Shown here piece after piece: positions 1 to 64,000 of a DNA stretch of 64,000 bases. The number at the start of each line of letters is the position of its first letter. Position 1 is the stretch's first letter. The DNA comes from an uncultured delta proteobacterium. GTDB taxonomy: Bacteria > Desulfobacterota > RBG-13-43-22. The stretch is from assembly GCA_963743305.1 (NCBI GenBank), contig CAVUPH010000013.1, positions 192,001 to 256,000 on the forward strand, read 5' to 3'. The translations under genes and the position numbers were made by a program. Under the pieces are notes generated by a model. The model made no database searches. It saw only the letters and a program-made list of their open reading frames with translations, and was not told the origin of the DNA.

Positions 1-96
1 CTAATTCGGGGAGAATAAGAAAATCAGCGCCAATTGAATGAAAAAATTATGTCGCCTCTTATGACGTCGAACAACTGGAAATTCGTAGAGGAGATA

Positions 97-1302
97 ATGA
101 ACTACACAGATGAACAACTGGAAATACTCCTGGCAGATATCGAATCGGATCTTGCCGAGCGAAAGGAATCCTGGAAGGGTGACGCCCCGGAGACCGGACG
201 GCAGGCCGCTTGCGCTTTTGCAAACGATTTGCCTGATCATCGACGGTCAGGGGTTCTTTTTATCGGAGCGAAGAACGATGGTTCAACCTCCCATTTGGAT
301 ATCACAGATGAACTGTTGCGTACCCTTTCCGATATCAGGACAGATGGCAATACCCTGCCGCCACCTTCAATCGTTGTTGAAAAACGAAACCTCGGAGGAG
401 CTGCCATGGCGGTCGTTATTGTTCTGCCTTCGGATACTCCGCCGGTCAGATATAAGGGAAGGATCTGGATTCGCACTGGGCCCCGCAGGTCTGTGGCCAC
501 TCCCCAGGAAGAACGCATCCTGAATGAAAAGCGCCGCTACCGGGATCTCCCATTTGACATCCAGCCGCTTCCATCTTGCCCCTTGTCGGCGCTCAGTCGG
601 ATTTTGTTCGAGCAGGAGTATTTGCCCAATGCCTTTGCCCCGGATGTGGTAGCAACAAACGAACGATCTTACGAACAGAAGCTCGCTTCGTGCCGAATGA
701 TTGCCGCCGTAGACGATCCTGTCCCGACGATACTGGGCGTACTGGTCCTGGGCGTATCGCCACGGGATTGGATCCCCGGTGCCTATACACAATTCCTTCG
801 GATTGCCGGAACAGAGGTTAGCGATCCGATCCAGGACGAGTCTCTTATAGACGGTGCTTTGGGACAGGTTTTACGTCGCATTGACGAAAAGATCGATTCA
901 CATAATCGCCGCCAAGTCGACATTTCATCGGCTGATCGGGAAATTCGCACGGCTCCCTATCCGCGTGTGGCGCTTCAGCAGTTGATTCGCAATGCGGTCA
1001 TGCACCGCACCTACGAAAACACCAACGCGCCCGTCCGCGTCCATTGGTTCGACGACCGTATAGAAATCATTAATCCGGGAGGACCGTTCGGGGTGGTCAC
1101 CCGGGAAAACTTTGGCCGCCCCGGCATTACCGATTATCGGAACCCAAATCTTGCAGATGCCATGAAAGTCATGGGTTTCGTTCAGCGTTTCGGCATAGGC
1201 ATCCAGACCGCAAGGGCGGAGATGAAAAAAAATGGCAATCCCGATATCGAATTCCAAATTGAACCGTTGACCGTGCTCGCTACGGTCAGGAGGCGCCCAT
1301 GA
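97..1302 (+). CDS. Schlafen/AlbA_2 domain protein with HATPase_c_4 (RecG C-terminal-like) domain
   Basis: N-terminal ESDLAERKES...ACAFAN...GVLFIGAKNDG (AlbA_2); C-terminal NAVMHRTY...IEIINPGG...RNPNLA...FGIGI. GAGGAG RBS precedes ATG at 97. Confidence 0.85.
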   Translation: MNYTDEQLEILLADIESDLAERKESWKGDAPETGRQAACAFANDLPDHRRSGVLFIGAKNDGSTSHLDITDELLRTLSDIRTDGNTLPPPSIVVEKRNLGGAAMAVVIVLPSDTPPVRYKGRIWIRTGPRRSVATPQEERILNEKRRYRDLPFDIQPLPSCPLSALSRILFEQEYLPNAFAPDVVATNERSYEQKLASCRMIAAVDDPVPTILGVLVLGVSPRDWIPGAYTQFLRIAGTEVSDPIQDESLIDGALGQVLRRIDEKIDSHNRRQVDISSADREIRTAPYPRVALQQLIRNAVMHRTYENTNAPVRVHWFDDRIEIINPGGPFGVVTRENFGRPGITDYRNPNLADAMKVMGFVQRFGIGIQTARAEMKKNGNPDIEFQIEPLTVLATVRRRP

Positions 1303-2321
1303 GTGTTCCGGTACTGACTTTTTTCAATAACAAAGGCGGTGTGGGCAAAACATCCCTCGTGTATCACCTGGCCTGGATGTTTTCCGAACTCGACCATACG
1401 GTTGTCGCTGTTGATCTTGATGCCCAAGCCAATTTGACCGCAGCCTATCTCGATGAAGACGAGCTTGAGCAACTGTGGGAAAACGTAAAAGAGCCAACAA
1501 CGATTTACCGGGCCATAGAACCGCTCACCCAGGTAGGGGATATAGTTAAGCCCCATGTCGAAAAAGTGACGCAAGGCCTATATTTAATTCCCGGGGATGT
1601 GGCATTGGCATCATTTGAGGATTTATTGTCCGAATCTTGGCCTAAGAGCATGGGTGATCCCAATTTGTATCGCTATTTTCGTATTCTGACGGCGTTCTGG
1701 CAAGTCGCACAAATGACGGCCCAACAGGTAGGCGCCGATATCATCCTGATGGATGTCGGTCCCAACCTCGGGGCTATTAACCGGTCGGCCTTAATCGCTT
1801 CCGATTATGTTGCTATCCCCTTGGGAGCTGATCTTTTTTCTCTCCAGGGATTAATAAACCTGGGCCCGACGCTTCGTTCGTGGCGCGAAGGCTGGAAAAA
1901 ACGGATAGATAATTGGAAATCCCCCGAATTTGACCTTCCTCAGGGGCGCATGAAACCGCTTGGTTATATCGTACAGCAACATAGTGTCCGGCTCAGTCGA
2001 CCGGTCAAGGCCTATGACAAATGGGTTAACCGTATCCCGGCTGTTTATCATGAAGCGGTGCTCCAGAATTCCACCACCGCGGCTACCCCAACGCAAGATG
2101 AGGAATGCCTGGCCACATTGAAACATTTTCGCAGCCTGATACCGATGGGGCAGGAAGCGCGCAAACCCATATTTCACCTAACATCCGCCGATGGCGCCAT
2201 TGGAAGTCACGCCCAGGCAGTCCAAGAGGCTTACAAAGACTTTAAACTACTCATGGAAAGATTGCTCGAACGAATGGAAAAGATAACGCCCGCCCTTAGA
2301 AACCATAGCCGAAAGGTTTAG
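1299..2321 (+). CDS. ParA/Soj-like ATPase (AAA_31)
   Basis: Deviant Walker A NNKGGVGKT, VDLDAQANLT, MDVGPNLG; ATGA overlap with upstream gene. Confidence 0.9.
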   Translation: MSVPVLTFFNNKGGVGKTSLVYHLAWMFSELDHTVVAVDLDAQANLTAAYLDEDELEQLWENVKEPTTIYRAIEPLTQVGDIVKPHVEKVTQGLYLIPGDVALASFEDLLSESWPKSMGDPNLYRYFRILTAFWQVAQMTAQQVGADIILMDVGPNLGAINRSALIASDYVAIPLGADLFSLQGLINLGPTLRSWREGWKKRIDNWKSPEFDLPQGRMKPLGYIVQQHSVRLSRPVKAYDKWVNRIPAVYHEAVLQNSTTAATPTQDEECLATLKHFRSLIPMGQEARKPIFHLTSADGAIGSHAQAVQEAYKDFKLLMERLLERMEKITPALRNHSRKV

Positions 2322-2467
2322 GCGCTTGGAACGAAATACGGCCGCTCAGAACCCTAAAGAAGCATCCCCCATCATTTACCAAATGAAATCAACGAAATAA
2401 ACTTCAATCCCAAGACCCAACTAATCTCTTTGACGAATTCGAAGATTTCAGATCAGAAAGCAACTCT

Positions 2468-3391
2468 ATGCTCAACCTCCTCAAAAACCGCGACTTCCTC
2501 CTGATCCTCTCCATCGTCCTGGGTCTGTCCCTGGGCCAGGGTGCCCAATGGACCCGGGACCTGGTGATCCCCGGTCTGGCGGTGATCATGACCCTGGCCG
2601 TCATGGGCATCCCGGGAAGTGTCTTTCGCTCTCCGCGCTCCCTGGTTATCCCGACCCTGGCCGGACTGCTTTTGAATTATGGGGTTCAGGGCGGAGTGGT
2701 GCTGGGTCTCAGCGCCCTGCTGATCAAGGAAGAGGCCCTCCGGGCCGGATTCGTCATGGTGGCGGCCGCCCCGCCGGCCGTGGCGGTGATCCCCTTCACC
2801 GTGCTGTTAAAAGGGGATGGTCCATTTTCCCTGATCGCCACCGTCGGCTGCTATCTGGCCGCCCTGATCCTGATGCCTTTGATCACTTTCGGAATGCTGG
2901 GTCCCGGCTTTGCCAGCCATGAAAAACTGGTCTGGATCATGGTGGAACTGATCTTGGCCCCGCTGCTGATTTCCCGGGTGCTGCGCTGGTCGGGGCTTGC
3001 GGAAAAACTGGTACCCTTCAAGGGGGCGCTCACCAACTGGGGTTTTTTCCTGGTCACTTACACTATTGTCGGCCTGAACCGGGCCGTATTTATTAACCGC
3101 CCGCTGAGCATTCTACCCGTGTTTCTGGTGGCCCTGGCCGCCATCTTTCTGCTGGGCTGGACCATAGAGAGAGTGGGGCGGCTCTTCAAAATCGATCCCC
3201 GAAAACGGCTGAGCTTGGTCCTGTTAGGGACCCACAAAAATACCGGCCTGGCCGCCGGTCTGGCCCTGACCCTGCTCGGCGAGCGGACGGCCCTGCCGGC
3301 TACCGTTTCCACGGTTTTCATGATCGTGTATGTCGTCTGGTTGAGTATCAAACAGCGGCGATTTAGTTTGAAGGGGAAACCTCCACCTTGA
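2468..3391 (+). CDS. Bile acid:sodium symporter-like membrane transporter
   Basis: About 9-10 hydrophobic segments; AAAPPAVA and GTHKNTGLA motifs. Confidence 0.7.
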   Translation: MLNLLKNRDFLLILSIVLGLSLGQGAQWTRDLVIPGLAVIMTLAVMGIPGSVFRSPRSLVIPTLAGLLLNYGVQGGVVLGLSALLIKEEALRAGFVMVAAAPPAVAVIPFTVLLKGDGPFSLIATVGCYLAALILMPLITFGMLGPGFASHEKLVWIMVELILAPLLISRVLRWSGLAEKLVPFKGALTNWGFFLVTYTIVGLNRAVFINRPLSILPVFLVALAAIFLLGWTIERVGRLFKIDPRKRLSLVLLGTHKNTGLAAGLALTLLGERTALPATVSTVFMIVYVVWLSIKQRRFSLKGKPPP

Positions 3392-3416
3392 AATCATTCA
3401 AATAAAACGTTAATAT
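3388..3416 (+). promoter_or_regulatory. Candidate sigma70 promoter
   Basis: TTGAAA-17nt-TAATAT upstream of the LOG-TauE-ChaN genes. Confidence 0.45.
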
Positions 3417-3449
3417 AAGGGTTGGTATGAAAATGACCGGCAATTGTCA

Positions 3450-3583
3450 TTCGTGGGTGCCCGCCCCCGGGCATGGGGGTTTAGTACGAAAATAGCTTTC
3501 CAATCTCAACAGCGCTCAGACCCTCCCCCTTGGGTTTTTTCATGCTTCGTGGGTGGCCGTAAGCGGCCATGGGGTTAGTGCGA
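3450..3583. repeat. Two copies of a ~40-nt hairpin repeat
   Basis: TTCGTGGGTGCCCG-cccc-CGGGCATGGGGGTTTAGTACGA (3450) and TTCGTGGGTGGCCG-taag-CGGCCATGGGGTTAGTGCGA (3546). Confidence 0.7.
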
Positions 3584-3609
3584 TATTACGGAGAATTTCA
3601 GGGGGATTA

Positions 3610-4230
3610 ATGAAGATAAAAATCGGCGTTATGGGGCATGCCGGCTCGGATTTACCGGAAAGAGAGAAACAACTAGCCTTTGAGCTGGGAATGGCCATTG
3701 CCGAACAGGATGCAATTACCATTACCGGGGCCTGTCCCGGCTACCCTTTGGAGGCGGCCAGAGGGGCGGCCAGTGGGGGCGGGCTGGTGATCGGGATCTC
3801 CCCGGGACTCAGCCTCTGGGAACACCTGCACAAATATCATTCTCCCACCGAGCATCATGATGTGCTGATCTTCACCGGCAGCGGACTCATGGGCCGAGAG
3901 GTGGTCAACATCCGCAGTTCGGATATGGTGGTCATTGTCGGGGGGAAGTCCGGGACCTTGGGGGAATTCGCCATTGCCTACGATGAGGGCAAGCTGATCG
4001 GGATCCTGATGGGCACCGGGGGCATTACCACGGAAATCAAGCACCTGGTTCGGATCGTCCGGAAAGATACCGGGTCCAAGGTCCTTTACGACCATGAACC
4101 CCGGCGGCTCATTCGACGGCTTTGGAAGTATTACCACCGGGAACATTTCAAGCATCCCTCCTGTTTTCGCGACGATCAGCAATATGCAGAAACCGACGGA
4201 GAAACCCCGGATCGGTTAAAGGAGGGATAG
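3610..4230 (+). CDS. LOG/SLOG family protein (TIGR00725-like)
   Basis: IGVMG, ITGACPG, GREVVNIRSSD, GGKSGTLGEF motifs. Confidence 0.85.
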   Translation: MKIKIGVMGHAGSDLPEREKQLAFELGMAIAEQDAITITGACPGYPLEAARGAASGGGLVIGISPGLSLWEHLHKYHSPTEHHDVLIFTGSGLMGREVVNIRSSDMVVIVGGKSGTLGEFAIAYDEGKLIGILMGTGGITTEIKHLVRIVRKDTGSKVLYDHEPRRLIRRLWKYYHREHFKHPSCFRDDQQYAETDGETPDRLKEG

Positions 4231-4236
4231 ATTTCA

Positions 4237-5196
4237 ATGAATTCCGGTCCTCCTTTTTTTCCCATCGCGGTTTATTGGGCACATGTTCAAAACGTAAGTT
4301 TTCACGATTCCCTCGCCGGAGTGATTCTGATCGGTTTTCTCGTGGGGATTTTCGTAGGATTCTTCGGGATTGCCGGGCGATTTCTCCTGCCCCCCTTTTT
4401 GAACAGCTTCTTCAATTTTCCCTTCAACGTGGCGGTCGGGAGCGACCTGGGGCAGATGCTGGGCACCTCCACCTTGAATCTGATGAAGTTCAAAGGACTC
4501 CACAACGTGGACTATAAATTGGGTGGGTTCATGCTGATCGGCACCGTGGCCGGGGTGGAGGGCGGGGCCCAGATCATGGAGTGGTTGAAGCGTTCCGGTT
4601 CTTTTCTTGTTTTGGGCCGCTCCATACAGTATCTGGATCTGGTCCTGAGTATTTTCTATGTGGCCCTGCTGTTCTGGATTGGTCTCGTGGTTTACCGGGA
4701 ATCCCGGGGGGCCTCCGGCAGCGAAGGGGAGGGCGGCTTTTTCCCCGTCGAACCCACGGCCTTGACGGCCAAACTGCAGCATCTGCGCCTTCCGCCCATG
4801 ATCGCTCTGCCGGTCTCGGGTATCGAATCGATCTCCTTATGGATTATTATGCTGGTGGGCCTGATCACCGGACTGCTGGTGGGCCTGCTGGGAGTGGGAG
4901 GGGCCTTTATCCGTCTGCCCGCTTTTATCTATCTCATCGGTTGCCCGATGGTGGTGGCCATCGGCACGGATTTTTTCGAAAACCTGTTCTCCATGGGCTA
5001 TGGCACCTTCACTCACTCGATGAAGGGCAACGTGGACCTTCTCCTGGTGCTGGTCCTCCTGGTCACCGTGGTGCTGGGAAGTCAAATCGGCATCGGGCTG
5101 GCTCGGAGGATTCACCAGATCAAAATCAGGGTAGGCTTTGCCTATATCGCCTTGGTTGCCGTTCTATTGATCCTTCTCAAACTTCTGTGGTTGTGA
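4237..5196 (+). CDS. Sulfite exporter TauE/SafE family membrane protein
   Basis: GFFGIAGRFLLPP / AVGSDL and second repeat GLLGVGGAFIRLP / AIGTD. Confidence 0.85.
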   Translation: MNSGPPFFPIAVYWAHVQNVSFHDSLAGVILIGFLVGIFVGFFGIAGRFLLPPFLNSFFNFPFNVAVGSDLGQMLGTSTLNLMKFKGLHNVDYKLGGFMLIGTVAGVEGGAQIMEWLKRSGSFLVLGRSIQYLDLVLSIFYVALLFWIGLVVYRESRGASGSEGEGGFFPVEPTALTAKLQHLRLPPMIALPVSGIESISLWIIMLVGLITGLLVGLLGVGGAFIRLPAFIYLIGCPMVVAIGTDFFENLFSMGYGTFTHSMKGNVDLLLVLVLLVTVVLGSQIGIGLARRIHQIKIRVGFAYIALVAVLLILLKLLWL

Positions 5197-5200
5197 GATC

Positions 5201-6418
5201 ATGTTAGCTATTCTCGCTCAAATTCCGTCATTTTGGTTTCGTCATTCTAATTTCAGCTTTAAATTCTTTGGGGTCATGCTTGTTCTATTTCTGACGGGTT
5301 GTGGTATCCGACAGACCATTCCCCCGGCCTCACCGCGAGGAGTTCCTGATGGCCTGAAACCGGGAGACATCCTGGAGACCCGGACCGGACAGGTCATCTC
5401 CCCCGAAGTCCTGCTGGAGCGATTGGAGGAAGCCCGGGTCGTTTATATCGGGGAAACCCATACCCGTCCGGAAGATCATCAAATCCAGGAATGGATTTTA
5501 AAAGGTCTCTACAATCGTCATCCCTCCTGGGCATTGGCCCTGGAGATGTTTCCCCGGGTAGTCCAGCCTCTTCTGGACCATTTTTCCCAGGGGGAAGAAA
5601 CGGAAGAGGATTTCCTTCGGAAAGTGGACTGGGAGGAGATTTGGGGGTATCCTTTTCAACTCTACCGCCCCATGGTCCTGTTCGCTAAGGAAAAGAGACT
5701 TCCCCTGATCGGCTTGAATGCTCCCCGAGAGGTGGTCGATAAAATTGCCCGTCAAGGTCTGTCCGGACTTAATTCCGAAGAGCGGAGGCAGGTAGCAAAG
5801 ACTATTTTGACCAATCAACCGGGAGACCGGGAGTACGTTTTAGAAGAATATGAAAGCCATCTCAAGGGGAGTATCAAGGATTTTGAGACTTTTTATGAAG
5901 CCCAGTTGGCCTGGGAAGAGACTATGGCCGAAAGCCTGGTTGACGCGCTGAAGGCGTTGCCGGAGACCTCTCGAATTGTTGTTTTGATCGGGAAGGGCCA
6001 TATCTGGGAGGGACGGGGGGTACCCCGTGATGCCTGGAGACGCCTGGCCCACCCATACCGGACCGTCATCCCGCTTTCGGTAGATTATTTCTTTCGCCCG
6101 CTGGAATCCGCGCCGGCGGACTACCTGTGGATCACGGCGGCCCTTCCCAAGTCCCATCGACCCATCCTGGGAATTACAATCCGGATGTTGCCCGGGGGAG
6201 AGGGAATTGCCATCGGCGAATTGACCGCCGGCGGGAGGGCGGAGAAGGCCGGGTTTCAAAAAGGGGATGTGATCAAAAAGGTGAACGGGACCCCGATCCG
6301 GACCCTGGAGGACCTGCATCGAGCCCTGTCCGATAAGACCCCCTTCAAACGATTCGGGATCCACCGGGATGGCCGGGAAATGGAAATTCCGGTGGAATGG
6401 GGAACGAAAAATCCTTGA
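5201..6418 (+). CDS. ChaN family lipoprotein with C-terminal PDZ domain
   Basis: Lipobox LTGC; VYIGETH, ALEMF, WEETMA, GKGH; PDZ AEKAGFQKGDVIKKVNG. Start uncertain. Confidence 0.85.
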   Translation: MLAILAQIPSFWFRHSNFSFKFFGVMLVLFLTGCGIRQTIPPASPRGVPDGLKPGDILETRTGQVISPEVLLERLEEARVVYIGETHTRPEDHQIQEWILKGLYNRHPSWALALEMFPRVVQPLLDHFSQGEETEEDFLRKVDWEEIWGYPFQLYRPMVLFAKEKRLPLIGLNAPREVVDKIARQGLSGLNSEERRQVAKTILTNQPGDREYVLEEYESHLKGSIKDFETFYEAQLAWEETMAESLVDALKALPETSRIVVLIGKGHIWEGRGVPRDAWRRLAHPYRTVIPLSVDYFFRPLESAPADYLWITAALPKSHRPILGITIRMLPGGEGIAIGELTAGGRAEKAGFQKGDVIKKVNGTPIRTLEDLHRALSDKTPFKRFGIHRDGREMEIPVEWGTKNP

Positions 6419-6442
6419 CAGAAAAGGCTAATCAAGTAATAT
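6415..6442 (+). promoter_or_regulatory. sigma70 promoter of the liv operon
   Basis: TTGACA-16nt-TAATAT about 60 nt before an AGGAGG RBS and ATG. Confidence 0.55.
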
Positions 6443-6500
6443 TATTAAGTTTAAGTTTTTATAGGGGCATTATTCAATAACTTTTTGCAAGGAGGGTATT

Positions 6501-7622
6501 ATGCAGAAGCGAAGTCAATGGGTTTTGTCAATGGTGATCGTGGTCGGCGTCCTCTTGTTGGCGGTTGCGGCCACTCAGGCGGCCCCGATAGCGGCCAAGA
6601 TCGGGGTCATTTCCATTATCACCGGTCCGGGGGCCGGTTATGGGGAGGCCATCACCAACGGGTTTAAACTGGCCGCGGGAGAACTGAACGCCAAGGGAGA
6701 GGTGAAGATCGACCTGATCATGGAGGATTCTTCGGGCAAACAGGAACAGGCCCTGGCGGCGGCCCAGAAACTGATCAATTCCGAGCAGGTGGTGGCCATC
6801 CTCGGCCCCACGCTGAGCACGGAAATGAAGGTAGTCGGTCCGGAGGCCAATGCCAGCGGGGTCCCGATTATGGGTACCTCCACCACCGCCGTGGGCATCA
6901 CCCAGATCGGGAAATATGTTTTCCGCAATTCCCTGCCGGAGGCCCTGGCCATCCCGGCTTCGGTGAAAAAGGCCGTGGCCAAATACCATATCAAAAGCGT
7001 GGCCATGCTCTACGGGAACGATGACGTTTTCACCAAATCGGGTTTTGACACCATGAAGAAGGTGGCCACCGACCTGGGTCTGAAGATCACCACGATCGAA
7101 GAATTTCAAAAAGGGCAGGCCGATTACAAGGCCCAATTGACCAAGATCAAAGCTACCAAGCCCGATGCCATCTTTTGCTCGGCCCTCTATGAAGAGGGAG
7201 GGGTCATATTGTCTCAGGCCCGAAAAATGGGGATTACCGTGCCCTTTGTGGGCGGCAACGGTTTCAACTCCCCCAAAGTGATTGAAATCGCCAAAGAGGC
7301 TGCCAACGGATTGATCGTGGCCACCCCCTGGTTCGGCGACAAGCCCGACCCGAAGGTCAAAGCCTTCGTTCAGAAGTATGAAAAGGCCTACGGGAAGAAG
7401 CCCGATCAGTTCGCCGCCCAGGCCTATGATGCCATGTATATCATGGGCGAGGCCCTGAAGAAGGCCGGGAAAGCTGACCGCGACAAGCTGCGCGACGCCT
7501 TGGCCTCCATTCGCAATTACAACGGCGTGTTGGGCAAGTTCTCCTTCGACAACGAACGCGACGTGGTCATGGACCCCAATGTTCTGATCGTCAAGGACGG
7601 CAAGTTCCAGATTTTCAACTAA
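6501..7622 (+). CDS. livK: Branched-chain amino acid ABC transporter substrate-binding protein
   Basis: Signal peptide; LivJ/K-type fold motifs (EDSSGK, AAQAYDA, GVLGKFSFD); operon context. Confidence 0.9.
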   Translation: MQKRSQWVLSMVIVVGVLLLAVAATQAAPIAAKIGVISIITGPGAGYGEAITNGFKLAAGELNAKGEVKIDLIMEDSSGKQEQALAAAQKLINSEQVVAILGPTLSTEMKVVGPEANASGVPIMGTSTTAVGITQIGKYVFRNSLPEALAIPASVKKAVAKYHIKSVAMLYGNDDVFTKSGFDTMKKVATDLGLKITTIEEFQKGQADYKAQLTKIKATKPDAIFCSALYEEGGVILSQARKMGITVPFVGGNGFNSPKVIEIAKEAANGLIVATPWFGDKPDPKVKAFVQKYEKAYGKKPDQFAAQAYDAMYIMGEALKKAGKADRDKLRDALASIRNYNGVLGKFSFDNERDVVMDPNVLIVKDGKFQIFN

Positions 7623-7625
7623 TTG

Positions 7626-7749
7626 CACCGCCCGCTTGCCACGCGGCTCGCTCAAGACGCAAAGGACGCAAAGAATCTTTACATCATGGCCGGTTTTCAC
7701 CGGCCATGATAAAAACTATTCTCTTTGCGCCCTTTGCGCCTTTGCGGTG
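7626..7749. repeat. Nested intergenic palindrome (REP/MITE-like)
   Basis: Arms CGCAAAGGACGCAAAGA / TCTTTGCGCCCTTTGCG around a perfect inner stem ATCATGGCCGGT-tttc-ACCGGCCATGAT. Confidence 0.8.
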
Positions 7750-7773
7750 AACAAATTTTTTTAAGGTCGAATC

Positions 7774-8661
7774 TTGTTCTTCGAGCAATTAATAAACGGC
7801 ATCACCTTGGGCAGTATCTATGCCATTGTGGCCTTGGGTTACACGCTGGTCTTCGGGGTCCTGGACATCATCAACATGGCCCACGGGGAGATCTTCATGT
7901 TCGGGGCCTTTATCGGTATGCTGCTCATTTCTCGTTTCGAGGTGCCGGTCGTGGCGGCCCTGGGCGGAGCCATTCTGGTGACCGCCGCTTTGGGTTTTCT
8001 GCTGGAACGATTGGCCTTACGCCCCCTGCGGGGTCGAAGAGGGGTCTCCCATTTGGCTTCTCTGATCAGCACCATCGGAGTTTCCATTTTTCTCGAAAAC
8101 CTGGCCCATCATCTTTTCGGCGCCGGCAACAAACGGTTCCCCACTTCTTTCGGAGATATCCAATTCACCCTCGGGCCGGTATCTATTTACCTGGTGCAGG
8201 TCATCATCCTGGCCATCTCCATTCTTCTTATGGTGGGCCTCTCCACCTGGCTTTCCAAGGCCAAGACCGGCAAGGCCCTGCGGGCCACGGCGGAAAACCT
8301 GGAGACGGCCAGCCTGCTCGGCATCAACACCGGCCGGATCATTACCTCCACCGTGGTGGTGGCCTCGTCCATGGGCGGGATCGCCGGGGTGCTGGTGGGC
8401 ATGGCCTTCAATTACGTCAACAACCAGATGGGCCTGCCCATGGGGCTTAAAGGGCTGGCCATCATCATCATGGGCGGTATGGGCAGCGTGAACGGGGCCA
8501 TGGTCGGAGGATTGATCCTCGGCCTGTCCGAAACCTTCATGGTGGCCTACGGAGATTCCGGTTACCGGGACGCCATTGCCTTTATCGCCATCATTGTGAT
8601 TTTGTTGATCCGTCCCCAGGGCCTTTTCGGCCAGGCCTTGAACGCGGAGCGCAAAGCGTGA
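7774..8661 (+). CDS. livH: BCAA ABC transporter permease
   Basis: INGITLGSIYAIVALGYTLVFG...INMAHG; TTG start. Confidence 0.92.
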   Translation: MFFEQLINGITLGSIYAIVALGYTLVFGVLDIINMAHGEIFMFGAFIGMLLISRFEVPVVAALGGAILVTAALGFLLERLALRPLRGRRGVSHLASLISTIGVSIFLENLAHHLFGAGNKRFPTSFGDIQFTLGPVSIYLVQVIILAISILLMVGLSTWLSKAKTGKALRATAENLETASLLGINTGRIITSTVVVASSMGGIAGVLVGMAFNYVNNQMGLPMGLKGLAIIIMGGMGSVNGAMVGGLILGLSETFMVAYGDSGYRDAIAFIAIIVILLIRPQGLFGQALNAERKA

Positions 8662-8693
8662 GGCGCTGAGCGCAGGGCCTGTCGGTTAAGGAA

Positions 8694-8808
8694 GAATGGA
8701 ATAGTGGAATAATGGAACGTTGGAATAAAAGCAAGATGTCTGAACTGGAGACGCCCCTTGATCATTCCATCATTCCATCATTCCATTATTCCATCATTCC
8801 GGCATTCC
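8694..8808. repeat. Inverted arrays of an 8-nt tandem repeat
   Basis: About 4 x (TRRTGGAA-like) facing about 6 x ATCATTCC between livH and livM. Confidence 0.85.
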
Positions 8809-8830
8809 CCCCCCGGGTGGGTTTCGTTTT

Positions 8831-9772
8831 ATGATCAACCCTTATTACCTCCAAATCGCCTCCTTTCTGCTGATCAACATCCTGTTGGCCTTGAGCATCT
8901 ACATTACCCTGTGTACCGGACAGTTATCGCTGGGCAGCGCCGGATTCATGAGCATCGGCGCTTATACCAGCGCTCTGCTGACCGCCAAACTGGGGCTGCC
9001 GATCCCTCTGGGCCTATTGGCCGGAGGGCTGCTGGCCGCGTTCATGGGCCTGCTCATCGGCCTGCCCACATTGCGTCTCACCGGGGTCTATCTGGCTATT
9101 GCCACTTTGGGTTTCGGAGAAGTGGTCCGCGTCGTCTTTATCAACTGGGAGTCCCTGACCAGCGGCGCGGTGGGCATCGCCGGTATTCCTCACCTGGGCC
9201 GCACCATCCTGGCCCGCCTGCAGGCGGTCGGGTTTTCTCCGGAGAGCTGGGGTCTGAGGAATAATGAATTTATCAGCTTGTCCGTTTTTTTGATTCTCCT
9301 TTTTCTCACCTTGCTGACCCTTCTTTTTTTCAGTCGTCTCCTGAACTCCCGGGTGGGCCGGGCCTTTGAGGCCATCCGCATGGATGAAAAGGCCGCCGAG
9401 GCCATGGGCATTCACACCACCTATTACAAGATCTTAACCTTTGTGCAGGGGGCGGCCCTGGCCGGATTCGCCGGTGCCTTGTTCGCCCATGTGACCGGCT
9501 ACATCAGTCCGGCGGACTTTACCTATCACCGGGCCGTGGAAATACTGGTTTTTGCCGTTTTCGGGGGCAGCGAGGTGTTATGGGGACCGGTTTTCGGGGC
9601 CGGCTTTCTGACGGTCATGCCGGAGTTGCTCCGGGGGTTAAGCGAGTATCGTTATTTCATCTACGGGACCATACTGGTGGTCATGATGATTTTCCGTCCC
9701 CAGGGCGTGATCGACCGGTCATTACTCGATCGGCTGAAAGGCCGGCGGAACGAGGGGAAAGATGCTGCTTGA
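8831..9772 (+). CDS. livM: BCAA ABC transporter permease
   Basis: GQLSLGSAGFMSIGAY, LRLTGVYLAIATLGFGE. Confidence 0.92.
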   Translation: MINPYYLQIASFLLINILLALSIYITLCTGQLSLGSAGFMSIGAYTSALLTAKLGLPIPLGLLAGGLLAAFMGLLIGLPTLRLTGVYLAIATLGFGEVVRVVFINWESLTSGAVGIAGIPHLGRTILARLQAVGFSPESWGLRNNEFISLSVFLILLFLTLLTLLFFSRLLNSRVGRAFEAIRMDEKAAEAMGIHTTYYKILTFVQGAALAGFAGALFAHVTGYISPADFTYHRAVEILVFAVFGGSEVLWGPVFGAGFLTVMPELLRGLSEYRYFIYGTILVVMMIFRPQGVIDRSLLDRLKGRRNEGKDAA

Positions 9773-10523
9773 GATCCGGAAGGTCAGCATGATTTTCGGC
9801 GGTCTGGCCGCCTTAAAGGATGTGGACTTCCGGTTGGAGGAGGGGGAAATCCTGGGCCTGATCGGTCCCAACGGCGCGGGTAAGACCACCTTGTTCAATG
9901 TGGTCACCTCCTTTCTACACCCTACGGGCGGTGAGATCTTTTTCAACGGGGAGAAGATCAGCGGCCTCCCTACCCACGAGATTACCAATCGCGGGATCAG
10001 CCGGACTTTTCAAAATATCCGTCTTTTCGATCAAATGACCGTGGAAGAGAACGTCATGGTCGGCCGCCACACCCGGAGCCGGGCCGGGGTTTGGAGCAGT
10101 GTCCTGCGGACCGCTTTTCAAAAAAAAGAAGAGGCGCGGATCAGGGAAAAAACCGACGAACTGCTCGACCTGGTGGGCTTATCGGGAACCAATCGTTCCC
10201 CGGCCTCCAGCCTGCCTTACGGGTACCAGCGGCGGGTGGAAATCGCCCGGGCCCTGGCCGGGGAACCGCGGCTGATCCTGCTGGATGAACCCGTGGCCGG
10301 GATGAACGACAGCGAGACCGAAGAGATCGCCCGGTTGATCAAAAAGATTCTGGGATTCGGCATCACCATTCTGTTGATCGAGCACGATATGTCCATGGTC
10401 ATGAAGGTTTGCGATCGCCTGGTGGTCCTTAATTTCGGCGAGAAGATCGCCGAGGGCGCCCCCCAGGAGATCCAGAACAATCCCCAGGTCATCGAAGCCT
10501 ATCTGGGTCGAGAGGAAGGGTAG
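9762..10523 (+). CDS. livG: BCAA ABC transporter ATP-binding protein
   Basis: GPNGAGKTT, RTFQNIRLF, LDEPVAG, VIEAYLG. Confidence 0.93.
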   Translation: MLLEIRKVSMIFGGLAALKDVDFRLEEGEILGLIGPNGAGKTTLFNVVTSFLHPTGGEIFFNGEKISGLPTHEITNRGISRTFQNIRLFDQMTVEENVMVGRHTRSRAGVWSSVLRTAFQKKEEARIREKTDELLDLVGLSGTNRSPASSLPYGYQRRVEIARALAGEPRLILLDEPVAGMNDSETEEIARLIKKILGFGITILLIEHDMSMVMKVCDRLVVLNFGEKIAEGAPQEIQNNPQVIEAYLGREEG

Positions 10524-10542
10524 AGGTTAGGAGGATGAAGGC

Positions 10543-11250
10543 GTGCTGCGGGTCGAAGGGCTGAAAACCAGTTACGGAAACATCCGGGCCATAAAGGGGG
10601 TGGACCTGGAGGTGCCCTCCGGTTCCATTGTGACCATCCTGGGCGTCAACGGGGCCGGCAAAACGACCCTGCTCAAAACCATCGCCGGCCTGCTCAAACC
10701 CAAGGCCGGAAAGATATTTTTCCTGGACGAGGATATCGCCAGACTCCCGCCTTTCAAGGTGGTGCAGCGGGGCATCGCCCTGGTCCCGGAAGGACGGGCC
10801 ATCCTGGCCCGGATGAGCGTCCTGGAAAACCTGGAAATGGGGGCCTATCAGCGCCGCGACGGCCAGGTTCGTAAGGATATTAAGAAAGAAATGGAGCGTT
10901 TCCCCTGGCTGGAAGGGCGGCAGGGGCAACCCGGCGGCTCCCTCTCCGGCGGGGAGCAGCAAATGCTGGCCATCTCCCGGGCCCTCCTCTCCCGCCCCAA
11001 ACTGTTGCTCTTGGATGAGCCTTCCCTGGGCCTTGCCCCCCTGGTAGTGAACGAAATCTTCCGGATCATCCGCCGCATCAATCAGGACGGAACCACGGTC
11101 CTCCTGGTGGAGCAGAACGTCAAACAGGCCATGAAAGTCTCCCAGTATGCCTATGTACTGGAAACCGGGAAGATCGTCCTGAGCGGCACCACCGCCGAGC
11201 TCTTGGAAAACCCCAAGATCAAGGAATCGTTCCTGGGGCAAAAGGCCTGA
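10543..11250 (+). CDS. livF: BCAA ABC transporter ATP-binding protein
   Basis: GVNGAGKTT, VPEGR, LSGGEQQM, LDEPSLGLAP. Confidence 0.93.
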   Translation: MLRVEGLKTSYGNIRAIKGVDLEVPSGSIVTILGVNGAGKTTLLKTIAGLLKPKAGKIFFLDEDIARLPPFKVVQRGIALVPEGRAILARMSVLENLEMGAYQRRDGQVRKDIKKEMERFPWLEGRQGQPGGSLSGGEQQMLAISRALLSRPKLLLLDEPSLGLAPLVVNEIFRIIRRINQDGTTVLLVEQNVKQAMKVSQYAYVLETGKIVLSGTTAELLENPKIKESFLGQKA

Positions 11251-11253
11251 TTC

Positions 11254-12779
11254 TTAGCCTCTATTTAATTCTTCATCAGCACCGGCAGAAAAAGCCGGGC
11301 TGGAGTATCCCCCGGGTTCAATGGATTTTACCAGAGGCAGCAGGGGCTCGTTAAACCGACCCCCATAGCTCGCGCCTAAAATTTTTAGGTACCAGGCGGC
11401 GGCCCCTCCCGGGTTTCTTATCTGCCAGTTGTTCAGAATAAATTCCACGCGCAAACGAATAATCCCCGGGTCTTGATAGGGTGGTGGGTCGATCCAGATT
11501 GGCCGCAGCCGGTATTGATAGATCCAGGGTCTCGGCAAGAGTAATTCCAACGCCCGGTAATTGGGAATGCCGTAAAAATTGGTGATGGAGATCACGCGTC
11601 GTTCAGCCGTGCCGATGGAGCCGACATCGGATATATAGCTGTTGATGGCCCGCTTGAAGGCTTCTCCGGCGGTTAGGTTGCCGTCCTGATCCAGGTGTTT
11701 GATGATGTAGGTGGACAATTTTTCATTGTGACGGACCTCGCTCACATCCGTTCCGCTTCCGGTGCCAGTGATGATGGTATACCCGGTAGCCCCCACATAA
11801 ACCCCGACTTTCTTCTTGGCGAATTCTTCCGGAAATTCGGAATAGGTCGTTCCGGGATCCGGCGCAGGATAGAGATTGTTTCCGAAACTGGCTCCGTTGT
11901 GGCACCCGGAGGTGACGATCACGGCGTTGGGCAGGTCGTTCAGGGCGGCGGTATCCCCGCTGGTGGCGTGGTTTCCGGCTCTATACGATCCCCCGCCGGT
12001 GCTGATCGCATTGTAATCGCCATGACCTCCGAAATAGACCAAATTGTACTTGGCATTCAACTTGGCTGGCACGTCGTTGGAGTCATAGCTGTTCTGGACC
12101 AGGGCGTCATCCGTTGCCGTTGCTATAGACGGAAACCAGCCCATTCGTTATCGGGATCCGCTAAGGAGATGACCAAAAGGGCTGGCTGTTTTCAATCGGA
12201 ATTCGATCCGGCCCAGTCATAGGGGTTGTTGGGAGCCGCCGTGTCATGCCCAATCAGGATGAGATCAAATCTGGCCAAACCGGCGTTAGCTATGTTGTTT
12301 AAAGAAATCAATGAAGTGGCGAAGCCGTTTCCATCCAGGAGGGCTTTGAAGGCCTCAGCCGTATCGGAGTCGGTATTATAAACGAGGGCGGCGGTACGGT
12401 TTTTCTGGTAGACCTGGAAAGACTGGGAAAACGAGGCGTAGCCGGAATTCACGTCGGCAACGATGGGGTGGTCCCCCATTGAGGCATCCGGCGGAATGGT
12501 CACCGGCAGGGCAAAGGTCCCGTCCGGCCGGAGTGGATTTGAACCCAGGAAACGGCCTTGAGAAGCGAAGTCCCACCAGAGCATAACCGTATCGTTGGCT
12601 CCATATCCATCATACTTCCCGGTAGCCACCACTTGGATCCCTGGGGAACCAGAAGCGGGATTGACGGTCAGGGCATAGGCGCCCCAGGCAGGTAGCGCCG
12701 GGAAAAAGACGAAGGGGGTCGGTAGCAGGAATGCGAGCTCCACCACAAAAATTCGGATCCAAAATTTTCGATTTTTCAT
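11254..12779 (-). pseudogene. Disrupted secreted protein with Ig-like N-terminus and C25 (gingipain-like) peptidase domain
   Basis: Signal peptide ORF 12192-12779 stops early; downstream ORF has VYFGGHG and TSGCH (His/Cys dyad), YVGATG, AGEAF, NFYGIP. Confidence 0.6.
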
Positions 12780-12797
12780 GGGAGGCCTCCCTTTTAT

Positions 12798-12854
12798 TAT
12801 CCGCCGCGGAGCAGAGAGTACCGGGGGTACCCCGTATCCCGCTCCGAGCGGATA
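12798..12854. repeat. Intergenic hairpin
   Basis: TATCCGC..CGGAGC pairs with GCTCCG.GCGGATA. Confidence 0.5.
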
Positions 12855-12882
12855 AGCTCTGCGGATTTGAGATGCCGTTTAA

Positions 12883-14924
12883 TCAATTCCTTTGAATCAA
12901 TGGTAGATACAAATTAGTGGTTGGTATTCCCCATATCCGTATCCGTATCGAGTCGGCAAAGCCGTCCTGTGGTCGTCGATAAACGGTGATGCTGTTGGTG
13001 GTCAGTGATCGCCAATAGGCGCCTACGCGGTCATCGGCGTTGTACCCCGCAGACGGCTGGGTTCCAAAATCCGCGCCGCCGAAGTAACGCTGGTTCAAAC
13101 CATTACCAGGATTGGAGTCCAAATAGTTCATATCCACCAAGTAATTTTCGAACGGCCCACCGAGATTATGGGTCAGGCTTTGGGCCGTATCCACGGCGAA
13201 GGCCACCCACCCGCTGTCGTAATCGGGCTTGGCCAGGCGCCAGATGCGGACGCGCACCTGCTCGGCATAGATGTCTTCCGGTCTCCGGTAGACGGTAATG
13301 CTTGTCGAAGTTAAAGACCTCCAGTATGCCCCTACCCGGTCATCTGCGCTCATGCCGGCGGGGGGCTGGGTCCCGAAATCAGCGCCGCCGTAATGGCGAT
13401 GGTTGACCCCGTTCCCGGCCGATCTCTGCTGCATATCCACCAAGTATTCGGCGGGGTCCCCCCCAGATCATGGGCGAGGGCGGTGGACGCATCTTTCGCC
13501 AGGGCTGTCCACCCCGAATCATAATCCGGTTTGGGCATGGACCAGATCCGAATCCGCGTCTGTTCGGCATAGGTATCCTCCGCGCGGCGAAAAACAGAAA
13601 TGCTGGCATTGGTCAAGCTGCGCCAATAAGCGCCGACCCGGTCATTGGCATTATGCCCCGGAGCCGGATTGGTCCCGAAATCGGCGCCTCCGTAATAACG
13701 ATTGTTCACCCCGTCGGCAGCACTGCCTTTGTACTGCATGTCCACCAAATAACTATTGGCATCCCCGCCGATAGTGTGCGATAGGACGGTGGCATCGCTT
13801 CCGGCAGTTATATTAACCCAGCCGCTGTCGTAGGTCGGCGACGGGATTCTCCAGGCGTTGAAAATGCGCATTCGGATCTGGGGAGCGTTAATATCCTCCG
13901 GTCGGCGATAAACGGTTACCGTTGAGTCGGTAAGGGTTCGCCAATAAGCCCCGGAACGGTCTTCGCTGCCGGTCAGGTCCATTCCTCCGTAATGGCGTTG
14001 ATTGACCCCGTAGGCGCCTGATTGAAATTGCATATCGACTATATAGTCATCAGGGTTGCCTCCGATGGCATGACTGAGGTCGATGGCCTGGTCCTGATTT
14101 ATCGCAATCCAGCCGCTGTCATACGTGGCCTTCGGCCTCTTCCAGATTCGAATACGGACTTCTTCTGCATAACTGTCATCGGCCCGACGATATACCCGCA
14201 TAGTGGTATTGTTCAGTACGTACCAATAGGCCCCAACCTGGGTATTGGGCGCGCCGGCTTTGGCCCCAAAATCGATGCCTCCGTAATACCTTTGGTTCAC
14301 CCCGCTGCCGGCGCTTCTAAATTGCATATCCACCACATAATTATCACGGTTTCCAAGAAGATTGTGGGTGACCAGTGGCGCTGGTCCGCCGGCGGCCAGT
14401 GCAATCCAACCGGAGTCATAATCCGGGGCAGCATCCACCCAAATACGGACCCTAACCTGTTCGGCAAAAGTATCTTCTGGCCGGCGATAAACAGTGATGG
14501 TGGATGTGGTCAAGGAGCGCCAGTAAGCGCCCACTCGGTCATCAGGATTTCCCAGAGTAACTTGCGTACCGAAATCATTCCCTCCATAATACCGCTGATT
14601 AATCCCGTTCCCGGCGTTTTTGAATTGCAGGTCCACGACGTAGGAGCCAGAGTTGCCGCCCAAGTTATGGGTCAGTACTTTGGCTTCATCCCGGGTAATG
14701 GTAACCCAACCGCTGTCGTACGAGGCCCCGCCGTTGTAGGCGCCTTTCAAGTTGGCCGGGTTTGCCGAAAGTTGAGGATTTGCTGCAGGGAGGGAAGAAG
14801 AATTTTTGTAGACATTTTGATCGGCTGGCTGGTACTCCGAACCAAATGAAGCGTTCCAACCGAAAACCAAAGCCAGTAATAAAGCCACTGTTAAAAAACC
14901 GAAAATAAATGATTTTTTTTGCAT
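12883..14924 (-). CDS. Secreted protein with six ~100-aa YDSGW repeats and C-terminal LYLPLIQR motif (one frameshift at about 13460)
   Basis: ORFs 13350-14966 and 12883-13443 join through a G-run (restores HDLGGDPAEYLVDM); signal peptide MQKKSFIFGF. Confidence 0.8.
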
Positions 14925-14971
14925 GGCCTGTCCTCCGGAAAGAAATTTCAAAAAGGATGAGGGCAAGAAAT

Positions 14972-14992
14972 GGGAGGGGATAAACCCCTCCC
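14972..14992. repeat. Short REP-like hairpin
   Basis: GGGAGGGG-ataaa-CCCCTCCC between two minus-strand genes. Confidence 0.55.
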
Positions 14993-15006
14993 CGAAGGCC
15001 GTTGGA

Positions 15007-15576
15007 TTAATTATTTTGGATTATAGGCAAGGCCACCGCCCCGAAAGGAGGAATGTAATGGATTCGGGCCCCGCATAATCTTGAGGTATTGGCCGCTTGG
15101 GGCTGCCATGTCAGTTCATAAAAGCATTTTGAATCGACGGTACAGTCTGTTTCCACGGTAATATTCAATTCGGCGGTAGGAAGTTTGAGTCTTCCAATAA
15201 TCCCTACCAGGGGTATTGCGGCAAGGGTTGTGCTGGTATTGGCAAAGGGGTCGTATTTTAATAAAGCGAGTGTACTAAATGGCGGCGTGAGCGGAAAGAC
15301 TAGTGGGGTAAATTCAAAAAAATAAAATTCCAGGCGTTTGATCAGAGAGCCCCTCGGTAATAGGACAGGAAAGCTGAAACCATCAAGCCCCCCAGTGTTC
15401 CAAATACAACCCTCACCACTGTTATAACTCTGGGTTGAACTCGTAGGAGTAAAAGAGGATCCGAGGACATTCAGATATTGTGTGGGAGGTTGGGCAGAAA
15501 CGACGGGTGTGAGTAATAGGGTTAATAGGAAAAAGATTCCAAAAAGTTGAGTGATAGACCGATAGTTTTTCTTCAT
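15007..15576 (-). CDS. Secreted hypothetical protein, C-terminal VALPIIQNN
   Basis: GGAGG RBS; signal peptide ending VSA. Confidence 0.7.
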   Translation of the reverse strand: MKKNYRSITQLFGIFFLLTLLLTPVVSAQPPTQYLNVLGSSFTPTSSTQSYNSGEGCIWNTGGLDGFSFPVLLPRGSLIKRLEFYFFEFTPLVFPLTPPFSTLALLKYDPFANTSTTLAAIPLVGIIGRLKLPTAELNITVETDCTVDSKCFYELTWQPQAANTSRLCGARIHYIPPFGAVALPIIQNN

Positions 15577-15816
15577 CACTTTTTCCTCCATTTCTAAAAG
15601 GTTTCTATTAAATCCTACCTTCCTACTATGAAGTCTTTTAGTTGGCGCTGCTCTTACCACCCAAATTCCCCTATTTACTACAAATAAAAAGGTATAAAGT
15701 CAACGGGAAAAAGGAGGCAGAGGACCATATCCTATTGGCTAGAGATCAAGACCGAAACTACCATGGACAAAGTCAAGACAGGATTAAAATCCGATTATTA
15801 CTTCCCGGAAAAATGG

Positions 15817-16947
15817 TTAAAACAGTCGATCCATCCGGAAATACTGCAATAAGCCGATAAAGGCCGAGGAACTCAACGGGTCCCCCTTCATCCCGAACAG
15901 GTGCCCCGGGCAGGCGCAATCCGAGGCGCCGAAGCCGATAATATCCCAGTCGGCGATGGCCCGCATCCGTTCGGCTATCTGACATTCCAGATCTTCCGAG
16001 GAACGGACCGGCAGGGCGGCGATGTATTCCGTTTCCTCCCGCAGGTAATCGATATGCCAAAAATTGTTTTTCCTCAAGCGGCGATGTCTTTCCATTCGCT
16101 GGGTCAGATTTTTCATGGCCGAGCCGACATAGACGTAGTAACCGGCCGGGAACGTTTGCCGATTTTCCCGGCGGCCGAATTCCAGATTCCTTTTGCGGTT
16201 GAGCTTCAGAATCAGCAGGTAGCTTCCCCGGTCCCGAGCCTCCCTATGAATCAGCTCCCAGGGGATTTCCAATCGCTTGACCCGTTCGCCGAGAGAAAAA
16301 TCCGGTTTCCACTCCACCGCCAGCGCGATGATTTCCACCCGGTTTCGACAGGCCAGAAAGGTTTGGGCGAAAAACAGATCCGTGTGATAATCGGGGAGGA
16401 AGAAATCCGCCTTCAGCCAGTGGACGATGAACAGTACGGCGGTCTTCCGTCCGCGGTCGCTCAATTCGGTCAATTCCCGCAAATGCCGGGTCCCACGCTC
16501 CGTGACCGCGTCCGGGAACATGGCTGTTCTCTCCCCGAACAGCGTGCAGGACTTCACCTCGACCAGCCATTCATTTTTCCGGCGTTCCACCAGGAGATCG
16601 AAACGGGAATGATCGATGCGAATCTCCCGGCCGATCACCCGGGCCCCTTCCCAGCCGGGGACCTTTCCTTGATCGATCAAGTGGCCGGCCACCTCGTTGG
16701 TCCGGTGGGTGTGGAGGAAGATCGGAACCCCCTCCCGTTCCACCGCCAACACGGTAAAGGCGTTTTTTCGGGTAGGGGAGGGCGGTTCTTTGGCAATATA
16801 CACGGTGACCCCCGGCAACAGGAGCTCCTGGAGCCGACCGGGATTGGGCAGAAAGGCCTGGATGATACTTGCCCCCAGGCGGCAGCGGATTAGAAAACGG
16901 TTAGGCCGGTCGATGAATTGGGCTGGTAGAGGAGTGGCGGGGGGCAT
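15817..16947 (-). CDS. sfsA: SfsA nuclease fused to a DUF123/GIY-YIG domain
   Basis: RPNRF, LPNPGRL, SRFDL, VEVKSCTL, FPDAVTERGTRHL; C-terminal YVYVGSA, WHIDYL, GFGASDC. Confidence 0.9.
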   Translation of the reverse strand: MPPATPLPAQFIDRPNRFLIRCRLGASIIQAFLPNPGRLQELLLPGVTVYIAKEPPSPTRKNAFTVLAVEREGVPIFLHTHRTNEVAGHLIDQGKVPGWEGARVIGREIRIDHSRFDLLVERRKNEWLVEVKSCTLFGERTAMFPDAVTERGTRHLRELTELSDRGRKTAVLFIVHWLKADFFLPDYHTDLFFAQTFLACRNRVEIIALAVEWKPDFSLGERVKRLEIPWELIHREARDRGSYLLILKLNRKRNLEFGRRENRQTFPAGYYVYVGSAMKNLTQRMERHRRLRKNNFWHIDYLREETEYIAALPVRSSEDLECQIAERMRAIADWDIIGFGASDCACPGHLFGMKGDPLSSSAFIGLLQYFRMDRLF

Positions 16948-16980
16948 CGGACGGATCTATCGGATCGGACCGATCAGTCC
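16945..16980. repeat. Degenerate copy of the 40-bp palindrome spanning the gene junction
   Basis: CATCGGACGGATCTATCGGATCGGACCGATCAGTCC shares its first 13 nt with 17309-17348. Confidence 0.7.
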
Positions 16981-17753
16981 AGGGGAAGGGTTCCCCGGCA
17001 ATTCGGGTAACCTGAACAGCCTAAAAATTGGGAACCGGCCTGTTTACCCTGTCGGGCGGTACGCACCACCAGGGATTTGCCGCAAAGCGGGCAAAGGGGA
17101 AGGTTTTTCTTCGGCCGATCTTGCCGCCGTCTTTCCTCGATCCGCGCCGCCGCCAGACGTTCGCTATAGCCGCCATCCCGAATGAACTGCCGCTCCAGTC
17201 CGGCGATCTGCCGGTCCAGCAGGTAGTTGGTCTGGTGGATCAGGCAAATGACGGCGTTGGCGATCACTCCCGGGTCGCTGTGCTTGAGCCATGGGGAGTA
17301 TAGGGCTTCATCGGACGGATCGGTCGGATCCGACCGATCCGTCCGATGCCTCTTCCCTACCTCACGGACCGTTATCGCCTCCGGATCATCCTTCCCCCAT
17401 TGCTCCAGACTGCGCTGTCGCAGGAAATCTTCGTAATCTAGTAAGAGCTCATCCAGGCTGGCCCGGGCGACATTTACCAGGCGCAGTTCGGTCTGGGTCG
17501 AGGTCGCCGAGGCGCGGCTGCCTTCTGCAATATTCTGCCTTCCGCTACGAGCGGCCTGCACCATCTGGTCGACCGTGCGCGAGCGCTTATCCAGAAAACG
17601 GGCGCAAAACGACACCGTGGCGTCATAGATTAGCGTTGCGGCTTGGAAGGAACGCAATTGGCGATAGCCGCCGCTGGGGCGTATCCTATTAGAATTAGAA
17701 ATTACGCGGGACTTGTCGAACCCGTTCTTTTGTGTTGGCCTATCCATTTTCAA
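16974..17753 (-). CDS. Four-helix-bundle protein with suffix domain and topoisomerase-type C4 zinc finger
   Basis: GGYRQLRSFQ, DQMVQAARSGRQNIAEG, ARASLDELLLDYEDFL, FIRDGGYSERL, CPLCG...FLGCSGYPNC. Confidence 0.88.
   Translation of the reverse strand: MKMDRPTQKNGFDKSRVISNSNRIRPSGGYRQLRSFQAATLIYDATVSFCARFLDKRSRTVDQMVQAARSGRQNIAEGSRASATSTQTELRLVNVARASLDELLLDYEDFLRQRSLEQWGKDDPEAITVREVGKRHRTDRSDPTDPSDEALYSPWLKHSDPGVIANAVICLIHQTNYLLDRQIAGLERQFIRDGGYSERLAAARIEERRRQDRPKKNLPLCPLCGKSLVVRTARQGKQAGSQFLGCSGYPNCRGTLPLD
17309..17348. repeat. Perfect 40-bp palindrome inside a CDS
   Basis: CATCGGACGGATCGGTCGGATCCGACCGATCCGTCCGATG equals its own reverse complement. Confidence 0.95.
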
Positions 17754-17757
17754 AATC

Positions 17758-18080
17758 CTACTTGGACTTGGGGACCATCTTGACGGTCTTCAAAATAGGG
17801 CAGCAACAGCAGCTATTTGATAATTTCTGTGTATTCGAGGGCGAAAGTACCAGGCCCGTCTCCTCCGCCAGATCGAGAACGCCCAGGGCCTCCTCGACGC
17901 TAATTTGCCGGCCCCATTTATTGTCTATATGGAAAAGTGCAAATTGGCCGAAACCCAGGCAGGTCTCTATAGGCCGATCACAATCCTTTCCTTCAGCCCG
18001 ATCCCGCTGGGAGTCGCTGGAAATCCGGTCGGCAGGGTATCCAGGAAAATCCTGAGCCTTTCATAAATATCTTTACTCAT
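17758..18080 (-). pseudogene. Internally deleted remnant of a 4Fe-4S protein (paralogue of 36454-37530)
   Basis: MSKDIYERLRIFLDTLPTGFP joined out of frame to GKDCDRPIETCLGFG...GRQISVEEALGVLDLAEETGLVLSPSN. Confidence 0.8.
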
Positions 18081-18846
18081 TATATCTTTCTTCCAAAAAT
18101 TCCAAAATGGCCCGGTTGACTTCTTCGGGCTTTTCAATCGGCGCCAGGTGGCCGGCTTCCGGAATAGTAACCCAGCGGGACCCGGGGATATGTTCCGCCA
18201 AGTACTTCCCGTATTTCGGTGGAGTAAGCAGGTCATCTTCACCCGAGATTACTAAAACCTTGGCCTTGATTTCAGGGAGGCGCTCCCGTATGTCGAAACG
18301 GTCGCAGGCCTGAAAATCCCCGAAAGCCACCGCCGGGAGGCATTTGAGATTGTCCTCCAGGATCGGTTGAATGAGCGCCGGGTCGGTTTTGGGAGAAACG
18401 GCGAACTGTTTACTCGAGGCGACGAAAGACGGAAAATCTTTTTGAATGGACTCAAAGATCAGCGGCCTAACTTTCAGTTTGGCGCCCGTGCAAAGAAGCA
18501 TCCCGGCCGAAAAGTACTCCGGATAGTCCAAAAGAAGCTGCAAGGTGATGGCGCCGCCCAGACTCAATCCGGAGGGGATCGGCCCCGGAACTCTTAAATG
18601 GTTTAGAAAGTCTCTGACGGCCTCGGTATAATCGGTTACGGTTGTGGAGCCGCTTCCCGGACTTCGTCCATGCCCAGGCAGATCCAGGGCCAACACGTTA
18701 ACCCGTTCCCTCAGCCCCTTCATTTGATTGTCCCAAAGGACGTTGGAACCCCCGGAACCATGAATAAAAACCAGCGTTGATTTTTGGGGATCCAACGGCC
18801 ATGCGCCGGCCTTAAAGGCCAGGTCCGCTTCGAAACGATATTCCAT
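18073..18846 (-). CDS. Alpha/beta hydrolase
   Basis: FIHGSGG, DLPGHG, GLSLGG nucleophile elbow, GEDD, AGH. Confidence 0.9.
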   Translation of the reverse strand: MEYRFEADLAFKAGAWPLDPQKSTLVFIHGSGGSNVLWDNQMKGLRERVNVLALDLPGHGRSPGSGSTTVTDYTEAVRDFLNHLRVPGPIPSGLSLGGAITLQLLLDYPEYFSAGMLLCTGAKLKVRPLIFESIQKDFPSFVASSKQFAVSPKTDPALIQPILEDNLKCLPAVAFGDFQACDRFDIRERLPEIKAKVLVISGEDDLLTPPKYGKYLAEHIPGSRWVTIPEAGHLAPIEKPEEVNRAILEFLEERYNE

Positions 18847-18872
18847 AATTTACCTGTTCGGGCCCTAGCGGG

Positions 18873-19400
18873 TCAGGGTTTAGGAATGATAACCGGCTGA
18901 TTGGATTCCAGCCTTTGCTGAAACTCTTTCCAAAAAGATTCATCCGCTTTCTGCCAGCCGGCCCCGAAACGGGTGTTGAAAAATCCTCCCAACTTTTCAA
19001 AAAGGCGTTTCCAACCGGGGGCTGATTCGTAGCGGAGCACGTCTTCCAGGAAGGGGACAATTTCACTGAGTTTTTCCTTGGGCACATAGGCCCGGGCGCC
19101 CATTTCGATGGAACGCTTTATGGCTTCGGGAGACAAGGCATGGGCGGTAAGCATAGCCACTGGAAATTTCCGGCTCACGGCCGTTTGAAGCAGATCAAAG
19201 CCCCGGACACCCATGATGTCCAGGACCACCAGATCATAGGTGTAGGATAGCAGATGGTCGATGGCCGATTCATAGGTGCTCGCCTGATGGAGGTTGCAGC
19301 CCCCACAGACTTCCGTGATCTCTTCTTGTAAAACCTCTAAAACGTCCGGTTCATCATCCACCGTCAAAATCATTTTCCCTTTTAAAATCGATTCTTGCAT
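18873..19400 (-). CDS. Response regulator (receiver domain with short aromatic C-terminal tail)
   Basis: VDDEPD, VVLDIMGVRG, MLTAHA, YVPK. Confidence 0.9.
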   Translation of the reverse strand: MQESILKGKMILTVDDEPDVLEVLQEEITEVCGGCNLHQASTYESAIDHLLSYTYDLVVLDIMGVRGFDLLQTAVSRKFPVAMLTAHALSPEAIKRSIEMGARAYVPKEKLSEIVPFLEDVLRYESAPGWKRLFEKLGGFFNTRFGAGWQKADESFWKEFQQRLESNQPVIIPKP

Positions 19401-19573
19401 TGGAATATCCTTTGGTCGTGTTTAATTTGTATAAAAAATCCTTTTGCACTTTTAATCGCTCATTATAATGCTCATCTCCTATCCGGACAACTGGAAAAGT
19501 GTGAACACGAATTTATCCGGCGAACGGAGTTGCTTTGTGGTATAATCGCCTCAGAAAAAATAGAGAGGTCGTT

Positions 19574-19933
19574 ATGGAATGCGCACGTTGTCAAGACCCC
19601 ATCGAATCCGGGGAGGAGAGGGAATACGCCGGCCGGGTCCTCTGTGAAGACTGCTACATGGATGCCCTGTCGCCGGCCAAGACTTGCGATCCCTGGGCGG
19701 TGCACAGCGCCAAATCATTTGCCCAGGCCGGGGGGGCCGCACCGGTCCTCAGTCCCTTGCAAAAACAAATTGTGGAATACTTACAGGAGACCGGCGGCGT
19801 TGAACCTCGGCAGATTTCCGAACGGTTTCAGATCAAGCCGGCCGACCTGGAGCGGGAAATCGCCTCCTTGCGGCATATGGAGAAGATCCGGGGAGAGCTG
19901 CGGGAAGGGCGGAAGATCATCAAGCCCTGGTAG
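19574..19933 (+). CDS. Small Zn-finger (CxxC...CxxC) plus wHTH-like hypothetical protein
   Basis: CARC...LCEDC, CDPWAV, helical C-terminus; GAGG RBS. Confidence 0.65.
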   Translation: MECARCQDPIESGEEREYAGRVLCEDCYMDALSPAKTCDPWAVHSAKSFAQAGGAAPVLSPLQKQIVEYLQETGGVEPRQISERFQIKPADLEREIASLRHMEKIRGELREGRKIIKPW

Positions 19934-20828
19934 CTAATTTTTGGGCCAGGTGGCGCACCCGGGCCTCCAGGTTGATTCGGTAGGCCGGCTCCGGCTGTTT
20001 GGGTTCAGGCCGGGAGTCATATTCGTCGGCTTTGATCCGTTCGACTACCCGCCGGATATCCCCGTCCTCCCTGGTCAGCAGATCAACTACTTGATTTTTG
20101 AATTGAGGAGCCGTCCGGAGCGACCGTTTAAAATAATCCGCCACCTCCGACCCGGTGTAAACCAGGCGGTGGCCTTGGCAAAGAGTGTCCACCTCGAGGG
20201 CCGCCAGCCGGGTCAGGGATTTTAAATAGACCTCATAGTCCACTAAAAACTCGGTGACCACATACCCCGTGGTATCGGCGCAGCCCACCGCTTCGGAAGC
20301 AATCAGGATCTTTCGTTCCGGGATGTAGTAGCTCAGAAAATCCCAGGTATGCCCTGGCGTGGCCATCACCTGGACGGAAAGCCCCGGCCCCAGTTCTATC
20401 CGTTCTCCATCCACCAGGACCCGATCCACCTCGAAGGGCTGAAAGGGTTCGCCCAGGCGCAGTTCCGGTTTCCAGCGGTTGACCGTGTCCGCCGCCGAAT
20501 CATTTAAGTCGGCCATCAGCTTCCGGGCGTTAGGGCGGCGGACAATCTCGGCCGCCCGTTGGGAAGCGGCAATGAGCAACCCGGGGAAGGCTTTTTTTAG
20601 ATAAGCCGCGGCCCCGCAGTGGTCGAAGTGGACATGGGTCAGAAAAAGGATTTCCGGGTTTCTGTTCCCCAGGGTTGCTTTGACGGCCCGTTCATAAAGA
20701 GGGCCGAAGACGCTGAAACCGGCGTCGAACAGAACCGGCCGGTCGCCGTCCAGGAGATAGGTAGGGACCTCGCTGGCCCCGATGACGTAAAAACCCGGGA
20801 CAACCTCACCGGTCGTGTCGATAATCAA
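19920..20828 (-). CDS. MBL-fold metallo-hydrolase
   Basis: THVHFDHCG, TPGHT, QGH. Confidence 0.9.
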   Translation of the reverse strand: MIIDTTGEVVPGFYVIGASEVPTYLLDGDRPVLFDAGFSVFGPLYERAVKATLGNRNPEILFLTHVHFDHCGAAAYLKKAFPGLLIAASQRAAEIVRRPNARKLMADLNDSAADTVNRWKPELRLGEPFQPFEVDRVLVDGERIELGPGLSVQVMATPGHTWDFLSYYIPERKILIASEAVGCADTTGYVVTEFLVDYEVYLKSLTRLAALEVDTLCQGHRLVYTGSEVADYFKRSLRTAPQFKNQVVDLLTREDGDIRRVVERIKADEYDSRPEPKQPEPAYRINLEARVRHLAQKLATRA

Positions 20829-20911
20829 GAAAAGCCTTTCTTAGGTTAAAACAGATAGGCACCTGTTCGTCTCGGTAGTCGCGCTCTGCGCCCAGCGCTT
20901 CGCGCTTCGCG

Positions 20912-21404
20912 TTACCCCACCGGGTCTTTAATCGTGAAGTAGCGGTTGGACATCCAGGCCAGGGGAACGGCTTTTTCATCCACCCGGTAATCGACCGCCT
21001 CGGCCAAATACATGACATATTTCCCGACCGGATAGGAGGTGACCACCCGGCATTCGAGAAAGGCGTAAGAACCCTTGATGCCCGGCGAGGCGATGACTCT
21101 TGATTTCTCCAGGCCGATTTTAAACTTGGCGAATTTATCGACCCGGTTGCCATGCGTCGCACCCAGGGCCTTGGCCAGTTTGACCTGGCCGGCGGAGGCG
21201 ATATTCAGGACAAATTCCGCTGACTCTTCGATCAACTGATAGGTGGTGGAGGACTTGGCCACGCTGACCACAAAATAGGCCGGGTCCTCGGAAACGAACA
21301 TGCAGGTTGCGGTCATGGCATCCTTTTTTCTTTTTGCCGGCAACACTCAGCAGCACCACCGAACAGGGAACCCAACGGGCGACATTAGTCATTTTTTTTT
21401 CCAT
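20912..21404 (-). CDS. Flavin reductase family protein (frameshift in A-run at about 21330)
   Basis: PCSVVLLSV joined to DAMTATCMFVSEDP...EFVLNI...FLECRV. Confidence 0.8.
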
Positions 21405-21414
21405 AGCGGACCTC

Positions 21415-22337
21415 CTATTTTATTAAGCAATACCTGTCTGCATCTTGAACGATCCGTTCTTTTTTTGCAAGCCAATCCAGATGCTTTTTCATAATGGCCC
21501 TTTCCCCGAACTCGAAAAAGGCCCGGGGTTCTCTTGGTTTCCCGTAGACGATCGAGGCGCCCACGATTTCATCCATCGTTTGGGGGGAGGCCAAAAGGTT
21601 TAATAGTTTGCCTTCCCGCTCGTAGATAATATTTTCATAGCTGCTCCCAGAGTGATCCCGGTGAGTGGGTGAACAGGCCGGTTTCGTGACCGGTCAGCCA
21701 AACATCGGCGGAAAGGCCTTTCAGGCGGTTGATGGATTCGATGGTCTGATCGATGTCGGAATACAAATCTCCATACCAGGGACCGAAGGCCGTGAGGTCG
21801 TAATCGCCCATAAAGAGGATTTTAGGTTCCCGGAAATAGAAGGCCAGGTGACCGGGGGTATGGCCCGGGAGTGGGGAGGACTTCGACGGTCAAGGAACCC
21901 AGATCGATGATTTCTCCATCCACAAAATAACCGGCCGGTGTTCGGACTTGATAATGAAACTGTTCTCTCAACATGGCCGCCCAGAAAGCCCGGTATTCAG
22001 GGTTTTTCAGGTCGTACCAGTCCAGGAAGGTTTCGAGGTCCGTCAGCGGAGGGAGGTCCCGCTCGGAGATGCGGAAGGGCACGTCCTCGAAAAGGTCCAG
22101 ATGCATAAAGTGGTCTTCATGCCAGTGGCTGAGCCAGATTTGGCGGACGGGCCTGGTATCCCGCAGCTCAATCAGGGCTTTTCGATCCGAGCCCGGGTCG
22201 ATCAGGATCCCGGCTTCTTCGATATAGACCGAGTTGCAATAGGGATAACGTCCCCGGTTTTCACCTGGAATAAATCGAAGGGGTCCTACTGGTTGACCAG
22301 TCATCACGCGGTTATGTTCCTTTGGTTGCTTCCGCAT
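21415..22337 (-). CDS. MBL-fold metallo-hydrolase (frameshifts at about 21860 and 21655)
   Basis: SHWHEDH; the continuation frame reads TPGHTPGH...GDYDLTAFGPWYGD...TGHE...DRYCLIK. Confidence 0.8.
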
Positions 22338-23182
22338 TAAAGCGCACCGCGGTAATAGGCCAATTGGCGGGCATAGGGGGCAAAGCGGTGAATCAAGTTT
22401 TCCTGTTCACTCGGAGAAAGGGGCTCGAAATCCCGACCGACAGCAGCCAGGGTCTGGACCTCGGCCGGAGTGGAACAACCGACGATGGCCACGGTGATAT
22501 TCTGGGAGAGGGCATAACGGATCAATTCCTCGGCGCTGACCTCCAGACCGGGCTGGAGATAATACCCGGCCCCCAGGACTTTCATGCCGATTACGGCCAG
22601 CCCTTTCTTCCGGGCGGCGGCCAGGGTCGAATCCAGAAAGCCGCCCAGAACCCCCTCCACCGGATTGACCGGCAGCAGGACCGCGTCCACCGGCCAGTTG
22701 CTGACGGCCCGGGTCAGAACGGAGGGATCGTGGTGGCCGGTGACGCCGATGAAGCGGATCAACCCTTGAGCCCGGGCCTCCAGGAAAGCCTCCAAAGCCC
22801 CGCCCGGAGATTCAATTTGTTTTAAATCCTCCTCGGTCCGGACATCGTGGATCTGCCAGAGATCCAGGTAGGAGGTCCCCAGATTGGACAGGGTTTGCTG
22901 CAAATCCTGCCAAGCCCCCTTTCTATCCCGGCTGGCTGATTTGCTGGTTTGAAATACTTTCTCCCGAACCTGAGGGAGGCTTGGCCAGACGGTCCCATAG
23001 TACTTTTCGCTCCCGGCATAGGCCCGGGCCGAGTCAAAATAGGTGATCCCCTGGTCCAAGGCCTCCCGAATCACGGCCTGAGCCTGCGGAGTCCGGCCGT
23101 GGGTCCGGAGGACCCCCTCGCCGCCCAACCCTACCCGGGTTACGGTCTGGCCGGTTTTCCCAAAAAGACTGGTCAGCGTCAT
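22337..23182 (-). CDS. Aldo/keto reductase
   Basis: GITYFDSARAY, TSK, LDLWQIHD, RFIGVTGH, GMKVLG. Confidence 0.9.
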   Translation of the reverse strand: MTLTSLFGKTGQTVTRVGLGGEGVLRTHGRTPQAQAVIREALDQGITYFDSARAYAGSEKYYGTVWPSLPQVREKVFQTSKSASRDRKGAWQDLQQTLSNLGTSYLDLWQIHDVRTEEDLKQIESPGGALEAFLEARAQGLIRFIGVTGHHDPSVLTRAVSNWPVDAVLLPVNPVEGVLGGFLDSTLAAARKKGLAVIGMKVLGAGYYLQPGLEVSAEELIRYALSQNITVAIVGCSTPAEVQTLAAVGRDFEPLSPSEQENLIHRFAPYARQLAYYRGAL

Positions 23183-23185
23183 ATT

Positions 23186-23342
23186 TGATGACCTCGCAAA
23201 AAGTCCAAAAACGACTTTCTGCTCGGCGGGAGAGGGTTTCCCCTCCCCCGCCATTTGAAGTGAATTCAAATGGTACCACCCCTACCCCAGCCCGGCACTT
23301 AATCGTGCGCGGGCTGCTGACGGACTTCTGGCGAGTCCGTCA
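23186..23342. mobile_element. MITE-like element with ~20-bp terminal inverted repeats
   Basis: GATGACCTCGCAAAAAGTCC ... GGACTTCTGGCGAGTCCGTC (15/20 match) with internal hairpins. Confidence 0.6.
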
Positions 23343-23353
23343 TAATTTGCTTT

Positions 23354-23758
23354 TTACTTTTCTGAACCGGGCAAATCAGAGAGATCCACATCCCGGGCAT
23401 CCGTCAAACTTTGTCCGGTTTTTTCATATTCTTCGGCGTCCGGTCGGCAGAGTCGGGTCCAAGGTAGGGCCTGCAACCGCTTGAGCGGGATGGATTGGCC
23501 GCATTCCTCGCAAAGTCCGTACTTGCCGACCTCCATTTTTCTGAGAGCCAATTCAAGGGCTTCGATTTCTCCCCGCTCCCGCGAACCCAGTTGATTAAAA
23601 AGATCGGCCCGTTCGGCCTTCTGGGCCTGTTCTTCCATTTCAACTTGAGGTTCCTGTAAATCCTGCAGTCCGGATTCCAAACCGCGTACCTGATCGAAAA
23701 TTTCCTTGCGTCTCAATAAGAGTTGGTTCCGCAAGCGGGACAGGTCTTGCTCATTCAT
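23354..23758 (-). CDS. TraR/DksA C4-type zinc finger protein
   Basis: Coiled coil followed by YGLCEECGQSIPLKRLQALPWTRLC. Confidence 0.88.
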   Translation of the reverse strand: MNEQDLSRLRNQLLLRRKEIFDQVRGLESGLQDLQEPQVEMEEQAQKAERADLFNQLGSRERGEIEALELALRKMEVGKYGLCEECGQSIPLKRLQALPWTRLCRPDAEEYEKTGQSLTDARDVDLSDLPGSEK

Positions 23759-23866
23759 GGTCGCCCTCCGTAAATTTTTATTGAAAAGAACCGCTAGAGA
23801 GATTTAATATCAAACTTACCAAAGTCTAACCGGGTAGTCAATAAAACGCGCTGGGGGGATGAGAAC

Positions 23867-24706
23867 ATGGAGGGACTGGACCAAGGAAAATGGATAGGTC
23901 TTCTGAAGGCTCTGGGCCTGGATGAAGAACCTCTGGGGATGGTTTATACCGATCGGAAGCCGGAAAAAGGGTTTTCCCCTCGACCCGGCCTGCTCCCCAG
24001 CGCCGAGGCGGAAGCCCGAGGTGCTATTGACTGGGGATCTTTGTTCACCGATTTTTCCTGCGTCATGGGGAACATCTGGCGGGCCAGAAGACAGAAGACC
24101 GCCGCCTATTTCAGCAGCGACCAATTCGGCTGCCTGGGCGGAGCCTTTTATTTGGGCTATTTAAAACCCCAACTGAATTTTATCGCCCATTATGTTTCCT
24201 CCGGTATTCCGAATCAATTGGAAGGGGAGCATTATCTAGAATCCCCGGAGGTCACCCGAAATTTTTTTGAAACCATCGATCCCCGTCCGGCGCCAGCGGC
24301 CTTTTGTGTTTTTAAACCGCTGAGTGAATTCCTGGATACGGAGCAGCCCGAGGTGGTCACCTTTTTTGCCCGCGGCGAAGTCTTGGGCGGCCTAAACCAA
24401 CTGGCCACCTTCGTGACCAACGATTTTGAGGCCGTATCCTCTCCTTTTGGGGCGGGATGCGCCAACGTGGTCACCTGGCCCCTGCGCTATCTGTCCCAAG
24501 GGAAGCTCAAGGCGGTTTTGGGCGGCTGGGATCCATCGGATCGGAAGTTTTTCAAAGCCGACGAGTTGTCTTTTGCCATGCCCTGGGAGATGTTCCGGCG
24601 CATGGTGGATCGCTGGGAGGAGTCCTTTCTAACCACCAAAACCTGGTCGATAGTGAAGAAAAAAATCGCCCGCAGTCGCAAGGTCTGGGGGGAAGACAAA
24701 GGTTAG
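23867..24706 (+). CDS. DUF169 family protein
   Basis: EEPLG, FSCV, FGCLGGAFYLG, FGAGC, DPSDR, LSFAMP. Confidence 0.75.
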   Translation: MEGLDQGKWIGLLKALGLDEEPLGMVYTDRKPEKGFSPRPGLLPSAEAEARGAIDWGSLFTDFSCVMGNIWRARRQKTAAYFSSDQFGCLGGAFYLGYLKPQLNFIAHYVSSGIPNQLEGEHYLESPEVTRNFFETIDPRPAPAAFCVFKPLSEFLDTEQPEVVTFFARGEVLGGLNQLATFVTNDFEAVSSPFGAGCANVVTWPLRYLSQGKLKAVLGGWDPSDRKFFKADELSFAMPWEMFRRMVDRWEESFLTTKTWSIVKKKIARSRKVWGEDKG

Positions 24707-24757
24707 AAGCAAAAGCTAAAAATGGAAAAATACCCGAAAAACAATTGAGTAAAGCCC

Positions 24758-25687
24758 TTGGCTCCCGCGCTTTATAACGAGTATTCCGCCTACTTGAAAA
24801 AAATGTTCGGCTGCCGGGTGCAGAAGATCCCTCTGGATGCCGGGCTAACCTGTCCGAACCGTGACGGGAGCAAGGGGATCGGAGGATGCCTTTACTGCGA
24901 TGCCCGGGGCTCGGGGACCGGAGCGTCTGCCCGGCTGCCCTCCATAACCGACCAGCTTCGTCAGGGGAAGGATTTTTTTGGAAAACGCTACGGGGCCAAG
25001 AAGTTCATCGCCTATTTTCAGTCCTTTTCCAATACCTACGCCCCGCTGGACCTCCTTGAAAAATTGTATCGGGAGGCCTTGGACCAGGAAGGAGTGGTGG
25101 GCTTGGCCGTGGGGACCCGCCCCGACTGTGTTAACCCGGAGGTCCTGGATCTTCTGTCGTCCTATCAAAAGACGCATTTGGTCTGGATGGAATACGGTCT
25201 TCAATCCTTTCATCCGGAGACGCTGCGACGGATCAATCGGGGCCATACGGGGGAGGAATTCGAACAGGCCGTTTTAGAAACCCGAAAAAGGGGGCTGAAT
25301 CTTTGCGTCCATGTGATTCTGGGACTGCCCGGGGAAGGGCTTCCAGAGGTTCTGGAAACGGCCCGCCGCTTATCCGGGCTGGATATTCAGGGCCTTAAAA
25401 TTCATTCGCTCTACATCAACCAGGGCACGGGGCTGGAGGCCTGGTACCGGGATGGCCGTTATCGGCCGCTGACTCAGGTCCAATATGCGGACTGGGCCTG
25501 CCAATTCTTGGAGCTCATCCCCCCGGACTGGATTATTCAGCGCCTGACCGGGGATCCGAATCCCGGGGAACTGGTGGCGCCAATCTGGGCGCTGGAAAAG
25601 AAAAAAACCCTGGAGCTGATCCGGACCTTGTTAGAGAAAAAAGGGGGGTATCAGGGAATTAGATACAAAACCATCGAAAACGGATAA
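24758..25687 (+). CDS. TIGR01212 (YhcC-like) radical SAM protein
   Basis: TCPNRDG...GGCLYC, YFQSFSNTY, GTRPDC, NRGH, QRLTGD. Confidence 0.9.
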   Translation: MAPALYNEYSAYLKKMFGCRVQKIPLDAGLTCPNRDGSKGIGGCLYCDARGSGTGASARLPSITDQLRQGKDFFGKRYGAKKFIAYFQSFSNTYAPLDLLEKLYREALDQEGVVGLAVGTRPDCVNPEVLDLLSSYQKTHLVWMEYGLQSFHPETLRRINRGHTGEEFEQAVLETRKRGLNLCVHVILGLPGEGLPEVLETARRLSGLDIQGLKIHSLYINQGTGLEAWYRDGRYRPLTQVQYADWACQFLELIPPDWIIQRLTGDPNPGELVAPIWALEKKKTLELIRTLLEKKGGYQGIRYKTIENG

Positions 25688-25694
25688 GGGTATT

Positions 25695-26264
25695 ATGAAA
25701 TTATCGAAAACCGGAAGGTCTGAGAAAGACCCCGACACCGTATCTTATGACTCCCGGTTGTTTCCTGCGGTCGGCCGGATTTATGTGGCGGCCACTTATC
25801 GCGGGATATGCCGGATTTCCTTGCCGGCTCACCCGGTGGAGAATTTTTTCAAGACCGTTATCGAAAAATATAATCCTAGTATTTTAATCCAAAACAATAG
25901 GTTGTTTGATAATTTCTATATCCAGCTTGAAGAATATTTATCCGGCCGGCGGGCGCTGTTTTCGATCCCCCTGGACCTACGGGGGACCCCTTTCCAGTCA
26001 GAGGTCTGGGAGGCCCTGGCTCAGATCCCCTATGGGGAGACCCGCAGTTACGGGGAGATTGCCGGACAGATCGGTCGTCCTAAAGCCGTCCGGGCCGTAG
26101 GGCAGGCCAATCATGTCAACCCCGTACCCATCCTTATTCCCTGCCACCGGGTCATCGGGTCTAAGGGGGACCCGGTGGGGTATGGAGGGGGAATCCCGCT
26201 GAAAAATCAATTCCTGGCTTTGGAGAAAAAATTTCGTTGCAACTTTCCTTTCTCCCCGTTATAA
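25695..26264 (+). CDS. ogt: Methylated-DNA--protein-cysteine methyltransferase
   Basis: GTPFQ, IPYGETRSY, RAVG, IPCHRVIG. Confidence 0.92.
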   Translation: MKLSKTGRSEKDPDTVSYDSRLFPAVGRIYVAATYRGICRISLPAHPVENFFKTVIEKYNPSILIQNNRLFDNFYIQLEEYLSGRRALFSIPLDLRGTPFQSEVWEALAQIPYGETRSYGEIAGQIGRPKAVRAVGQANHVNPVPILIPCHRVIGSKGDPVGYGGGIPLKNQFLALEKKFRCNFPFSPL

Positions 26265-26294
26265 TACTACCCATTGTATAACTTATTGCGTTAT

Positions 26295-26310
26295 TGTCTA
26301 TATATAGTAT
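26295..26310 (+). promoter_or_regulatory. NrdR box
   Basis: tgtCTATATATAGtat matches the NrdR core CWATATATWG, upstream of nrdJ. Confidence 0.65.
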
Positions 26311-26487
26311 AGTTACTGCGGTAGTAGCGATAGCGGTATGCTCGCCTTCCCAGCCAACCGGACCGGGGAAGACATTCTTAAAAAAATGCTTAAAACCAAC
26401 AGCCCTCCCAGGGGCCCCGGCGAATATTTTGGTTCAATTTAGCCGTTCGCATTATCTTTGGAAATAAATAGAATTGAGGAGTTTTCT

Positions 26488-28674
26488 ATGGCCACCCGTG
26501 TTTCTAAAATCGTCCTGTCACCCAATGCCCAAATCGTCTTAAACAAACGCTACCTGCGGAAAAACGACAAGGGGCAGGTGATCGAGAAACCGGAGGACAT
26601 GTTTCGCCGGGTAGCCCGGGTGGTGGCCTCGGCCGACGCCCTCTACGGGAAGAAGACCCAGGTTAAGAAGAGCGAGGAAACCTTTTTTCGGATGATGACC
26701 CAGTTGGAGTTTATGCCCAATTCTCCGACCCTGATGAATGCCGGCCGCCAACTGGGACAGCTCTCCGCCTGTTTTGTTCTCCCGGTGGAGGATTCGATTG
26801 ACAGCATCTTTGAGGCCATCAAACAAACGGCCATTATTCATAAAAGCGGCGGAGGGACCGGCTTTTCCTTTTCCAGAATTCGTCCGGAAAAGGATACGGT
26901 CAAATCCACCCACGGCATTTCCAGCGGCCCCATTTCTTTCATGACCGTTTTTGATGTGGCCACCGAGACCATTAAGCAGGGGGGGACCCGGCGGGGGGCC
27001 AACATGGGACTGCTCCGGGTGGACCACCCGGATATTGAAAAGTTTATTGAAGCCAAGCTGCAGACCGACCGCCTGAATAATTTCAATATTTCGGTCCTCA
27101 TCCCGGATGCCTTTATGGAGGCCCTGGAAAAGGATCAGAACTATGACCTGGTCAATCCCCATACCGGTAAGGCCGTTCGCTCCGTTTCCGCCTTGTCCAT
27201 TTTTAACAAGATCGTCCATTCCGCCTGGCGCAGCGGAGAACCGGGAGTGGTGTTTATCGACCGGATCAACCGGGATAACCCGACGCCGCATCTGGGACCC
27301 ATCGAGGCCACCAATCCCTGCGGGGAACAGCCCCTGTTGCCCTACGAGTCCTGCAACCTGGGGTCTCTCAACCTGGCCCGGATGGTGAAAAAGGGCAAAG
27401 TGGATTTCGAAAAGCTGCGCGGCACTATTCAGGAAGGGGTCCATTTTCTGGATAACGTCATTGATGTGAATAAATACCCCCTGCCGGAGATCGAAAAAAT
27501 GACCCGGGGCAATCGTAAAATCGGCCTGGGTTTGATGGGCTTTGCCGATCTGCTGATCCAGGTGGGGGTTCCCTACAACTCGGAGCGGGCCGTGGAACTG
27601 GCCGAGCAGATCATGGAATTCATTCAGACCGAGGCCAGAAAATCTTCGGCCCAATTGGCCCGCGAGCGGGGAAATTTCCCCAATTTCAAGGGAAGCATTT
27701 ATGATCCGGGGCGGAAGGCCAAGGCCTACATGCGCAACGCCACCGCCACCACCCTGGCCCCCACCGGGACCATCAGCATCATTGCCGGGGCCTCCAGCGG
27801 CATTGAACCCTTGTTTGCCGTCTCTTACTATCGAACAGTGCTGGACGGAACCCGAATGGTGGAGGTTAATCCCTATTTCAAAAAAGCGGCCAAGGAGAAG
27901 GGCTTTTACCGGCCCGAACTGATGGAGGAGATTGCCAAAGAAGGCTCCCTCAAGCACCTGGAAGGGATCCCGGAGGAGTTGAAAACCCTGTTTGTCACCT
28001 CCCACGATATCGACCCGGAATGGCATATACGCATCCAGGCGGCTTTTCAGCGGCACACGGACAACGCCGTCTCCAAGACCATCAATTTTCCCGAGGAAGC
28101 CACCCCGGAGGAAGTCAAGACCGCCTATTTGCTGGCCTACCGGGAGGGGTGTAAGGGGGTCACCATCTACCGTTACGGGAGCCGGGAAACCCAGGTGCTG
28201 AATCTGAGCAAGCCGGCGGAAGGCCCGAAGATCAATCCCCGCCCCCGGCCGGACCGGACCAACGGGGTCACGGAACGGATCAACACCGGCTGCGGGAAGC
28301 TGTATGTAACCATCAACGAGGATGAAAAAGGGTATTGCGAGGTCTTCGCCCAGATGGGCAAAACCGGGGGCTGCGCCTCGTCCCAGATCGAGGCCACCGG
28401 CCGATTGATTTCCCTGGCCCTGCGCTCCGGGATCTCCATGGGTTCCGTTATCCGGCAGCTTTCCGGGATCCGCTGCCCCTCTCCGGCCTGGGTCAACGGC
28501 CACCAGGTCCTCTCCTGCCCGGATGCCATCGGCCGGGTGATCGGCAACTACACCCAGATCGAGACCTCCGAAAGCGGATCGCTGATGGGTTCCTGCCCGG
28601 ATTGCGGCGGTCAGGTGGTCCACGAAAACGGCTGTCTGAACTGCCATTCCTGCGGATTTTCCAGGTGCAGTTAA
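26488..28674 (+). CDS. nrdJ: Adenosylcobalamin-dependent ribonucleotide reductase (class II) with TSCPD-type C-terminus
   Basis: [41 protein letters not shown], terminal CxxC pairs. Confidence 0.95.
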
Positions 28675-28767
28675 AAACAAACCTCATCGATTGGTTTTTT
28701 CGAATAACGGAACGGAAAAGGAACTAAAGTGGTAAAAGCGGCCCGATCAGGTCTTGAAAAAACGAAT

Positions 28768-29754
28768 TTAGTCTGCCACCACGGGAAAATATATCTTAAA
28801 CCCTTCTGAAGCGATCCCGTCCAGCGCATCCGTCGTTCCAGAAAGTTGCGTCGTCCAGGTTATCCCGGTAGGGGAAGTCTTGATGATACCCAGATCCCCT
28901 ACGGCCACGAAAAGGTTTTTTTGAAAGGTTACCCCAAACAAGTCATTCAGCGTTCCGGAGTTTTGCCCGACCCAAGTGGCGCCATCGGAAGAAGTCAGGA
29001 TGGTTCCGTTGGCTCCTACGGCCACGATTTGATCCTTCTGGGAAGCTACTCCCCATAAAAAGCTATTGGTCCCCGACGTCTGGGGAGTCCAGATCTGACC
29101 ATCGGGCGAGGTCACTATGGTCCCCTGGTCTCCAACAACGACAATCTTTCCACTGCCAAAGGTGACCGCGGACAGGAACTCCACGGTATTCGAGGTTTGA
29201 AGGGTCCAGGTCACCCCATCGGAGGAGGTTAGAATGGTTCCGTTGTTTCCCACGGCCACAAAAAGGCCATTGGCAGACCCGACTCCGAAAAGGGCAGAAG
29301 TGGTCCCCGAGGTCTGCGAAGCCCAGGTCACCGCATCCGGGGAGGTTAAGACGGTTCCGGTCCCCAGGAAATAGTTAAAACCCACTGCCACAAAAATTCC
29401 ATTTCCATAGGTTATCCCAAATAAGGTGCTGTCGGGATCGCCGGAATTCTGGGGGGTCCACGTGATCCCATCCTCGGAAGTTACTATGGTCCCCAGGTCT
29501 CCAACGGCCACGAATTTTCCTTCTCCTCGGGTTACCCGCCATAGTTTTTGTGCGGCATTGGAGGTCCTATCGATCCAGACCTCTCCCGTGTCGGAGGTGA
29601 TAATCTTCGCCGGGTCTGCGGCCGCGTCATCTTCGATCGCTACCAAAAAGGCGGCCTGAACGGGTTCCCGGAGGACAAAGGAACCCAGCAACAGGATCCC
29701 GAGCCAGACCACAAAGGTCTGCCAGCCAAATCTTCTGATGTTTCTCTTAACCAT
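28768..29754 (-). CDS. Secreted beta-propeller protein with TSxDGxTW (BNR-like) repeats, C-terminal KIYFPVVAD
   Basis: Six FVAVG..GTI.TS.DG.TW repeats; signal peptide; GGAGG RBS. Confidence 0.85.
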   Translation of the reverse strand: MVKRNIRRFGWQTFVVWLGILLLGSFVLREPVQAAFLVAIEDDAAADPAKIITSDTGEVWIDRTSNAAQKLWRVTRGEGKFVAVGDLGTIVTSEDGITWTPQNSGDPDSTLFGITYGNGIFVAVGFNYFLGTGTVLTSPDAVTWASQTSGTTSALFGVGSANGLFVAVGNNGTILTSSDGVTWTLQTSNTVEFLSAVTFGSGKIVVVGDQGTIVTSPDGQIWTPQTSGTNSFLWGVASQKDQIVAVGANGTILTSSDGATWVGQNSGTLNDLFGVTFQKNLFVAVGDLGIIKTSPTGITWTTQLSGTTDALDGIASEGFKIYFPVVAD

Positions 29755-29792
29755 GGCGCCTCCCATTGAGAAGGACTTTTGGCCAGTCCGTC

Positions 29793-30834
29793 TTAGGTGA
29801 CATTGATAAAAGTCTGCACGGTTCCCAGGACCTTGCCGGTAATCCAGTGACGGTACTGGAGGGTTGCCCGATAGGTCTTCGGAAATGGCGGCGGCTTGAT
29901 GATCAGATCCCAACGTTGCGCCGTGGACAAAACAAAAGGGTAATTGGCTCGGAGCTTGAAGGGGCTGGAATACTTAGACGCGGGAGTCCCGCCCAAAGGC
30001 CGGCCATCCATGGCGACGACCGTTACCGGCAGTCCGATGGTCCAGCGGTTCAGGGTATACCCGGCATTGGTCAGGCGGAGGAGTATGGTCTGGCCGGCCT
30101 TGATAGTAATGGCCACCCGGGGATCGGTAACGGGCGTATTCGGGGCGATCGAAAGGCCGTTCATTAAGAAATAATCCGGTTGAAAATCGTGCAAAATGCC
30201 GTCATTGGTAAAAGGACCGTTGGAGCTGCAACCCGCCATAAAGGCATTATGCGTCAGGGAATGCCAGCGGCTGTCAATCTCATCGGGAAGCCCAGAAGGC
30301 CTCGACGTCATAAGCGGGTCCTCCGGTGAAGGCCGTTCCCGGTCCGGTGGGAGGATCGATAATCAATAAACCGTACAGGCCCATTTCAAAATGAAGGACG
30401 GTGTTTTTATGGCAATGATACGTATAGGTACCGGCGTGACTGGCATACCATTGATAGGTATAGGAATTGGGGAATTCAAAGGACATCTTTCCTACCCCGT
30501 CGTTCATGGGGGTCGGCTCGATACCGTGGTGATGGATCGTATGGGTATTGCCCTTTACGTTGGTAATGGTATGGACCACCTGCCCCTCGTTAACCCGAAT
30601 CATGGGAGACGGAAAGGTGGTGGGCAAATTGGGATCGGCGATAACCCACATGCGCACCGCCCTTCCATCCCACATGGTTACATCGAAGTCGATCTGCAAC
30701 TCCCGCGTGAAGGTTCTATCGGGGACGACGCGGTCAGGTGTCGGACCGCTGAATGTCGGCGGGCAAATGAATTTTATGAAATCCTCTTCCTGGGCCGGGG
30801 TAACAGGTTCACGAGGGATTATGGCGATCGGCAT
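29793..30834 (-). CDS. Two-domain multicopper oxidase-like subunit B (frameshift at about 30290)
   Basis: Domain 1 HTIHHHG and YHCHKNTVLHFEMGL; removing one base gives AFWAPDEIDSRWH and joins domain 2. Confidence 0.8.
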
Positions 30835-30885
30835 TAGCGCTCCTTTTGGGCCGACTCCGGGGTGGGAGGCCCGCCACTCTTATGA

Positions 30886-32025
30886 TTATTTAGGGAAATC
30901 AACCGGTCCTCCCGGGAGGGTGATGTCCCCGGTGATCTCCCAATCCGTCACCATCCCCAGCGGATAGTTGCCGCCGGCGGCAGTCTGCGACATCTCCGTG
31001 TGATCGTGCATGGGAAAACCCAAGGGGGACTGGCGTACTCCCCCCAGGATTAAATTCAATTCCTCGGTCGGAGGCCAATTAGCCGCCGGGGGGATATCCG
31101 GAGGTTTAATAAAGGGAAGCAGCCAATCCATGCGCTGCATAGGTCTCACGAGGAAAGTATCGACCAAAAAGATATTTTTTTGCACCAGACCATTCAGGGC
31201 CAGCACATAGACATGGTTGCCATGGATATGCAGCGAATGGATCGCCAGGCCGGCATTGAGGATCCGAATCAAGGCCGGTTCTCCGACACGGCCCTCGGGG
31301 GCGGTATCCGGATTCTTGGCGGAAAAAAATCCGGATCGGCCGTTAATGGTAAAATAGCGGGGTAAGAAATTTTGTTTAAGGTCGGCCGGAGAGATAAACT
31401 GGTTATTCAGGGCCAGGGTATTGAAGTTGGGATCAATGTTGTTCAACAGCCAAATCCAGTATCGGGCGGGATTCCAGGGGTTTCCGGGAAAGTGGGGTGA
31501 ATTCCCCAGGTCATTGAACAGAGACTGGGCATTGGGCGTGGGAGAACTGTAGGGTGTGTTCCCTGAAACCGGACTGACGATCATGGCCCCCTGCAAGCCC
31601 AGGACCCGATTAACCGGCGCGTTCAAGGGATCGAGATAAAGATAGGTGCCGGCCTTGGGCGCGGTAAAGGTGATGACCTTACTTTCTCCGGGCAGGATCG
31701 GACCGCTGTCCACCACCCCGGGGATGGAAAAGGCGTGCGGTTCGTCCAGAGCGTTGGTCAACTTAACGGTGATCGGGTCGCCCTCGTTGGCCAGGATGAT
31801 GGGACCGGGAACCCGAGGACCTAAGGTTGGTGTCTGAAAGGCCCAGAAGTAAACCTGTGTAAAATCGACCATCTCGATGATGGCCTCGCTGAAGGTCAGA
31901 TCAACGGTCTGGGCGGCCGCCAGGGCCTCTGACTCCCGAAAGATCTTGGGTATCCCGGCGGGTGCATTGACGAGGATGGCGGCCAAACCGGTCAGGCCGT
32001 ATTGGATAAATTGCCGTCTCTCCAT
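30886..32025 (-). CDS. Two-domain multicopper oxidase-like subunit A with Tat signal
   Basis: MERRQFI twin-arginine; PGPII..EGD; domain 2 HSLHIHG and MHDH. Confidence 0.85.
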   Translation of the reverse strand: MERRQFIQYGLTGLAAILVNAPAGIPKIFRESEALAAAQTVDLTFSEAIIEMVDFTQVYFWAFQTPTLGPRVPGPIILANEGDPITVKLTNALDEPHAFSIPGVVDSGPILPGESKVITFTAPKAGTYLYLDPLNAPVNRVLGLQGAMIVSPVSGNTPYSSPTPNAQSLFNDLGNSPHFPGNPWNPARYWIWLLNNIDPNFNTLALNNQFISPADLKQNFLPRYFTINGRSGFFSAKNPDTAPEGRVGEPALIRILNAGLAIHSLHIHGNHVYVLALNGLVQKNIFLVDTFLVRPMQRMDWLLPFIKPPDIPPAANWPPTEELNLILGGVRQSPLGFPMHDHTEMSQTAAGGNYPLGMVTDWEITGDITLPGGPVDFPK

Positions 32026-32618
32026 AACTCCCCCCAGATATTCTTTTTTACTATTAATTGATTATAAGATAGAAGAAACAAGTATTGCAATGGGTAAAAA
32101 TATGTATTTTTGTGCATCTGCAAAATGATATAATTATTAAAGTCAATCGAGATTGTCTATGTCGGGAGTCCGGAGAGGAGAGAATTTTTGCTTTTAATGG
32201 GTCTCAATATCGGTTTGGTGGTGTCCACCGTTTTTTCAATCTGGACCAGTCAGTCTGTTCCCGGCCTTTTAGCTGTTTCTTGTGGGGCCGTAGGAGGGGT
32301 GACGCTCTATGCGAGGGTTAGAGCCTGGAGAACCGGTAAGGCCAGGCGCTTTCTATGATTTGGTTCGGGACAACGAAGAAGCCACAAAAAAAATGAAAAC
32401 CTTCGACGCTATGTTTTGGGCCACAGGGGGGTTCAATCTGGTCGTCTGCCTCTCGTATGTGTTCAATAGATTCTTACATCCATCGTTCTGAGAGCCAAAA
32501 ATATTTCAAATATTTTTGGCTAGGTATTTGATCAAGTAGCAGAAAGCGGTCGGATCGGCACTCCCCTCGCCCTTCGCCGACCGATCGTACGGGTTGGACG
32601 GCCTTCCTCAACACCCAT

Positions 32619-32658
32619 TAACAGGGTGCGGAAATACTCCTTTTTCAGCAACCGGTTA
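32619..32658. repeat. Collapsed IS-end-like inverted repeat
   Basis: TAACAGGGTGCGGAAA ... TTTCAGCAACCGGTTA. Confidence 0.4.
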
Positions 32659-32675
32659 ATCAACACGTCGCGCTC

Positions 32676-33236
32676 GTGACAAAGAACAGAAAGCATTTCC
32701 CCCAAATCAAATCGGACTTTCAAATTATCTCCGGCGGTCAAACCGGTGTAGACCGGGCCGCCCTGGACGTGGCCCGGGAACTGGAGATCCCCTGCGGGGG
32801 GTGGATTCCCAAAGGCCGGCGGGCCGAAAATGGGGCGATCCCCGAGTGGTACCCCTTGAGGGAGATGCCGTCGCCCAGATATCCACCCCGGACCGCTAAA
32901 AACGTCCGGGAGGCGACGGGGACCCTTATCCTGACCTGGGGACCACCCACCGGCGGAACGGCCCTGACTGTCAAGCTGGCCCGGAAACAGCGGAAGCCCT
33001 TCCTTTTGGTAGACCTGGCCCAGGGCGGCGACCCGGAAACCGTTCGCGATTGGCTCAGGAAGAACGAAATCAAAATACTGAACGTGGCCGGACCCCGGGA
33101 AAGCCAGGTCCCCGGTATCCATGACCGGGCCGTCGGTTTCCTCAGGCGGGTGCTGAAAAAGGGTCGTTCGGTCCCCGGGACACGGGAAAGCCAAAGGCCT
33201 TATGGCGCCCCGGGCATTCAGGATTCGGAAATATAG
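32676..33236 (+). CDS. Putative molybdenum-carrier/cpYpsA (SLOG) family protein
   Basis: IISGGQTGVDRAALD, GGWIPKG, RTAKNV, LNVAGPRES. Confidence 0.88.
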   Translation: MTKNRKHFPQIKSDFQIISGGQTGVDRAALDVARELEIPCGGWIPKGRRAENGAIPEWYPLREMPSPRYPPRTAKNVREATGTLILTWGPPTGGTALTVKLARKQRKPFLLVDLAQGGDPETVRDWLRKNEIKILNVAGPRESQVPGIHDRAVGFLRRVLKKGRSVPGTRESQRPYGAPGIQDSEI

Positions 33237-33376
33237 GCGGATCAAAGCGATGTAGAGGGGATCGAGCGAAGGAGAATAAAAAGGCGGACTTCAATGATTT
33301 TTTGGTGAAATATTGGTTTTGACATCCGGTCAAGATCTATCATAGAATCCGGATGTATAAAGTCCCTGAGGGAAAA

Positions 33377-33418
33377 AAGTCAAATCCTTAGACAAGATAG
33401 GAAGGGAAAGCCACAGGA
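33377..33418 (+). ncRNA. Truncated c-di-GMP-I (GEMM)-like riboswitch 5' half
   Basis: AAGTCAAA-TCCT..loop..AGGA-AGGGAAAGCCACAGG runs directly into the RBS; 3' stem not evident. Confidence 0.35.
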
Positions 33419-33428
33419 GGAATTCGGC

Positions 33429-34405
33429 ATGACCATTCATCTGAAACGTACTATTTTCTTTTTTTGTATCTTGTATCTTGGGTTGGGTTGTTGCCTTGAC
33501 ATCCGTGCCAATGCACAATATCAAACTGGTTTAGCAGCTATGTTGTATGAACATGCCGTTCGTTACATAAGCGGAAAGGTAACTTTTAACGGAATTGGTT
33601 TAGAAAAGGTATCGATATATGATGGAACCAAACTAATGGCAACAACCGGTGAGAATGGGTATTTTAAATTTAGGGCTACTAATGTTTGGTATAGTTTAAC
33701 AGCTAAATTGAATGGTTATGAGTTTGCTCCTGATCCTATACCTATTCCGGCAAACGAATATGATCAGGAAAGAAATGACTTTACTGCACAAAAACTTGCC
33801 CTTATTAACATCAGCGGCAAAGTAACCTGGAAAAATTACTCCGGCGACACCACGATTGCAACCAATCCCTTACCCATGGTGGCGATGGAGGCCATTGCGC
33901 AGGATGGGTCTCTTTCCGACAGGGTGGTTACAGGCGTCGATGGAAAATATGCCATCTCCGTACCAATCGGTTGGTCCGGAATCGGTAAAGCCGGTCAGAT
34001 TGGGTTTTGATTTTATTCCTGAACAAAATCCTTATTTTTTCCTGGCCCAGGATCAAACCAAAGATTACCAGGCGCCCGGAATGTTTCTTAATAATAGGGT
34101 TACCGTTTCGATAAGAGATGAGAATAACAACAAGCTGCCCTTGCAAGAGCACGTTCGGATTGATTTTAGAGGGATAGACCATGCCGCTGGAAGTCACGAC
34201 TACACCTATATGGATCGAGAGCACAGGGCAAGCCGTCTGGGACTTCCATTCAGGCTGGATAGGGGAGATAACGCCGAGTAATCATCAGCCCGGGACCCCC
34301 CCCGGGGAAGGCCCTATTCTTTATAACTTTACTCCGGCATCTATCCGCATGAGCGCACCGATTGCGTCCGACCTGACGTTCTCTTTTAAGGCCAAGCCAC
34401 AATAA
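33429..34405 (+). CDS. Secreted protein with carboxypeptidase-regulatory-like Ig domains (two frameshifts)
   Basis: Signal peptide; ISGKVT, T..NG.Y, GW.G.I.P, GYEF.P motifs across three frames. Confidence 0.7.
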
Positions 34406-34517
34406 CCAGGACGGGGCGGCCAGATCCTGGATCGGCACCCTCGGCCAGCCGGCCACCACAGCTCCCCGGCACTAGAGTTTTCGGGTTGTTTTTGTGGGCG
34501 ATAGAAGCCCAGTCAAC

Positions 34518-34580
34518 GTTCCCGAACCCGCCACCTTGCTGCTTTTCGGCTTGGGCCTTCTCGGACTGGCAGGGGTAATC
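34518..34580 (+). pseudogene. Orphan PEP-CTERM sorting-signal fragment
   Basis: VPEPATLLLFGLGLLGLAGV with no upstream protein body. Confidence 0.8.
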
Positions 34581-34601
34581 CCTTTCATATTGCAGAAGGA
34601 G

Positions 34602-34636
34602 AAAGGCAGAGTCGACCTGGCTCTGCCTTTTCTTTC
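34602..34636. terminator. Rho-independent terminator (possibly bidirectional)
   Basis: AAAGGCAGAG-loop-CTCTGCCTTTTCTTT. Confidence 0.7.
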
Positions 34637-34697
34637 TTGTGTAGTGGATTGCCAATTGAAATTTTCTGCTAAACTCTTAATTCGCTTTCAACGAGTA

Positions 34698-34798
34698 AGG
34701 AAGAACTCCCGATTTCCCTTGAAAATTCTCCTCACCACAAATTCTTCAATTCACCTACTACTCATTAAAAAAGCTGGCCCCAAGAATTAACGATTACC
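34698..34798. repeat. ~100-nt conserved intergenic element, copy A
   Basis: AGGAAG..TCCCTTGAAAATT..CCTCACC..CACCTACTACT-29nt-GATTACC. Confidence 0.75.
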
Positions 34799-34975
34799 GA
34801 AATATGGGAGAAATGATTGGACTACCCCGACCTTGAACTTGGGGTTTCGTCGTTCCTTTTGACCACAGCCGCCTTGTTCCCTTAGGCTGACTCATGGCTT
34901 ATCACATTGTCTAATTATTGGGGACCACCGTACTTAGCTGTATTCATCTATTCTGGTTCATTTCTTAATCCAAAA

Positions 34976-35554
34976 TCAGATAGGATCATTCTGGTTAGTT
35001 TGACATGTTTCCACAGATACCCATATCTTTTCTATGTAGAGCGTCACGGTCCCTTTCTTGACAAAGCCGAGTTGCTTGGCCATCGCATAGGAGACATCCA
35101 AATCCCGGTCTCTGATATAGGGTCCCCGGTCATTGACAACACCTTCTGCGGCCTTTCCATTATCGAGGTTAACAAGTCGGACCCTGGTCCCGAAGGGTAA
35201 TGTCCTGTGGGCCAGGGTGTTTTTATGCATATTGAACCTCTGCCCGTTTGCGGCCCGCTTGTTGTGATGTCTTGGCCCATACCAGCCGGCGGTCACTCTC
35301 CTCGCCCTTGAAGGAGTGGGGCGGGGAACCTTTACGGGTGTAAGATATTCGACATTTTCAGGCCGGGCTGCTAATGGGCTGATAAGGAGACCTCCAAGGA
35401 GATCCGTTGTGTCCATGCCGATGATATCCACTTCTTCGCTATGAACAGTGCTTGCAGGCTGACAGTCAAACGACATGGATGTATTTCCAATTGAGAGAAG
35501 GCACAGGAAAACTGCCGTCCCGCAGGCTGTCTTTTTCAGAAATTGCATGGCCAT
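34976..35554 (-). CDS. rlpA: RlpA-like lytic transglycosylase (DPBB domain)
   Basis: AGWYG, ANGQRFNM, AHRTLPFGTRV, VNDRGPY, LDVSYAMA. Confidence 0.85.
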   Translation of the reverse strand: MAMQFLKKTACGTAVFLCLLSIGNTSMSFDCQPASTVHSEEVDIIGMDTTDLLGGLLISPLAARPENVEYLTPVKVPRPTPSRARRVTAGWYGPRHHNKRAANGQRFNMHKNTLAHRTLPFGTRVRLVNLDNGKAAEGVVNDRGPYIRDRDLDVSYAMAKQLGFVKKGTVTLYIEKIWVSVETCQTNQNDPI

Positions 35555-35688
35555 GATTCACCTCTCTGGGCCTATCGTAAAAACAATATTTATCAGGGTT
35601 GAGGCTCAAATCATGAATTCCGATGACATTATAGCGGTCCTTCTCTGTGGGATCTAAGGGCTAAAGAAGCAACTTTATCCTATCTAAG

Positions 35689-35704
35689 AGCACAGGGCGT
35701 GCCA
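35689..35704 (-). promoter_or_regulatory. Candidate sigma54 (-24/-12) promoter
   Basis: TGGCACGccctGTGCT (GG-N10-GC) about 135 nt upstream of rlpA. Confidence 0.55.
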
Positions 35705-35966
35705 GATATGGCCACCAGAGATAACAATTTGAATAAAGAGTTGTGTGGTCCCAAGGCACGGAAGGCCTCTTCCGGACCGTATGATGAAGAAGAAAGCCCA
35801 TCAGCTCCAAGTCCTATCCAAGCTAGGACAGGAATGAGTGATAGTTTATGAAAAAGCGAGTTGTCGTGGATGTTTCTTGGTTTTCCGAAAGCCTCAAGGG
35901 AATTTTTTCAAAAAAGGATTGTCCTTTCCCCTTTTCTTCCATGATCCCTCCTCTTAGGGCGCATGA

Positions 35967-35992
35967 AAGAAAAAAGCTGCCGGGTGGCAGCT
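35967..35992 (-). terminator. Riboswitch expression-platform terminator
   Basis: AGCTGCC-accc-GGCAGCT followed by TTTTT. Confidence 0.8.
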
Positions 35993-36002
35993 CTTATTTC
36001 TG

Positions 36003-36128
36003 TCGCCCTTCCATATGCCTACGAGGTTAGCTGACGGGCTTGAACATGGAAGTGTTCTATCCTAAATGGAATACGCCCCTACTCCTTGGGTCCCCCGCAT
36101 TCGTGATCTTCACGAATTTCGGCTTTTT
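36003..36128 (-). ncRNA. c-di-AMP (ydaO-yuaA) riboswitch
   Basis: GCCGAA..GCGGGGGACCCA..GGGGCGTAT..TAGG..CCCGTCAGCTAACCTCGTAGGC. Confidence 0.9.
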
Positions 36129-36253
36129 TATTTGAAGATTACTCTTTTAAAAAAAAATGTCAATAGAAATTTAATATGAAAAAAGACATTGATAAAATCC
36201 GAATTGCCGTTTGTAGTCTTTCATTTTTATTGAACTCAGGTGTTGCGGACTTC

Positions 36254-36358
36254 AGGAAGAAAGTCCCGGTATTCCCTGAAAATTGCCTCCTCACCCCAAA
36301 CTTATCGATGTCACCTACTACTTCACAGAATTAAAGCGCTAAAATATTGTCGATTACC
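36254..36358. repeat. ~100-nt conserved intergenic element, copy B
   Basis: AGGAAG..TCCCTGAAAATT..CCTCACC..CACCTACTACT-29nt-GATTACC. Confidence 0.75.
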
Positions 36359-36453
36359 AAAAGAAATAAGTAATAGCAACTCCCCGAATTCCACCTTCAA
36401 TCAACCTTCCCAGAAGCAGAAGAAACTTAGTTGTTTGCCAGCGTCTTCACACG

Positions 36454-37530
36454 TTATTTAAATGGATATTCTTTATTCCTTTCCTTCGCCATTGTCTGGA
36501 GCAGTTGGTCCTGATTCTCAAAAATAACCGACATTTCCTCTGTTTGTTTGGGAACCATCGTTATCGATCCTGTGGGGCAAGTAGAGGCGCACAACCCGCA
36601 CCCGATACACCGATCCTTGGCGATAACAGAAACATCGTCTTCCATATGAATGGCATTTACCTGACACCGCTCAACGCAGGCCTCACAGGGTATGCAAGTC
36701 TCAACGTCAACCAGGGCATAGTAATTTGAGCGGGCGATGGCCGCCAGATTGTTGTATTTGTTGATATGGACTAGGGCCTTGCAACAACAGCCACAGCAGT
36801 TGCATATGAACATCTTACTGCCCTTGTGGTTCGATGAATGATGGACCAGACCACTTTCCTCTGCCTTTAGCAAGATCTCTTGTGCTTCTCTTTTTGAAAT
36901 TTCTCTACCCAAGCCATTTTCAATATAGTAATCCGCAGCCAAATCAAACATCATGCAGGCTTCTAAAATCTTGTCGCAGCCATGGCCCATCATTCTGGCC
37001 TCTTTGCGGCAAATGCAATCGGCCACCGCAAAACGATAACTTGACTCGATTATTTCGGATACTTTTTCAAAGGGCTGAACTTCAGTACGGTCCTTTATTT
37101 CCCTTTCTATGGGGATGACGCGAAATCCGGCAGTCCCTGAACGGCCTCTTTCAGGAACCATACCCTCCTCAAAGTATTTTTCATATAAAGGTATATTGTC
37201 TTGATTCAGATTATTTAACTGGAACTCCCATATGCCCACTATCCATGGAGCCATGAAATAAAAGGTATATCCTTGGACCGTGCCTCGGAGAATCAATCCT
37301 CTCTTGGACATCTGAAAGAGAATGTCAGCCATTTCAGATTCGTCCCGACCCATCCTTTGCGAGATTACAGTGACGGGTTCCGGGGTTGGCCGCAAGAAAA
37401 GCATGATTTCCGCCTCTTCCGGTGAAAAAAGCTCTTTCAAAATTTTCAATTCAACCCCACTTTTTGTTTTTGGAAACCCTTGGGGGAACATATCGAGTCT
37501 TTCTCTGAGCTTCTCATAAATATCGGTCAT
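36454..37530 (-). CDS. 4Fe-4S dicluster protein with N-terminal wHTH-like region
   Basis: CICR, ICNCCGCCC, CIPCEACVERC, CIGCGLCASTCP; GGAGG RBS. Confidence 0.9.
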   Translation of the reverse strand: MTDIYEKLRERLDMFPQGFPKTKSGVELKILKELFSPEEAEIMLFLRPTPEPVTVISQRMGRDESEMADILFQMSKRGLILRGTVQGYTFYFMAPWIVGIWEFQLNNLNQDNIPLYEKYFEEGMVPERGRSGTAGFRVIPIEREIKDRTEVQPFEKVSEIIESSYRFAVADCICRKEARMMGHGCDKILEACMMFDLAADYYIENGLGREISKREAQEILLKAEESGLVHHSSNHKGSKMFICNCCGCCCKALVHINKYNNLAAIARSNYYALVDVETCIPCEACVERCQVNAIHMEDDVSVIAKDRCIGCGLCASTCPTGSITMVPKQTEEMSVIFENQDQLLQTMAKERNKEYPFK

Positions 37531-37722
37531 GGCTTCCTCCTTTGAGTTATGTTTTTGCATAGGGTTAAAAGTCTTTTTTGGGAGGGGGTTAATGGGGCAT
37601 AAGCATCAGGGATGAAAGATAAAATAAGAACGCCAAAAGCGGGAATGGGAATACGGGTTTTCTCATTTTGACCTCCGCAATAAGGGCAAGATTAAAACAT
37701 ATAGGTTTTATCTGCAAGGGAC

Positions 37723-37809
37723 AGGAAAAGAACTGGAAGGGATTTCCTGATTGGCGCCTTCCACCTACTACTCTTTACTAAGGGCTCTCCTCTGCTGTCG
37801 ATGATTACG
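37723..37809. repeat. Conserved intergenic element, copy C (shortened)
   Basis: AGGAAA..TTCCTGA..CACCTACTACT-30nt-GATTAC. Confidence 0.6.
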
Positions 37810-37843
37810 GATAGAAAGCAAGTATATGGTAATTCTTAAATTA

Positions 37844-37875
37844 GAAGGGCAGAGCGATTTCTGACTCTGCCCTTC
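37844..37875. terminator. Terminator-like hairpin
   Basis: GAAGGGCAGAG-loop-CTCTGCCCTTC; resembles 34602-34630. Confidence 0.6.
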
Positions 37876-37963
37876 CGAGGTAGGCTTTTAATTTCTATTG
37901 CGGCAATTCAAATGTTTCCGTTACCCTGTAGGTAGCCATAACGGTGGGTCCTTTTAGCCTCCC

Positions 37964-38749
37964 TTATGGAAGGAATATCTGTCGTACGTACAGGGGAATG
38001 ACGCCGACTGCTATAAGCTGCTCAGTCCCGTCGAACAGCTTGCTCAGTTCAGGCACGGCAGCACGGAATTGGTAGTTTTTCACCCGGTCTATACCGGCGG
38101 GGACGCTCTTAACGATGTCCGTAGCCGTATCTACCCGGTAGATACGGAAAAAGTCCGGCTCTACAGCCGAATATATCTTTTGTTCCGACTTTGCCCGTGA
38201 GGGGAGGGCTCCCTGGTATTGGACCCGCAACTCGATGATCCCTTCGTGATTATCTTTTACTTCCCAGAAGTCTTCCCCAAACCCAGCTTCAGTGTTAGCC
38301 TCTTTATACGTCTGCTCCCGCCGGATAGTAGCTTGGACAAAGTTCTTATAGGGACCGGGGACAGAATCAATGTTTGCTGCCATCCCACCGGTTACTACGG
38401 TGGCAATCTCACCGGTTTGCGAATGCTTTGCGGGAACCGCGAACACCACCAGTCGAATGATTCCCCCCTTATCCGGCTTTCCTTGAGCGTCCTGAGCAAG
38501 AAACAAATCAATAAAGACGACGAAGAAGTTGGCCTCCTTGAGCGGACCTCCCGGGATTGGGATTACCTGCCATGGAGCCGGAACAAGCTTCTGAAGCTCC
38601 GCTTGCCCTACACGAAAGGCTACCATGAGCCTGGTTTCCGCGGTCGACTGGACAAGGGTCTCTGCCCCCGACTGAGCGGTAGACCCAAAAACCCAGGTCG
38701 AGGCCATTAAAATACCGATGAGAACCCACATTGACTTTTTTGTGGCCAT
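37964..38749 (-). CDS. Secreted hypothetical protein (possibly acetoacetate-decarboxylase-like fold)
   Basis: AGGAGG RBS, signal peptide, ELQKLVPAPWQ motif. Confidence 0.7.
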   Translation of the reverse strand: MATKKSMWVLIGILMASTWVFGSTAQSGAETLVQSTAETRLMVAFRVGQAELQKLVPAPWQVIPIPGGPLKEANFFVVFIDLFLAQDAQGKPDKGGIIRLVVFAVPAKHSQTGEIATVVTGGMAANIDSVPGPYKNFVQATIRREQTYKEANTEAGFGEDFWEVKDNHEGIIELRVQYQGALPSRAKSEQKIYSAVEPDFFRIYRVDTATDIVKSVPAGIDRVKNYQFRAAVPELSKLFDGTEQLIAVGVIPLYVRQIFLP

Positions 38750-38995
38750 GGTCGTTTCCTCCTTTTCGCTTTTTTTAGAGATGAAAGCAGGAAAGGCTCC
38801 AAAGAGATTTTAGGTCCTTTTAGAACCGTAATTGCCGAAAATCGGGTTGATGAATATAAAAACGTTTTTATGAAAAGCTCAAAAGCCATCTAGTAACATA
38901 GGAAATTTTCATTTTCTGGTAAGCTCAACATAACCAAAACTAGGGGGTTGATCCCTTTTGGGGGTTTCATATCGGGAATTTCTGAAAATCCCACT

Positions 38996-39245
38996 TCATA
39001 TCCCACGCCGGTTGAAGGGGCCCTCGATTTGTCCTGAAAAAGAGTTCCAGGACTTGGTATCCGGCTGCTGCCAGTCCGGGCCGAAACGGCGGTCAAAAAA
39101 ATCGCCCAGGCGGCCAAACAAACGATTCCAGCCCTCGTCATTTTCGTATTGAAAGGATGTCCTCCCGGAAAGGGACCACCTCGCCCAGTTTCTCTTTGGG
39201 CAGGTAGGCCCGAGCCGCTTTCTCAATGGACTTCTTCAGGGCCTC
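38996..39245 (-). pseudogene. 5'-truncated remnant of a response regulator (paralogue of 18873-19400)
   Basis: EALKKSIEKAARAYLPKEKLGEVVPF / YENDEGWNRLFGRLGDFFDRRFGPDWQ. Confidence 0.8.
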
Positions 39246-39359
39246 CCCCCTTTACCTAAAATTCCACAGGAGCATTCCGAGGAATTTGGGCTGAAGTTTC
39301 CGTAGGAGGTAGGGAAGAGAAAGCCTCCAAGGGGTGTTTGTTCTTCCGGACCTTTCAGT

Positions 39360-39842
39360 TCAGGAAGTCAGGGGGCTTCTCCACTCAGGTGGCATTCCCA
39401 CTGTTGGAAAATTAAACCGTATATTTTCAGAAAGTCGACTCCACCAGGGGGAAAGGGGTTTTGTTAATAGGTGTTCTAAGGAAAAAGAAGGATCTCCACA
39501 ACCACCTTCAAGAAAATAGACTTGCGGTTTTTTCCCATTTTGGGACCTCCTGAAACCATTCCAGACTTCCAATGAGGTTGGAGAATTTGAAAGGATAGCA
39601 ACCGGCAAGTTCCGAAGTATGGCTATTCCCATAAGTTTGAGGCCACAATTCATAGTCGGATCAAGGACAACCAGATCATAGGTCCAGCATACAATCAATT
39701 CTTTGGCTTCCCTATAGGTATTGGCTCTGTCCAGGCAGCATTCTAAAGAAGTTTTGTCTATTTTTTTCTCCATTTCCCTCAATAGATTAAGGCCATTGTC
39801 TACCCCAAGGATCCATTTTTTCGGCACAGCATTCCTTTCCAT
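39360..39842 (-). CDS. Degenerate receiver-domain protein
   Basis: ILGVDNG, ANTYREA, TYDLVVLD, LPVAILS; similar to 18873-19400; GGAGG RBS. Confidence 0.6.
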   Translation of the reverse strand: MERNAVPKKWILGVDNGLNLLREMEKKIDKTSLECCLDRANTYREAKELIVCWTYDLVVLDPTMNCGLKLMGIAILRNLPVAILSNSPTSLEVWNGFRRSQNGKKPQVYFLEGGCGDPSFSLEHLLTKPLSPWWSRLSENIRFNFPTVGMPPEWRSPLTS

Positions 39843-39900
39843 TTGCTGCCTCCTTTTAGCCTTTGCCAGCGTGACGACCCTTAGCAGGCTCTTTTTTACC

Positions 39901-39950
39901 GTCATTCCGGCCCCGCCTTAAAAGCGGGGTGAACTCCAGCCGAAATCCAG
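39901..39950. repeat. GTCATTCCGG...AATCCAG palindromic repeat
   Basis: Same family as 50156-50183, with an inserted inner hairpin. Confidence 0.55.
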
Positions 39951-39978
39951 ACCTCTTATGCTGCTTCTACAGAGACCC

Positions 39979-40016
39979 TTAATAACACAGGAAAAGTCAC
40001 CGATTGGTCACGGATT
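39979..40016 (-). promoter_or_regulatory. 11-bp direct repeats plus -10 box (candidate SARP/BTAD target promoter)
   Basis: AATCCGTGACC AATCGGTGACT then TATTAA 10 nt downstream. Confidence 0.5.
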
Positions 40017-43000
40017 GACCGAAATACAAGAAAAAATCGACAGGAAAGAAAAAAGTGACAGGAAAAGGTTAATTATGGATCTTTGGCGGGGGTGGTCAGG
40101 GTCCTGTACAGGGTCTTCGGTCTTGGGGGAGGGTTCGACTCCCAGAACGGAGGAGAGGGTGGTTTTCAACCGCCGGTAGACCTGTATCGCCTTGACGGTT
40201 TCACCGAGACTCCCGTAGCAGGCCATGAGACGCCGATATAACTCCTCGGCCAGGTTATCGACCTCAAGGCCCTTCTGGTAAAGGGCGATGGCCCGCTCCC
40301 ATTGTTCCGATTGTTCCAGGGAACCACCCAGCATCTCCATCAGGAAAATGAACCGATTTCTTAGACGCTCGCGGAGAGGCAAGGCCCAGAAAGGCTCGGA
40401 TCCCTCATCGGCCAGGAAAGGACCCTGGTACAGATCAACAGCCTTGACCATCAACTGCAACGCCTTGTCCTTGCTATCGCCCGAATGATTCCCTCTCCAA
40501 AAATCCTCAGCCTTATTGGGTGAGGTGTTCAAAGGCCCAGACATCCACCCAGCAGTAACGAGGACTCAGGCTCACCCTCCCGGCCTGAACCTCCAGGACT
40601 TTTTCACCCAGCAACTGGCGCAGACGGGAAAGGGTGGTGGTCAAGGCGCTGTAGGCCTGGTCGCCGTCGGCCTCGGGCCAGAGGATGTCCATCAACCGCT
40701 CCTCATCCACATCCCTCCCTCCGAGGGCGATGACGGCCTTCAGCAGGAGCAGCGGCTTCTTCTGAATTTTCCGTGGAAATTGAACTGGGTTCCCGTCTTT
40801 AAGCAGTTCAAACCTTCCGAGGGTGCGGATTTTAACCGGCCAGGGCCAGTTTTCCAGATGGAGCGGGGGCATCTCGGGGATCAATCGCCGCTTCCGGATG
40901 ATCTCCTGCACATAGGGCACTTCAATCCCTTCTTCAAGGGCCTTTATACAGAGCCCGGCCGTAACCGCCGGCTGATCGACAAACGTGTTCAGAAATCCTT
41001 TTTCTTTCCCAATGGCCAGGGCCTTCCGAAGCGAGGCCAATCCGCGGATCTCTTCCCCCTGGTCGAAGTAAAAGTGCGCCTCTATCATGAGGCCATGATA
41101 TTCGAATACCTTGCTTTTCAACCTTTCGGTAATGAGGGAGGCCTCCTGGAGATGCCCCCAGGCTTCCCGGTGCTTTCCGCTACCGTGCATGACCTGGGCG
41201 ATCAACAGATGTGTCAGACATAGGCTGTCATACGCTCCGACTTCCGTGTTTGTTTTCAAAGCCAACTCGACCTCGGCAGCCGCCGCGCTCAACTCTGACC
41301 GCAAAAGGAACTGACGGGCCTGGACGAAATGATACAATCCTTTTTCAAATGGTCTGAGACGATCCCGGGCGAAGAGCAATCTTTTCCAGCAGGCCCTGGG
41401 CCATCCCCAGATCACCCGTGTTCTGGCAACAGATTACGCCATGCGCCAACAGGACATAATCGAAAAGGTATATTCCGGTCCTCTCGGAGGTCTTCAGCCC
41501 GTCGGAAACGGCCAGGAGACATTTCCCGTCATCACCGGTTAAACCGAAGTGCATCGCTTCCGCCAGCCGCGTCATGATGAGGATAAAAGGTGAGGCTTCT
41601 TCGGACTGAGCCAGGTGTTGCAATGACCGGACCCCCAGGGATGACTGCTCATAATCACCGTTAGCCAGGTAGTAATGAACCAGTTGCAAAAGAATCTGGG
41701 CCTTGGCGACTGGATTTCCGGGTTCCGGCACGATGGATTCGGCGCGTCTTATCCAGACCCCGGTTTCCCCATGTTCGGGACGTCGATAGGTCAACGCGGT
41801 GAACATGCTTGACACTACCTGGAATCCAGACTTCCGGAGGGATAATCCTCTCGGGATTCTGCGGCAACGCCGGGAAGTTTTGAATCCATCGATCCAGGGG
41901 TAAATAATCCTCAAACCGGTAGATGATGGAATACACAACCCCCGACCAGGCGAGCAGGACACCAATTATATCACCGTGGCCCCTGAATTGCTCAAAGGCC
42001 CGCTCCAGATACGATTGCGCGCGGACGGGATCGAACGGGAATCGGGCAGTCCCCTTCCAGTAGAGAAGCCAGGGATCCTGTTCAACGAGATCCCTGGGGA
42101 GGCTGTCCAGCCATTCTTCCAGAGTGCGATATCTTCCCTGGGCGAGAATCGAGGGGGCCTCCTTCAGGATGAGCTGAACCAACGCTTCCCAATCGCCAAG
42201 ACCTCGATAGAGTGAAATGGCGGCCTCTATCCGGCCGGCTTCCTCAAGAAGAAAGGCCGTTTGACGGATCAAGGTCGATAGCCTCTCCTGGGAAAACGTT
42301 TCTCTGGCCCGGGCCGTCAGGAACTCCCGAAACAAAGGATGATACTGAAAAACAGGATCAGCGGAATAATACCTCTCGGTAAAATAATTATTTCTGCTAA
42401 GGGTCAATAGAATACTACCGGCATTAGAGAGGCCGGAAAGTTGTTCCGCCACTTTTATGGTAATCTTAGGCAGAAAAGCGGTCTGGAGTAAGAAATCCTG
42501 GGTCGCTTTGTCTGTTTTATTGAATAATTCATTCCCGAAATAATCGATGATCTCCTCCGGGGCCATCTTTCCAATTAAATGAGGCGCCACCCCCCTCTTC
42601 ATGCTCTCCAACATCAAAACCAGGCCGGCGACCCAACCGTCGGCGGCCTGGTGCAGTTGCCCGATGACCTCCTTTGACCGGATTTCCTGGGCCTTCAACG
42701 GCACGATCCCGATCGTCTCCTCCAGGGTCAAGCGCAGGTCATCCCAGCCAAGCATTTTCATCAATCCATTGGCCCGCAACCTGGACAAGGCGGGAGGCGG
42801 GTCCTGGCGGCTGATGACGATGACCTGGATCCCGTCGGGTATCGTGCTGATCCCCTGGTTGATCACCTCATGAAAAAGGGATTCGGCCGGTACCGTCTGG
42901 TAATTATCCAGAACCAGGATGGAAGGGAGCTTAAGCCGGCTGAAAAGGTTCTCAAAGTACCTTAAGGAAAAGGTGGATAGGCCTTGTAAGTATTCGGGGG

Positions 43001-43300
43001 TGAAAAGGGGCAGGGGTTTTCGTTTTTGAGGGGCTGCCTTTTTCGCGGCCAGGCCCAGGTAGCTGAAGAAGGCGGCGATGTCCGCATCTCTTTCATCCAC
43101 CTGGTACCAGAGGCAGGGGATCTTATTCCCTCGAGATAGCTGGCGACCAGCGTCGTCTTCCCGGAACCGGCCGGGGCGGAAATCCAGGTCACCGGATATT
43201 TTCGCGTTTCATCAAGCAAGCCAAACAGCCTATCCCTCGGGAAAACACCCCTGATTCTCGGGCGGGTAATCTTGGCGATGGGGGCGAGCCTCTCAGACAT
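40008..43300 (-). CDS. MalT-like ATPase/TPR transcriptional regulator with C-terminal wHTH-BTAD (SARP) domain; several frameshifts
   Basis: SAPAGSGKTT, VLDNYQ, YHPLFREFL, RTLGRFEL, LWPEADGD, WVDV, LYQGPFL, EELYRRLM across 5 frames. Confidence 0.85.
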
Positions 43301-43559
43301 GGTCAGCCTCTATAACCCGTTATAACCCGTTGTCCATTTTTGGCTTTGGAGTGAGCGTTGGCGTCGGCCTGGTCGGCGGGGTCGCCGTCCCTACGAAAAA
43401 TCCTACTCGATTCCTACAAGATAAAAACCACGAATATTGTCGGAATATGAGGTTATTGAGGGAGGAAGTCAAGGGATTTATATTTCTGATAACAGTCCAA
43501 GGCAAACGATTTGTACTGGAAATCCGCGATTTTTAGCCAAAACGTAAAAAAAACATTAC

Positions 43560-43660
43560 AGGAAGTCCTCAAACTCCCGTGAAATTTCCCCTCCATCATA
43601 AAATTGAGGATAGCACTTACAAGTCCTTTAACAGGATCGATTTCAAGGATAACGATTACC
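43560..43660. repeat. ~100-nt conserved intergenic element, copy D
   Basis: AGGAAG..TCCCGTGAAATTT..CCTCC..CACTTACAAGT-29nt-GATTACC. Confidence 0.65.
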
Positions 43661-43677
43661 CTTTAAAGTGATCAAAT

Positions 43678-43710
43678 GTTGGGTGGATCAAGCGAAGCGG
43701 ATCCACCAAC
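43678..43710. repeat. REP-like palindrome (second family)
   Basis: GTTGGGTGGATC-aagcgaagcg-GATCCACCAAC. Confidence 0.6.
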
Positions 43711-43890
43711 CCTTTATTCAATAGACTTTTTAGAAATGCCAACGGGTTTCTCCGCACCACAATCCGCACAAAAATGACTCCCCTCGATAGCTCGCCGAAA
43801 GGAACGGAAACGTGAAATATTGGTTTTGACATCCGGTCAAGATCTATTATAAAATCCAACGGGTAGAGGCATAAAGTCCCTGATGGTAAA

Positions 43891-43932
43891 AAAGTCAAAT
43901 CCTTAGCCAAGATAGGAACGGAAAGCCACAGG
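43891..43932 (+). ncRNA. Truncated c-di-GMP-I-like riboswitch 5' half, copy 2
   Basis: AAAGTCAAATCCTTAGCCAAGATAGGAACGGAAAGCCACAGG. Confidence 0.4.
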
Positions 43933-43943
43933 AGGTATTCAGC

Positions 43944-45218
43944 ATGACTATTCATCTGAAACGTACGGTTTTCTTTCTTTGTATCTTGAATTTTGGGTTG
44001 GGTTGTTGCCTGGGCAACCGTGCCAATGCGGGCGAGGACCCCGGGATCATCTATCAGCTTTTTCTTTCAAATGTTTTTTATCAACACGATCCCATGAAAA
44101 TAAGAGGACGTGTATTTTTATTAACCGATAATAGAATTGGGTTACCAGATGTCGTGATATACAGTGCGGAACCGTTCCTGGGAGGGTATAGGGCCGGATA
44201 CTAAATATGTCCCAGTGGCGGTAACCGACGGCAACGGAAACTATGAATTTACTGCGGAAGATCGTTGGTATCATTTAATACCTCGAAAAAATGGCTACCA
44301 ATTTACTCCTGAGGCTTCTAGCGGCAGCGGCCGTGATTTTATGTGGCCAAACTTTGCTGCTTATTGGCCCCGGGAAATAAGCGGACGCGTAACTTATTCC
44401 GACGGAAGTGGTTTTGCAAATGTCGGGATATATCATAATACTATCCAAATAGCGGTAACCGATGGCCAGGGATATTATAGGGTAAGTTTATTTCCAAGTG
44501 AGCTCACTTTAATACCTCAAGCAAGCGGCTACCTATTTACTCCTCCGTCTCGTTCTATTCCAGCAGACCAAAGCAACCATGGAAATGAAGATTTTACTGC
44601 TCAAACAGCAGTTACCCTCAGTGGCAATGTAAAATGGAAATAACGGTATTCTCACGCCACGATTCCATCTAATCCATTACCCATGGTAGCGATGGAGGCC
44701 TATGCGGAAGACGGTTCTCTATACTACAGGGCTGCCACGGATGTGGATGGAAATTATTCCATCCCTGTTCCAAGTGGCTGGAACAGGATGGATCAAGCCT
44801 TCCAAAGAGGGTTTTGAGTTCTCTCCTGAAAAAATTAATCATTCCTCCCTGATACATAACGACATGTATAACTTTTCGGCGCCCAGACCTACGAGTTTTG
44901 GAGGTCATATTTACAAAATTACTGTTTCGGTAAGAGACCAGAATGACCATGTCCCGCTCACGAGTAACCATATTTATATTCACTTTGACGGGATCAACTA
45001 TGCCAATGGGAGTCATACTTTCTCAAACGGAGTCGGGACTTCATCCGACTCCTGGGGAATGTCATATCTTATGCTCCTTCAAGGCTGGATAGGAGATATA
45101 ACACCAACCAATGACGGGTATAGTTTCTATTCTTTATAACTTTAATCCGGCATCAATCCGCTTGAGCAACCCGATTACTTCCGACATGACGTTTTCTTTT
45201 ACGGCCACGCCAAAATAA
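43944..45218 (+). CDS. Secreted Ig-repeat protein, paralogue of 33429-34405 with one extra domain (several frameshifts)
   Basis: MTIHLKRT signal; TDGNGNY, TDGQGYY, GY.FTP repeats; same C-terminus. Confidence 0.7.
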
Positions 45219-45317
45219 CCAGGCCGGGGAGGCCAGACCCTGATCGGCACCTTCGGCCAGTCGGCCACCTTTGATTATTTCATTGGGTTCTCCCTCATTT
45301 TGTCGACCCAGGTAATT

Positions 45318-45480
45318 GGTAGGGCGTGTTCGCCGAACGCGCCGTCCGGACGTCCGGGGATTCGGACGGCTCGGCGAGCCGTCCCTACCGATATTCACAC
45401 GGTTGGGGGAATGGCCCCTATCGGGTATGTTTCGCCAAAGGGGCCTACCCTGGCGGACATTTCGGCGAAACGTCGCTACC
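45318..45480. repeat. REP cluster (GTAG-type) downstream of RAYT
   Basis: GGTAGGGCGTGTTCGCCGAACGCGCC and GGACGGCTCGGCGAGCCGTCCCTACC in inverted pairs, plus two decayed copies. Confidence 0.9.
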
Positions 45481-46053
45481 ATTTCGTCCGATTCCGATTT
45501 CCTCTTTGTTGATCCAGAAATAGGGCCAGGCTTCCGGAGTGGGAACGAGGGCGGCACGAACTGGATTTTGTAAAATGTAATTCCATTTTTCAGCCAGGGA
45601 TTCCTCGTTGCGGATGCGGTGGTCGAAGAAATCGCGTTGCCAGCGGATGCCGGCATAGCGGGCGGTGTAGCGTTTCCAGTCGCGAACGATCTTTTCCATT
45701 GATTGTTCGGGGGAGAAGGCTATCAAGGCATGGAGGTGGTCCGGCATGAAGAGCACGAGACGCGGCCACCATTGTCCTTTTTCGATTCGAACGAGCAGGC
45801 TTTCCGTCAAGGCCTTTACTGCTGAAGGGAAGGCCAACTGATTCTGTCCCCGTGGAACGCAATTGACGGTAATGAAAAATGTCGCCCCATTTGTGACCCA
45901 AGAAGCCACGCCGTGCCAAAGAATTTTTCGTTTCGGTAGGGCGTGTTCGCCGAACGCGCCGTCCTTTGGATTCGGACGGTTCGGCGAACCGTCCCTACCT
46001 GGGATCGGACGGTTCGGCGAGCCGTCCCTACCGATATCGTTGTTTATTGCCAT
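45445..46053 (-). mobile_element. REP-associated tyrosine transposase (RAYT, Y1/HUH)
   Basis: FFITVNC, MPDHLH (HUH), WQRDFFDHRIR, YILQNPVRA; flanked by REPs. Start uncertain. Confidence 0.92.
45935..46032. repeat. REP cluster upstream of RAYT (3 copies)
   Basis: GGTAGGGCGTGTTCGCCGAACGCGCC plus 2 x GGACGGTTCGGCGARCCGTCCCTACC. Confidence 0.9.
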
Positions 46054-46071
46054 AAGGCGGCCGCCCGCTCA

Positions 46072-47577
46072 TTACTCCTCGCCGAGGGCTTCCTCCCTCG
46101 TTTTGGAAAAGGCCGGGATAAAAACCAGGAGCATGGCCAGCAGGGCGATCACCAGCAGGGTGGCGCTGATCGGCCGCCGCAGGAAAACCATCGGGTCGCC
46201 GCGGGACATGAGCATGGCCCGTCGGAGATACTCTTCCATCAACGGTCCGAGAATGAAGGCCAGCAGCATCGGCGCCGGTTCGCAATCGAGCTTGCTGAAG
46301 ACATATCCCAGCAGGCCGAAGAGGGCCATGAGGTAGATATCAAAAACGCTGTTGTTCAGGCTGAACGCCCCGATGGCACAGAAGACCAGGATAGCCGGAT
46401 AGAGAAACCGGTAAGGCACCATGATAATACGCACCCAGAGGCCGATCATCGGCAGGTTGAGTACGACCAGGAAAAGGTTGCCGATCCACATGGAAACGAT
46501 GATTCCCCAGAAGAGCCCCGGCTGCTCGGTGATGACCGAGGGCCCCGGCTGAATGCCCTGGATGATCATCGCCCCGACCATGAGGGCCATCACCGGGTTG
46601 GAGGGGATGCCTAAAGTCAGCATCGGGATAAACGAGGTCTGGGCCCCGGCGTTATTGGCCGATTCGGGGGCGGCCACCCCCTCGATGGCCCCCTTACCAA
46701 ACTGCTTGGAGTTCTTCGAGATTTTCTTTTCCAGGGAATAGGCCGCGAAGGATCCCAGGATGGAGCCGCTGCCCGGCAGGATGCCCAGAGCCGAACCTAA
46801 AGCGGTCCCCCGCAGGATCGGTCCGATCATGCGTCTCCAATCTTCCCGGGTCGGCATCAGACTGGTGATTTTCTTGGTTACCAGGCCGGAGCTTTCGTCC
46901 CCCGGCTCCAGGTTGCGAATAATCTCGCTCAGGCCGAACATGCCCATAGCCACCACTACGAATCCAATGCCGTCGGCCAGTTGGGGCAGGCCGAAGGTAA
47001 ACCGCTGGCCGCCCGAGGTTACATCCGAACCGACCAGTCCCAACAGCAGGCCGACAACGACCATGCCGATGGCGTGCAGCAGCGACCCATGGGCCAATAC
47101 CACCGAGGCGACTAAGCCCAGAACCATGAGCGAGAAATAATCGGCGGGCCCGAACTTGAGCGCCACTTCCGCGAGGGGCGGAGCGAAGAGGGCCAGCAGG
47201 AGGGTCGCCACCGTGCCGGCAAAAAAGGAACCGATGGCGGCCGTGGCCAGGGCTACACCGGCCCGTCCTTGAAGCGCCATTTGATAGCCGTCCAGGGTGG
47301 TGACCACCGAGGCTGCTTCACCCGGCAGATTGACCAATATGGAGGTGGTAGACCCCCCGTATTGGGAACCGTAGTAGATGCCCGCCAGCATGATCAGGGC
47401 CGAGACCGGCGGTAAAACAAAGGTAATGGGCAGCAGCATGGAGATGGTGGCGGTCGGGCCGAGACCGGGCAGCACCCCGATCAGAGTGCCGAGAAAGACA
47501 CCGGCCAGACAATACAAAAGGTTGGCCGGGGTTAAGGCGACTCCCAGACCTAAGCCGAGGTTGGCAATCAGTTCCAT
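46072..47577 (-). CDS. tctA: Tripartite tricarboxylate transporter large permease
   Basis: GTLIGVLPGLG, YYGSQYGGS, APESANNA, LGIP. Confidence 0.95.
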   Translation of the reverse strand: MELIANLGLGLGVALTPANLLYCLAGVFLGTLIGVLPGLGPTATISMLLPITFVLPPVSALIMLAGIYYGSQYGGSTTSILVNLPGEAASVVTTLDGYQMALQGRAGVALATAAIGSFFAGTVATLLLALFAPPLAEVALKFGPADYFSLMVLGLVASVVLAHGSLLHAIGMVVVGLLLGLVGSDVTSGGQRFTFGLPQLADGIGFVVVAMGMFGLSEIIRNLEPGDESSGLVTKKITSLMPTREDWRRMIGPILRGTALGSALGILPGSGSILGSFAAYSLEKKISKNSKQFGKGAIEGVAAPESANNAGAQTSFIPMLTLGIPSNPVMALMVGAMIIQGIQPGPSVITEQPGLFWGIIVSMWIGNLFLVVLNLPMIGLWVRIIMVPYRFLYPAILVFCAIGAFSLNNSVFDIYLMALFGLLGYVFSKLDCEPAPMLLAFILGPLMEEYLRRAMLMSRGDPMVFLRRPISATLLVIALLAMLLVFIPAFSKTREEALGEE

Positions 47578-47624
47578 ACGGCTCCTTTTGGATTCAAATC
47601 CGATACGCTTTCGAATTTACAGAT

Positions 47625-48092
47625 CTAATCCCCGAACCAGGACCCCAGTATCGGTAGCGGGACCCCCAACCCCTTCAGGAAAACAAGCGAGCAAAAAACG
47701 GTCAGTCCGGCCGCCAGGGCCAGGGCCGGGCCCCAACGGAACCGGCGGCTGGCATAAGAGCTGACAAGTACCAATAAGGGCAGGGCCACGATCAGGCCGG
47801 CTCCCCGGACCAGCAGGCCGAACAGAAACGTCGGGACCACGACCAGCAGGAGTCCTTTGACCGTAAAGGCGCCGATAGGGGTGCCCGGCTGGATAAATGA
47901 GCGAACCAGGGAGATGAGTCCGATGAAGATCAGTAAAAAACTGAGCACCAGGGGGAAGTAGGCCGGGCCCATCCGGAGGGCGGTCCCGATGCCGTAATCA
48001 CCAAGGATGGCGATCAAAACAGCCCCCGATCCGATCGCCATATAGATCAACCCGGTCAGGAAATCTTTGCTGCTGCGGATGGATGAGGCCAG
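47625..48092 (-). CDS. tctB: Tripartite tricarboxylate transporter small permease
   Basis: GTALRMGPAYFP, GLGVPLP; the frame extends to a CTG at 48092 behind AGGGAGG. Confidence 0.88.
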   Translation of the reverse strand: MASSIRSSKDFLTGLIYMAIGSGAVLIAILGDYGIGTALRMGPAYFPLVLSFLLIFIGLISLVRSFIQPGTPIGAFTVKGLLLVVVPTFLFGLLVRGAGLIVALPLLVLVSSYASRRFRWGPALALAAGLTVFCSLVFLKGLGVPLPILGSWFGD

Positions 48093-48104
48093 CGGACCCT
48101 CCCT

Positions 48105-49082
48105 TTAGTCGGCGTAAATACCGGCCTTCTTGATGATCGGCGCCCATTTGTCCACTTCGGCCTTGAGGTGAGCGCGGAGGGCCTCGGGGGTAGCCCGCTT
48201 TTCGGATACCGGTTCGACGCCTAATTCGGCGAAGCGCTGCTTAACCGTGGCCTCCTTCAAGGCCTCATGCAGGGCCTTCACCAGCTTGTCGATGATCGGC
48301 TTCGGCGTGCCCTTCGGGGCATAGAGGGCATGCCAGACGCTGATCTCAAAGTTGGGTAACCCGGCTTCGGTCATGGTCGGTACGTCGGGCAGCGAGGGCA
48401 CCCGCGTCCTGGTGGTTACCCCGTACACCTTGATTTTACCGCCTTTGATCTGGCTGGTGGTATTGGTGGTCTGATCGCACATGAAGTCCACCTGGCCGCC
48501 CAGGAGGTCGTTCATGGCCGGACCCGTACCTTTGTAGGGGATGGTGGTCAGGTCCGTCTGGATCGCGGCCATAAAGAGCATGCCGCACAAATGCGAGGCG
48601 GCCCCCAGGCCGGCGTTGGCATAGGTGACTTTATCCTTGTTGGCTTTAACGTAGGCGATCAGCTCCTTGAGGTTTTTGGCCGGAAAATCTTTTTTGGCCA
48701 CCAGGGTCATCGGGCCGTCGGTTACCAGTCCAATGGGTTCGAAATCCTGAAAAACATCATAAGGCAGCTTGCGATACAAGGAAGGGGCGGTGGATTGGCC
48801 GATGTGGTGCAAGAAAATCGTGTAGCCGTCCGGGGCCGATCGCGCCACCCGGGCCGCCGCGATGGTGCCGCCGGCCCCGCCCACGTTCTCGATGATAATC
48901 TGGGCCTTCAGCGATTCGCCCATGGCCCGGGCGGTCAGACGGCCCACGGTATCCGTAGGGCCGCCCGCCGAGAAGGGAATGATCATGGTGATGACTTTGG
49001 TTGGGTACTGTTGGGCGAACGCCGACGAGGGGACGAGCAACGCCAGGCCCATGAGGATGCGAACAAAAAATCTGACGATCAT
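48105..49082 (-). CDS. tctC: Tripartite tricarboxylate transporter substrate-binding protein (Bug/TctC)
   Basis: PFSAGGPTD, ENVGGAGG, PDGYT, PYKGTGPAMNDLLGG. Confidence 0.95.
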   Translation of the reverse strand: MIVRFFVRILMGLALLVPSSAFAQQYPTKVITMIIPFSAGGPTDTVGRLTARAMGESLKAQIIIENVGGAGGTIAAARVARSAPDGYTIFLHHIGQSTAPSLYRKLPYDVFQDFEPIGLVTDGPMTLVAKKDFPAKNLKELIAYVKANKDKVTYANAGLGAASHLCGMLFMAAIQTDLTTIPYKGTGPAMNDLLGGQVDFMCDQTTNTTSQIKGGKIKVYGVTTRTRVPSLPDVPTMTEAGLPNFEISVWHALYAPKGTPKPIIDKLVKALHEALKEATVKQRFAELGVEPVSEKRATPEALRAHLKAEVDKWAPIIKKAGIYAD

Positions 49083-49357
49083 GATTTACCTCCTTTATCT
49101 CTTGGTGACCCGTTCTTTGGCTCGGAAAATATAAAATAATAAAAAGACGCGGTCAATGAGAAACATCGGAATGAGGGTATTGAAATACAGACCTTATAAA
49201 TCCAAAATACAGCTTTGATAGTATTTACATGGGACCCTTAAGGGATAAAAATATCATTTAACCTATTATCAACCTATATCCAAGAGGAAGGCGGCGAGAA
49301 TCGACTTATTCTTTTAAGAAACCCGAAGAGGGATTCAAATTATCAGAGGAGGGAGAC

Positions 49358-49822
49358 ATGAGAATGCTGAAAGTGGCCAGAAACTTGGTTGTGGTTGTTG
49401 CTTTAATCGGGATCGTCATATCTTCGATTTACGTCATGGCCGAGGATCGCGGGAAGGGAGGGGTCAGCAAGGAGTTGGAAAAATCCATCGGGATGCCGGC
49501 CCTGACCGGGGAACTCTGGCAGAAGATGGAGCAAGACGCCAAGGTGGCCTTTATCTGGGGACTCTGGCATACGGTAGCCATGGAGCAGTATATGATGAAC
49601 AAGTATCCGGACCTTAAAAGAGAAAATTTTTCCTCAAAAGTCATCGAAGCGTGTGAGAAGACATGTGTGACGATGAATCAAGCGGTGGCCATGATAGATG
49701 AATACTACCAAACGAACCCGGATCATCTTGAAAAGCCGGTGGTCGGCGTGTTCTGGCACTTAGTGGTCAGGCCGAATATAACAACGGGGATTGCCGGCCG
49801 TCCGCTGAAGCCGGAAAATTAA
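49358..49822 (+). CDS. Secreted hypothetical protein
   Basis: GAGGAGG RBS, N-terminal hydrophobic signal. Confidence 0.7.
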   Translation: MRMLKVARNLVVVVALIGIVISSIYVMAEDRGKGGVSKELEKSIGMPALTGELWQKMEQDAKVAFIWGLWHTVAMEQYMMNKYPDLKRENFSSKVIEACEKTCVTMNQAVAMIDEYYQTNPDHLEKPVVGVFWHLVVRPNITTGIAGRPLKPEN

Positions 49823-49840
49823 ACAAAGAGGAGTGAAAAA

Positions 49841-50086
49841 ATGAAACGCTTGATGATTGTCTTAGCAATTCTCGTTTTTATGTTTGCTTTAACCGGATGC
49901 GTAGGAATGTCCAGAACGCAACAGAGCACTTTGAGCGGAGCGGCCATTGGAGCCGGCGGAGGTGCTTTGTTCAGTACTGTTGTCGGTGGAAGTACTCTCG
50001 GAGGTGCCGCTCTTGGCGCCGGGGTAGGGGCCCTGGGCGGATATTTAGTCGGAGAGTCTGGTGGAGGGTACAGGCATAGAAGATAG
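49841..50086 (+). CDS. Glycine-zipper lipoprotein (OsmB-like)
   Basis: Lipobox LTGC; GAAIGAGGGA...GAALGAGVGALGG. Confidence 0.85.
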   Translation: MKRLMIVLAILVFMFALTGCVGMSRTQQSTLSGAAIGAGGGALFSTVVGGSTLGGAALGAGVGALGGYLVGESGGGYRHRR

Positions 50087-50155
50087 GAAATGACTTCGGC
50101 GCTTATTTAGGGGGCGGGTTGGATATCCTGTTGTCAGCCAAGGGAAATCCCTCTC

Positions 50156-50183
50156 GTCATTTCAGGCTTGACCCGGAATCCAG
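50156..50183. repeat. Palindromic repeat GTCATTTCAGGCTTGACCCGGAATCCAG
   Basis: Hairpin; same family as 39901-39950. Confidence 0.55.
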
Positions 50184-50240
50184 GGTTTTTATGTTCGTTC
50201 TATAGTAAGACTGTTAATAGGTGATGGAAAGGAGTTGACA

Positions 50241-50390
50241 ATGCTGTGGACCATATTTGTGATTCTCCTGATTCTATGGCTTTTGGGATTGATCAGCGGT
50301 TACACGATTGGTGGGTTCGTTCATGTCCTTCTAGTCATCGCCATCGTTGTAGTACTGATCCGAGTCATTCAGGGACGAAGACCATTTTAA
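50241..50390 (+). CDS. lmo0937/DUF5670 family small membrane protein (49 aa; missed by the ORF track)
   Basis: MLWTIFVILLILWLLGLISGYTIGGFVHVLLVIAIVVVLIRVIQGRRPF; AGGAG RBS. Confidence 0.9.
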   Translation: MLWTIFVILLILWLLGLISGYTIGGFVHVLLVIAIVVVLIRVIQGRRPF

Positions 50391-50479
50391 GGCTTTGGAA
50401 TCTTCATAAGGACGTCGTTCAACTTAATCTATGGAAAACCGACAACCCCCGGCCAAGGACCTGAAAAAAGGAGGAGATC

Positions 50480-51202
50480 ATGAAGGGGAATTATCTGTGT
50501 AAGAGAATGCGGAAGGCCTTATATACAGCCCTAATCCTTTTAACCTTGGTAAGTCTAACCTTCCCGACGTCCTCGGCCCTGGCCGACGACAAGCAGGAAG
50601 CCTCCGAACTGGTGGTCAAGGCCAAGTTTATGATGGAAAGTTTCATGGCCGACAAAAACCTGGAAGCCTTTGGTGACCTCATCAAACGGGCCAAGGGGGT
50701 CTTTCTTATCCCGGATTTGCTCAAAGGGGCCTTTGTCGTCGGGGCTTCGGGGGGCAATGGCCTGCTTTTGGTGGCCGATCCGAAGACCGGGACCTGGAGC
50801 GGTCCGGCCTTTTTTACGGTCGGCGGGGCTAGCATCGGGCTCCAGATCGGCGGTTCGGCTTCCGAGACGGCCATTCTGGTCATGACCGAAAGGGGGATAT
50901 CATCCTTTTTAGCCAACAGCCTTAAGCTGGGGGCGGATGTGGGCGTGGCCGTCGGACCGATCGGTTTAGGGGCGGCGGTGGCCACCGCCAATCTCAGCGC
51001 CGATCTTATCAGCTTTTCGCGCTCCAAAGGCCTTTACGGCGGCGTTTCTCTGGACGGCTCCGTTGTGGCCGTTCGCGAGGGCTTGAACACCGCCTTTTAC
51101 AACAGTAGAGTCACCCCGACCGATATTATCGTTCGTCGAGGGGTGAAAAACCCGGAGGCCAAGGTTCTGATCGAAGAGGTGGCCAAAGCGGCAAAAAAAT
51201 AA
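50480..51202 (+). CDS. Ysc84/SYLF lipid-binding domain protein
   Basis: AKGVFLIP, KGAFVVG, WSGPAF, GASIGLQIG, SRSKGLYGGVSLDG. Confidence 0.9.
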   Translation: MKGNYLCKRMRKALYTALILLTLVSLTFPTSSALADDKQEASELVVKAKFMMESFMADKNLEAFGDLIKRAKGVFLIPDLLKGAFVVGASGGNGLLLVADPKTGTWSGPAFFTVGGASIGLQIGGSASETAILVMTERGISSFLANSLKLGADVGVAVGPIGLGAAVATANLSADLISFSRSKGLYGGVSLDGSVVAVREGLNTAFYNSRVTPTDIIVRRGVKNPEAKVLIEEVAKAAKK

Positions 51203-51204
51203 AA

Positions 51205-53082
51205 ATGGAGGCTATTCAGGAATTTTGGGCCTTGGAACTGGGGGCCTGGCCCTTAAAGGAAGGGGTTCGATTCAAAGTCTGGGCCCCCAAAGCCTCCCGT
51301 CTCTCTTTGAAAGTCCCTGGAGAATACGAAGAAATCCCCATGACTCCAGAGGAAAGAGGATATTTTACCGCCTGGGTAGACGGCCTGGGGCCGGGAGCAA
51401 GGTATTTTTATCTTCTTCCTGGAAACCAGCCCAGACCCGATCCCGTTTCCCGGTTTCAACCCGAAGGGGTGCACGGACCTTCGGAGGTAATCGATCCGGG
51501 CGCATTTCAGTGGGAAGATCATTTTTGGAAAGGAACTCCTCTGGAGAAAATGATCCTCTACGAGATCCATACCGGGACCTTTACGGCTGAAGGGACTTTT
51601 GAGGCCGTCATCCCTTTTTTAGACTATCTCCAGCACGAGCTGGGAGTGACCACTATCGAGTTGATGCCGGTAGCCCAATTTCCGGGGGAAAGGAACTGGG
51701 GCTATGATGGAACGTTTCTCTATGCCCCGCAAAAAAGCTATGGAGGACCCTCCGGACTGAAAAACCTGATCAATGCCTGTCACCGGAAAGGTCTGGCGGT
51801 GGTCCTGGACGTGGTTTACAACCACTTAGGCCCGGAGGGCAACTACCTTAACGAATTTGGCCCATATTTCACCGATCGTTACCAAAACCCCTGGGGTGCG
51901 GCTATTAACCTGGATGGCCCGGAGAGTGATGAGGTTCGCAAGTTTATCATCGATAATGCCCTCTACTGGGTCACGGAATATCATCTGGACGGGCTTCGGA
52001 TCGACGCCGTCCATGGGATCTTTGACTTCAGCGCGCGACATCTTTTGGGTGAACTCAAAGAGGCCGTTAATCGGCAGGCCCGGAAATTGGGGCGCCGAGT
52101 GGCCGTGATAGCCGAAAGCGACTTAAATGACGTCAGGATTATCAACCCCTCCTCAAAGGGAGGATATGCCCTCGACGCCCAATGGAATGATGATTTTCAT
52201 CATGCCTTACATGCCCTCCTGACCGGAGAACGAGGGAGATACTATCAAGACTTCGGCGACCTAAACCAGTTGGCCAAAGCCCTGAGCGACGGATTTGTTT
52301 ACAGCGGTCAGTATTCTTCTTTCCGCCGGAGGCCACATGGAAACCCGTCGGGTCATCTTCCTCCGGCTAAATTCATCATCTTTTCCCAGGACCATGATCA
52401 GGTGGGAAATCGCCTGCACGGGGAGCGGCTCAGCACCCTGATATCCTTTGAGGCCTTGAAACTGGCCGCCGCCATGGTACTGCTTTCTCCCCATATCCCC
52501 CTTTTGTTTATGGGGGAGGAATATGGCGAAGAAGTTCCCTTTCTCTATTTTGTCAGCTATTCCGACCCGGCCTTGATCAATGCCGTACGCCAAGGGAGAA
52601 GAAAAGAGCTTTCTGCTTTTCTGGCCGAGGGAGAACCGCCGGATCCTCAGGATGAAACAACCTTTTTGCGTTCCAAAATTCATCTCGATCTGCACCGGAG
52701 AGGACCCCATAAAATATTGTTTGAATATTATAAATCCCTGATCGTCCTTCGGAAAGAAGTCCCCGCCTTAGCGCATTTAAGTAAAAAAGGCCTGGAAATA
52801 AAGGCCGCGGCAGAAAAACTCCTATTATTCATGATCCGTCGCTATCAAGAGGTACAGGTAGCCTGCTTCTTCAATATTTCTGAAAAGCCTCAAGAAATTC
52901 AGGCCACCTTGGAACAGGGGGTTTGGCGGAAACAGCTGGATTCGTCATCGACGGAATGGAATGGTCCCGGCGGTTTAGCCCCGGCATCCATCCGATCCAG
53001 TAGCTCAGAGGTTTGTTTCGAAATGAGGCCGTCGAGCGTGGTCCTTTATCGGAATTCCAAATCCCGGCCTTCAGAAACGTAA
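51205..53082 (+). CDS. treZ: Malto-oligosyltrehalose trehalohydrolase
   Basis: PDPVSRFQPEGVHGPS, NWGYDG, DVVYNHLGP, LRIDAVH, QDHDQVGNR. Confidence 0.95.
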   Translation: MEAIQEFWALELGAWPLKEGVRFKVWAPKASRLSLKVPGEYEEIPMTPEERGYFTAWVDGLGPGARYFYLLPGNQPRPDPVSRFQPEGVHGPSEVIDPGAFQWEDHFWKGTPLEKMILYEIHTGTFTAEGTFEAVIPFLDYLQHELGVTTIELMPVAQFPGERNWGYDGTFLYAPQKSYGGPSGLKNLINACHRKGLAVVLDVVYNHLGPEGNYLNEFGPYFTDRYQNPWGAAINLDGPESDEVRKFIIDNALYWVTEYHLDGLRIDAVHGIFDFSARHLLGELKEAVNRQARKLGRRVAVIAESDLNDVRIINPSSKGGYALDAQWNDDFHHALHALLTGERGRYYQDFGDLNQLAKALSDGFVYSGQYSSFRRRPHGNPSGHLPPAKFIIFSQDHDQVGNRLHGERLSTLISFEALKLAAAMVLLSPHIPLLFMGEEYGEEVPFLYFVSYSDPALINAVRQGRRKELSAFLAEGEPPDPQDETTFLRSKIHLDLHRRGPHKILFEYYKSLIVLRKEVPALAHLSKKGLEIKAAAEKLLLFMIRRYQEVQVACFFNISEKPQEIQATLEQGVWRKQLDSSSTEWNGPGGLAPASIRSSSSEVCFEMRPSSVVLYRNSKSRPSET

Positions 53083-53092
53083 ATCCGGTCCC

Positions 53093-56000
53093 ATGGAAAA
53101 AGAGCTTCCCCAGTCCCCTGAAACGATGAAGGAGGTATTTCAATCCGTTGTTGATCATTTAAGCGATTTCAGACGATTACCCGTCTCAACGTATCGGCTT
53201 CAATTCAATCACCGGTTTACTTTTTCCCAGGCCAAAAGGGTCACTCCTTATCTCCACGAATTGGGGATTTCGGATGTCTACGCCTCGCCTTGTTTTTTGG
53301 CCAGGAAAGGAAGCCTTCACGGGTACGACATCCTGGACCATAATCGGCTCAATCCGGAAATCGGCACGGAGGTGGAATATCAGGAATGGGTGAAAGAATT
53401 AGAAAAATACGGGATGGGACAAATCCAGGATATCGTGCCCAATCACATGTGTATTACCGGAACTGAAAATAACTGGTGGCAGGATGTTCTGGAAAACGGA
53501 CCGGGTTCTTTGTATGCCGATTATTTCGATATCGATTGGAAGCCGATCAAGAACGAATTGGCCGACAGGGTGCTGCTACCGATCCTGGGAGACCAATACG
53601 GACGGGTCCTCGACAATCAGGCATTGGTCCTGACTTTTGAAGCCGGGGCCTTTTTTATCGCTTACGCGGACCAGAAATTACCTCTGAACCCGATTTCCTA
53701 TGCCCGTATATTGAAATTAGATCTTGAGGCCTTAACCCATAAAATGGGGGCCGAGCATCCCGATATCCAAGAATTGCTCAGCATTATCACCGCCCTCGAG
53801 CATTTGCCTCCTCAATCCGAAAAAAATCAGGAAAAGGTCCTGGAAAGACGGCGGGAAAAAGAAATCATCAAAAAACGGATTTCGGCGTTGTCTGAAGGGA
53901 ACAAGTCGTTCGGAAGTTTTATCGATCAAAACGTCAGGGCCTGTAACGGACAAATGGGGATTTCGACGAGCTTTGATTTTCTGGACGGACTGCTTAATGA
54001 CCAGGCCTATCGTCTCTCCCATTGGCGGGTGGCCACCGAAGAGATCAATTATCGCCGTTTTTTCGATATTAATGAGCTGTCCGGCCTGCGCGTGGAACGT
54101 CTCCCGGTTTTTCTGGAAACCCATAAGCTGATTTTCAAACTCATCCGGGAGGGGAAAGTCAGCGGTTTACGGGTGGACCATCCTGACGGGCTTTATAATC
54201 CGGCGGAATACTTTTACCGGTTACAAAGGGCCTGCTTTATTCAATCCGGCTTGCGGATGGCCGAACAGGTTATAACCAAGGCCGATCAGCCCTCCTGGAA
54301 CGATGAGGAACTCGGGAAAGAACTGGGACGATGGTATGATGAACAGATAAATAAAGATCCGGCCTTTTCCTTGCGATCCGCTTTTTATGTCATCGGAGAA
54401 AAGATATTGATTAAAAATGAACGGATGCCCGAGGATTGGCCGATCTTCGGCTCGGTCGGATATGATTTTTTAAACTCGGCCAACGGCATCTTTGTCGACA
54501 CGGAAAAGGCCAAGGTCTTCGAGGCCGTTTACGGCCGATTCGTCGGAAGTCCGATGAATTTTTCCGAATTGGTTTATGAAAAAAAGAAGTTGATCATGCA
54601 GGTCGCCATGTCGGCTGAAATCAACATGCTCGGTCACACCCTCGAACGACTGGCCGAAAAAAATCGCTATACCAGAGATTTTACCCTCAACAGTCTCAAG
54701 ACGGCCATCGTGGAGGTCATCGCCTGTTTTCCCGTCTATCGAACTTACGTCAATCATTGCCAGGTGCTGGAAAGAGATCGGCACTATATCGAACAGGCCG
54801 TGGCCAGGGCCCGACGAAGGAACCCGGCCTTGAGCGCCTTGATCTTCGACTTTTTGGAAAGAATCCTTTTATTCCGCTACCCGGATGAATTCGGCGAAGA
54901 GGGAAAAATGGAATGGCTGAATTTTGCCATGAGATTCCAGCAATTCACCGGTCCGATTATGGCCAAAGGCCTGGAGGATACAGTCTTTTATGTCTATAAC
55001 CGTTTGATATCCCTCAATGAAGTCGGCGGCCACCCGGAGAATTTCGGCACCTCCCTGGAGGCCTTTCATGGCCGGAATATCGAAAAAACCAAATCCTGGA
55101 CCTACAGCCTCAACGCTTCTTCCACCCATGATACCAAGCGCAGCGAGGACGTCCGGGCGCGAATCAACGTTCTCTCGGAAATGCCCAACGAATGGAAAAA
55201 TTGCCTGATTCGTTGGGGTCGCTTGAATAAGAAAAAGAAAATTCTAATCGACGGCCAATGGGCCCCTGATCCGAATGAAGAATATTTTCTCTATCAGACC
55301 CTTTTAGGGGCCTGGCCTTTACCCCCGGAGCATAAACCGGATCGTCCCTTCATCGAAAGAGTCGCCTCCTCCCTGCTGAAAACTTTACCCATCCATCCGG
55401 AGGATGAAACCGATCCGGCCATTTTTGTCCGAAGAATAAAAGAATATATGGTCAAAGCCATCCGGGAGGCCAAGATCCATAGCAGTTGGATCAGTCCCGA
55501 TTCGGCTTATGAAGAGGCCGTGCTGCACTTTATCGACGGCCTTTTGTCCTCTCCCCCGGACAATGCCTTCCTGAAGGATTTTGAGACCTTTCAGAAGGAC
55601 ATTGCCTATTGGGGGATGCTTAATTCCCTTTTCCAAACCCTACTGAAGATTGCCTCTCCGGGTATCCCGGATTTCTATCAGGGCACGGAATTATGGGATT
55701 TCAGCCTGGCTGATCCCGATAATCGCCGGCCCGTCGATTTCAAAACCCGTCAGGAGTTGTTGAAAAAACTGAAAAAACAAGTGGTGACCGGGCGGAAGGA
55801 CCTGACCGGACTGGTCGAAGAACTTCTCAGAAATTGGAAGGACGGCCGAATTAAACTTTTTGTCATCTTTCAAGCCCTGACTTATCGTCAGGAAAATCGT
55901 TTCCTCTTTGCCGAGGGTTTCTATCTGCCCTTGAAAGCAGAAGGGAAACTTAATAAAAACATTTGCGCCTTCGCCCGGCAGAAAGAGGGCAATACCGTTT

Positions 56001-56233
56001 TGGTCATCGTGCCCCGCTTATTGGCCGGACTGGGATTAAGCCCGGGCGCCCCGCCGCTGGGAAAAGTCTGGGAGGATTCCGGGCTGTTCATTCCCGAGGA
56101 AATAGCCGGGAATCATTTTCACAATATCTTTACCGGGGAAACCGCTCAGGTGGTGGAACGGGAAGGAAGAAGGACCCTGCCCCTCGAAAAGGTCTTCGCC
56201 GTTTTCCCCCTGGCCCTGCTGACCTCCTTCTGA
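53093..56233 (+). CDS. treY: Malto-oligosyltrehalose synthase
   Basis: STYRLQF, HGYD, DIVPNHM, INYRRFFDI, RVDHPDGL, STHDTKRSEDVRAR. Confidence 0.95.
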   Translation: MEKELPQSPETMKEVFQSVVDHLSDFRRLPVSTYRLQFNHRFTFSQAKRVTPYLHELGISDVYASPCFLARKGSLHGYDILDHNRLNPEIGTEVEYQEWVKELEKYGMGQIQDIVPNHMCITGTENNWWQDVLENGPGSLYADYFDIDWKPIKNELADRVLLPILGDQYGRVLDNQALVLTFEAGAFFIAYADQKLPLNPISYARILKLDLEALTHKMGAEHPDIQELLSIITALEHLPPQSEKNQEKVLERRREKEIIKKRISALSEGNKSFGSFIDQNVRACNGQMGISTSFDFLDGLLNDQAYRLSHWRVATEEINYRRFFDINELSGLRVERLPVFLETHKLIFKLIREGKVSGLRVDHPDGLYNPAEYFYRLQRACFIQSGLRMAEQVITKADQPSWNDEELGKELGRWYDEQINKDPAFSLRSAFYVIGEKILIKNERMPEDWPIFGSVGYDFLNSANGIFVDTEKAKVFEAVYGRFVGSPMNFSELVYEKKKLIMQVAMSAEINMLGHTLERLAEKNRYTRDFTLNSLKTAIVEVIACFPVYRTYVNHCQVLERDRHYIEQAVARARRRNPALSALIFDFLERILLFRYPDEFGEEGKMEWLNFAMRFQQFTGPIMAKGLEDTVFYVYNRLISLNEVGGHPENFGTSLEAFHGRNIEKTKSWTYSLNASSTHDTKRSEDVRARINVLSEMPNEWKNCLIRWGRLNKKKKILIDGQWAPDPNEEYFLYQTLLGAWPLPPEHKPDRPFIERVASSLLKTLPIHPEDETDPAIFVRRIKEYMVKAIREAKIHSSWISPDSAYEEAVLHFIDGLLSSPPDNAFLKDFETFQKDIAYWGMLNSLFQTLLKIASPGIPDFYQGTELWDFSLADPDNRRPVDFKTRQELLKKLKKQVVTGRKDLTGLVEELLRNWKDGRIKLFVIFQALTYRQENRFLFAEGFYLPLKAEGKLNKNICAFARQKEGNTVLVIVPRLLAGLGLSPGAPPLGKVWEDSGLFIPEEIAGNHFHNIFTGETAQVVEREGRRTLPLEKVFAVFPLALLTSF

Positions 56234-56267
56234 GGTTTCCATCGACTGGTCTGGAAAAAGGAGCGAA

Positions 56268-56957
56268 ATGAAAATGAATCCAAAAAGAGCCGAAAACCCC
56301 TTTGCTTTTACCGGCTGCTGGGAGCTGAAAGGCATGCTGGGCCGTACGGCCTGGGATGAACGACAGCTACTGGAAATCATCGAGGAGATCCCCCTCGACT
56401 CCGTCTATTATCACACCCACAGTTTTTTCCTCCGCCACCAATATATTGCCGGCCCCTATCCCAACGATTTTGCCACCTGGGCGGCGATTCAGCTCCGGGA
56501 CCACGCCCTGGGAGAAAAACTGGGAATTCTCGATCCTTTCGATTATGACAATCTGGAATCCCTGAGAGCCGAGATCGTCAATATTGTCGATAATCATTTG
56601 TCCCGGTTGCCGATTATCCCCCGAATCATTTACGGTGAACCTTTTTATTTCATGCAATCGCGGATCATTACCCTCCCCACGGGACTGGAAGCCCATGATC
56701 TGGCTGAATTCTGCAAAATCTTATCCTCGACCGATTCCAGTGTGGTCTACTTTCATACCTTCGAGGCTATGCTGCGTCTCGGACGCCGGGAAGGCGACTT
56801 CCCCCTTTGGATCAAAAGCCAATTAGGGGAGACCGAATTGGCCTCGGCCATTTCCCGGCTTGATTTGTATATGTCTAACCTCGAATTCATTCGAAAGCAG
56901 ATCATCACCCTGTGCGGTACCGTCCTGGAAAAGGAGGGAATGAATGAACCGTCTTGA
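56268..56957 (+). CDS. DUF5752 family protein
   Basis: Duplicated SVYYH / SVVYFH and NDFATW / GDFPLW motifs; adjacent to treT. Confidence 0.8.
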   Translation: MKMNPKRAENPFAFTGCWELKGMLGRTAWDERQLLEIIEEIPLDSVYYHTHSFFLRHQYIAGPYPNDFATWAAIQLRDHALGEKLGILDPFDYDNLESLRAEIVNIVDNHLSRLPIIPRIIYGEPFYFMQSRIITLPTGLEAHDLAEFCKILSSTDSSVVYFHTFEAMLRLGRREGDFPLWIKSQLGETELASAISRLDLYMSNLEFIRKQIITLCGTVLEKEGMNEPS

Positions 56958-58149
56958 GGACTATAAAGAAGTGGTCCCCAAAGGGACCGTGGAGTTCCTG
57001 ATGCTTCTGGCTGAAAAAGTCCAGGGGAAAAAAATTCTGGAAATCAATTCCACTCGGGTGGGCGGAGGGGTGGCCGAGATTCTCCGCAGCCTGGTGCCCC
57101 TGTTTCGAGAGATCGGCCTGGAGTGCCGCTGGGAGGTCATCTCCGGGACCGAGGAATTCTTCAATGTGACCAAATCGTTTCACAATGCCCTCCAGGGCTG
57201 GGAGCAAAACATCTCTCCCCAGATGCTCCAGACCTATCTGGAGATCAATCGGGAGAATGCCGTCCGTCTTTCCTGTGACGCGGATTATGTGGTCATCCAT
57301 GACCCCCAGCCTGCGGCCCTGATCGATAACCGGCCAGCGGCGGGCAAATGGATCTGGCGCTGCCATATCGATATTTCCCGCCCCCAGTCGAAGGTCTGGA
57401 ATTTTTTACGACAATTCGTCGTCAAATACGACACGGCCATTTTCTCTTTGCCCAGCTTTGCCCGCAAACTGCCTATCCCCCAGTTTCTCATTTATCCTTC
57501 CATTGATCCTTTGAGCGAAAAAAACCGGGAACTTGATCCTGAGGAACAGGCCCAACTCCTGCAAAAAATGGGCATCTTGCTGGATAAACCCATCCTGTTG
57601 CAGGTCTCCCGTTTTGACCGGTTCAAGGACCCCTTGGGGGTGATTCAGGCCTACCGGCTGGTGAAGAAACATCATGATGTGCGATTGATCCTGGCCGGGG
57701 GGAGCGCCACGGATGACCCCGAAGGAGAGATGGTTCTCTCGGAGGTTCGGGAAGCCGCCCGGAATGATCCGGATATTCTGATTCTTTTACTGCCTCCGGA
57801 TGCCCATCTGGAGATCAATGCCCTGCAGCGGGCGGCGACGATTGTCCTGCAGAAGTCATTGCGCGAAGGGTTTGGTCTGACGGTGACTGAGGCCATGTGG
57901 AAGGGCAAGCCGGTTATCGGCGGTTTTGCCGGCGGGATCACGGTCCAGCTCGTTTACGGCGTCACCGGATTCACGGTCTATTCCGTAGAGGGGGCCGCTC
58001 TTCGCATCCATTACCTATTGGACAATCCCGAATTAATGACCAGGATAGGCCAGGATGCCAGGGAATATGTGCGACGGAATTTTTTGATTACCCGCAATTT
58101 AGGTAATTATCTGGCCCTGATGGCTTATCTGGACCAGCAATCCATGTAA
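56944..58149 (+). CDS. treT: GT4 trehalose synthase (TreT-like)
   Basis: NSTRVGGGVAEIL, FHNALQG, IHDPQP, WRCHID, SRFDRFKD, EGFGLTVTEA. Confidence 0.88.
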   Translation: MNRLEDYKEVVPKGTVEFLMLLAEKVQGKKILEINSTRVGGGVAEILRSLVPLFREIGLECRWEVISGTEEFFNVTKSFHNALQGWEQNISPQMLQTYLEINRENAVRLSCDADYVVIHDPQPAALIDNRPAAGKWIWRCHIDISRPQSKVWNFLRQFVVKYDTAIFSLPSFARKLPIPQFLIYPSIDPLSEKNRELDPEEQAQLLQKMGILLDKPILLQVSRFDRFKDPLGVIQAYRLVKKHHDVRLILAGGSATDDPEGEMVLSEVREAARNDPDILILLLPPDAHLEINALQRAATIVLQKSLREGFGLTVTEAMWKGKPVIGGFAGGITVQLVYGVTGFTVYSVEGAALRIHYLLDNPELMTRIGQDAREYVRRNFLITRNLGNYLALMAYLDQQSM

Positions 58150-58334
58150 CCGGGATCCTTTTTCATCGGCGCCTGCGGGGACCGGTCTCGATGAGACCTC
58201 CAAGGGTCCGGGGGCACCTAAGCAACCACCCGACCAGGTCCCGGCCTGTGCGGAAAACACCTGAGGCTGGAAAACCGGTCCGGTCGGGCCGCGAGCCGGG
58301 ATGGCTTTCAAATGGGAAGATTGATTCTGACTGA

Positions 58335-58733
58335 TTATTCCAAATTATTTGTCTTAAAAGCTGTGGTATCAGAATAATAAAGTATGGTGCCGTTCCAGCC
58401 CACGGCGAAGACATCGTTTCCAGAACTCCCCCAGATGCCATAAAGGTTTTCAGTTGTTCCGCTGGTCATGGGGGACCAGGCGCTGCCGTTGTAATGGAGG
58501 ATGGTGCCGTACCCGCTCACAGCGAAGACATTTGTTCCTGAATTTCCCCAAATACCTCTCAAGGAATTCCCTTGGGGTAATGGATTTTGCCACTTCCATT
58601 CCCCGCCCGCTGGTGGAATAGTATGGCTATCTTTGAGGATCAACGGGAGGTACACCGGGGAGTCGCCTTGTACGATAGAATCAGAAAAAGGCGCCAGGAT
58701 TAAAAATAGGAGAAAGAAGACCTTCTTTTTCAT
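58335..58733 (-). CDS. Short secreted protein: N-terminal VYLPLILK motif plus WGSS.NDVFAVG repeats (probably truncated)
   Basis: Signal peptide, WKWQNPLPQGN, only 2 propeller blades. Confidence 0.7.
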   Translation of the reverse strand: MKKKVFFLLFLILAPFSDSIVQGDSPVYLPLILKDSHTIPPAGGEWKWQNPLPQGNSLRGIWGNSGTNVFAVSGYGTILHYNGSAWSPMTSGTTENLYGIWGSSGNDVFAVGWNGTILYYSDTTAFKTNNLE

Positions 58734-58979
58734 TATTCTCCCCCATGCAAAACCTAATCAATGGTTAGACAAGAATTTCTAATAATAAGATGAGGGGAAG
58801 TATAAAATAAGCCAAATGAAGGGGCAAGTAGAAAAAATAAGAGGAGGGGAAAACGGCTCTTAACAGCCAATGATCACGTCGCCCTGGCCTGCAGCACACG
58901 GTGCTGTGGCGGTGGAGCACGGCGACATCTTTTCTAGGGGGAAGGGAACGGAATGGTGGCCGTTCCCTTCCCTGTCATG

Positions 58980-61185
58980 TCAGCGGAGCAGCAGCGGCAA
59001 GTACAGCAGATTGCGGAGGTCGAGCGCGATAGCCCAGGGGTCGCCCAAAGACCCATTCAAGTTGCCGAGATCAACGCCACCCGACCCGTCCAGGTTGGCC
59101 CGCACGATCTTGCGGTTCAGGCGGCTGGTGATATACATCTGGTCATGGGCTAAGTCCAGTGCGATGCCAACAGGGTTACTGAGGAAACCGCCCGGGTTGC
59201 CGAGGTCGGTGCCACCCGACCCGTCCAGGTTGGCCCGCACGATCTTCTGGTTGCCGGAACTCGCGATATACATTTTGCCGCCCGTCAAGTCGAGCGCGAG
59301 ATAATTGGGTTCGTTGAGGAAACCGCCGGGGTTGCCGAGGTCGGTGGCGCCCGTGCCGTCCAGATTGGCCCGCACGATCTTGTGGTTCGCACGGCTGACG
59401 ATATACATCTGGTTATGGGCCAAGTCCAGCGCGATGCCGATCGGGTTGAGGAGGAAACCGCCGGGGTTGCCGAGGTCGACGGCGCCCGACCCGTCCAGAT
59501 TCGCCCGCACGATCTTGTGGTTAAAAAAGTTTGCCACATACATCTTGCCGCCTGCCAGGTCGAGGGCCACGTCTGCGGGAAGATTCAGAAATCCACCCGG
59601 GTTGCCGAGGTCGGTTGGGCTGCTGCCGTCCAGGTTGACCTGTACGATCTTGTGGTTGATAGAGCTCGCCACATACATCCTGCCGTTCGCCAGATCCAGC
59701 GTGACGCCGGCCGGCTCATTGAGCAAGCCGCCAGGATTTCCCAAGCTGGCGCCGTTGGTGCCGTCCAGGTTAGCCCGGCTTAGGTTGCCTCCTATGGTAA
59801 GGTTGGTGACGTACAGCTGACGCCCGTAGATCGGCACATTGACGCTGACGGTATTGGTGCAATCGTTGTTGCTTTCGTTGCTCTCGGCTACCCGGTTGTC
59901 GGGGTCGGCGCGGCAGACGCCGCCGGTCGGATTAATCAGTGTCCCCGTCGCATTCGGCCTAACGTTGAACAACACGTCGAACCTGCCGGAAGAGGCGTTT
60001 AAGGTGACGGTTCCACCGGTTCGGTGCAGGTGAGCTCATTGGCGGCAAGGCTGCAATGGATGTTTCCGCTGTTGGTGACATTGTTGGTGCTTGTCACTGT
60101 TGGCGTGCCATAGGTCGCTCCGGCGGGCAGGTTGTCCCGCACCAGTACCTGGCCGCTGAAAAAGGACGCGGGCGCAGTGCCGGTGTTGACCACCAGGAGC
60201 GTCCAGTTGAAATCGCCGCCGCTGGGCAGGCCGCCGCCGATAGTGTTCGTCATGGTCGCTTTAGGTCCGGTGCCAGGTCCAGTGCGATGCCAACTGGGGC
60301 ATTGAGGAATCCGCCCGGGTTGCCAAGGTCGGTCCCGCCCGTCCCATTCAGGTTCGCCCGCACAATGCGATTAGTGTTCGTGACATACATCTTGCCATTT
60401 GCCAGGTCGAGGGCAATGCCGCGAGAGTTGTTGAGGAATCCGCCGGGGTTGCCGAGATCCTGTGGGCTGCTGCCGTCCAAGTTCGCCCGCACGATCTTCT
60501 GGTTACCAATACTTGTGACATACATTTTGCCGTTTGGGAGGTCCAGCGCGATGGCATATGGGCTATTGAGGAATCCGCCGAGGTTGCCGAGGTCCTGCGG
60601 GTCGCTGCCGTCCAGGTTCGCCCGCGCGATCTTGTTGTCAGAGAAGTTCACGACATACATTTTGCCATTGGCGAGGTCCAGTGCGATGCCAACTGGGCTA
60701 CTGAAGAATCCGCCGGGGTTGCCGAGGTCCTGCGGGCTGCTGCCGTCCAGGTTCGCCCGCACGATCTTTTTATTTCCTAAGCTGGTCACATACATCTTGC
60801 CGCCTGCCGAGGTCCAGCGCGATACCAACCGGGCTACTGAGGAATCCGCCAAGATTGCCGAGGTCCTGCGGGCTACTGCCGTCCAGGTTCGCCCGCACGA
60901 TCTTGCTGCCAGTAGCTCACCACATACATCTTGCCGCCTGCCAGGTCCAGCGCGATGCCTTGAGCATCAGAGAGTAGGCCGCCCGGGTTGCCGAGATCGG
61001 TGCCCCCCGCGCCGGTCAAGTCCGCGCGGATGATCTTGCTGTTATTGAAATTTGCAATATACATCTGGGCGGCAAAAAGAGGCGTCACCGATGCGATCCA
61101 GGCGAGGAACGCCAAGGCGGTCAGCAGGGTAATCCGGAGCTTTCCGCAGGCCCGGAAGAGTTAGAAAAGCATTCGATGTGATCAT
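58980..61185 (-). CDS. Secreted protein with two six-bladed LY/YWTD-like propellers around a DUF11/CARDB-like Ig domain; C-terminal LYLPLLLR; several frameshifts
   Basis: 12 x ~43-aa GIALD..GKMYV....KIVRANLDGS repeats; ADPDNRVAESNESNN; GGAGG RBS at 61185. Confidence 0.8.
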
Positions 61186-61263
61186 GGGGATCCTCCCTTC
61201 GGAATAACTGGTTGGGTTATCTGTTCACCCGAGGCCTCTTAAAACATCCTATCCCACTCCAGG

Positions 61264-62526
61264 TCACGGCCGAAGGAGGAGGGGCAGGAAAATGGAGTAC
61301 TGGGCGCCAAGCTCCCCGCCCCGCACGGGCCAGGCATAGTAGCGAGCGTTGAATTTGTCTCCGGAGTTGACCGCGCCGGTAAGCAGGTCATAAGCATGGG
61401 CGGAGCGGGTATTGGATAGAAGCGACGTGGAGGACCAGAGGAAGCGATTCGCCGGGTCCGGATCGATATCGGTAAAGGGATGGCCCGCGGGGAGGGCCGG
61501 ATCATGGGCCTGGTGATCGGTCAGGCTTTGCAGTTCCACTACGTTTGGCAGGCGCCAGTCCTGGCGGCCCAAATAGTGTTCCTGGTTCAGGCATTGGACG
61601 TACGCCAGGGCCTGGCTCCAGCTTTTCGTTTCCTGGGGCTGGCAGGCTTGAGGGCCCGGGGTTCCTACCCGGCGGGTCCAGCTCAACCCGGTGAGCCGAT
61701 CCAGGACCTCTTCGCCGCTCACCGGCGAGCCCCCATCCGGATTGACAAACCGGGGATCCGGCCAGGCAACCCCGCTTCTCAATTCCCCGTCCTGACCCGT
61801 GCCGGGGCAGTCAATCGGGTAATAGGGCGATACCCAATAATAGCATTGGGTTTGTCCCGTAAGGGGCAGGGAAACAACCCCATTTCCCCCCGGAACCGCA
61901 CCCCCGCCCCGAACCGGCCAGACCACCGAGTCTTGATCCGCGCCTTTAATAGTGTGATTCAGGGGCAGGAGGTAATAGGGAAGGCCGTAAAAGACCTTAT
62001 CGGGACTTTTTACGTTGGTGGTCGAGGACCAGATTTTAGAATAGGGATTGAAAATAAAACCAAATGTTTCCAGCCACTGGTCATCCCGGATCTGGCCGTC
62101 ATGGTGCAGGCTGGCCAGTTCGACCGTATTCGGCATCCTCCAGTCATCGTGATTCAGGTAGCGGGTATCGTTCAAGCACTTGACATATTCGTGAGCCGGG
62201 CCCCAGTCCTTCGACCCCCCCGTGCAAAACCCCCGGGCCGGCGAGGTAACGTCCTTGGCCCAGACGAGTCCGGTGAGCCGGTCCAGGATTTCCTCCCCGC
62301 TGATGGGCAGGGTGCCGTCCGGATTGGTAAAACGCGGATTGGGCCAGGCCGCTCCGGTCCGGTATTCTCCATCCTGCCCGGAATTCCGGCATTCAACCTG
62401 GTACCCCCAAACCCCGTCAAAACAGTTTACCTGCCCGGTCTTAGGCAGGCGGATCTCGGCCGCCTGACCTTCCAGGGCCAGGATGACTGTTAACAATAGG
62501 AACGGAAACAAAATTTTCTTGTTCAT
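61264..62526 (-). CDS. Tandem DUF1566 (Lcl-type) secreted protein, C-terminal IFLPLLLRP
   Basis: 2 x LP.TGQ..C, GQDGE, DRLTGL.W, DWR.PN..EL, WSST, WPVRGG. Confidence 0.88.
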   Translation of the reverse strand: MNKKILFPFLLLTVILALEGQAAEIRLPKTGQVNCFDGVWGYQVECRNSGQDGEYRTGAAWPNPRFTNPDGTLPISGEEILDRLTGLVWAKDVTSPARGFCTGGSKDWGPAHEYVKCLNDTRYLNHDDWRMPNTVELASLHHDGQIRDDQWLETFGFIFNPYSKIWSSTTNVKSPDKVFYGLPYYLLPLNHTIKGADQDSVVWPVRGGGAVPGGNGVVSLPLTGQTQCYYWVSPYYPIDCPGTGQDGELRSGVAWPDPRFVNPDGGSPVSGEEVLDRLTGLSWTRRVGTPGPQACQPQETKSWSQALAYVQCLNQEHYLGRQDWRLPNVVELQSLTDHQAHDPALPAGHPFTDIDPDPANRFLWSSTSLLSNTRSAHAYDLLTGAVNSGDKFNARYYAWPVRGGELGAQYSIFLPLLLRP

Positions 62527-62533
62527 GGAAATT

Positions 62534-63940
62534 CTACCGCACGTGCGCAGCGGGTGTCGTCGGGTTGTTTCCTGGCCGCGCACCGCTGGAGAAACCTGTG
62601 CAACTAAATACATGCGTCTTTGCCCCCCCCGGGAAATACAGCGTTTCATCCACAGTGCCGCAGATGGTCGCGGGATGATAGGAATAGGTTCCCGCGGGGA
62701 AGCTTCCATAAAAAGTAGAGCCGCCGCCAAGGTACTTCGGACCTAGGCCCGTGCCGTAAACCTCGTAGTACATTTGACCCCCCGTTTCGTTTTCTATATA
62801 CAGGGTACAAATCGCTGGCAGCGGTGACCAGGTATTCATGATCATCGGAAGGTAGAGTTTTTTTTCAAGGATGGGTGCACCCAAAACAAGGTCCAACAGT
62901 GCACTGGTACTGCCTATGGTCAGGTTCTTGGTTCCGCTGGCGCTGCCGGTGAAGGTCACCGAGTAAGTTCCAGGCGCCATGGTTACCGGGATGGCGTACC
63001 CGCCGCTGGCGGAGGTCACCGCGTAATAGGTGCCGGCATTCGGGGTAACGGTCACTCCTCCAATCCCCTCGCCGGGGTCGTACTGACTATTGCCGTTCAA
63101 ATCGCGCCAGACGGTCCCCACGATGAATTGGTTGTAGTGGTCGGCATAGGAAGTGATCGCTTTGCAGTAGTTGCCGGTGGTCACATAGGGGCCGACACTC
63201 GTGCCGGGGTTGTTCTCATAGACCAGTGCCACCCCTACGTTGGTATAGTTGTTGGGGTCCAAGGACATGATCGCCTGACGGTGGCCACGGCCGGTCTGCA
63301 TACCGTCCGCCGTGCCACTCCCCCAGTCGATGTTCCAGGCCGCGTGGGCATTCAGGCTGCTGTCGGCGTAAGCAAAGACATTGCCGCGGACGGCTTGCCA
63401 CTTAAAGCCGGCAGTATTGATGCGATCAAACTGCCCGGTGTGATCCTGAGCATCACGGGCGATCAGGTCATCCGAATGCGCCTTGGCCGCGTTGTACAAG
63501 CGCACGTCGAAGGCCGCGGGCGGCTTGGCGGAATAGCCGTTAAACTCATTCTGCAGCACCGTCGTATTGACGACAAACCAATTCCGGCCGTCGGCGATGT
63601 CCGGGTCAGTCGAGGTAGCCAGCCAGACGCCCTCCGCCGACGGGTTGGCCCGCGCCCGGTTCATCAACCACATCACCTGCTGCTCCCGGCCATCCGGGTG
63701 AGCGCCATCGGCGGTTTTATGGAGTGTCCACTCCACCGTGGGAGCGCCGAGCGATGGGTAGATCGGCGCCGGCAGACTAAGGATTTGCGCCGGGTCGAGT
63801 GTCATTGCCGGAGGATTTTCCGCCGGGCTCCGCGGCGGGTTACTCTCCTGACCGGAAGCGGTTTGGGTCCCTAAGAACGAAAAAGCAACAAGAACGACAA
63901 AGCAAAAACCGATTCGGAGGATTTTCTCAAGCTTGGACAT
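62534..63940 (-). CDS. Secreted CAP (SCP) domain protein with Ig domain and internal LYLPMIMN motif
   Basis: LMNRARANP, AAKAHSDD, GHRQAIM, VWRDLNGNSQYDPGEG, TSASGGY. Confidence 0.85.
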   Translation of the reverse strand: MSKLEKILRIGFCFVVLVAFSFLGTQTASGQESNPPRSPAENPPAMTLDPAQILSLPAPIYPSLGAPTVEWTLHKTADGAHPDGREQQVMWLMNRARANPSAEGVWLATSTDPDIADGRNWFVVNTTVLQNEFNGYSAKPPAAFDVRLYNAAKAHSDDLIARDAQDHTGQFDRINTAGFKWQAVRGNVFAYADSSLNAHAAWNIDWGSGTADGMQTGRGHRQAIMSLDPNNYTNVGVALVYENNPGTSVGPYVTTGNYCKAITSYADHYNQFIVGTVWRDLNGNSQYDPGEGIGGVTVTPNAGTYYAVTSASGGYAIPVTMAPGTYSVTFTGSASGTKNLTIGSTSALLDLVLGAPILEKKLYLPMIMNTWSPLPAICTLYIENETGGQMYYEVYGTGLGPKYLGGGSTFYGSFPAGTYSYHPATICGTVDETLYFPGGAKTHVFSCTGFSSGARPGNNPTTPAAHVR

Positions 63941-64000
63941 TCTTCTCCCTCGCTCCATGAATGCAATTTGTGAATTCCCATCTTGGATTCAAAACAAAAT

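Follow-up and report, generated by a model that had tools for sequence, protein, structure and literature searches.

The window, by which we mean the whole 64,000-nucleotide stretch of DNA analysed here, carries on its reverse (-) strand seven copies of a short peptide, each in a different gene. The earlier note had picked out these seven sites, and a check of the translations found all of them at its positions with the peptides as quoted. Five of the seven lie at the extreme C-terminus, directly before the stop codon: NLYLPLIQRN (12886-12915), a YLP-box tail, AVALPIIQNN (15010-15039), in which Ala stands for Tyr, KIYFPVVAD (28771-28797), the weakest variant with an acidic end, LLYLPLLLR (58983-59009) and SIFLPLLLRP (61267-61296). 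PVYLPLILKD (58629-58658) lies three residues past the predicted end of a signal peptide, and KLYLPMIMN (62834-62860) is internal. All seven genes, or their intact orthologues, begin with a signal peptide, and no membrane helix follows any of the sites, as the earlier note had said.

The genes, all on the (-) strand, encode quite different products. At 12883-14924 is a single gene for a secreted protein with about seven novel repeats of some 95 residues and the signal peptide MQKKSFIFGFLTVALLLALVFG, which matched no Pfam or NCBIfam family in a profile search. Its reading is split between two frames (ORFs 13350-14966 and 12883-13443); the second ORF is the frame-shifted end of the gene starting at 14924, and the repeat runs on across the frame shift near 13350-13443. 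The 189-residue secreted protein encoded at 15007-15576 has no known family and ends in AVALPIIQNN. Its 22 full-length homologues, at 51-100% identity, all finish with A[VLM]A[LM]P[LIVS][IV]xx[ND], with A180, A182 and P184 invariant, and no NCBIfam model matches this tail. The Atlas clusters nearest to this protein occur most often in Chloroflexota, which gives no more than a lead. A secreted beta-propeller of the DUF6242 / PF25852 type, ending in KIYFPVVAD, is encoded at 28768-29754.

The ORF at 58335-58733 encodes a 132-residue propeller fragment with PVYLPLILKD after its signal peptide. It is truncated relative to a 613-residue orthologue in a sister species, which keeps ..GNSLLYLPSILKD behind its signal peptide and is untagged at the C-terminus, and its propeller is homologous to propellers that are tagged at the C-terminus. 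The proteins had been called unrelated, and they do represent many folds, but those encoded at 28768 and 58335 are members of a single superfamily of propellers. The gene for an NHL-repeat / CARDB-like surface protein (58980-61115) is broken over four frames, and the last of its four pieces (58980-59975) bears the tail LLYLPLLLR; its sister-species orthologue is intact, with 734 residues, a signal peptide and the end ..YLMFLPLLLR. A 420-residue secreted protein with two Lcl_C (DUF1566) domains (PF07603, E = 1.9e-44) is encoded at 61264-62526 and ends in SIFLPLLLRP, a tail that is identical in a paralogue on contig C30. The last gene, 62534-63958, encodes a secreted CAP / SdrD_B-like protein in which KLYLPMIMN is followed by a 101-codon extension. 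The 384-residue orthologue in the sister species stops right at ..NRVYLPLVVR, and the DNA similarity between the two genes ends at the motif. No paralogue of the extension was found, and its coding score per codon is 0.01, where the 5th percentile of real C-termini is 0.13. The internal site near 62850 is equivalent to the orthologue's C-terminal tail, with an extension of doubtful coding quality added to it.

The earlier note had called for a regular expression search of the whole genome. Among 4532 crudely called genes, the strict motif [LIVMF][YF][LF]P[LIMV][ILVM] has 61 matches, 30 of which fall within 6 residues of the stop. The codon pattern ar-L-P-h-h-h-[KR..]-x-stop is matched 23 times against 3 in a backwards control, simpler codon patterns 18-19 times against 1-3 in shuffles, and a further comparison gave 34 against 0 in its control. 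About 40 tails are convincing (53 loose matches), spread over 19 of the 43 contigs. By signal-peptide and gene calls that are home-made heuristics, 19 of 37 tail proteins score as exported compared with 584 of the full 4532 (odds ratio 7.3, p = 1.7e-8). The other 18 have no signal peptide by this crude rule, several of them being gene fragments and a few plainly false positives, for example a histidine kinase. Among the carriers are M23 peptidases, purple acid phosphatase, BNR, Lcl_C, fn3, DUF11/SdrD_B, NHL, RCC1, TIG and C1 peptidases, ten or more Pfam families in all. The motif is enriched at C-termini and on signal-peptide proteins, and these counts confirm that the peptide tag is real and occurs far above chance frequency.

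The tag had been put forward as uncatalogued, which it is not. Two NCBIfam models, NF053834 (ultrashort_CTERM; 10 positions, cut-off 10 bits) and NF050076 (sort_motif_YLP; 11 positions, cut-off 15 bits), describe a "YLP-box putative sorting motif". When 30-residue pieces are scored, NF053834 reaches its cut-off at 3 of the 7 window sites (15.5 bits for the 12883 tail, 13.0 for the 62534 site and 12.5 for the 58335 site) and in 11 of 51 genome tails, and NF050076 at 0 of 7 and in 3 of 51. Four of the 7 window sites and 35 of the 51 tails are listed by neither model, and a scan of 8 whole window proteins labelled none of them as a YLP-box at E <= 0.1. The window peptides are instances of the YLP-box, a linear motif of 8-10 residues that can be written h-[YF(A)]-[LF]-P-h-h-h-[KRN]-x, and it is the same peptide on exported proteins of many folds without a membrane helix. 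The name of the first model points to a C-terminal box, whereas a sizeable minority of the copies here directly follow a signal peptide or sit where two domains meet. The idea of an uncharacterised system would have suffered from an existing model with known machinery; the model exists, but our literature search found no paper on the YLP-box and no known machinery. What is already known is the tag as an NCBI-listed putative sorting motif. What is unusual here is the host, an outer-membrane-bearing bacterium of the sulfate-reducer type, and the presence of the tag at either end of the mature protein.

The host had been taken as deltaproteobacterial, and an RpoB tree puts it, with support 99, in a Thermodesulfobacteriota clade of 6 rows. 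BamA, TamA/TamB and two secretins are encoded in its genome, so it has an outer membrane. The contig, for which a chimera had been feared, is sound: its tetranucleotide correlation to the genome is 0.998 (0.95-0.998 over all contigs), the 19 tail-bearing contigs make up 2.8 of 4.9 Mb and include the 16S contig, and the same genes are present in sister species, with tagged orthologues in three other species of the genus at 71-83% DNA identity. The tag is common to sister species and sister genera. Among 301 genomes sampled from the phylum it is conspicuous in genus g1 only, and it is prominent in no sampled genome from 97 other families; separate searches saw it in genera g2 and g3 as well. Terminal tags of this kind are reported on extracellular proteins of Chloroflexota, including lineages thought to have no outer membrane. 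The host here is not a member of that phylum by RpoB, and the link to Chloroflexota may reflect where the tag has been noted to date more than a defining feature of it.

The earlier note also held that the position of the tag is free, which is right only in part. One family, with 19 sequences, has a motif that begins 1-2 residues past the AxS cleavage site; L39 and P40 are invariant in it. In proteins of the order signal peptide-YLP-domain and in those of the order peptidase C1-YLP-domain, the motif leads into the same jelly-roll domain, and the YLP junction upstream of this domain is conserved in two genera. Within one propeller superfamily, one branch is tagged N-terminally and a second C-terminally. 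A PSSM scores 11 N-terminal hits, where shuffles reach 3-4, and 26 internal hits, where they reach 10-14. The sites after signal peptides and at domain junctions stand as conserved positions, but the internal window site near 62850, which is an orthologue's C-terminal tail with an extension, does not. An AlphaFold2 model gives the motif and linker a pLDDT under 50 and the domain 80-94, in keeping with a motif that lies outside the fold, though low pLDDT is no proof of exposure. The tag is conserved at both ends of mature proteins, independent of fold.

Comparison to known systems shows both likeness and difference. Like the YLP-box, PEP-CTERM and LPXTG place a short Pro-containing signature close to the C-terminal end of surface proteins exported by Sec, with hydrophobic residues and after them basic ones behind it. 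However, these signals have a membrane helix of about 20 residues where the YLP-box has three hydrophobic residues, and unlike them the YLP-box works, or at least persists, at N-termini. We reject both systems on the lack of a helix in the tails and on the 90%-complete genome, which gave 0 matches to sortase (PF04203) and 0 to exosortase (PF09721), and holds a single PEP-CTERM protein. S-layer anchoring of the SLH type finds no support either, with SLH (PF00395) in 0 of 21 family genomes and 1 of 41 relatives. The T9SS C-terminal domain takes the same place on homologous propellers, and its hosts likewise have an outer membrane. In the best 120 homologues of the 28768 propeller, 14 end in a YLP-box, 34 end in ..RFYRAxxP and a few bear T9SS-type C-terminal domains, and all three take the same place, a case of tag swapping. 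T9SS, though, relies on a folded domain of about 80-100 residues that PorU removes, and the tag here is a peptide of 8-10 residues; with no folded domain, and with Peptidase_C25 (PF01364) found in none of the seven genomes searched (G000-G005 and G007, from genera g1-g3), this system was rejected too. The neighbours of tail genes show no convincing enrichment (best p 0.0013, uncorrected), the cases being substrates or TPR look-alikes, and across relatives the presence of the sole adjacent GT-C/TPR protein does not follow that of the tag.

The explanation that we tentatively prefer, giving it a little under an even chance, is that the YLP-box is a position-tolerant linear docking or retention tag that is read in trans. 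After Sec export the tag, flexible and exposed, would hang from one of the mature protein's free ends (its very last residues, or its first ones once the signal peptide is cut off), or else would sit in a linker between domains. A partner in the envelope would bind it in trans, probably without cleaving it, and varied enzymes and adhesins would thereby be kept at the cell surface. As to mechanism, we infer that the tag determines where its carrier is localised, that the reader is a protein and that the tag stays uncleaved. PTS1 (C-terminal) and PTS2 (N-terminal) are very short signals with soluble receptors and no required cleavage, and offer an analogy in that a short signal can sit at either end of the cargo. 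They are eukaryotic, with two motifs, two receptors and no sequence relation, whereas the YLP-box is one motif at both ends. Gene-neighbour analysis gave no partner candidate, which counts against the docking explanation. A wider and doubtful proposal is that the YLP-box could serve as the address for surface docking, in a system that is independent of envelope type and has crossed phyla, with the peptide at either free end bound uncleaved by a receptor or adaptor in Chloroflexota and in an outer-membrane-bearing genus of Thermodesulfobacteriota. If this is true, that genus with its tag-rich and tag-poor sister genera would be a comparative handle for finding the reader.

The tag could instead be a cleaved sorting or processing signal, either a miniature tripartite signal or the site of a peptidase or transpeptidase, with the copies after signal peptides and at junctions being cleavage sites of propeptides and polyproteins; we consider this unlikely. 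The signature, three hydrophobic residues and Lys/Arg mirror PEP-CTERM and LPXTG in miniature, and together with the NCBI name ultrashort_CTERM this fits a cleaved signal and speaks against docking; the strictness of Tyr/Phe-Leu-Pro, likewise, suits an enzyme recognition site as well as it does a receptor. The position of 30 of the 61 copies at the extreme C-terminus also fits, as do the junction copies. Gingipain polyproteins ("cleaved adhesin", PDB 4itc, 3km5, 3m1h) share with the proteins here the order of a cysteine peptidase and then a jelly-roll adhesin or CBM-like domain. When the domain downstream of the YLP-box is modelled, its best PDB fold matches (E = 7e-6, TM 0.49, 14-15% identity) are to the cleaved adhesin domains of Lys-gingipain, which is a polyprotein that undergoes processing. 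The gingipain peptidase is C25, however, and the one here is of the papain family C1; processing at the junction here is only a possibility. Against cleavage are the searches that found no sortase or exosortase in the host and no C25 in the seven genomes, and the lack of a membrane helix to hold the substrate at a membrane enzyme. Additionally, in the 19-member family a cut so soon after the signal-peptidase site would remove almost nothing, and C1 peptidases do not track the tag, being present also in tag-poor genomes and scoring weakly in genus g3.

A self-sufficient interfacial anchor, in which an aromatic, five hydrophobic residues and Lys/Arg insert into lipid or LPS with no protein partner, is quite unlikely in our view. 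It would explain why no co-occurring or neighbouring machinery gene was found and how the tag can function in different envelope types, being present in this outer-membrane bacterium and reportedly in Chloroflexota. The PSSM shows a short hydrophobic run flanked by Tyr/Phe on one side and Lys/Arg on the other, a composition that suits a membrane interface. However, the invariant Pro, the near-invariant Leu and the Ala-Leu-Pro kept in 22 of 22 family members exceed what plain hydrophobic insertion needs, and on interfacial hydrophobicity scales six hydrophobic residues give only weak partitioning.

It is very unlikely that the peptide is no localisation tag at all and is recognised instead by chaperones of the periplasm, by quality control or by a secretion route, affecting folding, turnover or passage through the outer membrane. 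Examples of this kind would be SurA-type aromatic/proline peptides, tail-specific proteases and hand-over to T2SS or TAM. The tagged proteins, if they are surface proteins, need a route across the outer membrane; the host has two secretins and TamA/TamB, and one tail gene (locus L088) directly follows tamA-tamB. This adjacency is a single case, though, and such factors are near-universal, yet among the 301 phylum genomes the tag is conspicuous only in g1, with other searches showing it also in g2 and g3, and it is also reported from the Chloroflexota lineages thought to have no outer membrane. Finally, an artefact, whether a hydrophobic peptide arising by chance, a DNA repeat or Chloroflexota contigs binned wrongly, might be suggested by a CheckM-type contamination of 5.71% and the many frame-shifted genes, but is a negligible prospect. 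It is refuted, within reach of the tools used, by the control counts (23 against 3 and 34 against 0), by the spread of tails over 19 contigs, the 16S contig among them, by the similar composition of all contigs, by the tagged orthologues in three other species and by the synonymous codons, which vary among copies.

The observation made in the earlier note, seven LYLP-type peptides on secreted proteins of the window, is confirmed, and translation of the seven ORFs reproduced every peptide exactly. Five of them are C-terminal (NLYLPLIQRN, AVALPIIQNN, KIYFPVVAD, LLYLPLLLR and SIFLPLLLRP), PVYLPLILKD sits three residues past a signal peptide, and KLYLPMIMN is an internal copy. Family searches bore out that the carriers differ in fold: they are a protein of novel ~95-aa repeats, a 189-aa protein with no family (15007-15576), a DUF6242/PF25852 propeller, an NHL propeller, a double Lcl_C (DUF1566) protein, a CAP/SdrD_B protein and a short propeller fragment. 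As had been claimed, a membrane helix follows the motif at none of the seven sites. Several of the tagged ORFs are parts of genes and not whole ones: 12883-13443 and 13350-14966 form a single gene in two reading frames, the NHL gene, intact (734 aa) in a sister species, is broken here into four pieces, and the 132-aa ORF is the stump of a full protein of 613 aa. Single frame shifts split many genes of this genome whose orthologues or paralogues are intact, including the repeat protein, the NHL protein, several histidine kinases, a beta-lactamase and small repeat proteins (12883-14966 and 58980-61115 in the window; C14:26547-28130, C1:15596-18198, C7:120137-121307, C11:43323-44154 and C14:30656-31517 on contigs of the same genome), and they look like assembly indel errors rather than widespread pseudogenes. 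A 40-base purine-rich intergenic stretch at 58800-58840 has matches in several relatives, and no second copy of it was found in the window genome.

The window peptides are the catalogued YLP-box, in a new kind of host. The earlier note had taken the tag to be uncatalogued, which did not hold, as NCBIfam models it twice, in NF053834 (ultrashort_CTERM) and NF050076 (sort_motif_YLP). Scored on 30-aa pieces, NF053834 passes its cut-off of 10 bits at three of the seven window sites (15.5, 13.0 and 12.5 bits) and NF050076 gives 14.1, 13.5 and 13.4, below its cut-off of 15. Among the 51 genome tails scanned (from 59 distinct ones, after one near-duplicate and seven chance-looking tails were dropped) NF053834 reached its cut-off in 11 and NF050076 in 3, with either model listed for 16; none of eight whole proteins was labelled by these models. 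The sole description of both is "YLP-box putative sorting motif-containing protein", and literature searches on YLP-box, YLP motif sorting and YLPL in Chloroflexi found no relevant paper; the tag is therefore catalogued but unexplained. In itself the finding is a further instance of an already catalogued motif. Its interest is that in abundant, mostly uncultured bacteria each genome holds dozens of exported enzymes and adhesins labelled with the YLP-box.

The whole genome was examined (4.9 Mb in 43 contigs, with a crude gene call of 4532 ORFs). The strict motif [LIVMF][YF][LF]P[LIMV][ILVM] occurs 61 times in these ORFs, 30 times within six residues of the stop, 10 times in the first 60 residues and 21 times elsewhere. 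At the DNA level the pattern ar-L-P-h-h-h-[KR..]-x-stop gave 23 matches against 3 in a backwards control, and simpler codon patterns gave 18-19 against 1-3 in codon-block shuffles. A PSSM found 34 C-terminal matches and none in shuffles, a count that is circular because the PSSM was trained on C-terminal copies; it also found 11 N-terminal matches against 3-4 in shuffles and 26 internal ones against 10-14. The expected association with signal peptides is clear under a home-made signal-peptide rule, which counts as exported 19 of 37 tail proteins, compared to 584 among all 4532 ORFs (odds ratio 7.3, p = 1.7e-8). Of the 18 "negative" tail proteins, many come from fragmented genes or start unusually, and a few are clearly false matches. 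Synonymous codons vary among the motif copies, so selection is on the peptide and not on a DNA repeat. A depletion of the lipobox among tagged proteins was considered and rejected, since they (1 of 22) do not differ from the rest of the exported set (47 of 562).

The host is of deltaproteobacterial type, as had been supposed. Its RpoB is 55-69% identical to delta-type bacterial proteins and falls in a six-row Thermodesulfobacteriota clade with support 99 (FastTree, 67 rows, omitting 14 loci shorter than 1200 aa or with stops). The genome encodes two Omp85 proteins, BamA and a TamA with TamB next to it, and two secretins, therefore an outer membrane is present. There is no sign that the contig is chimeric: the tetranucleotide profiles of all 43 contigs correlate with the genome at r = 0.95-0.998 (0.998 for C13, the contig whose bases 192001-256000 are the window), and orthologues in sister species show 79% and 68% DNA identity for housekeeping genes of the window and 83% and 71% for the tagged genes. 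Tails occur on 19 contigs that add up to 2.8 Mb, the 16S contig among them.

Among 301 genomes sampled from the phylum, the host genus alone stands out (23 versus 3 and 12 versus 3, pattern versus control). A mild excess in five other genomes of the phylum was rejected as T-rich chance matches. Within the host's family, typical tails are numerous in genus g3, junction and N-terminal copies persist in genus g2, and genus g4 is near the control level, its C1-peptidase orthologue being without the motif. For phylogenetic profiling, so patchy a distribution within one family makes a cleaner contrast than Chloroflexota can offer, the tag being said to be widespread there. The name of one YLP-tailed homologue assigns it to a Desulfobacteraceae MAG. 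The 189-aa protein has its nearest Atlas clusters most commonly in Chloroflexota, a lead toward gene transfer; 22 members of its family keep A-x-A-L-P-h-I at overall identities of 51-100%. At the same place, the 120 best homologues of the propeller at 28768-29754 carry the YLP-box (14), the ending ..RFYRAxxP (34) or T9SS-type domains; the 72 with neither short tail include these T9SS-type proteins, truncated proteins and proteins without a recognised tail. Sorting and anchoring signals typically show such exchange of tags. The alternative ultrashort tail, ..[RQ][RH]FYR[AV]xxP-COOH in those 34 homologues, is preceded by a loosely conserved stretch of ~25 residues. Three such tails had no NCBIfam match at E <= 10; the tail may be a further C-terminal tag that has no model, or a domain's final strand.

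The claim that position is free stood for two kinds of site and was weak for a third. Motif copies right after the signal peptide are real: in a 19-member family of signal peptide, YLP-box and jelly-roll the motif begins 1-2 residues past the AxS cleavage site; L39 and P40 never vary, where the mean column identity is 46%. The N-terminal copy of the small propeller (58335-58733) is kept in a sister species, and this protein is homologous to C-terminally tagged propellers, therefore one superfamily bears the tag at either end. Domain-junction copies are conserved in the host genus and g2, and in two proteins with an I42 inhibitor and a C1 peptidase the motif leads into this jelly-roll too. The best fold matches of the jelly-roll are the "cleaved adhesin" domains of gingipain, MAM domains and CBMs, with a weak match to choice-of-anchor J. 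At C12:86646-91229 lie two tandem secreted papain-family peptidases, each with an N-terminal chagasin-type I42 inhibitor that may be a prodomain, followed in the same chain by C1, YLP-box and jelly-roll. The internal window copy KLYLPMIMN is weak evidence: the sister-species orthologue stops exactly at the motif (..NRVYLPLVVR*), DNA similarity ends at the motif of this site (62834), and the 101-codon extension has no paralogue and a coding score under the 5th percentile of real C-termini. An AlphaFold2 model gives the motif and linker a pLDDT below 50, next to a confidently modelled domain.

The interpretation in the earlier note, an export or docking tag, was partly right. Our tentative preference is for a docking or retention tag that tolerates different positions, all of whose mechanistic steps we infer: the exported protein would keep the YLP-box uncleaved at a tolerated position, and a partner would read it in trans, leading to docking or retention. 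That the YLP-box is a cleaved miniature sorting or processing signal seems unlikely, and a classical C-terminal anchor that is cut off fits poorly with a tag tolerated at both mature ends. A partner-free interfacial anchor is a little more doubtful still, a chaperone or export-route signal is improbable, and an artefact can be dismissed. The window genome sets three constraints on the YLP-box. It works, or at least persists under selection, outside Chloroflexota in an outer-membrane bacterium; the window genome has no detected sortase, exosortase, PorU-type peptidase or SLH anchor for it to need; and either end of the mature protein is tolerated.

Profile searches found neither sortase nor exosortase in the window genome. 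Across 41 relatives, the tag-rich genomes yielded no Peptidase_C25 or SLH, and Peptidase_C1 was rejected as a reader since tag-poor genomes carry it too. A GT-C/TPR protein encoded 2 bp past a tail gene was rejected as well, its full-length form not being found in the sister species. Clustering of genes within 3-4 positions of tail genes (best p 0.0013, uncorrected) returned generic large families (PAS histidine kinases, ABC ATPases, TPR proteins) or substrates alone, and the 140 of 234 island genes scanned with Pfam held no recurring sortase-like or unknown membrane enzyme; no reader emerged from these neighbour statistics or the four candidate families. A complex prediction for a signal peptide-YLP-jelly-roll protein and an fn3 protein with a YLP tail (score 0.01, mark 0.32) spoke neither way on binding.

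The sole PEP-CTERM-type protein of the genome (C23:39399-40041) ends in ..VPEPATLLLLGFGLVGLAGVRRKFRS, and PF09721 found no exosortase for it in this 90% complete assembly. At C14:about 287000-294980, one strand encodes in direct succession TamA (Omp85), TamB and an NHL-repeat protein with the tail ..ALYLPLLRR; 19 bases separate tamB from the tagged gene. At C1:10051-15129, after a minor-pilin cluster (GspH-like, two N_methyl proteins, PilX_N), comes a TIG-domain protein whose C-terminus reads ILYLPIIMRN and which could be a pilus-associated adhesin with the tag. Three loci pair an Lcl_C (DUF1566) gene with a following gene for a small secreted "AWxxNxGWIxF"-repeat protein with a YLP tail, intact at C21:58192-59309 and frame-shifted at C14:30656-31517 and C11:43323-44154.
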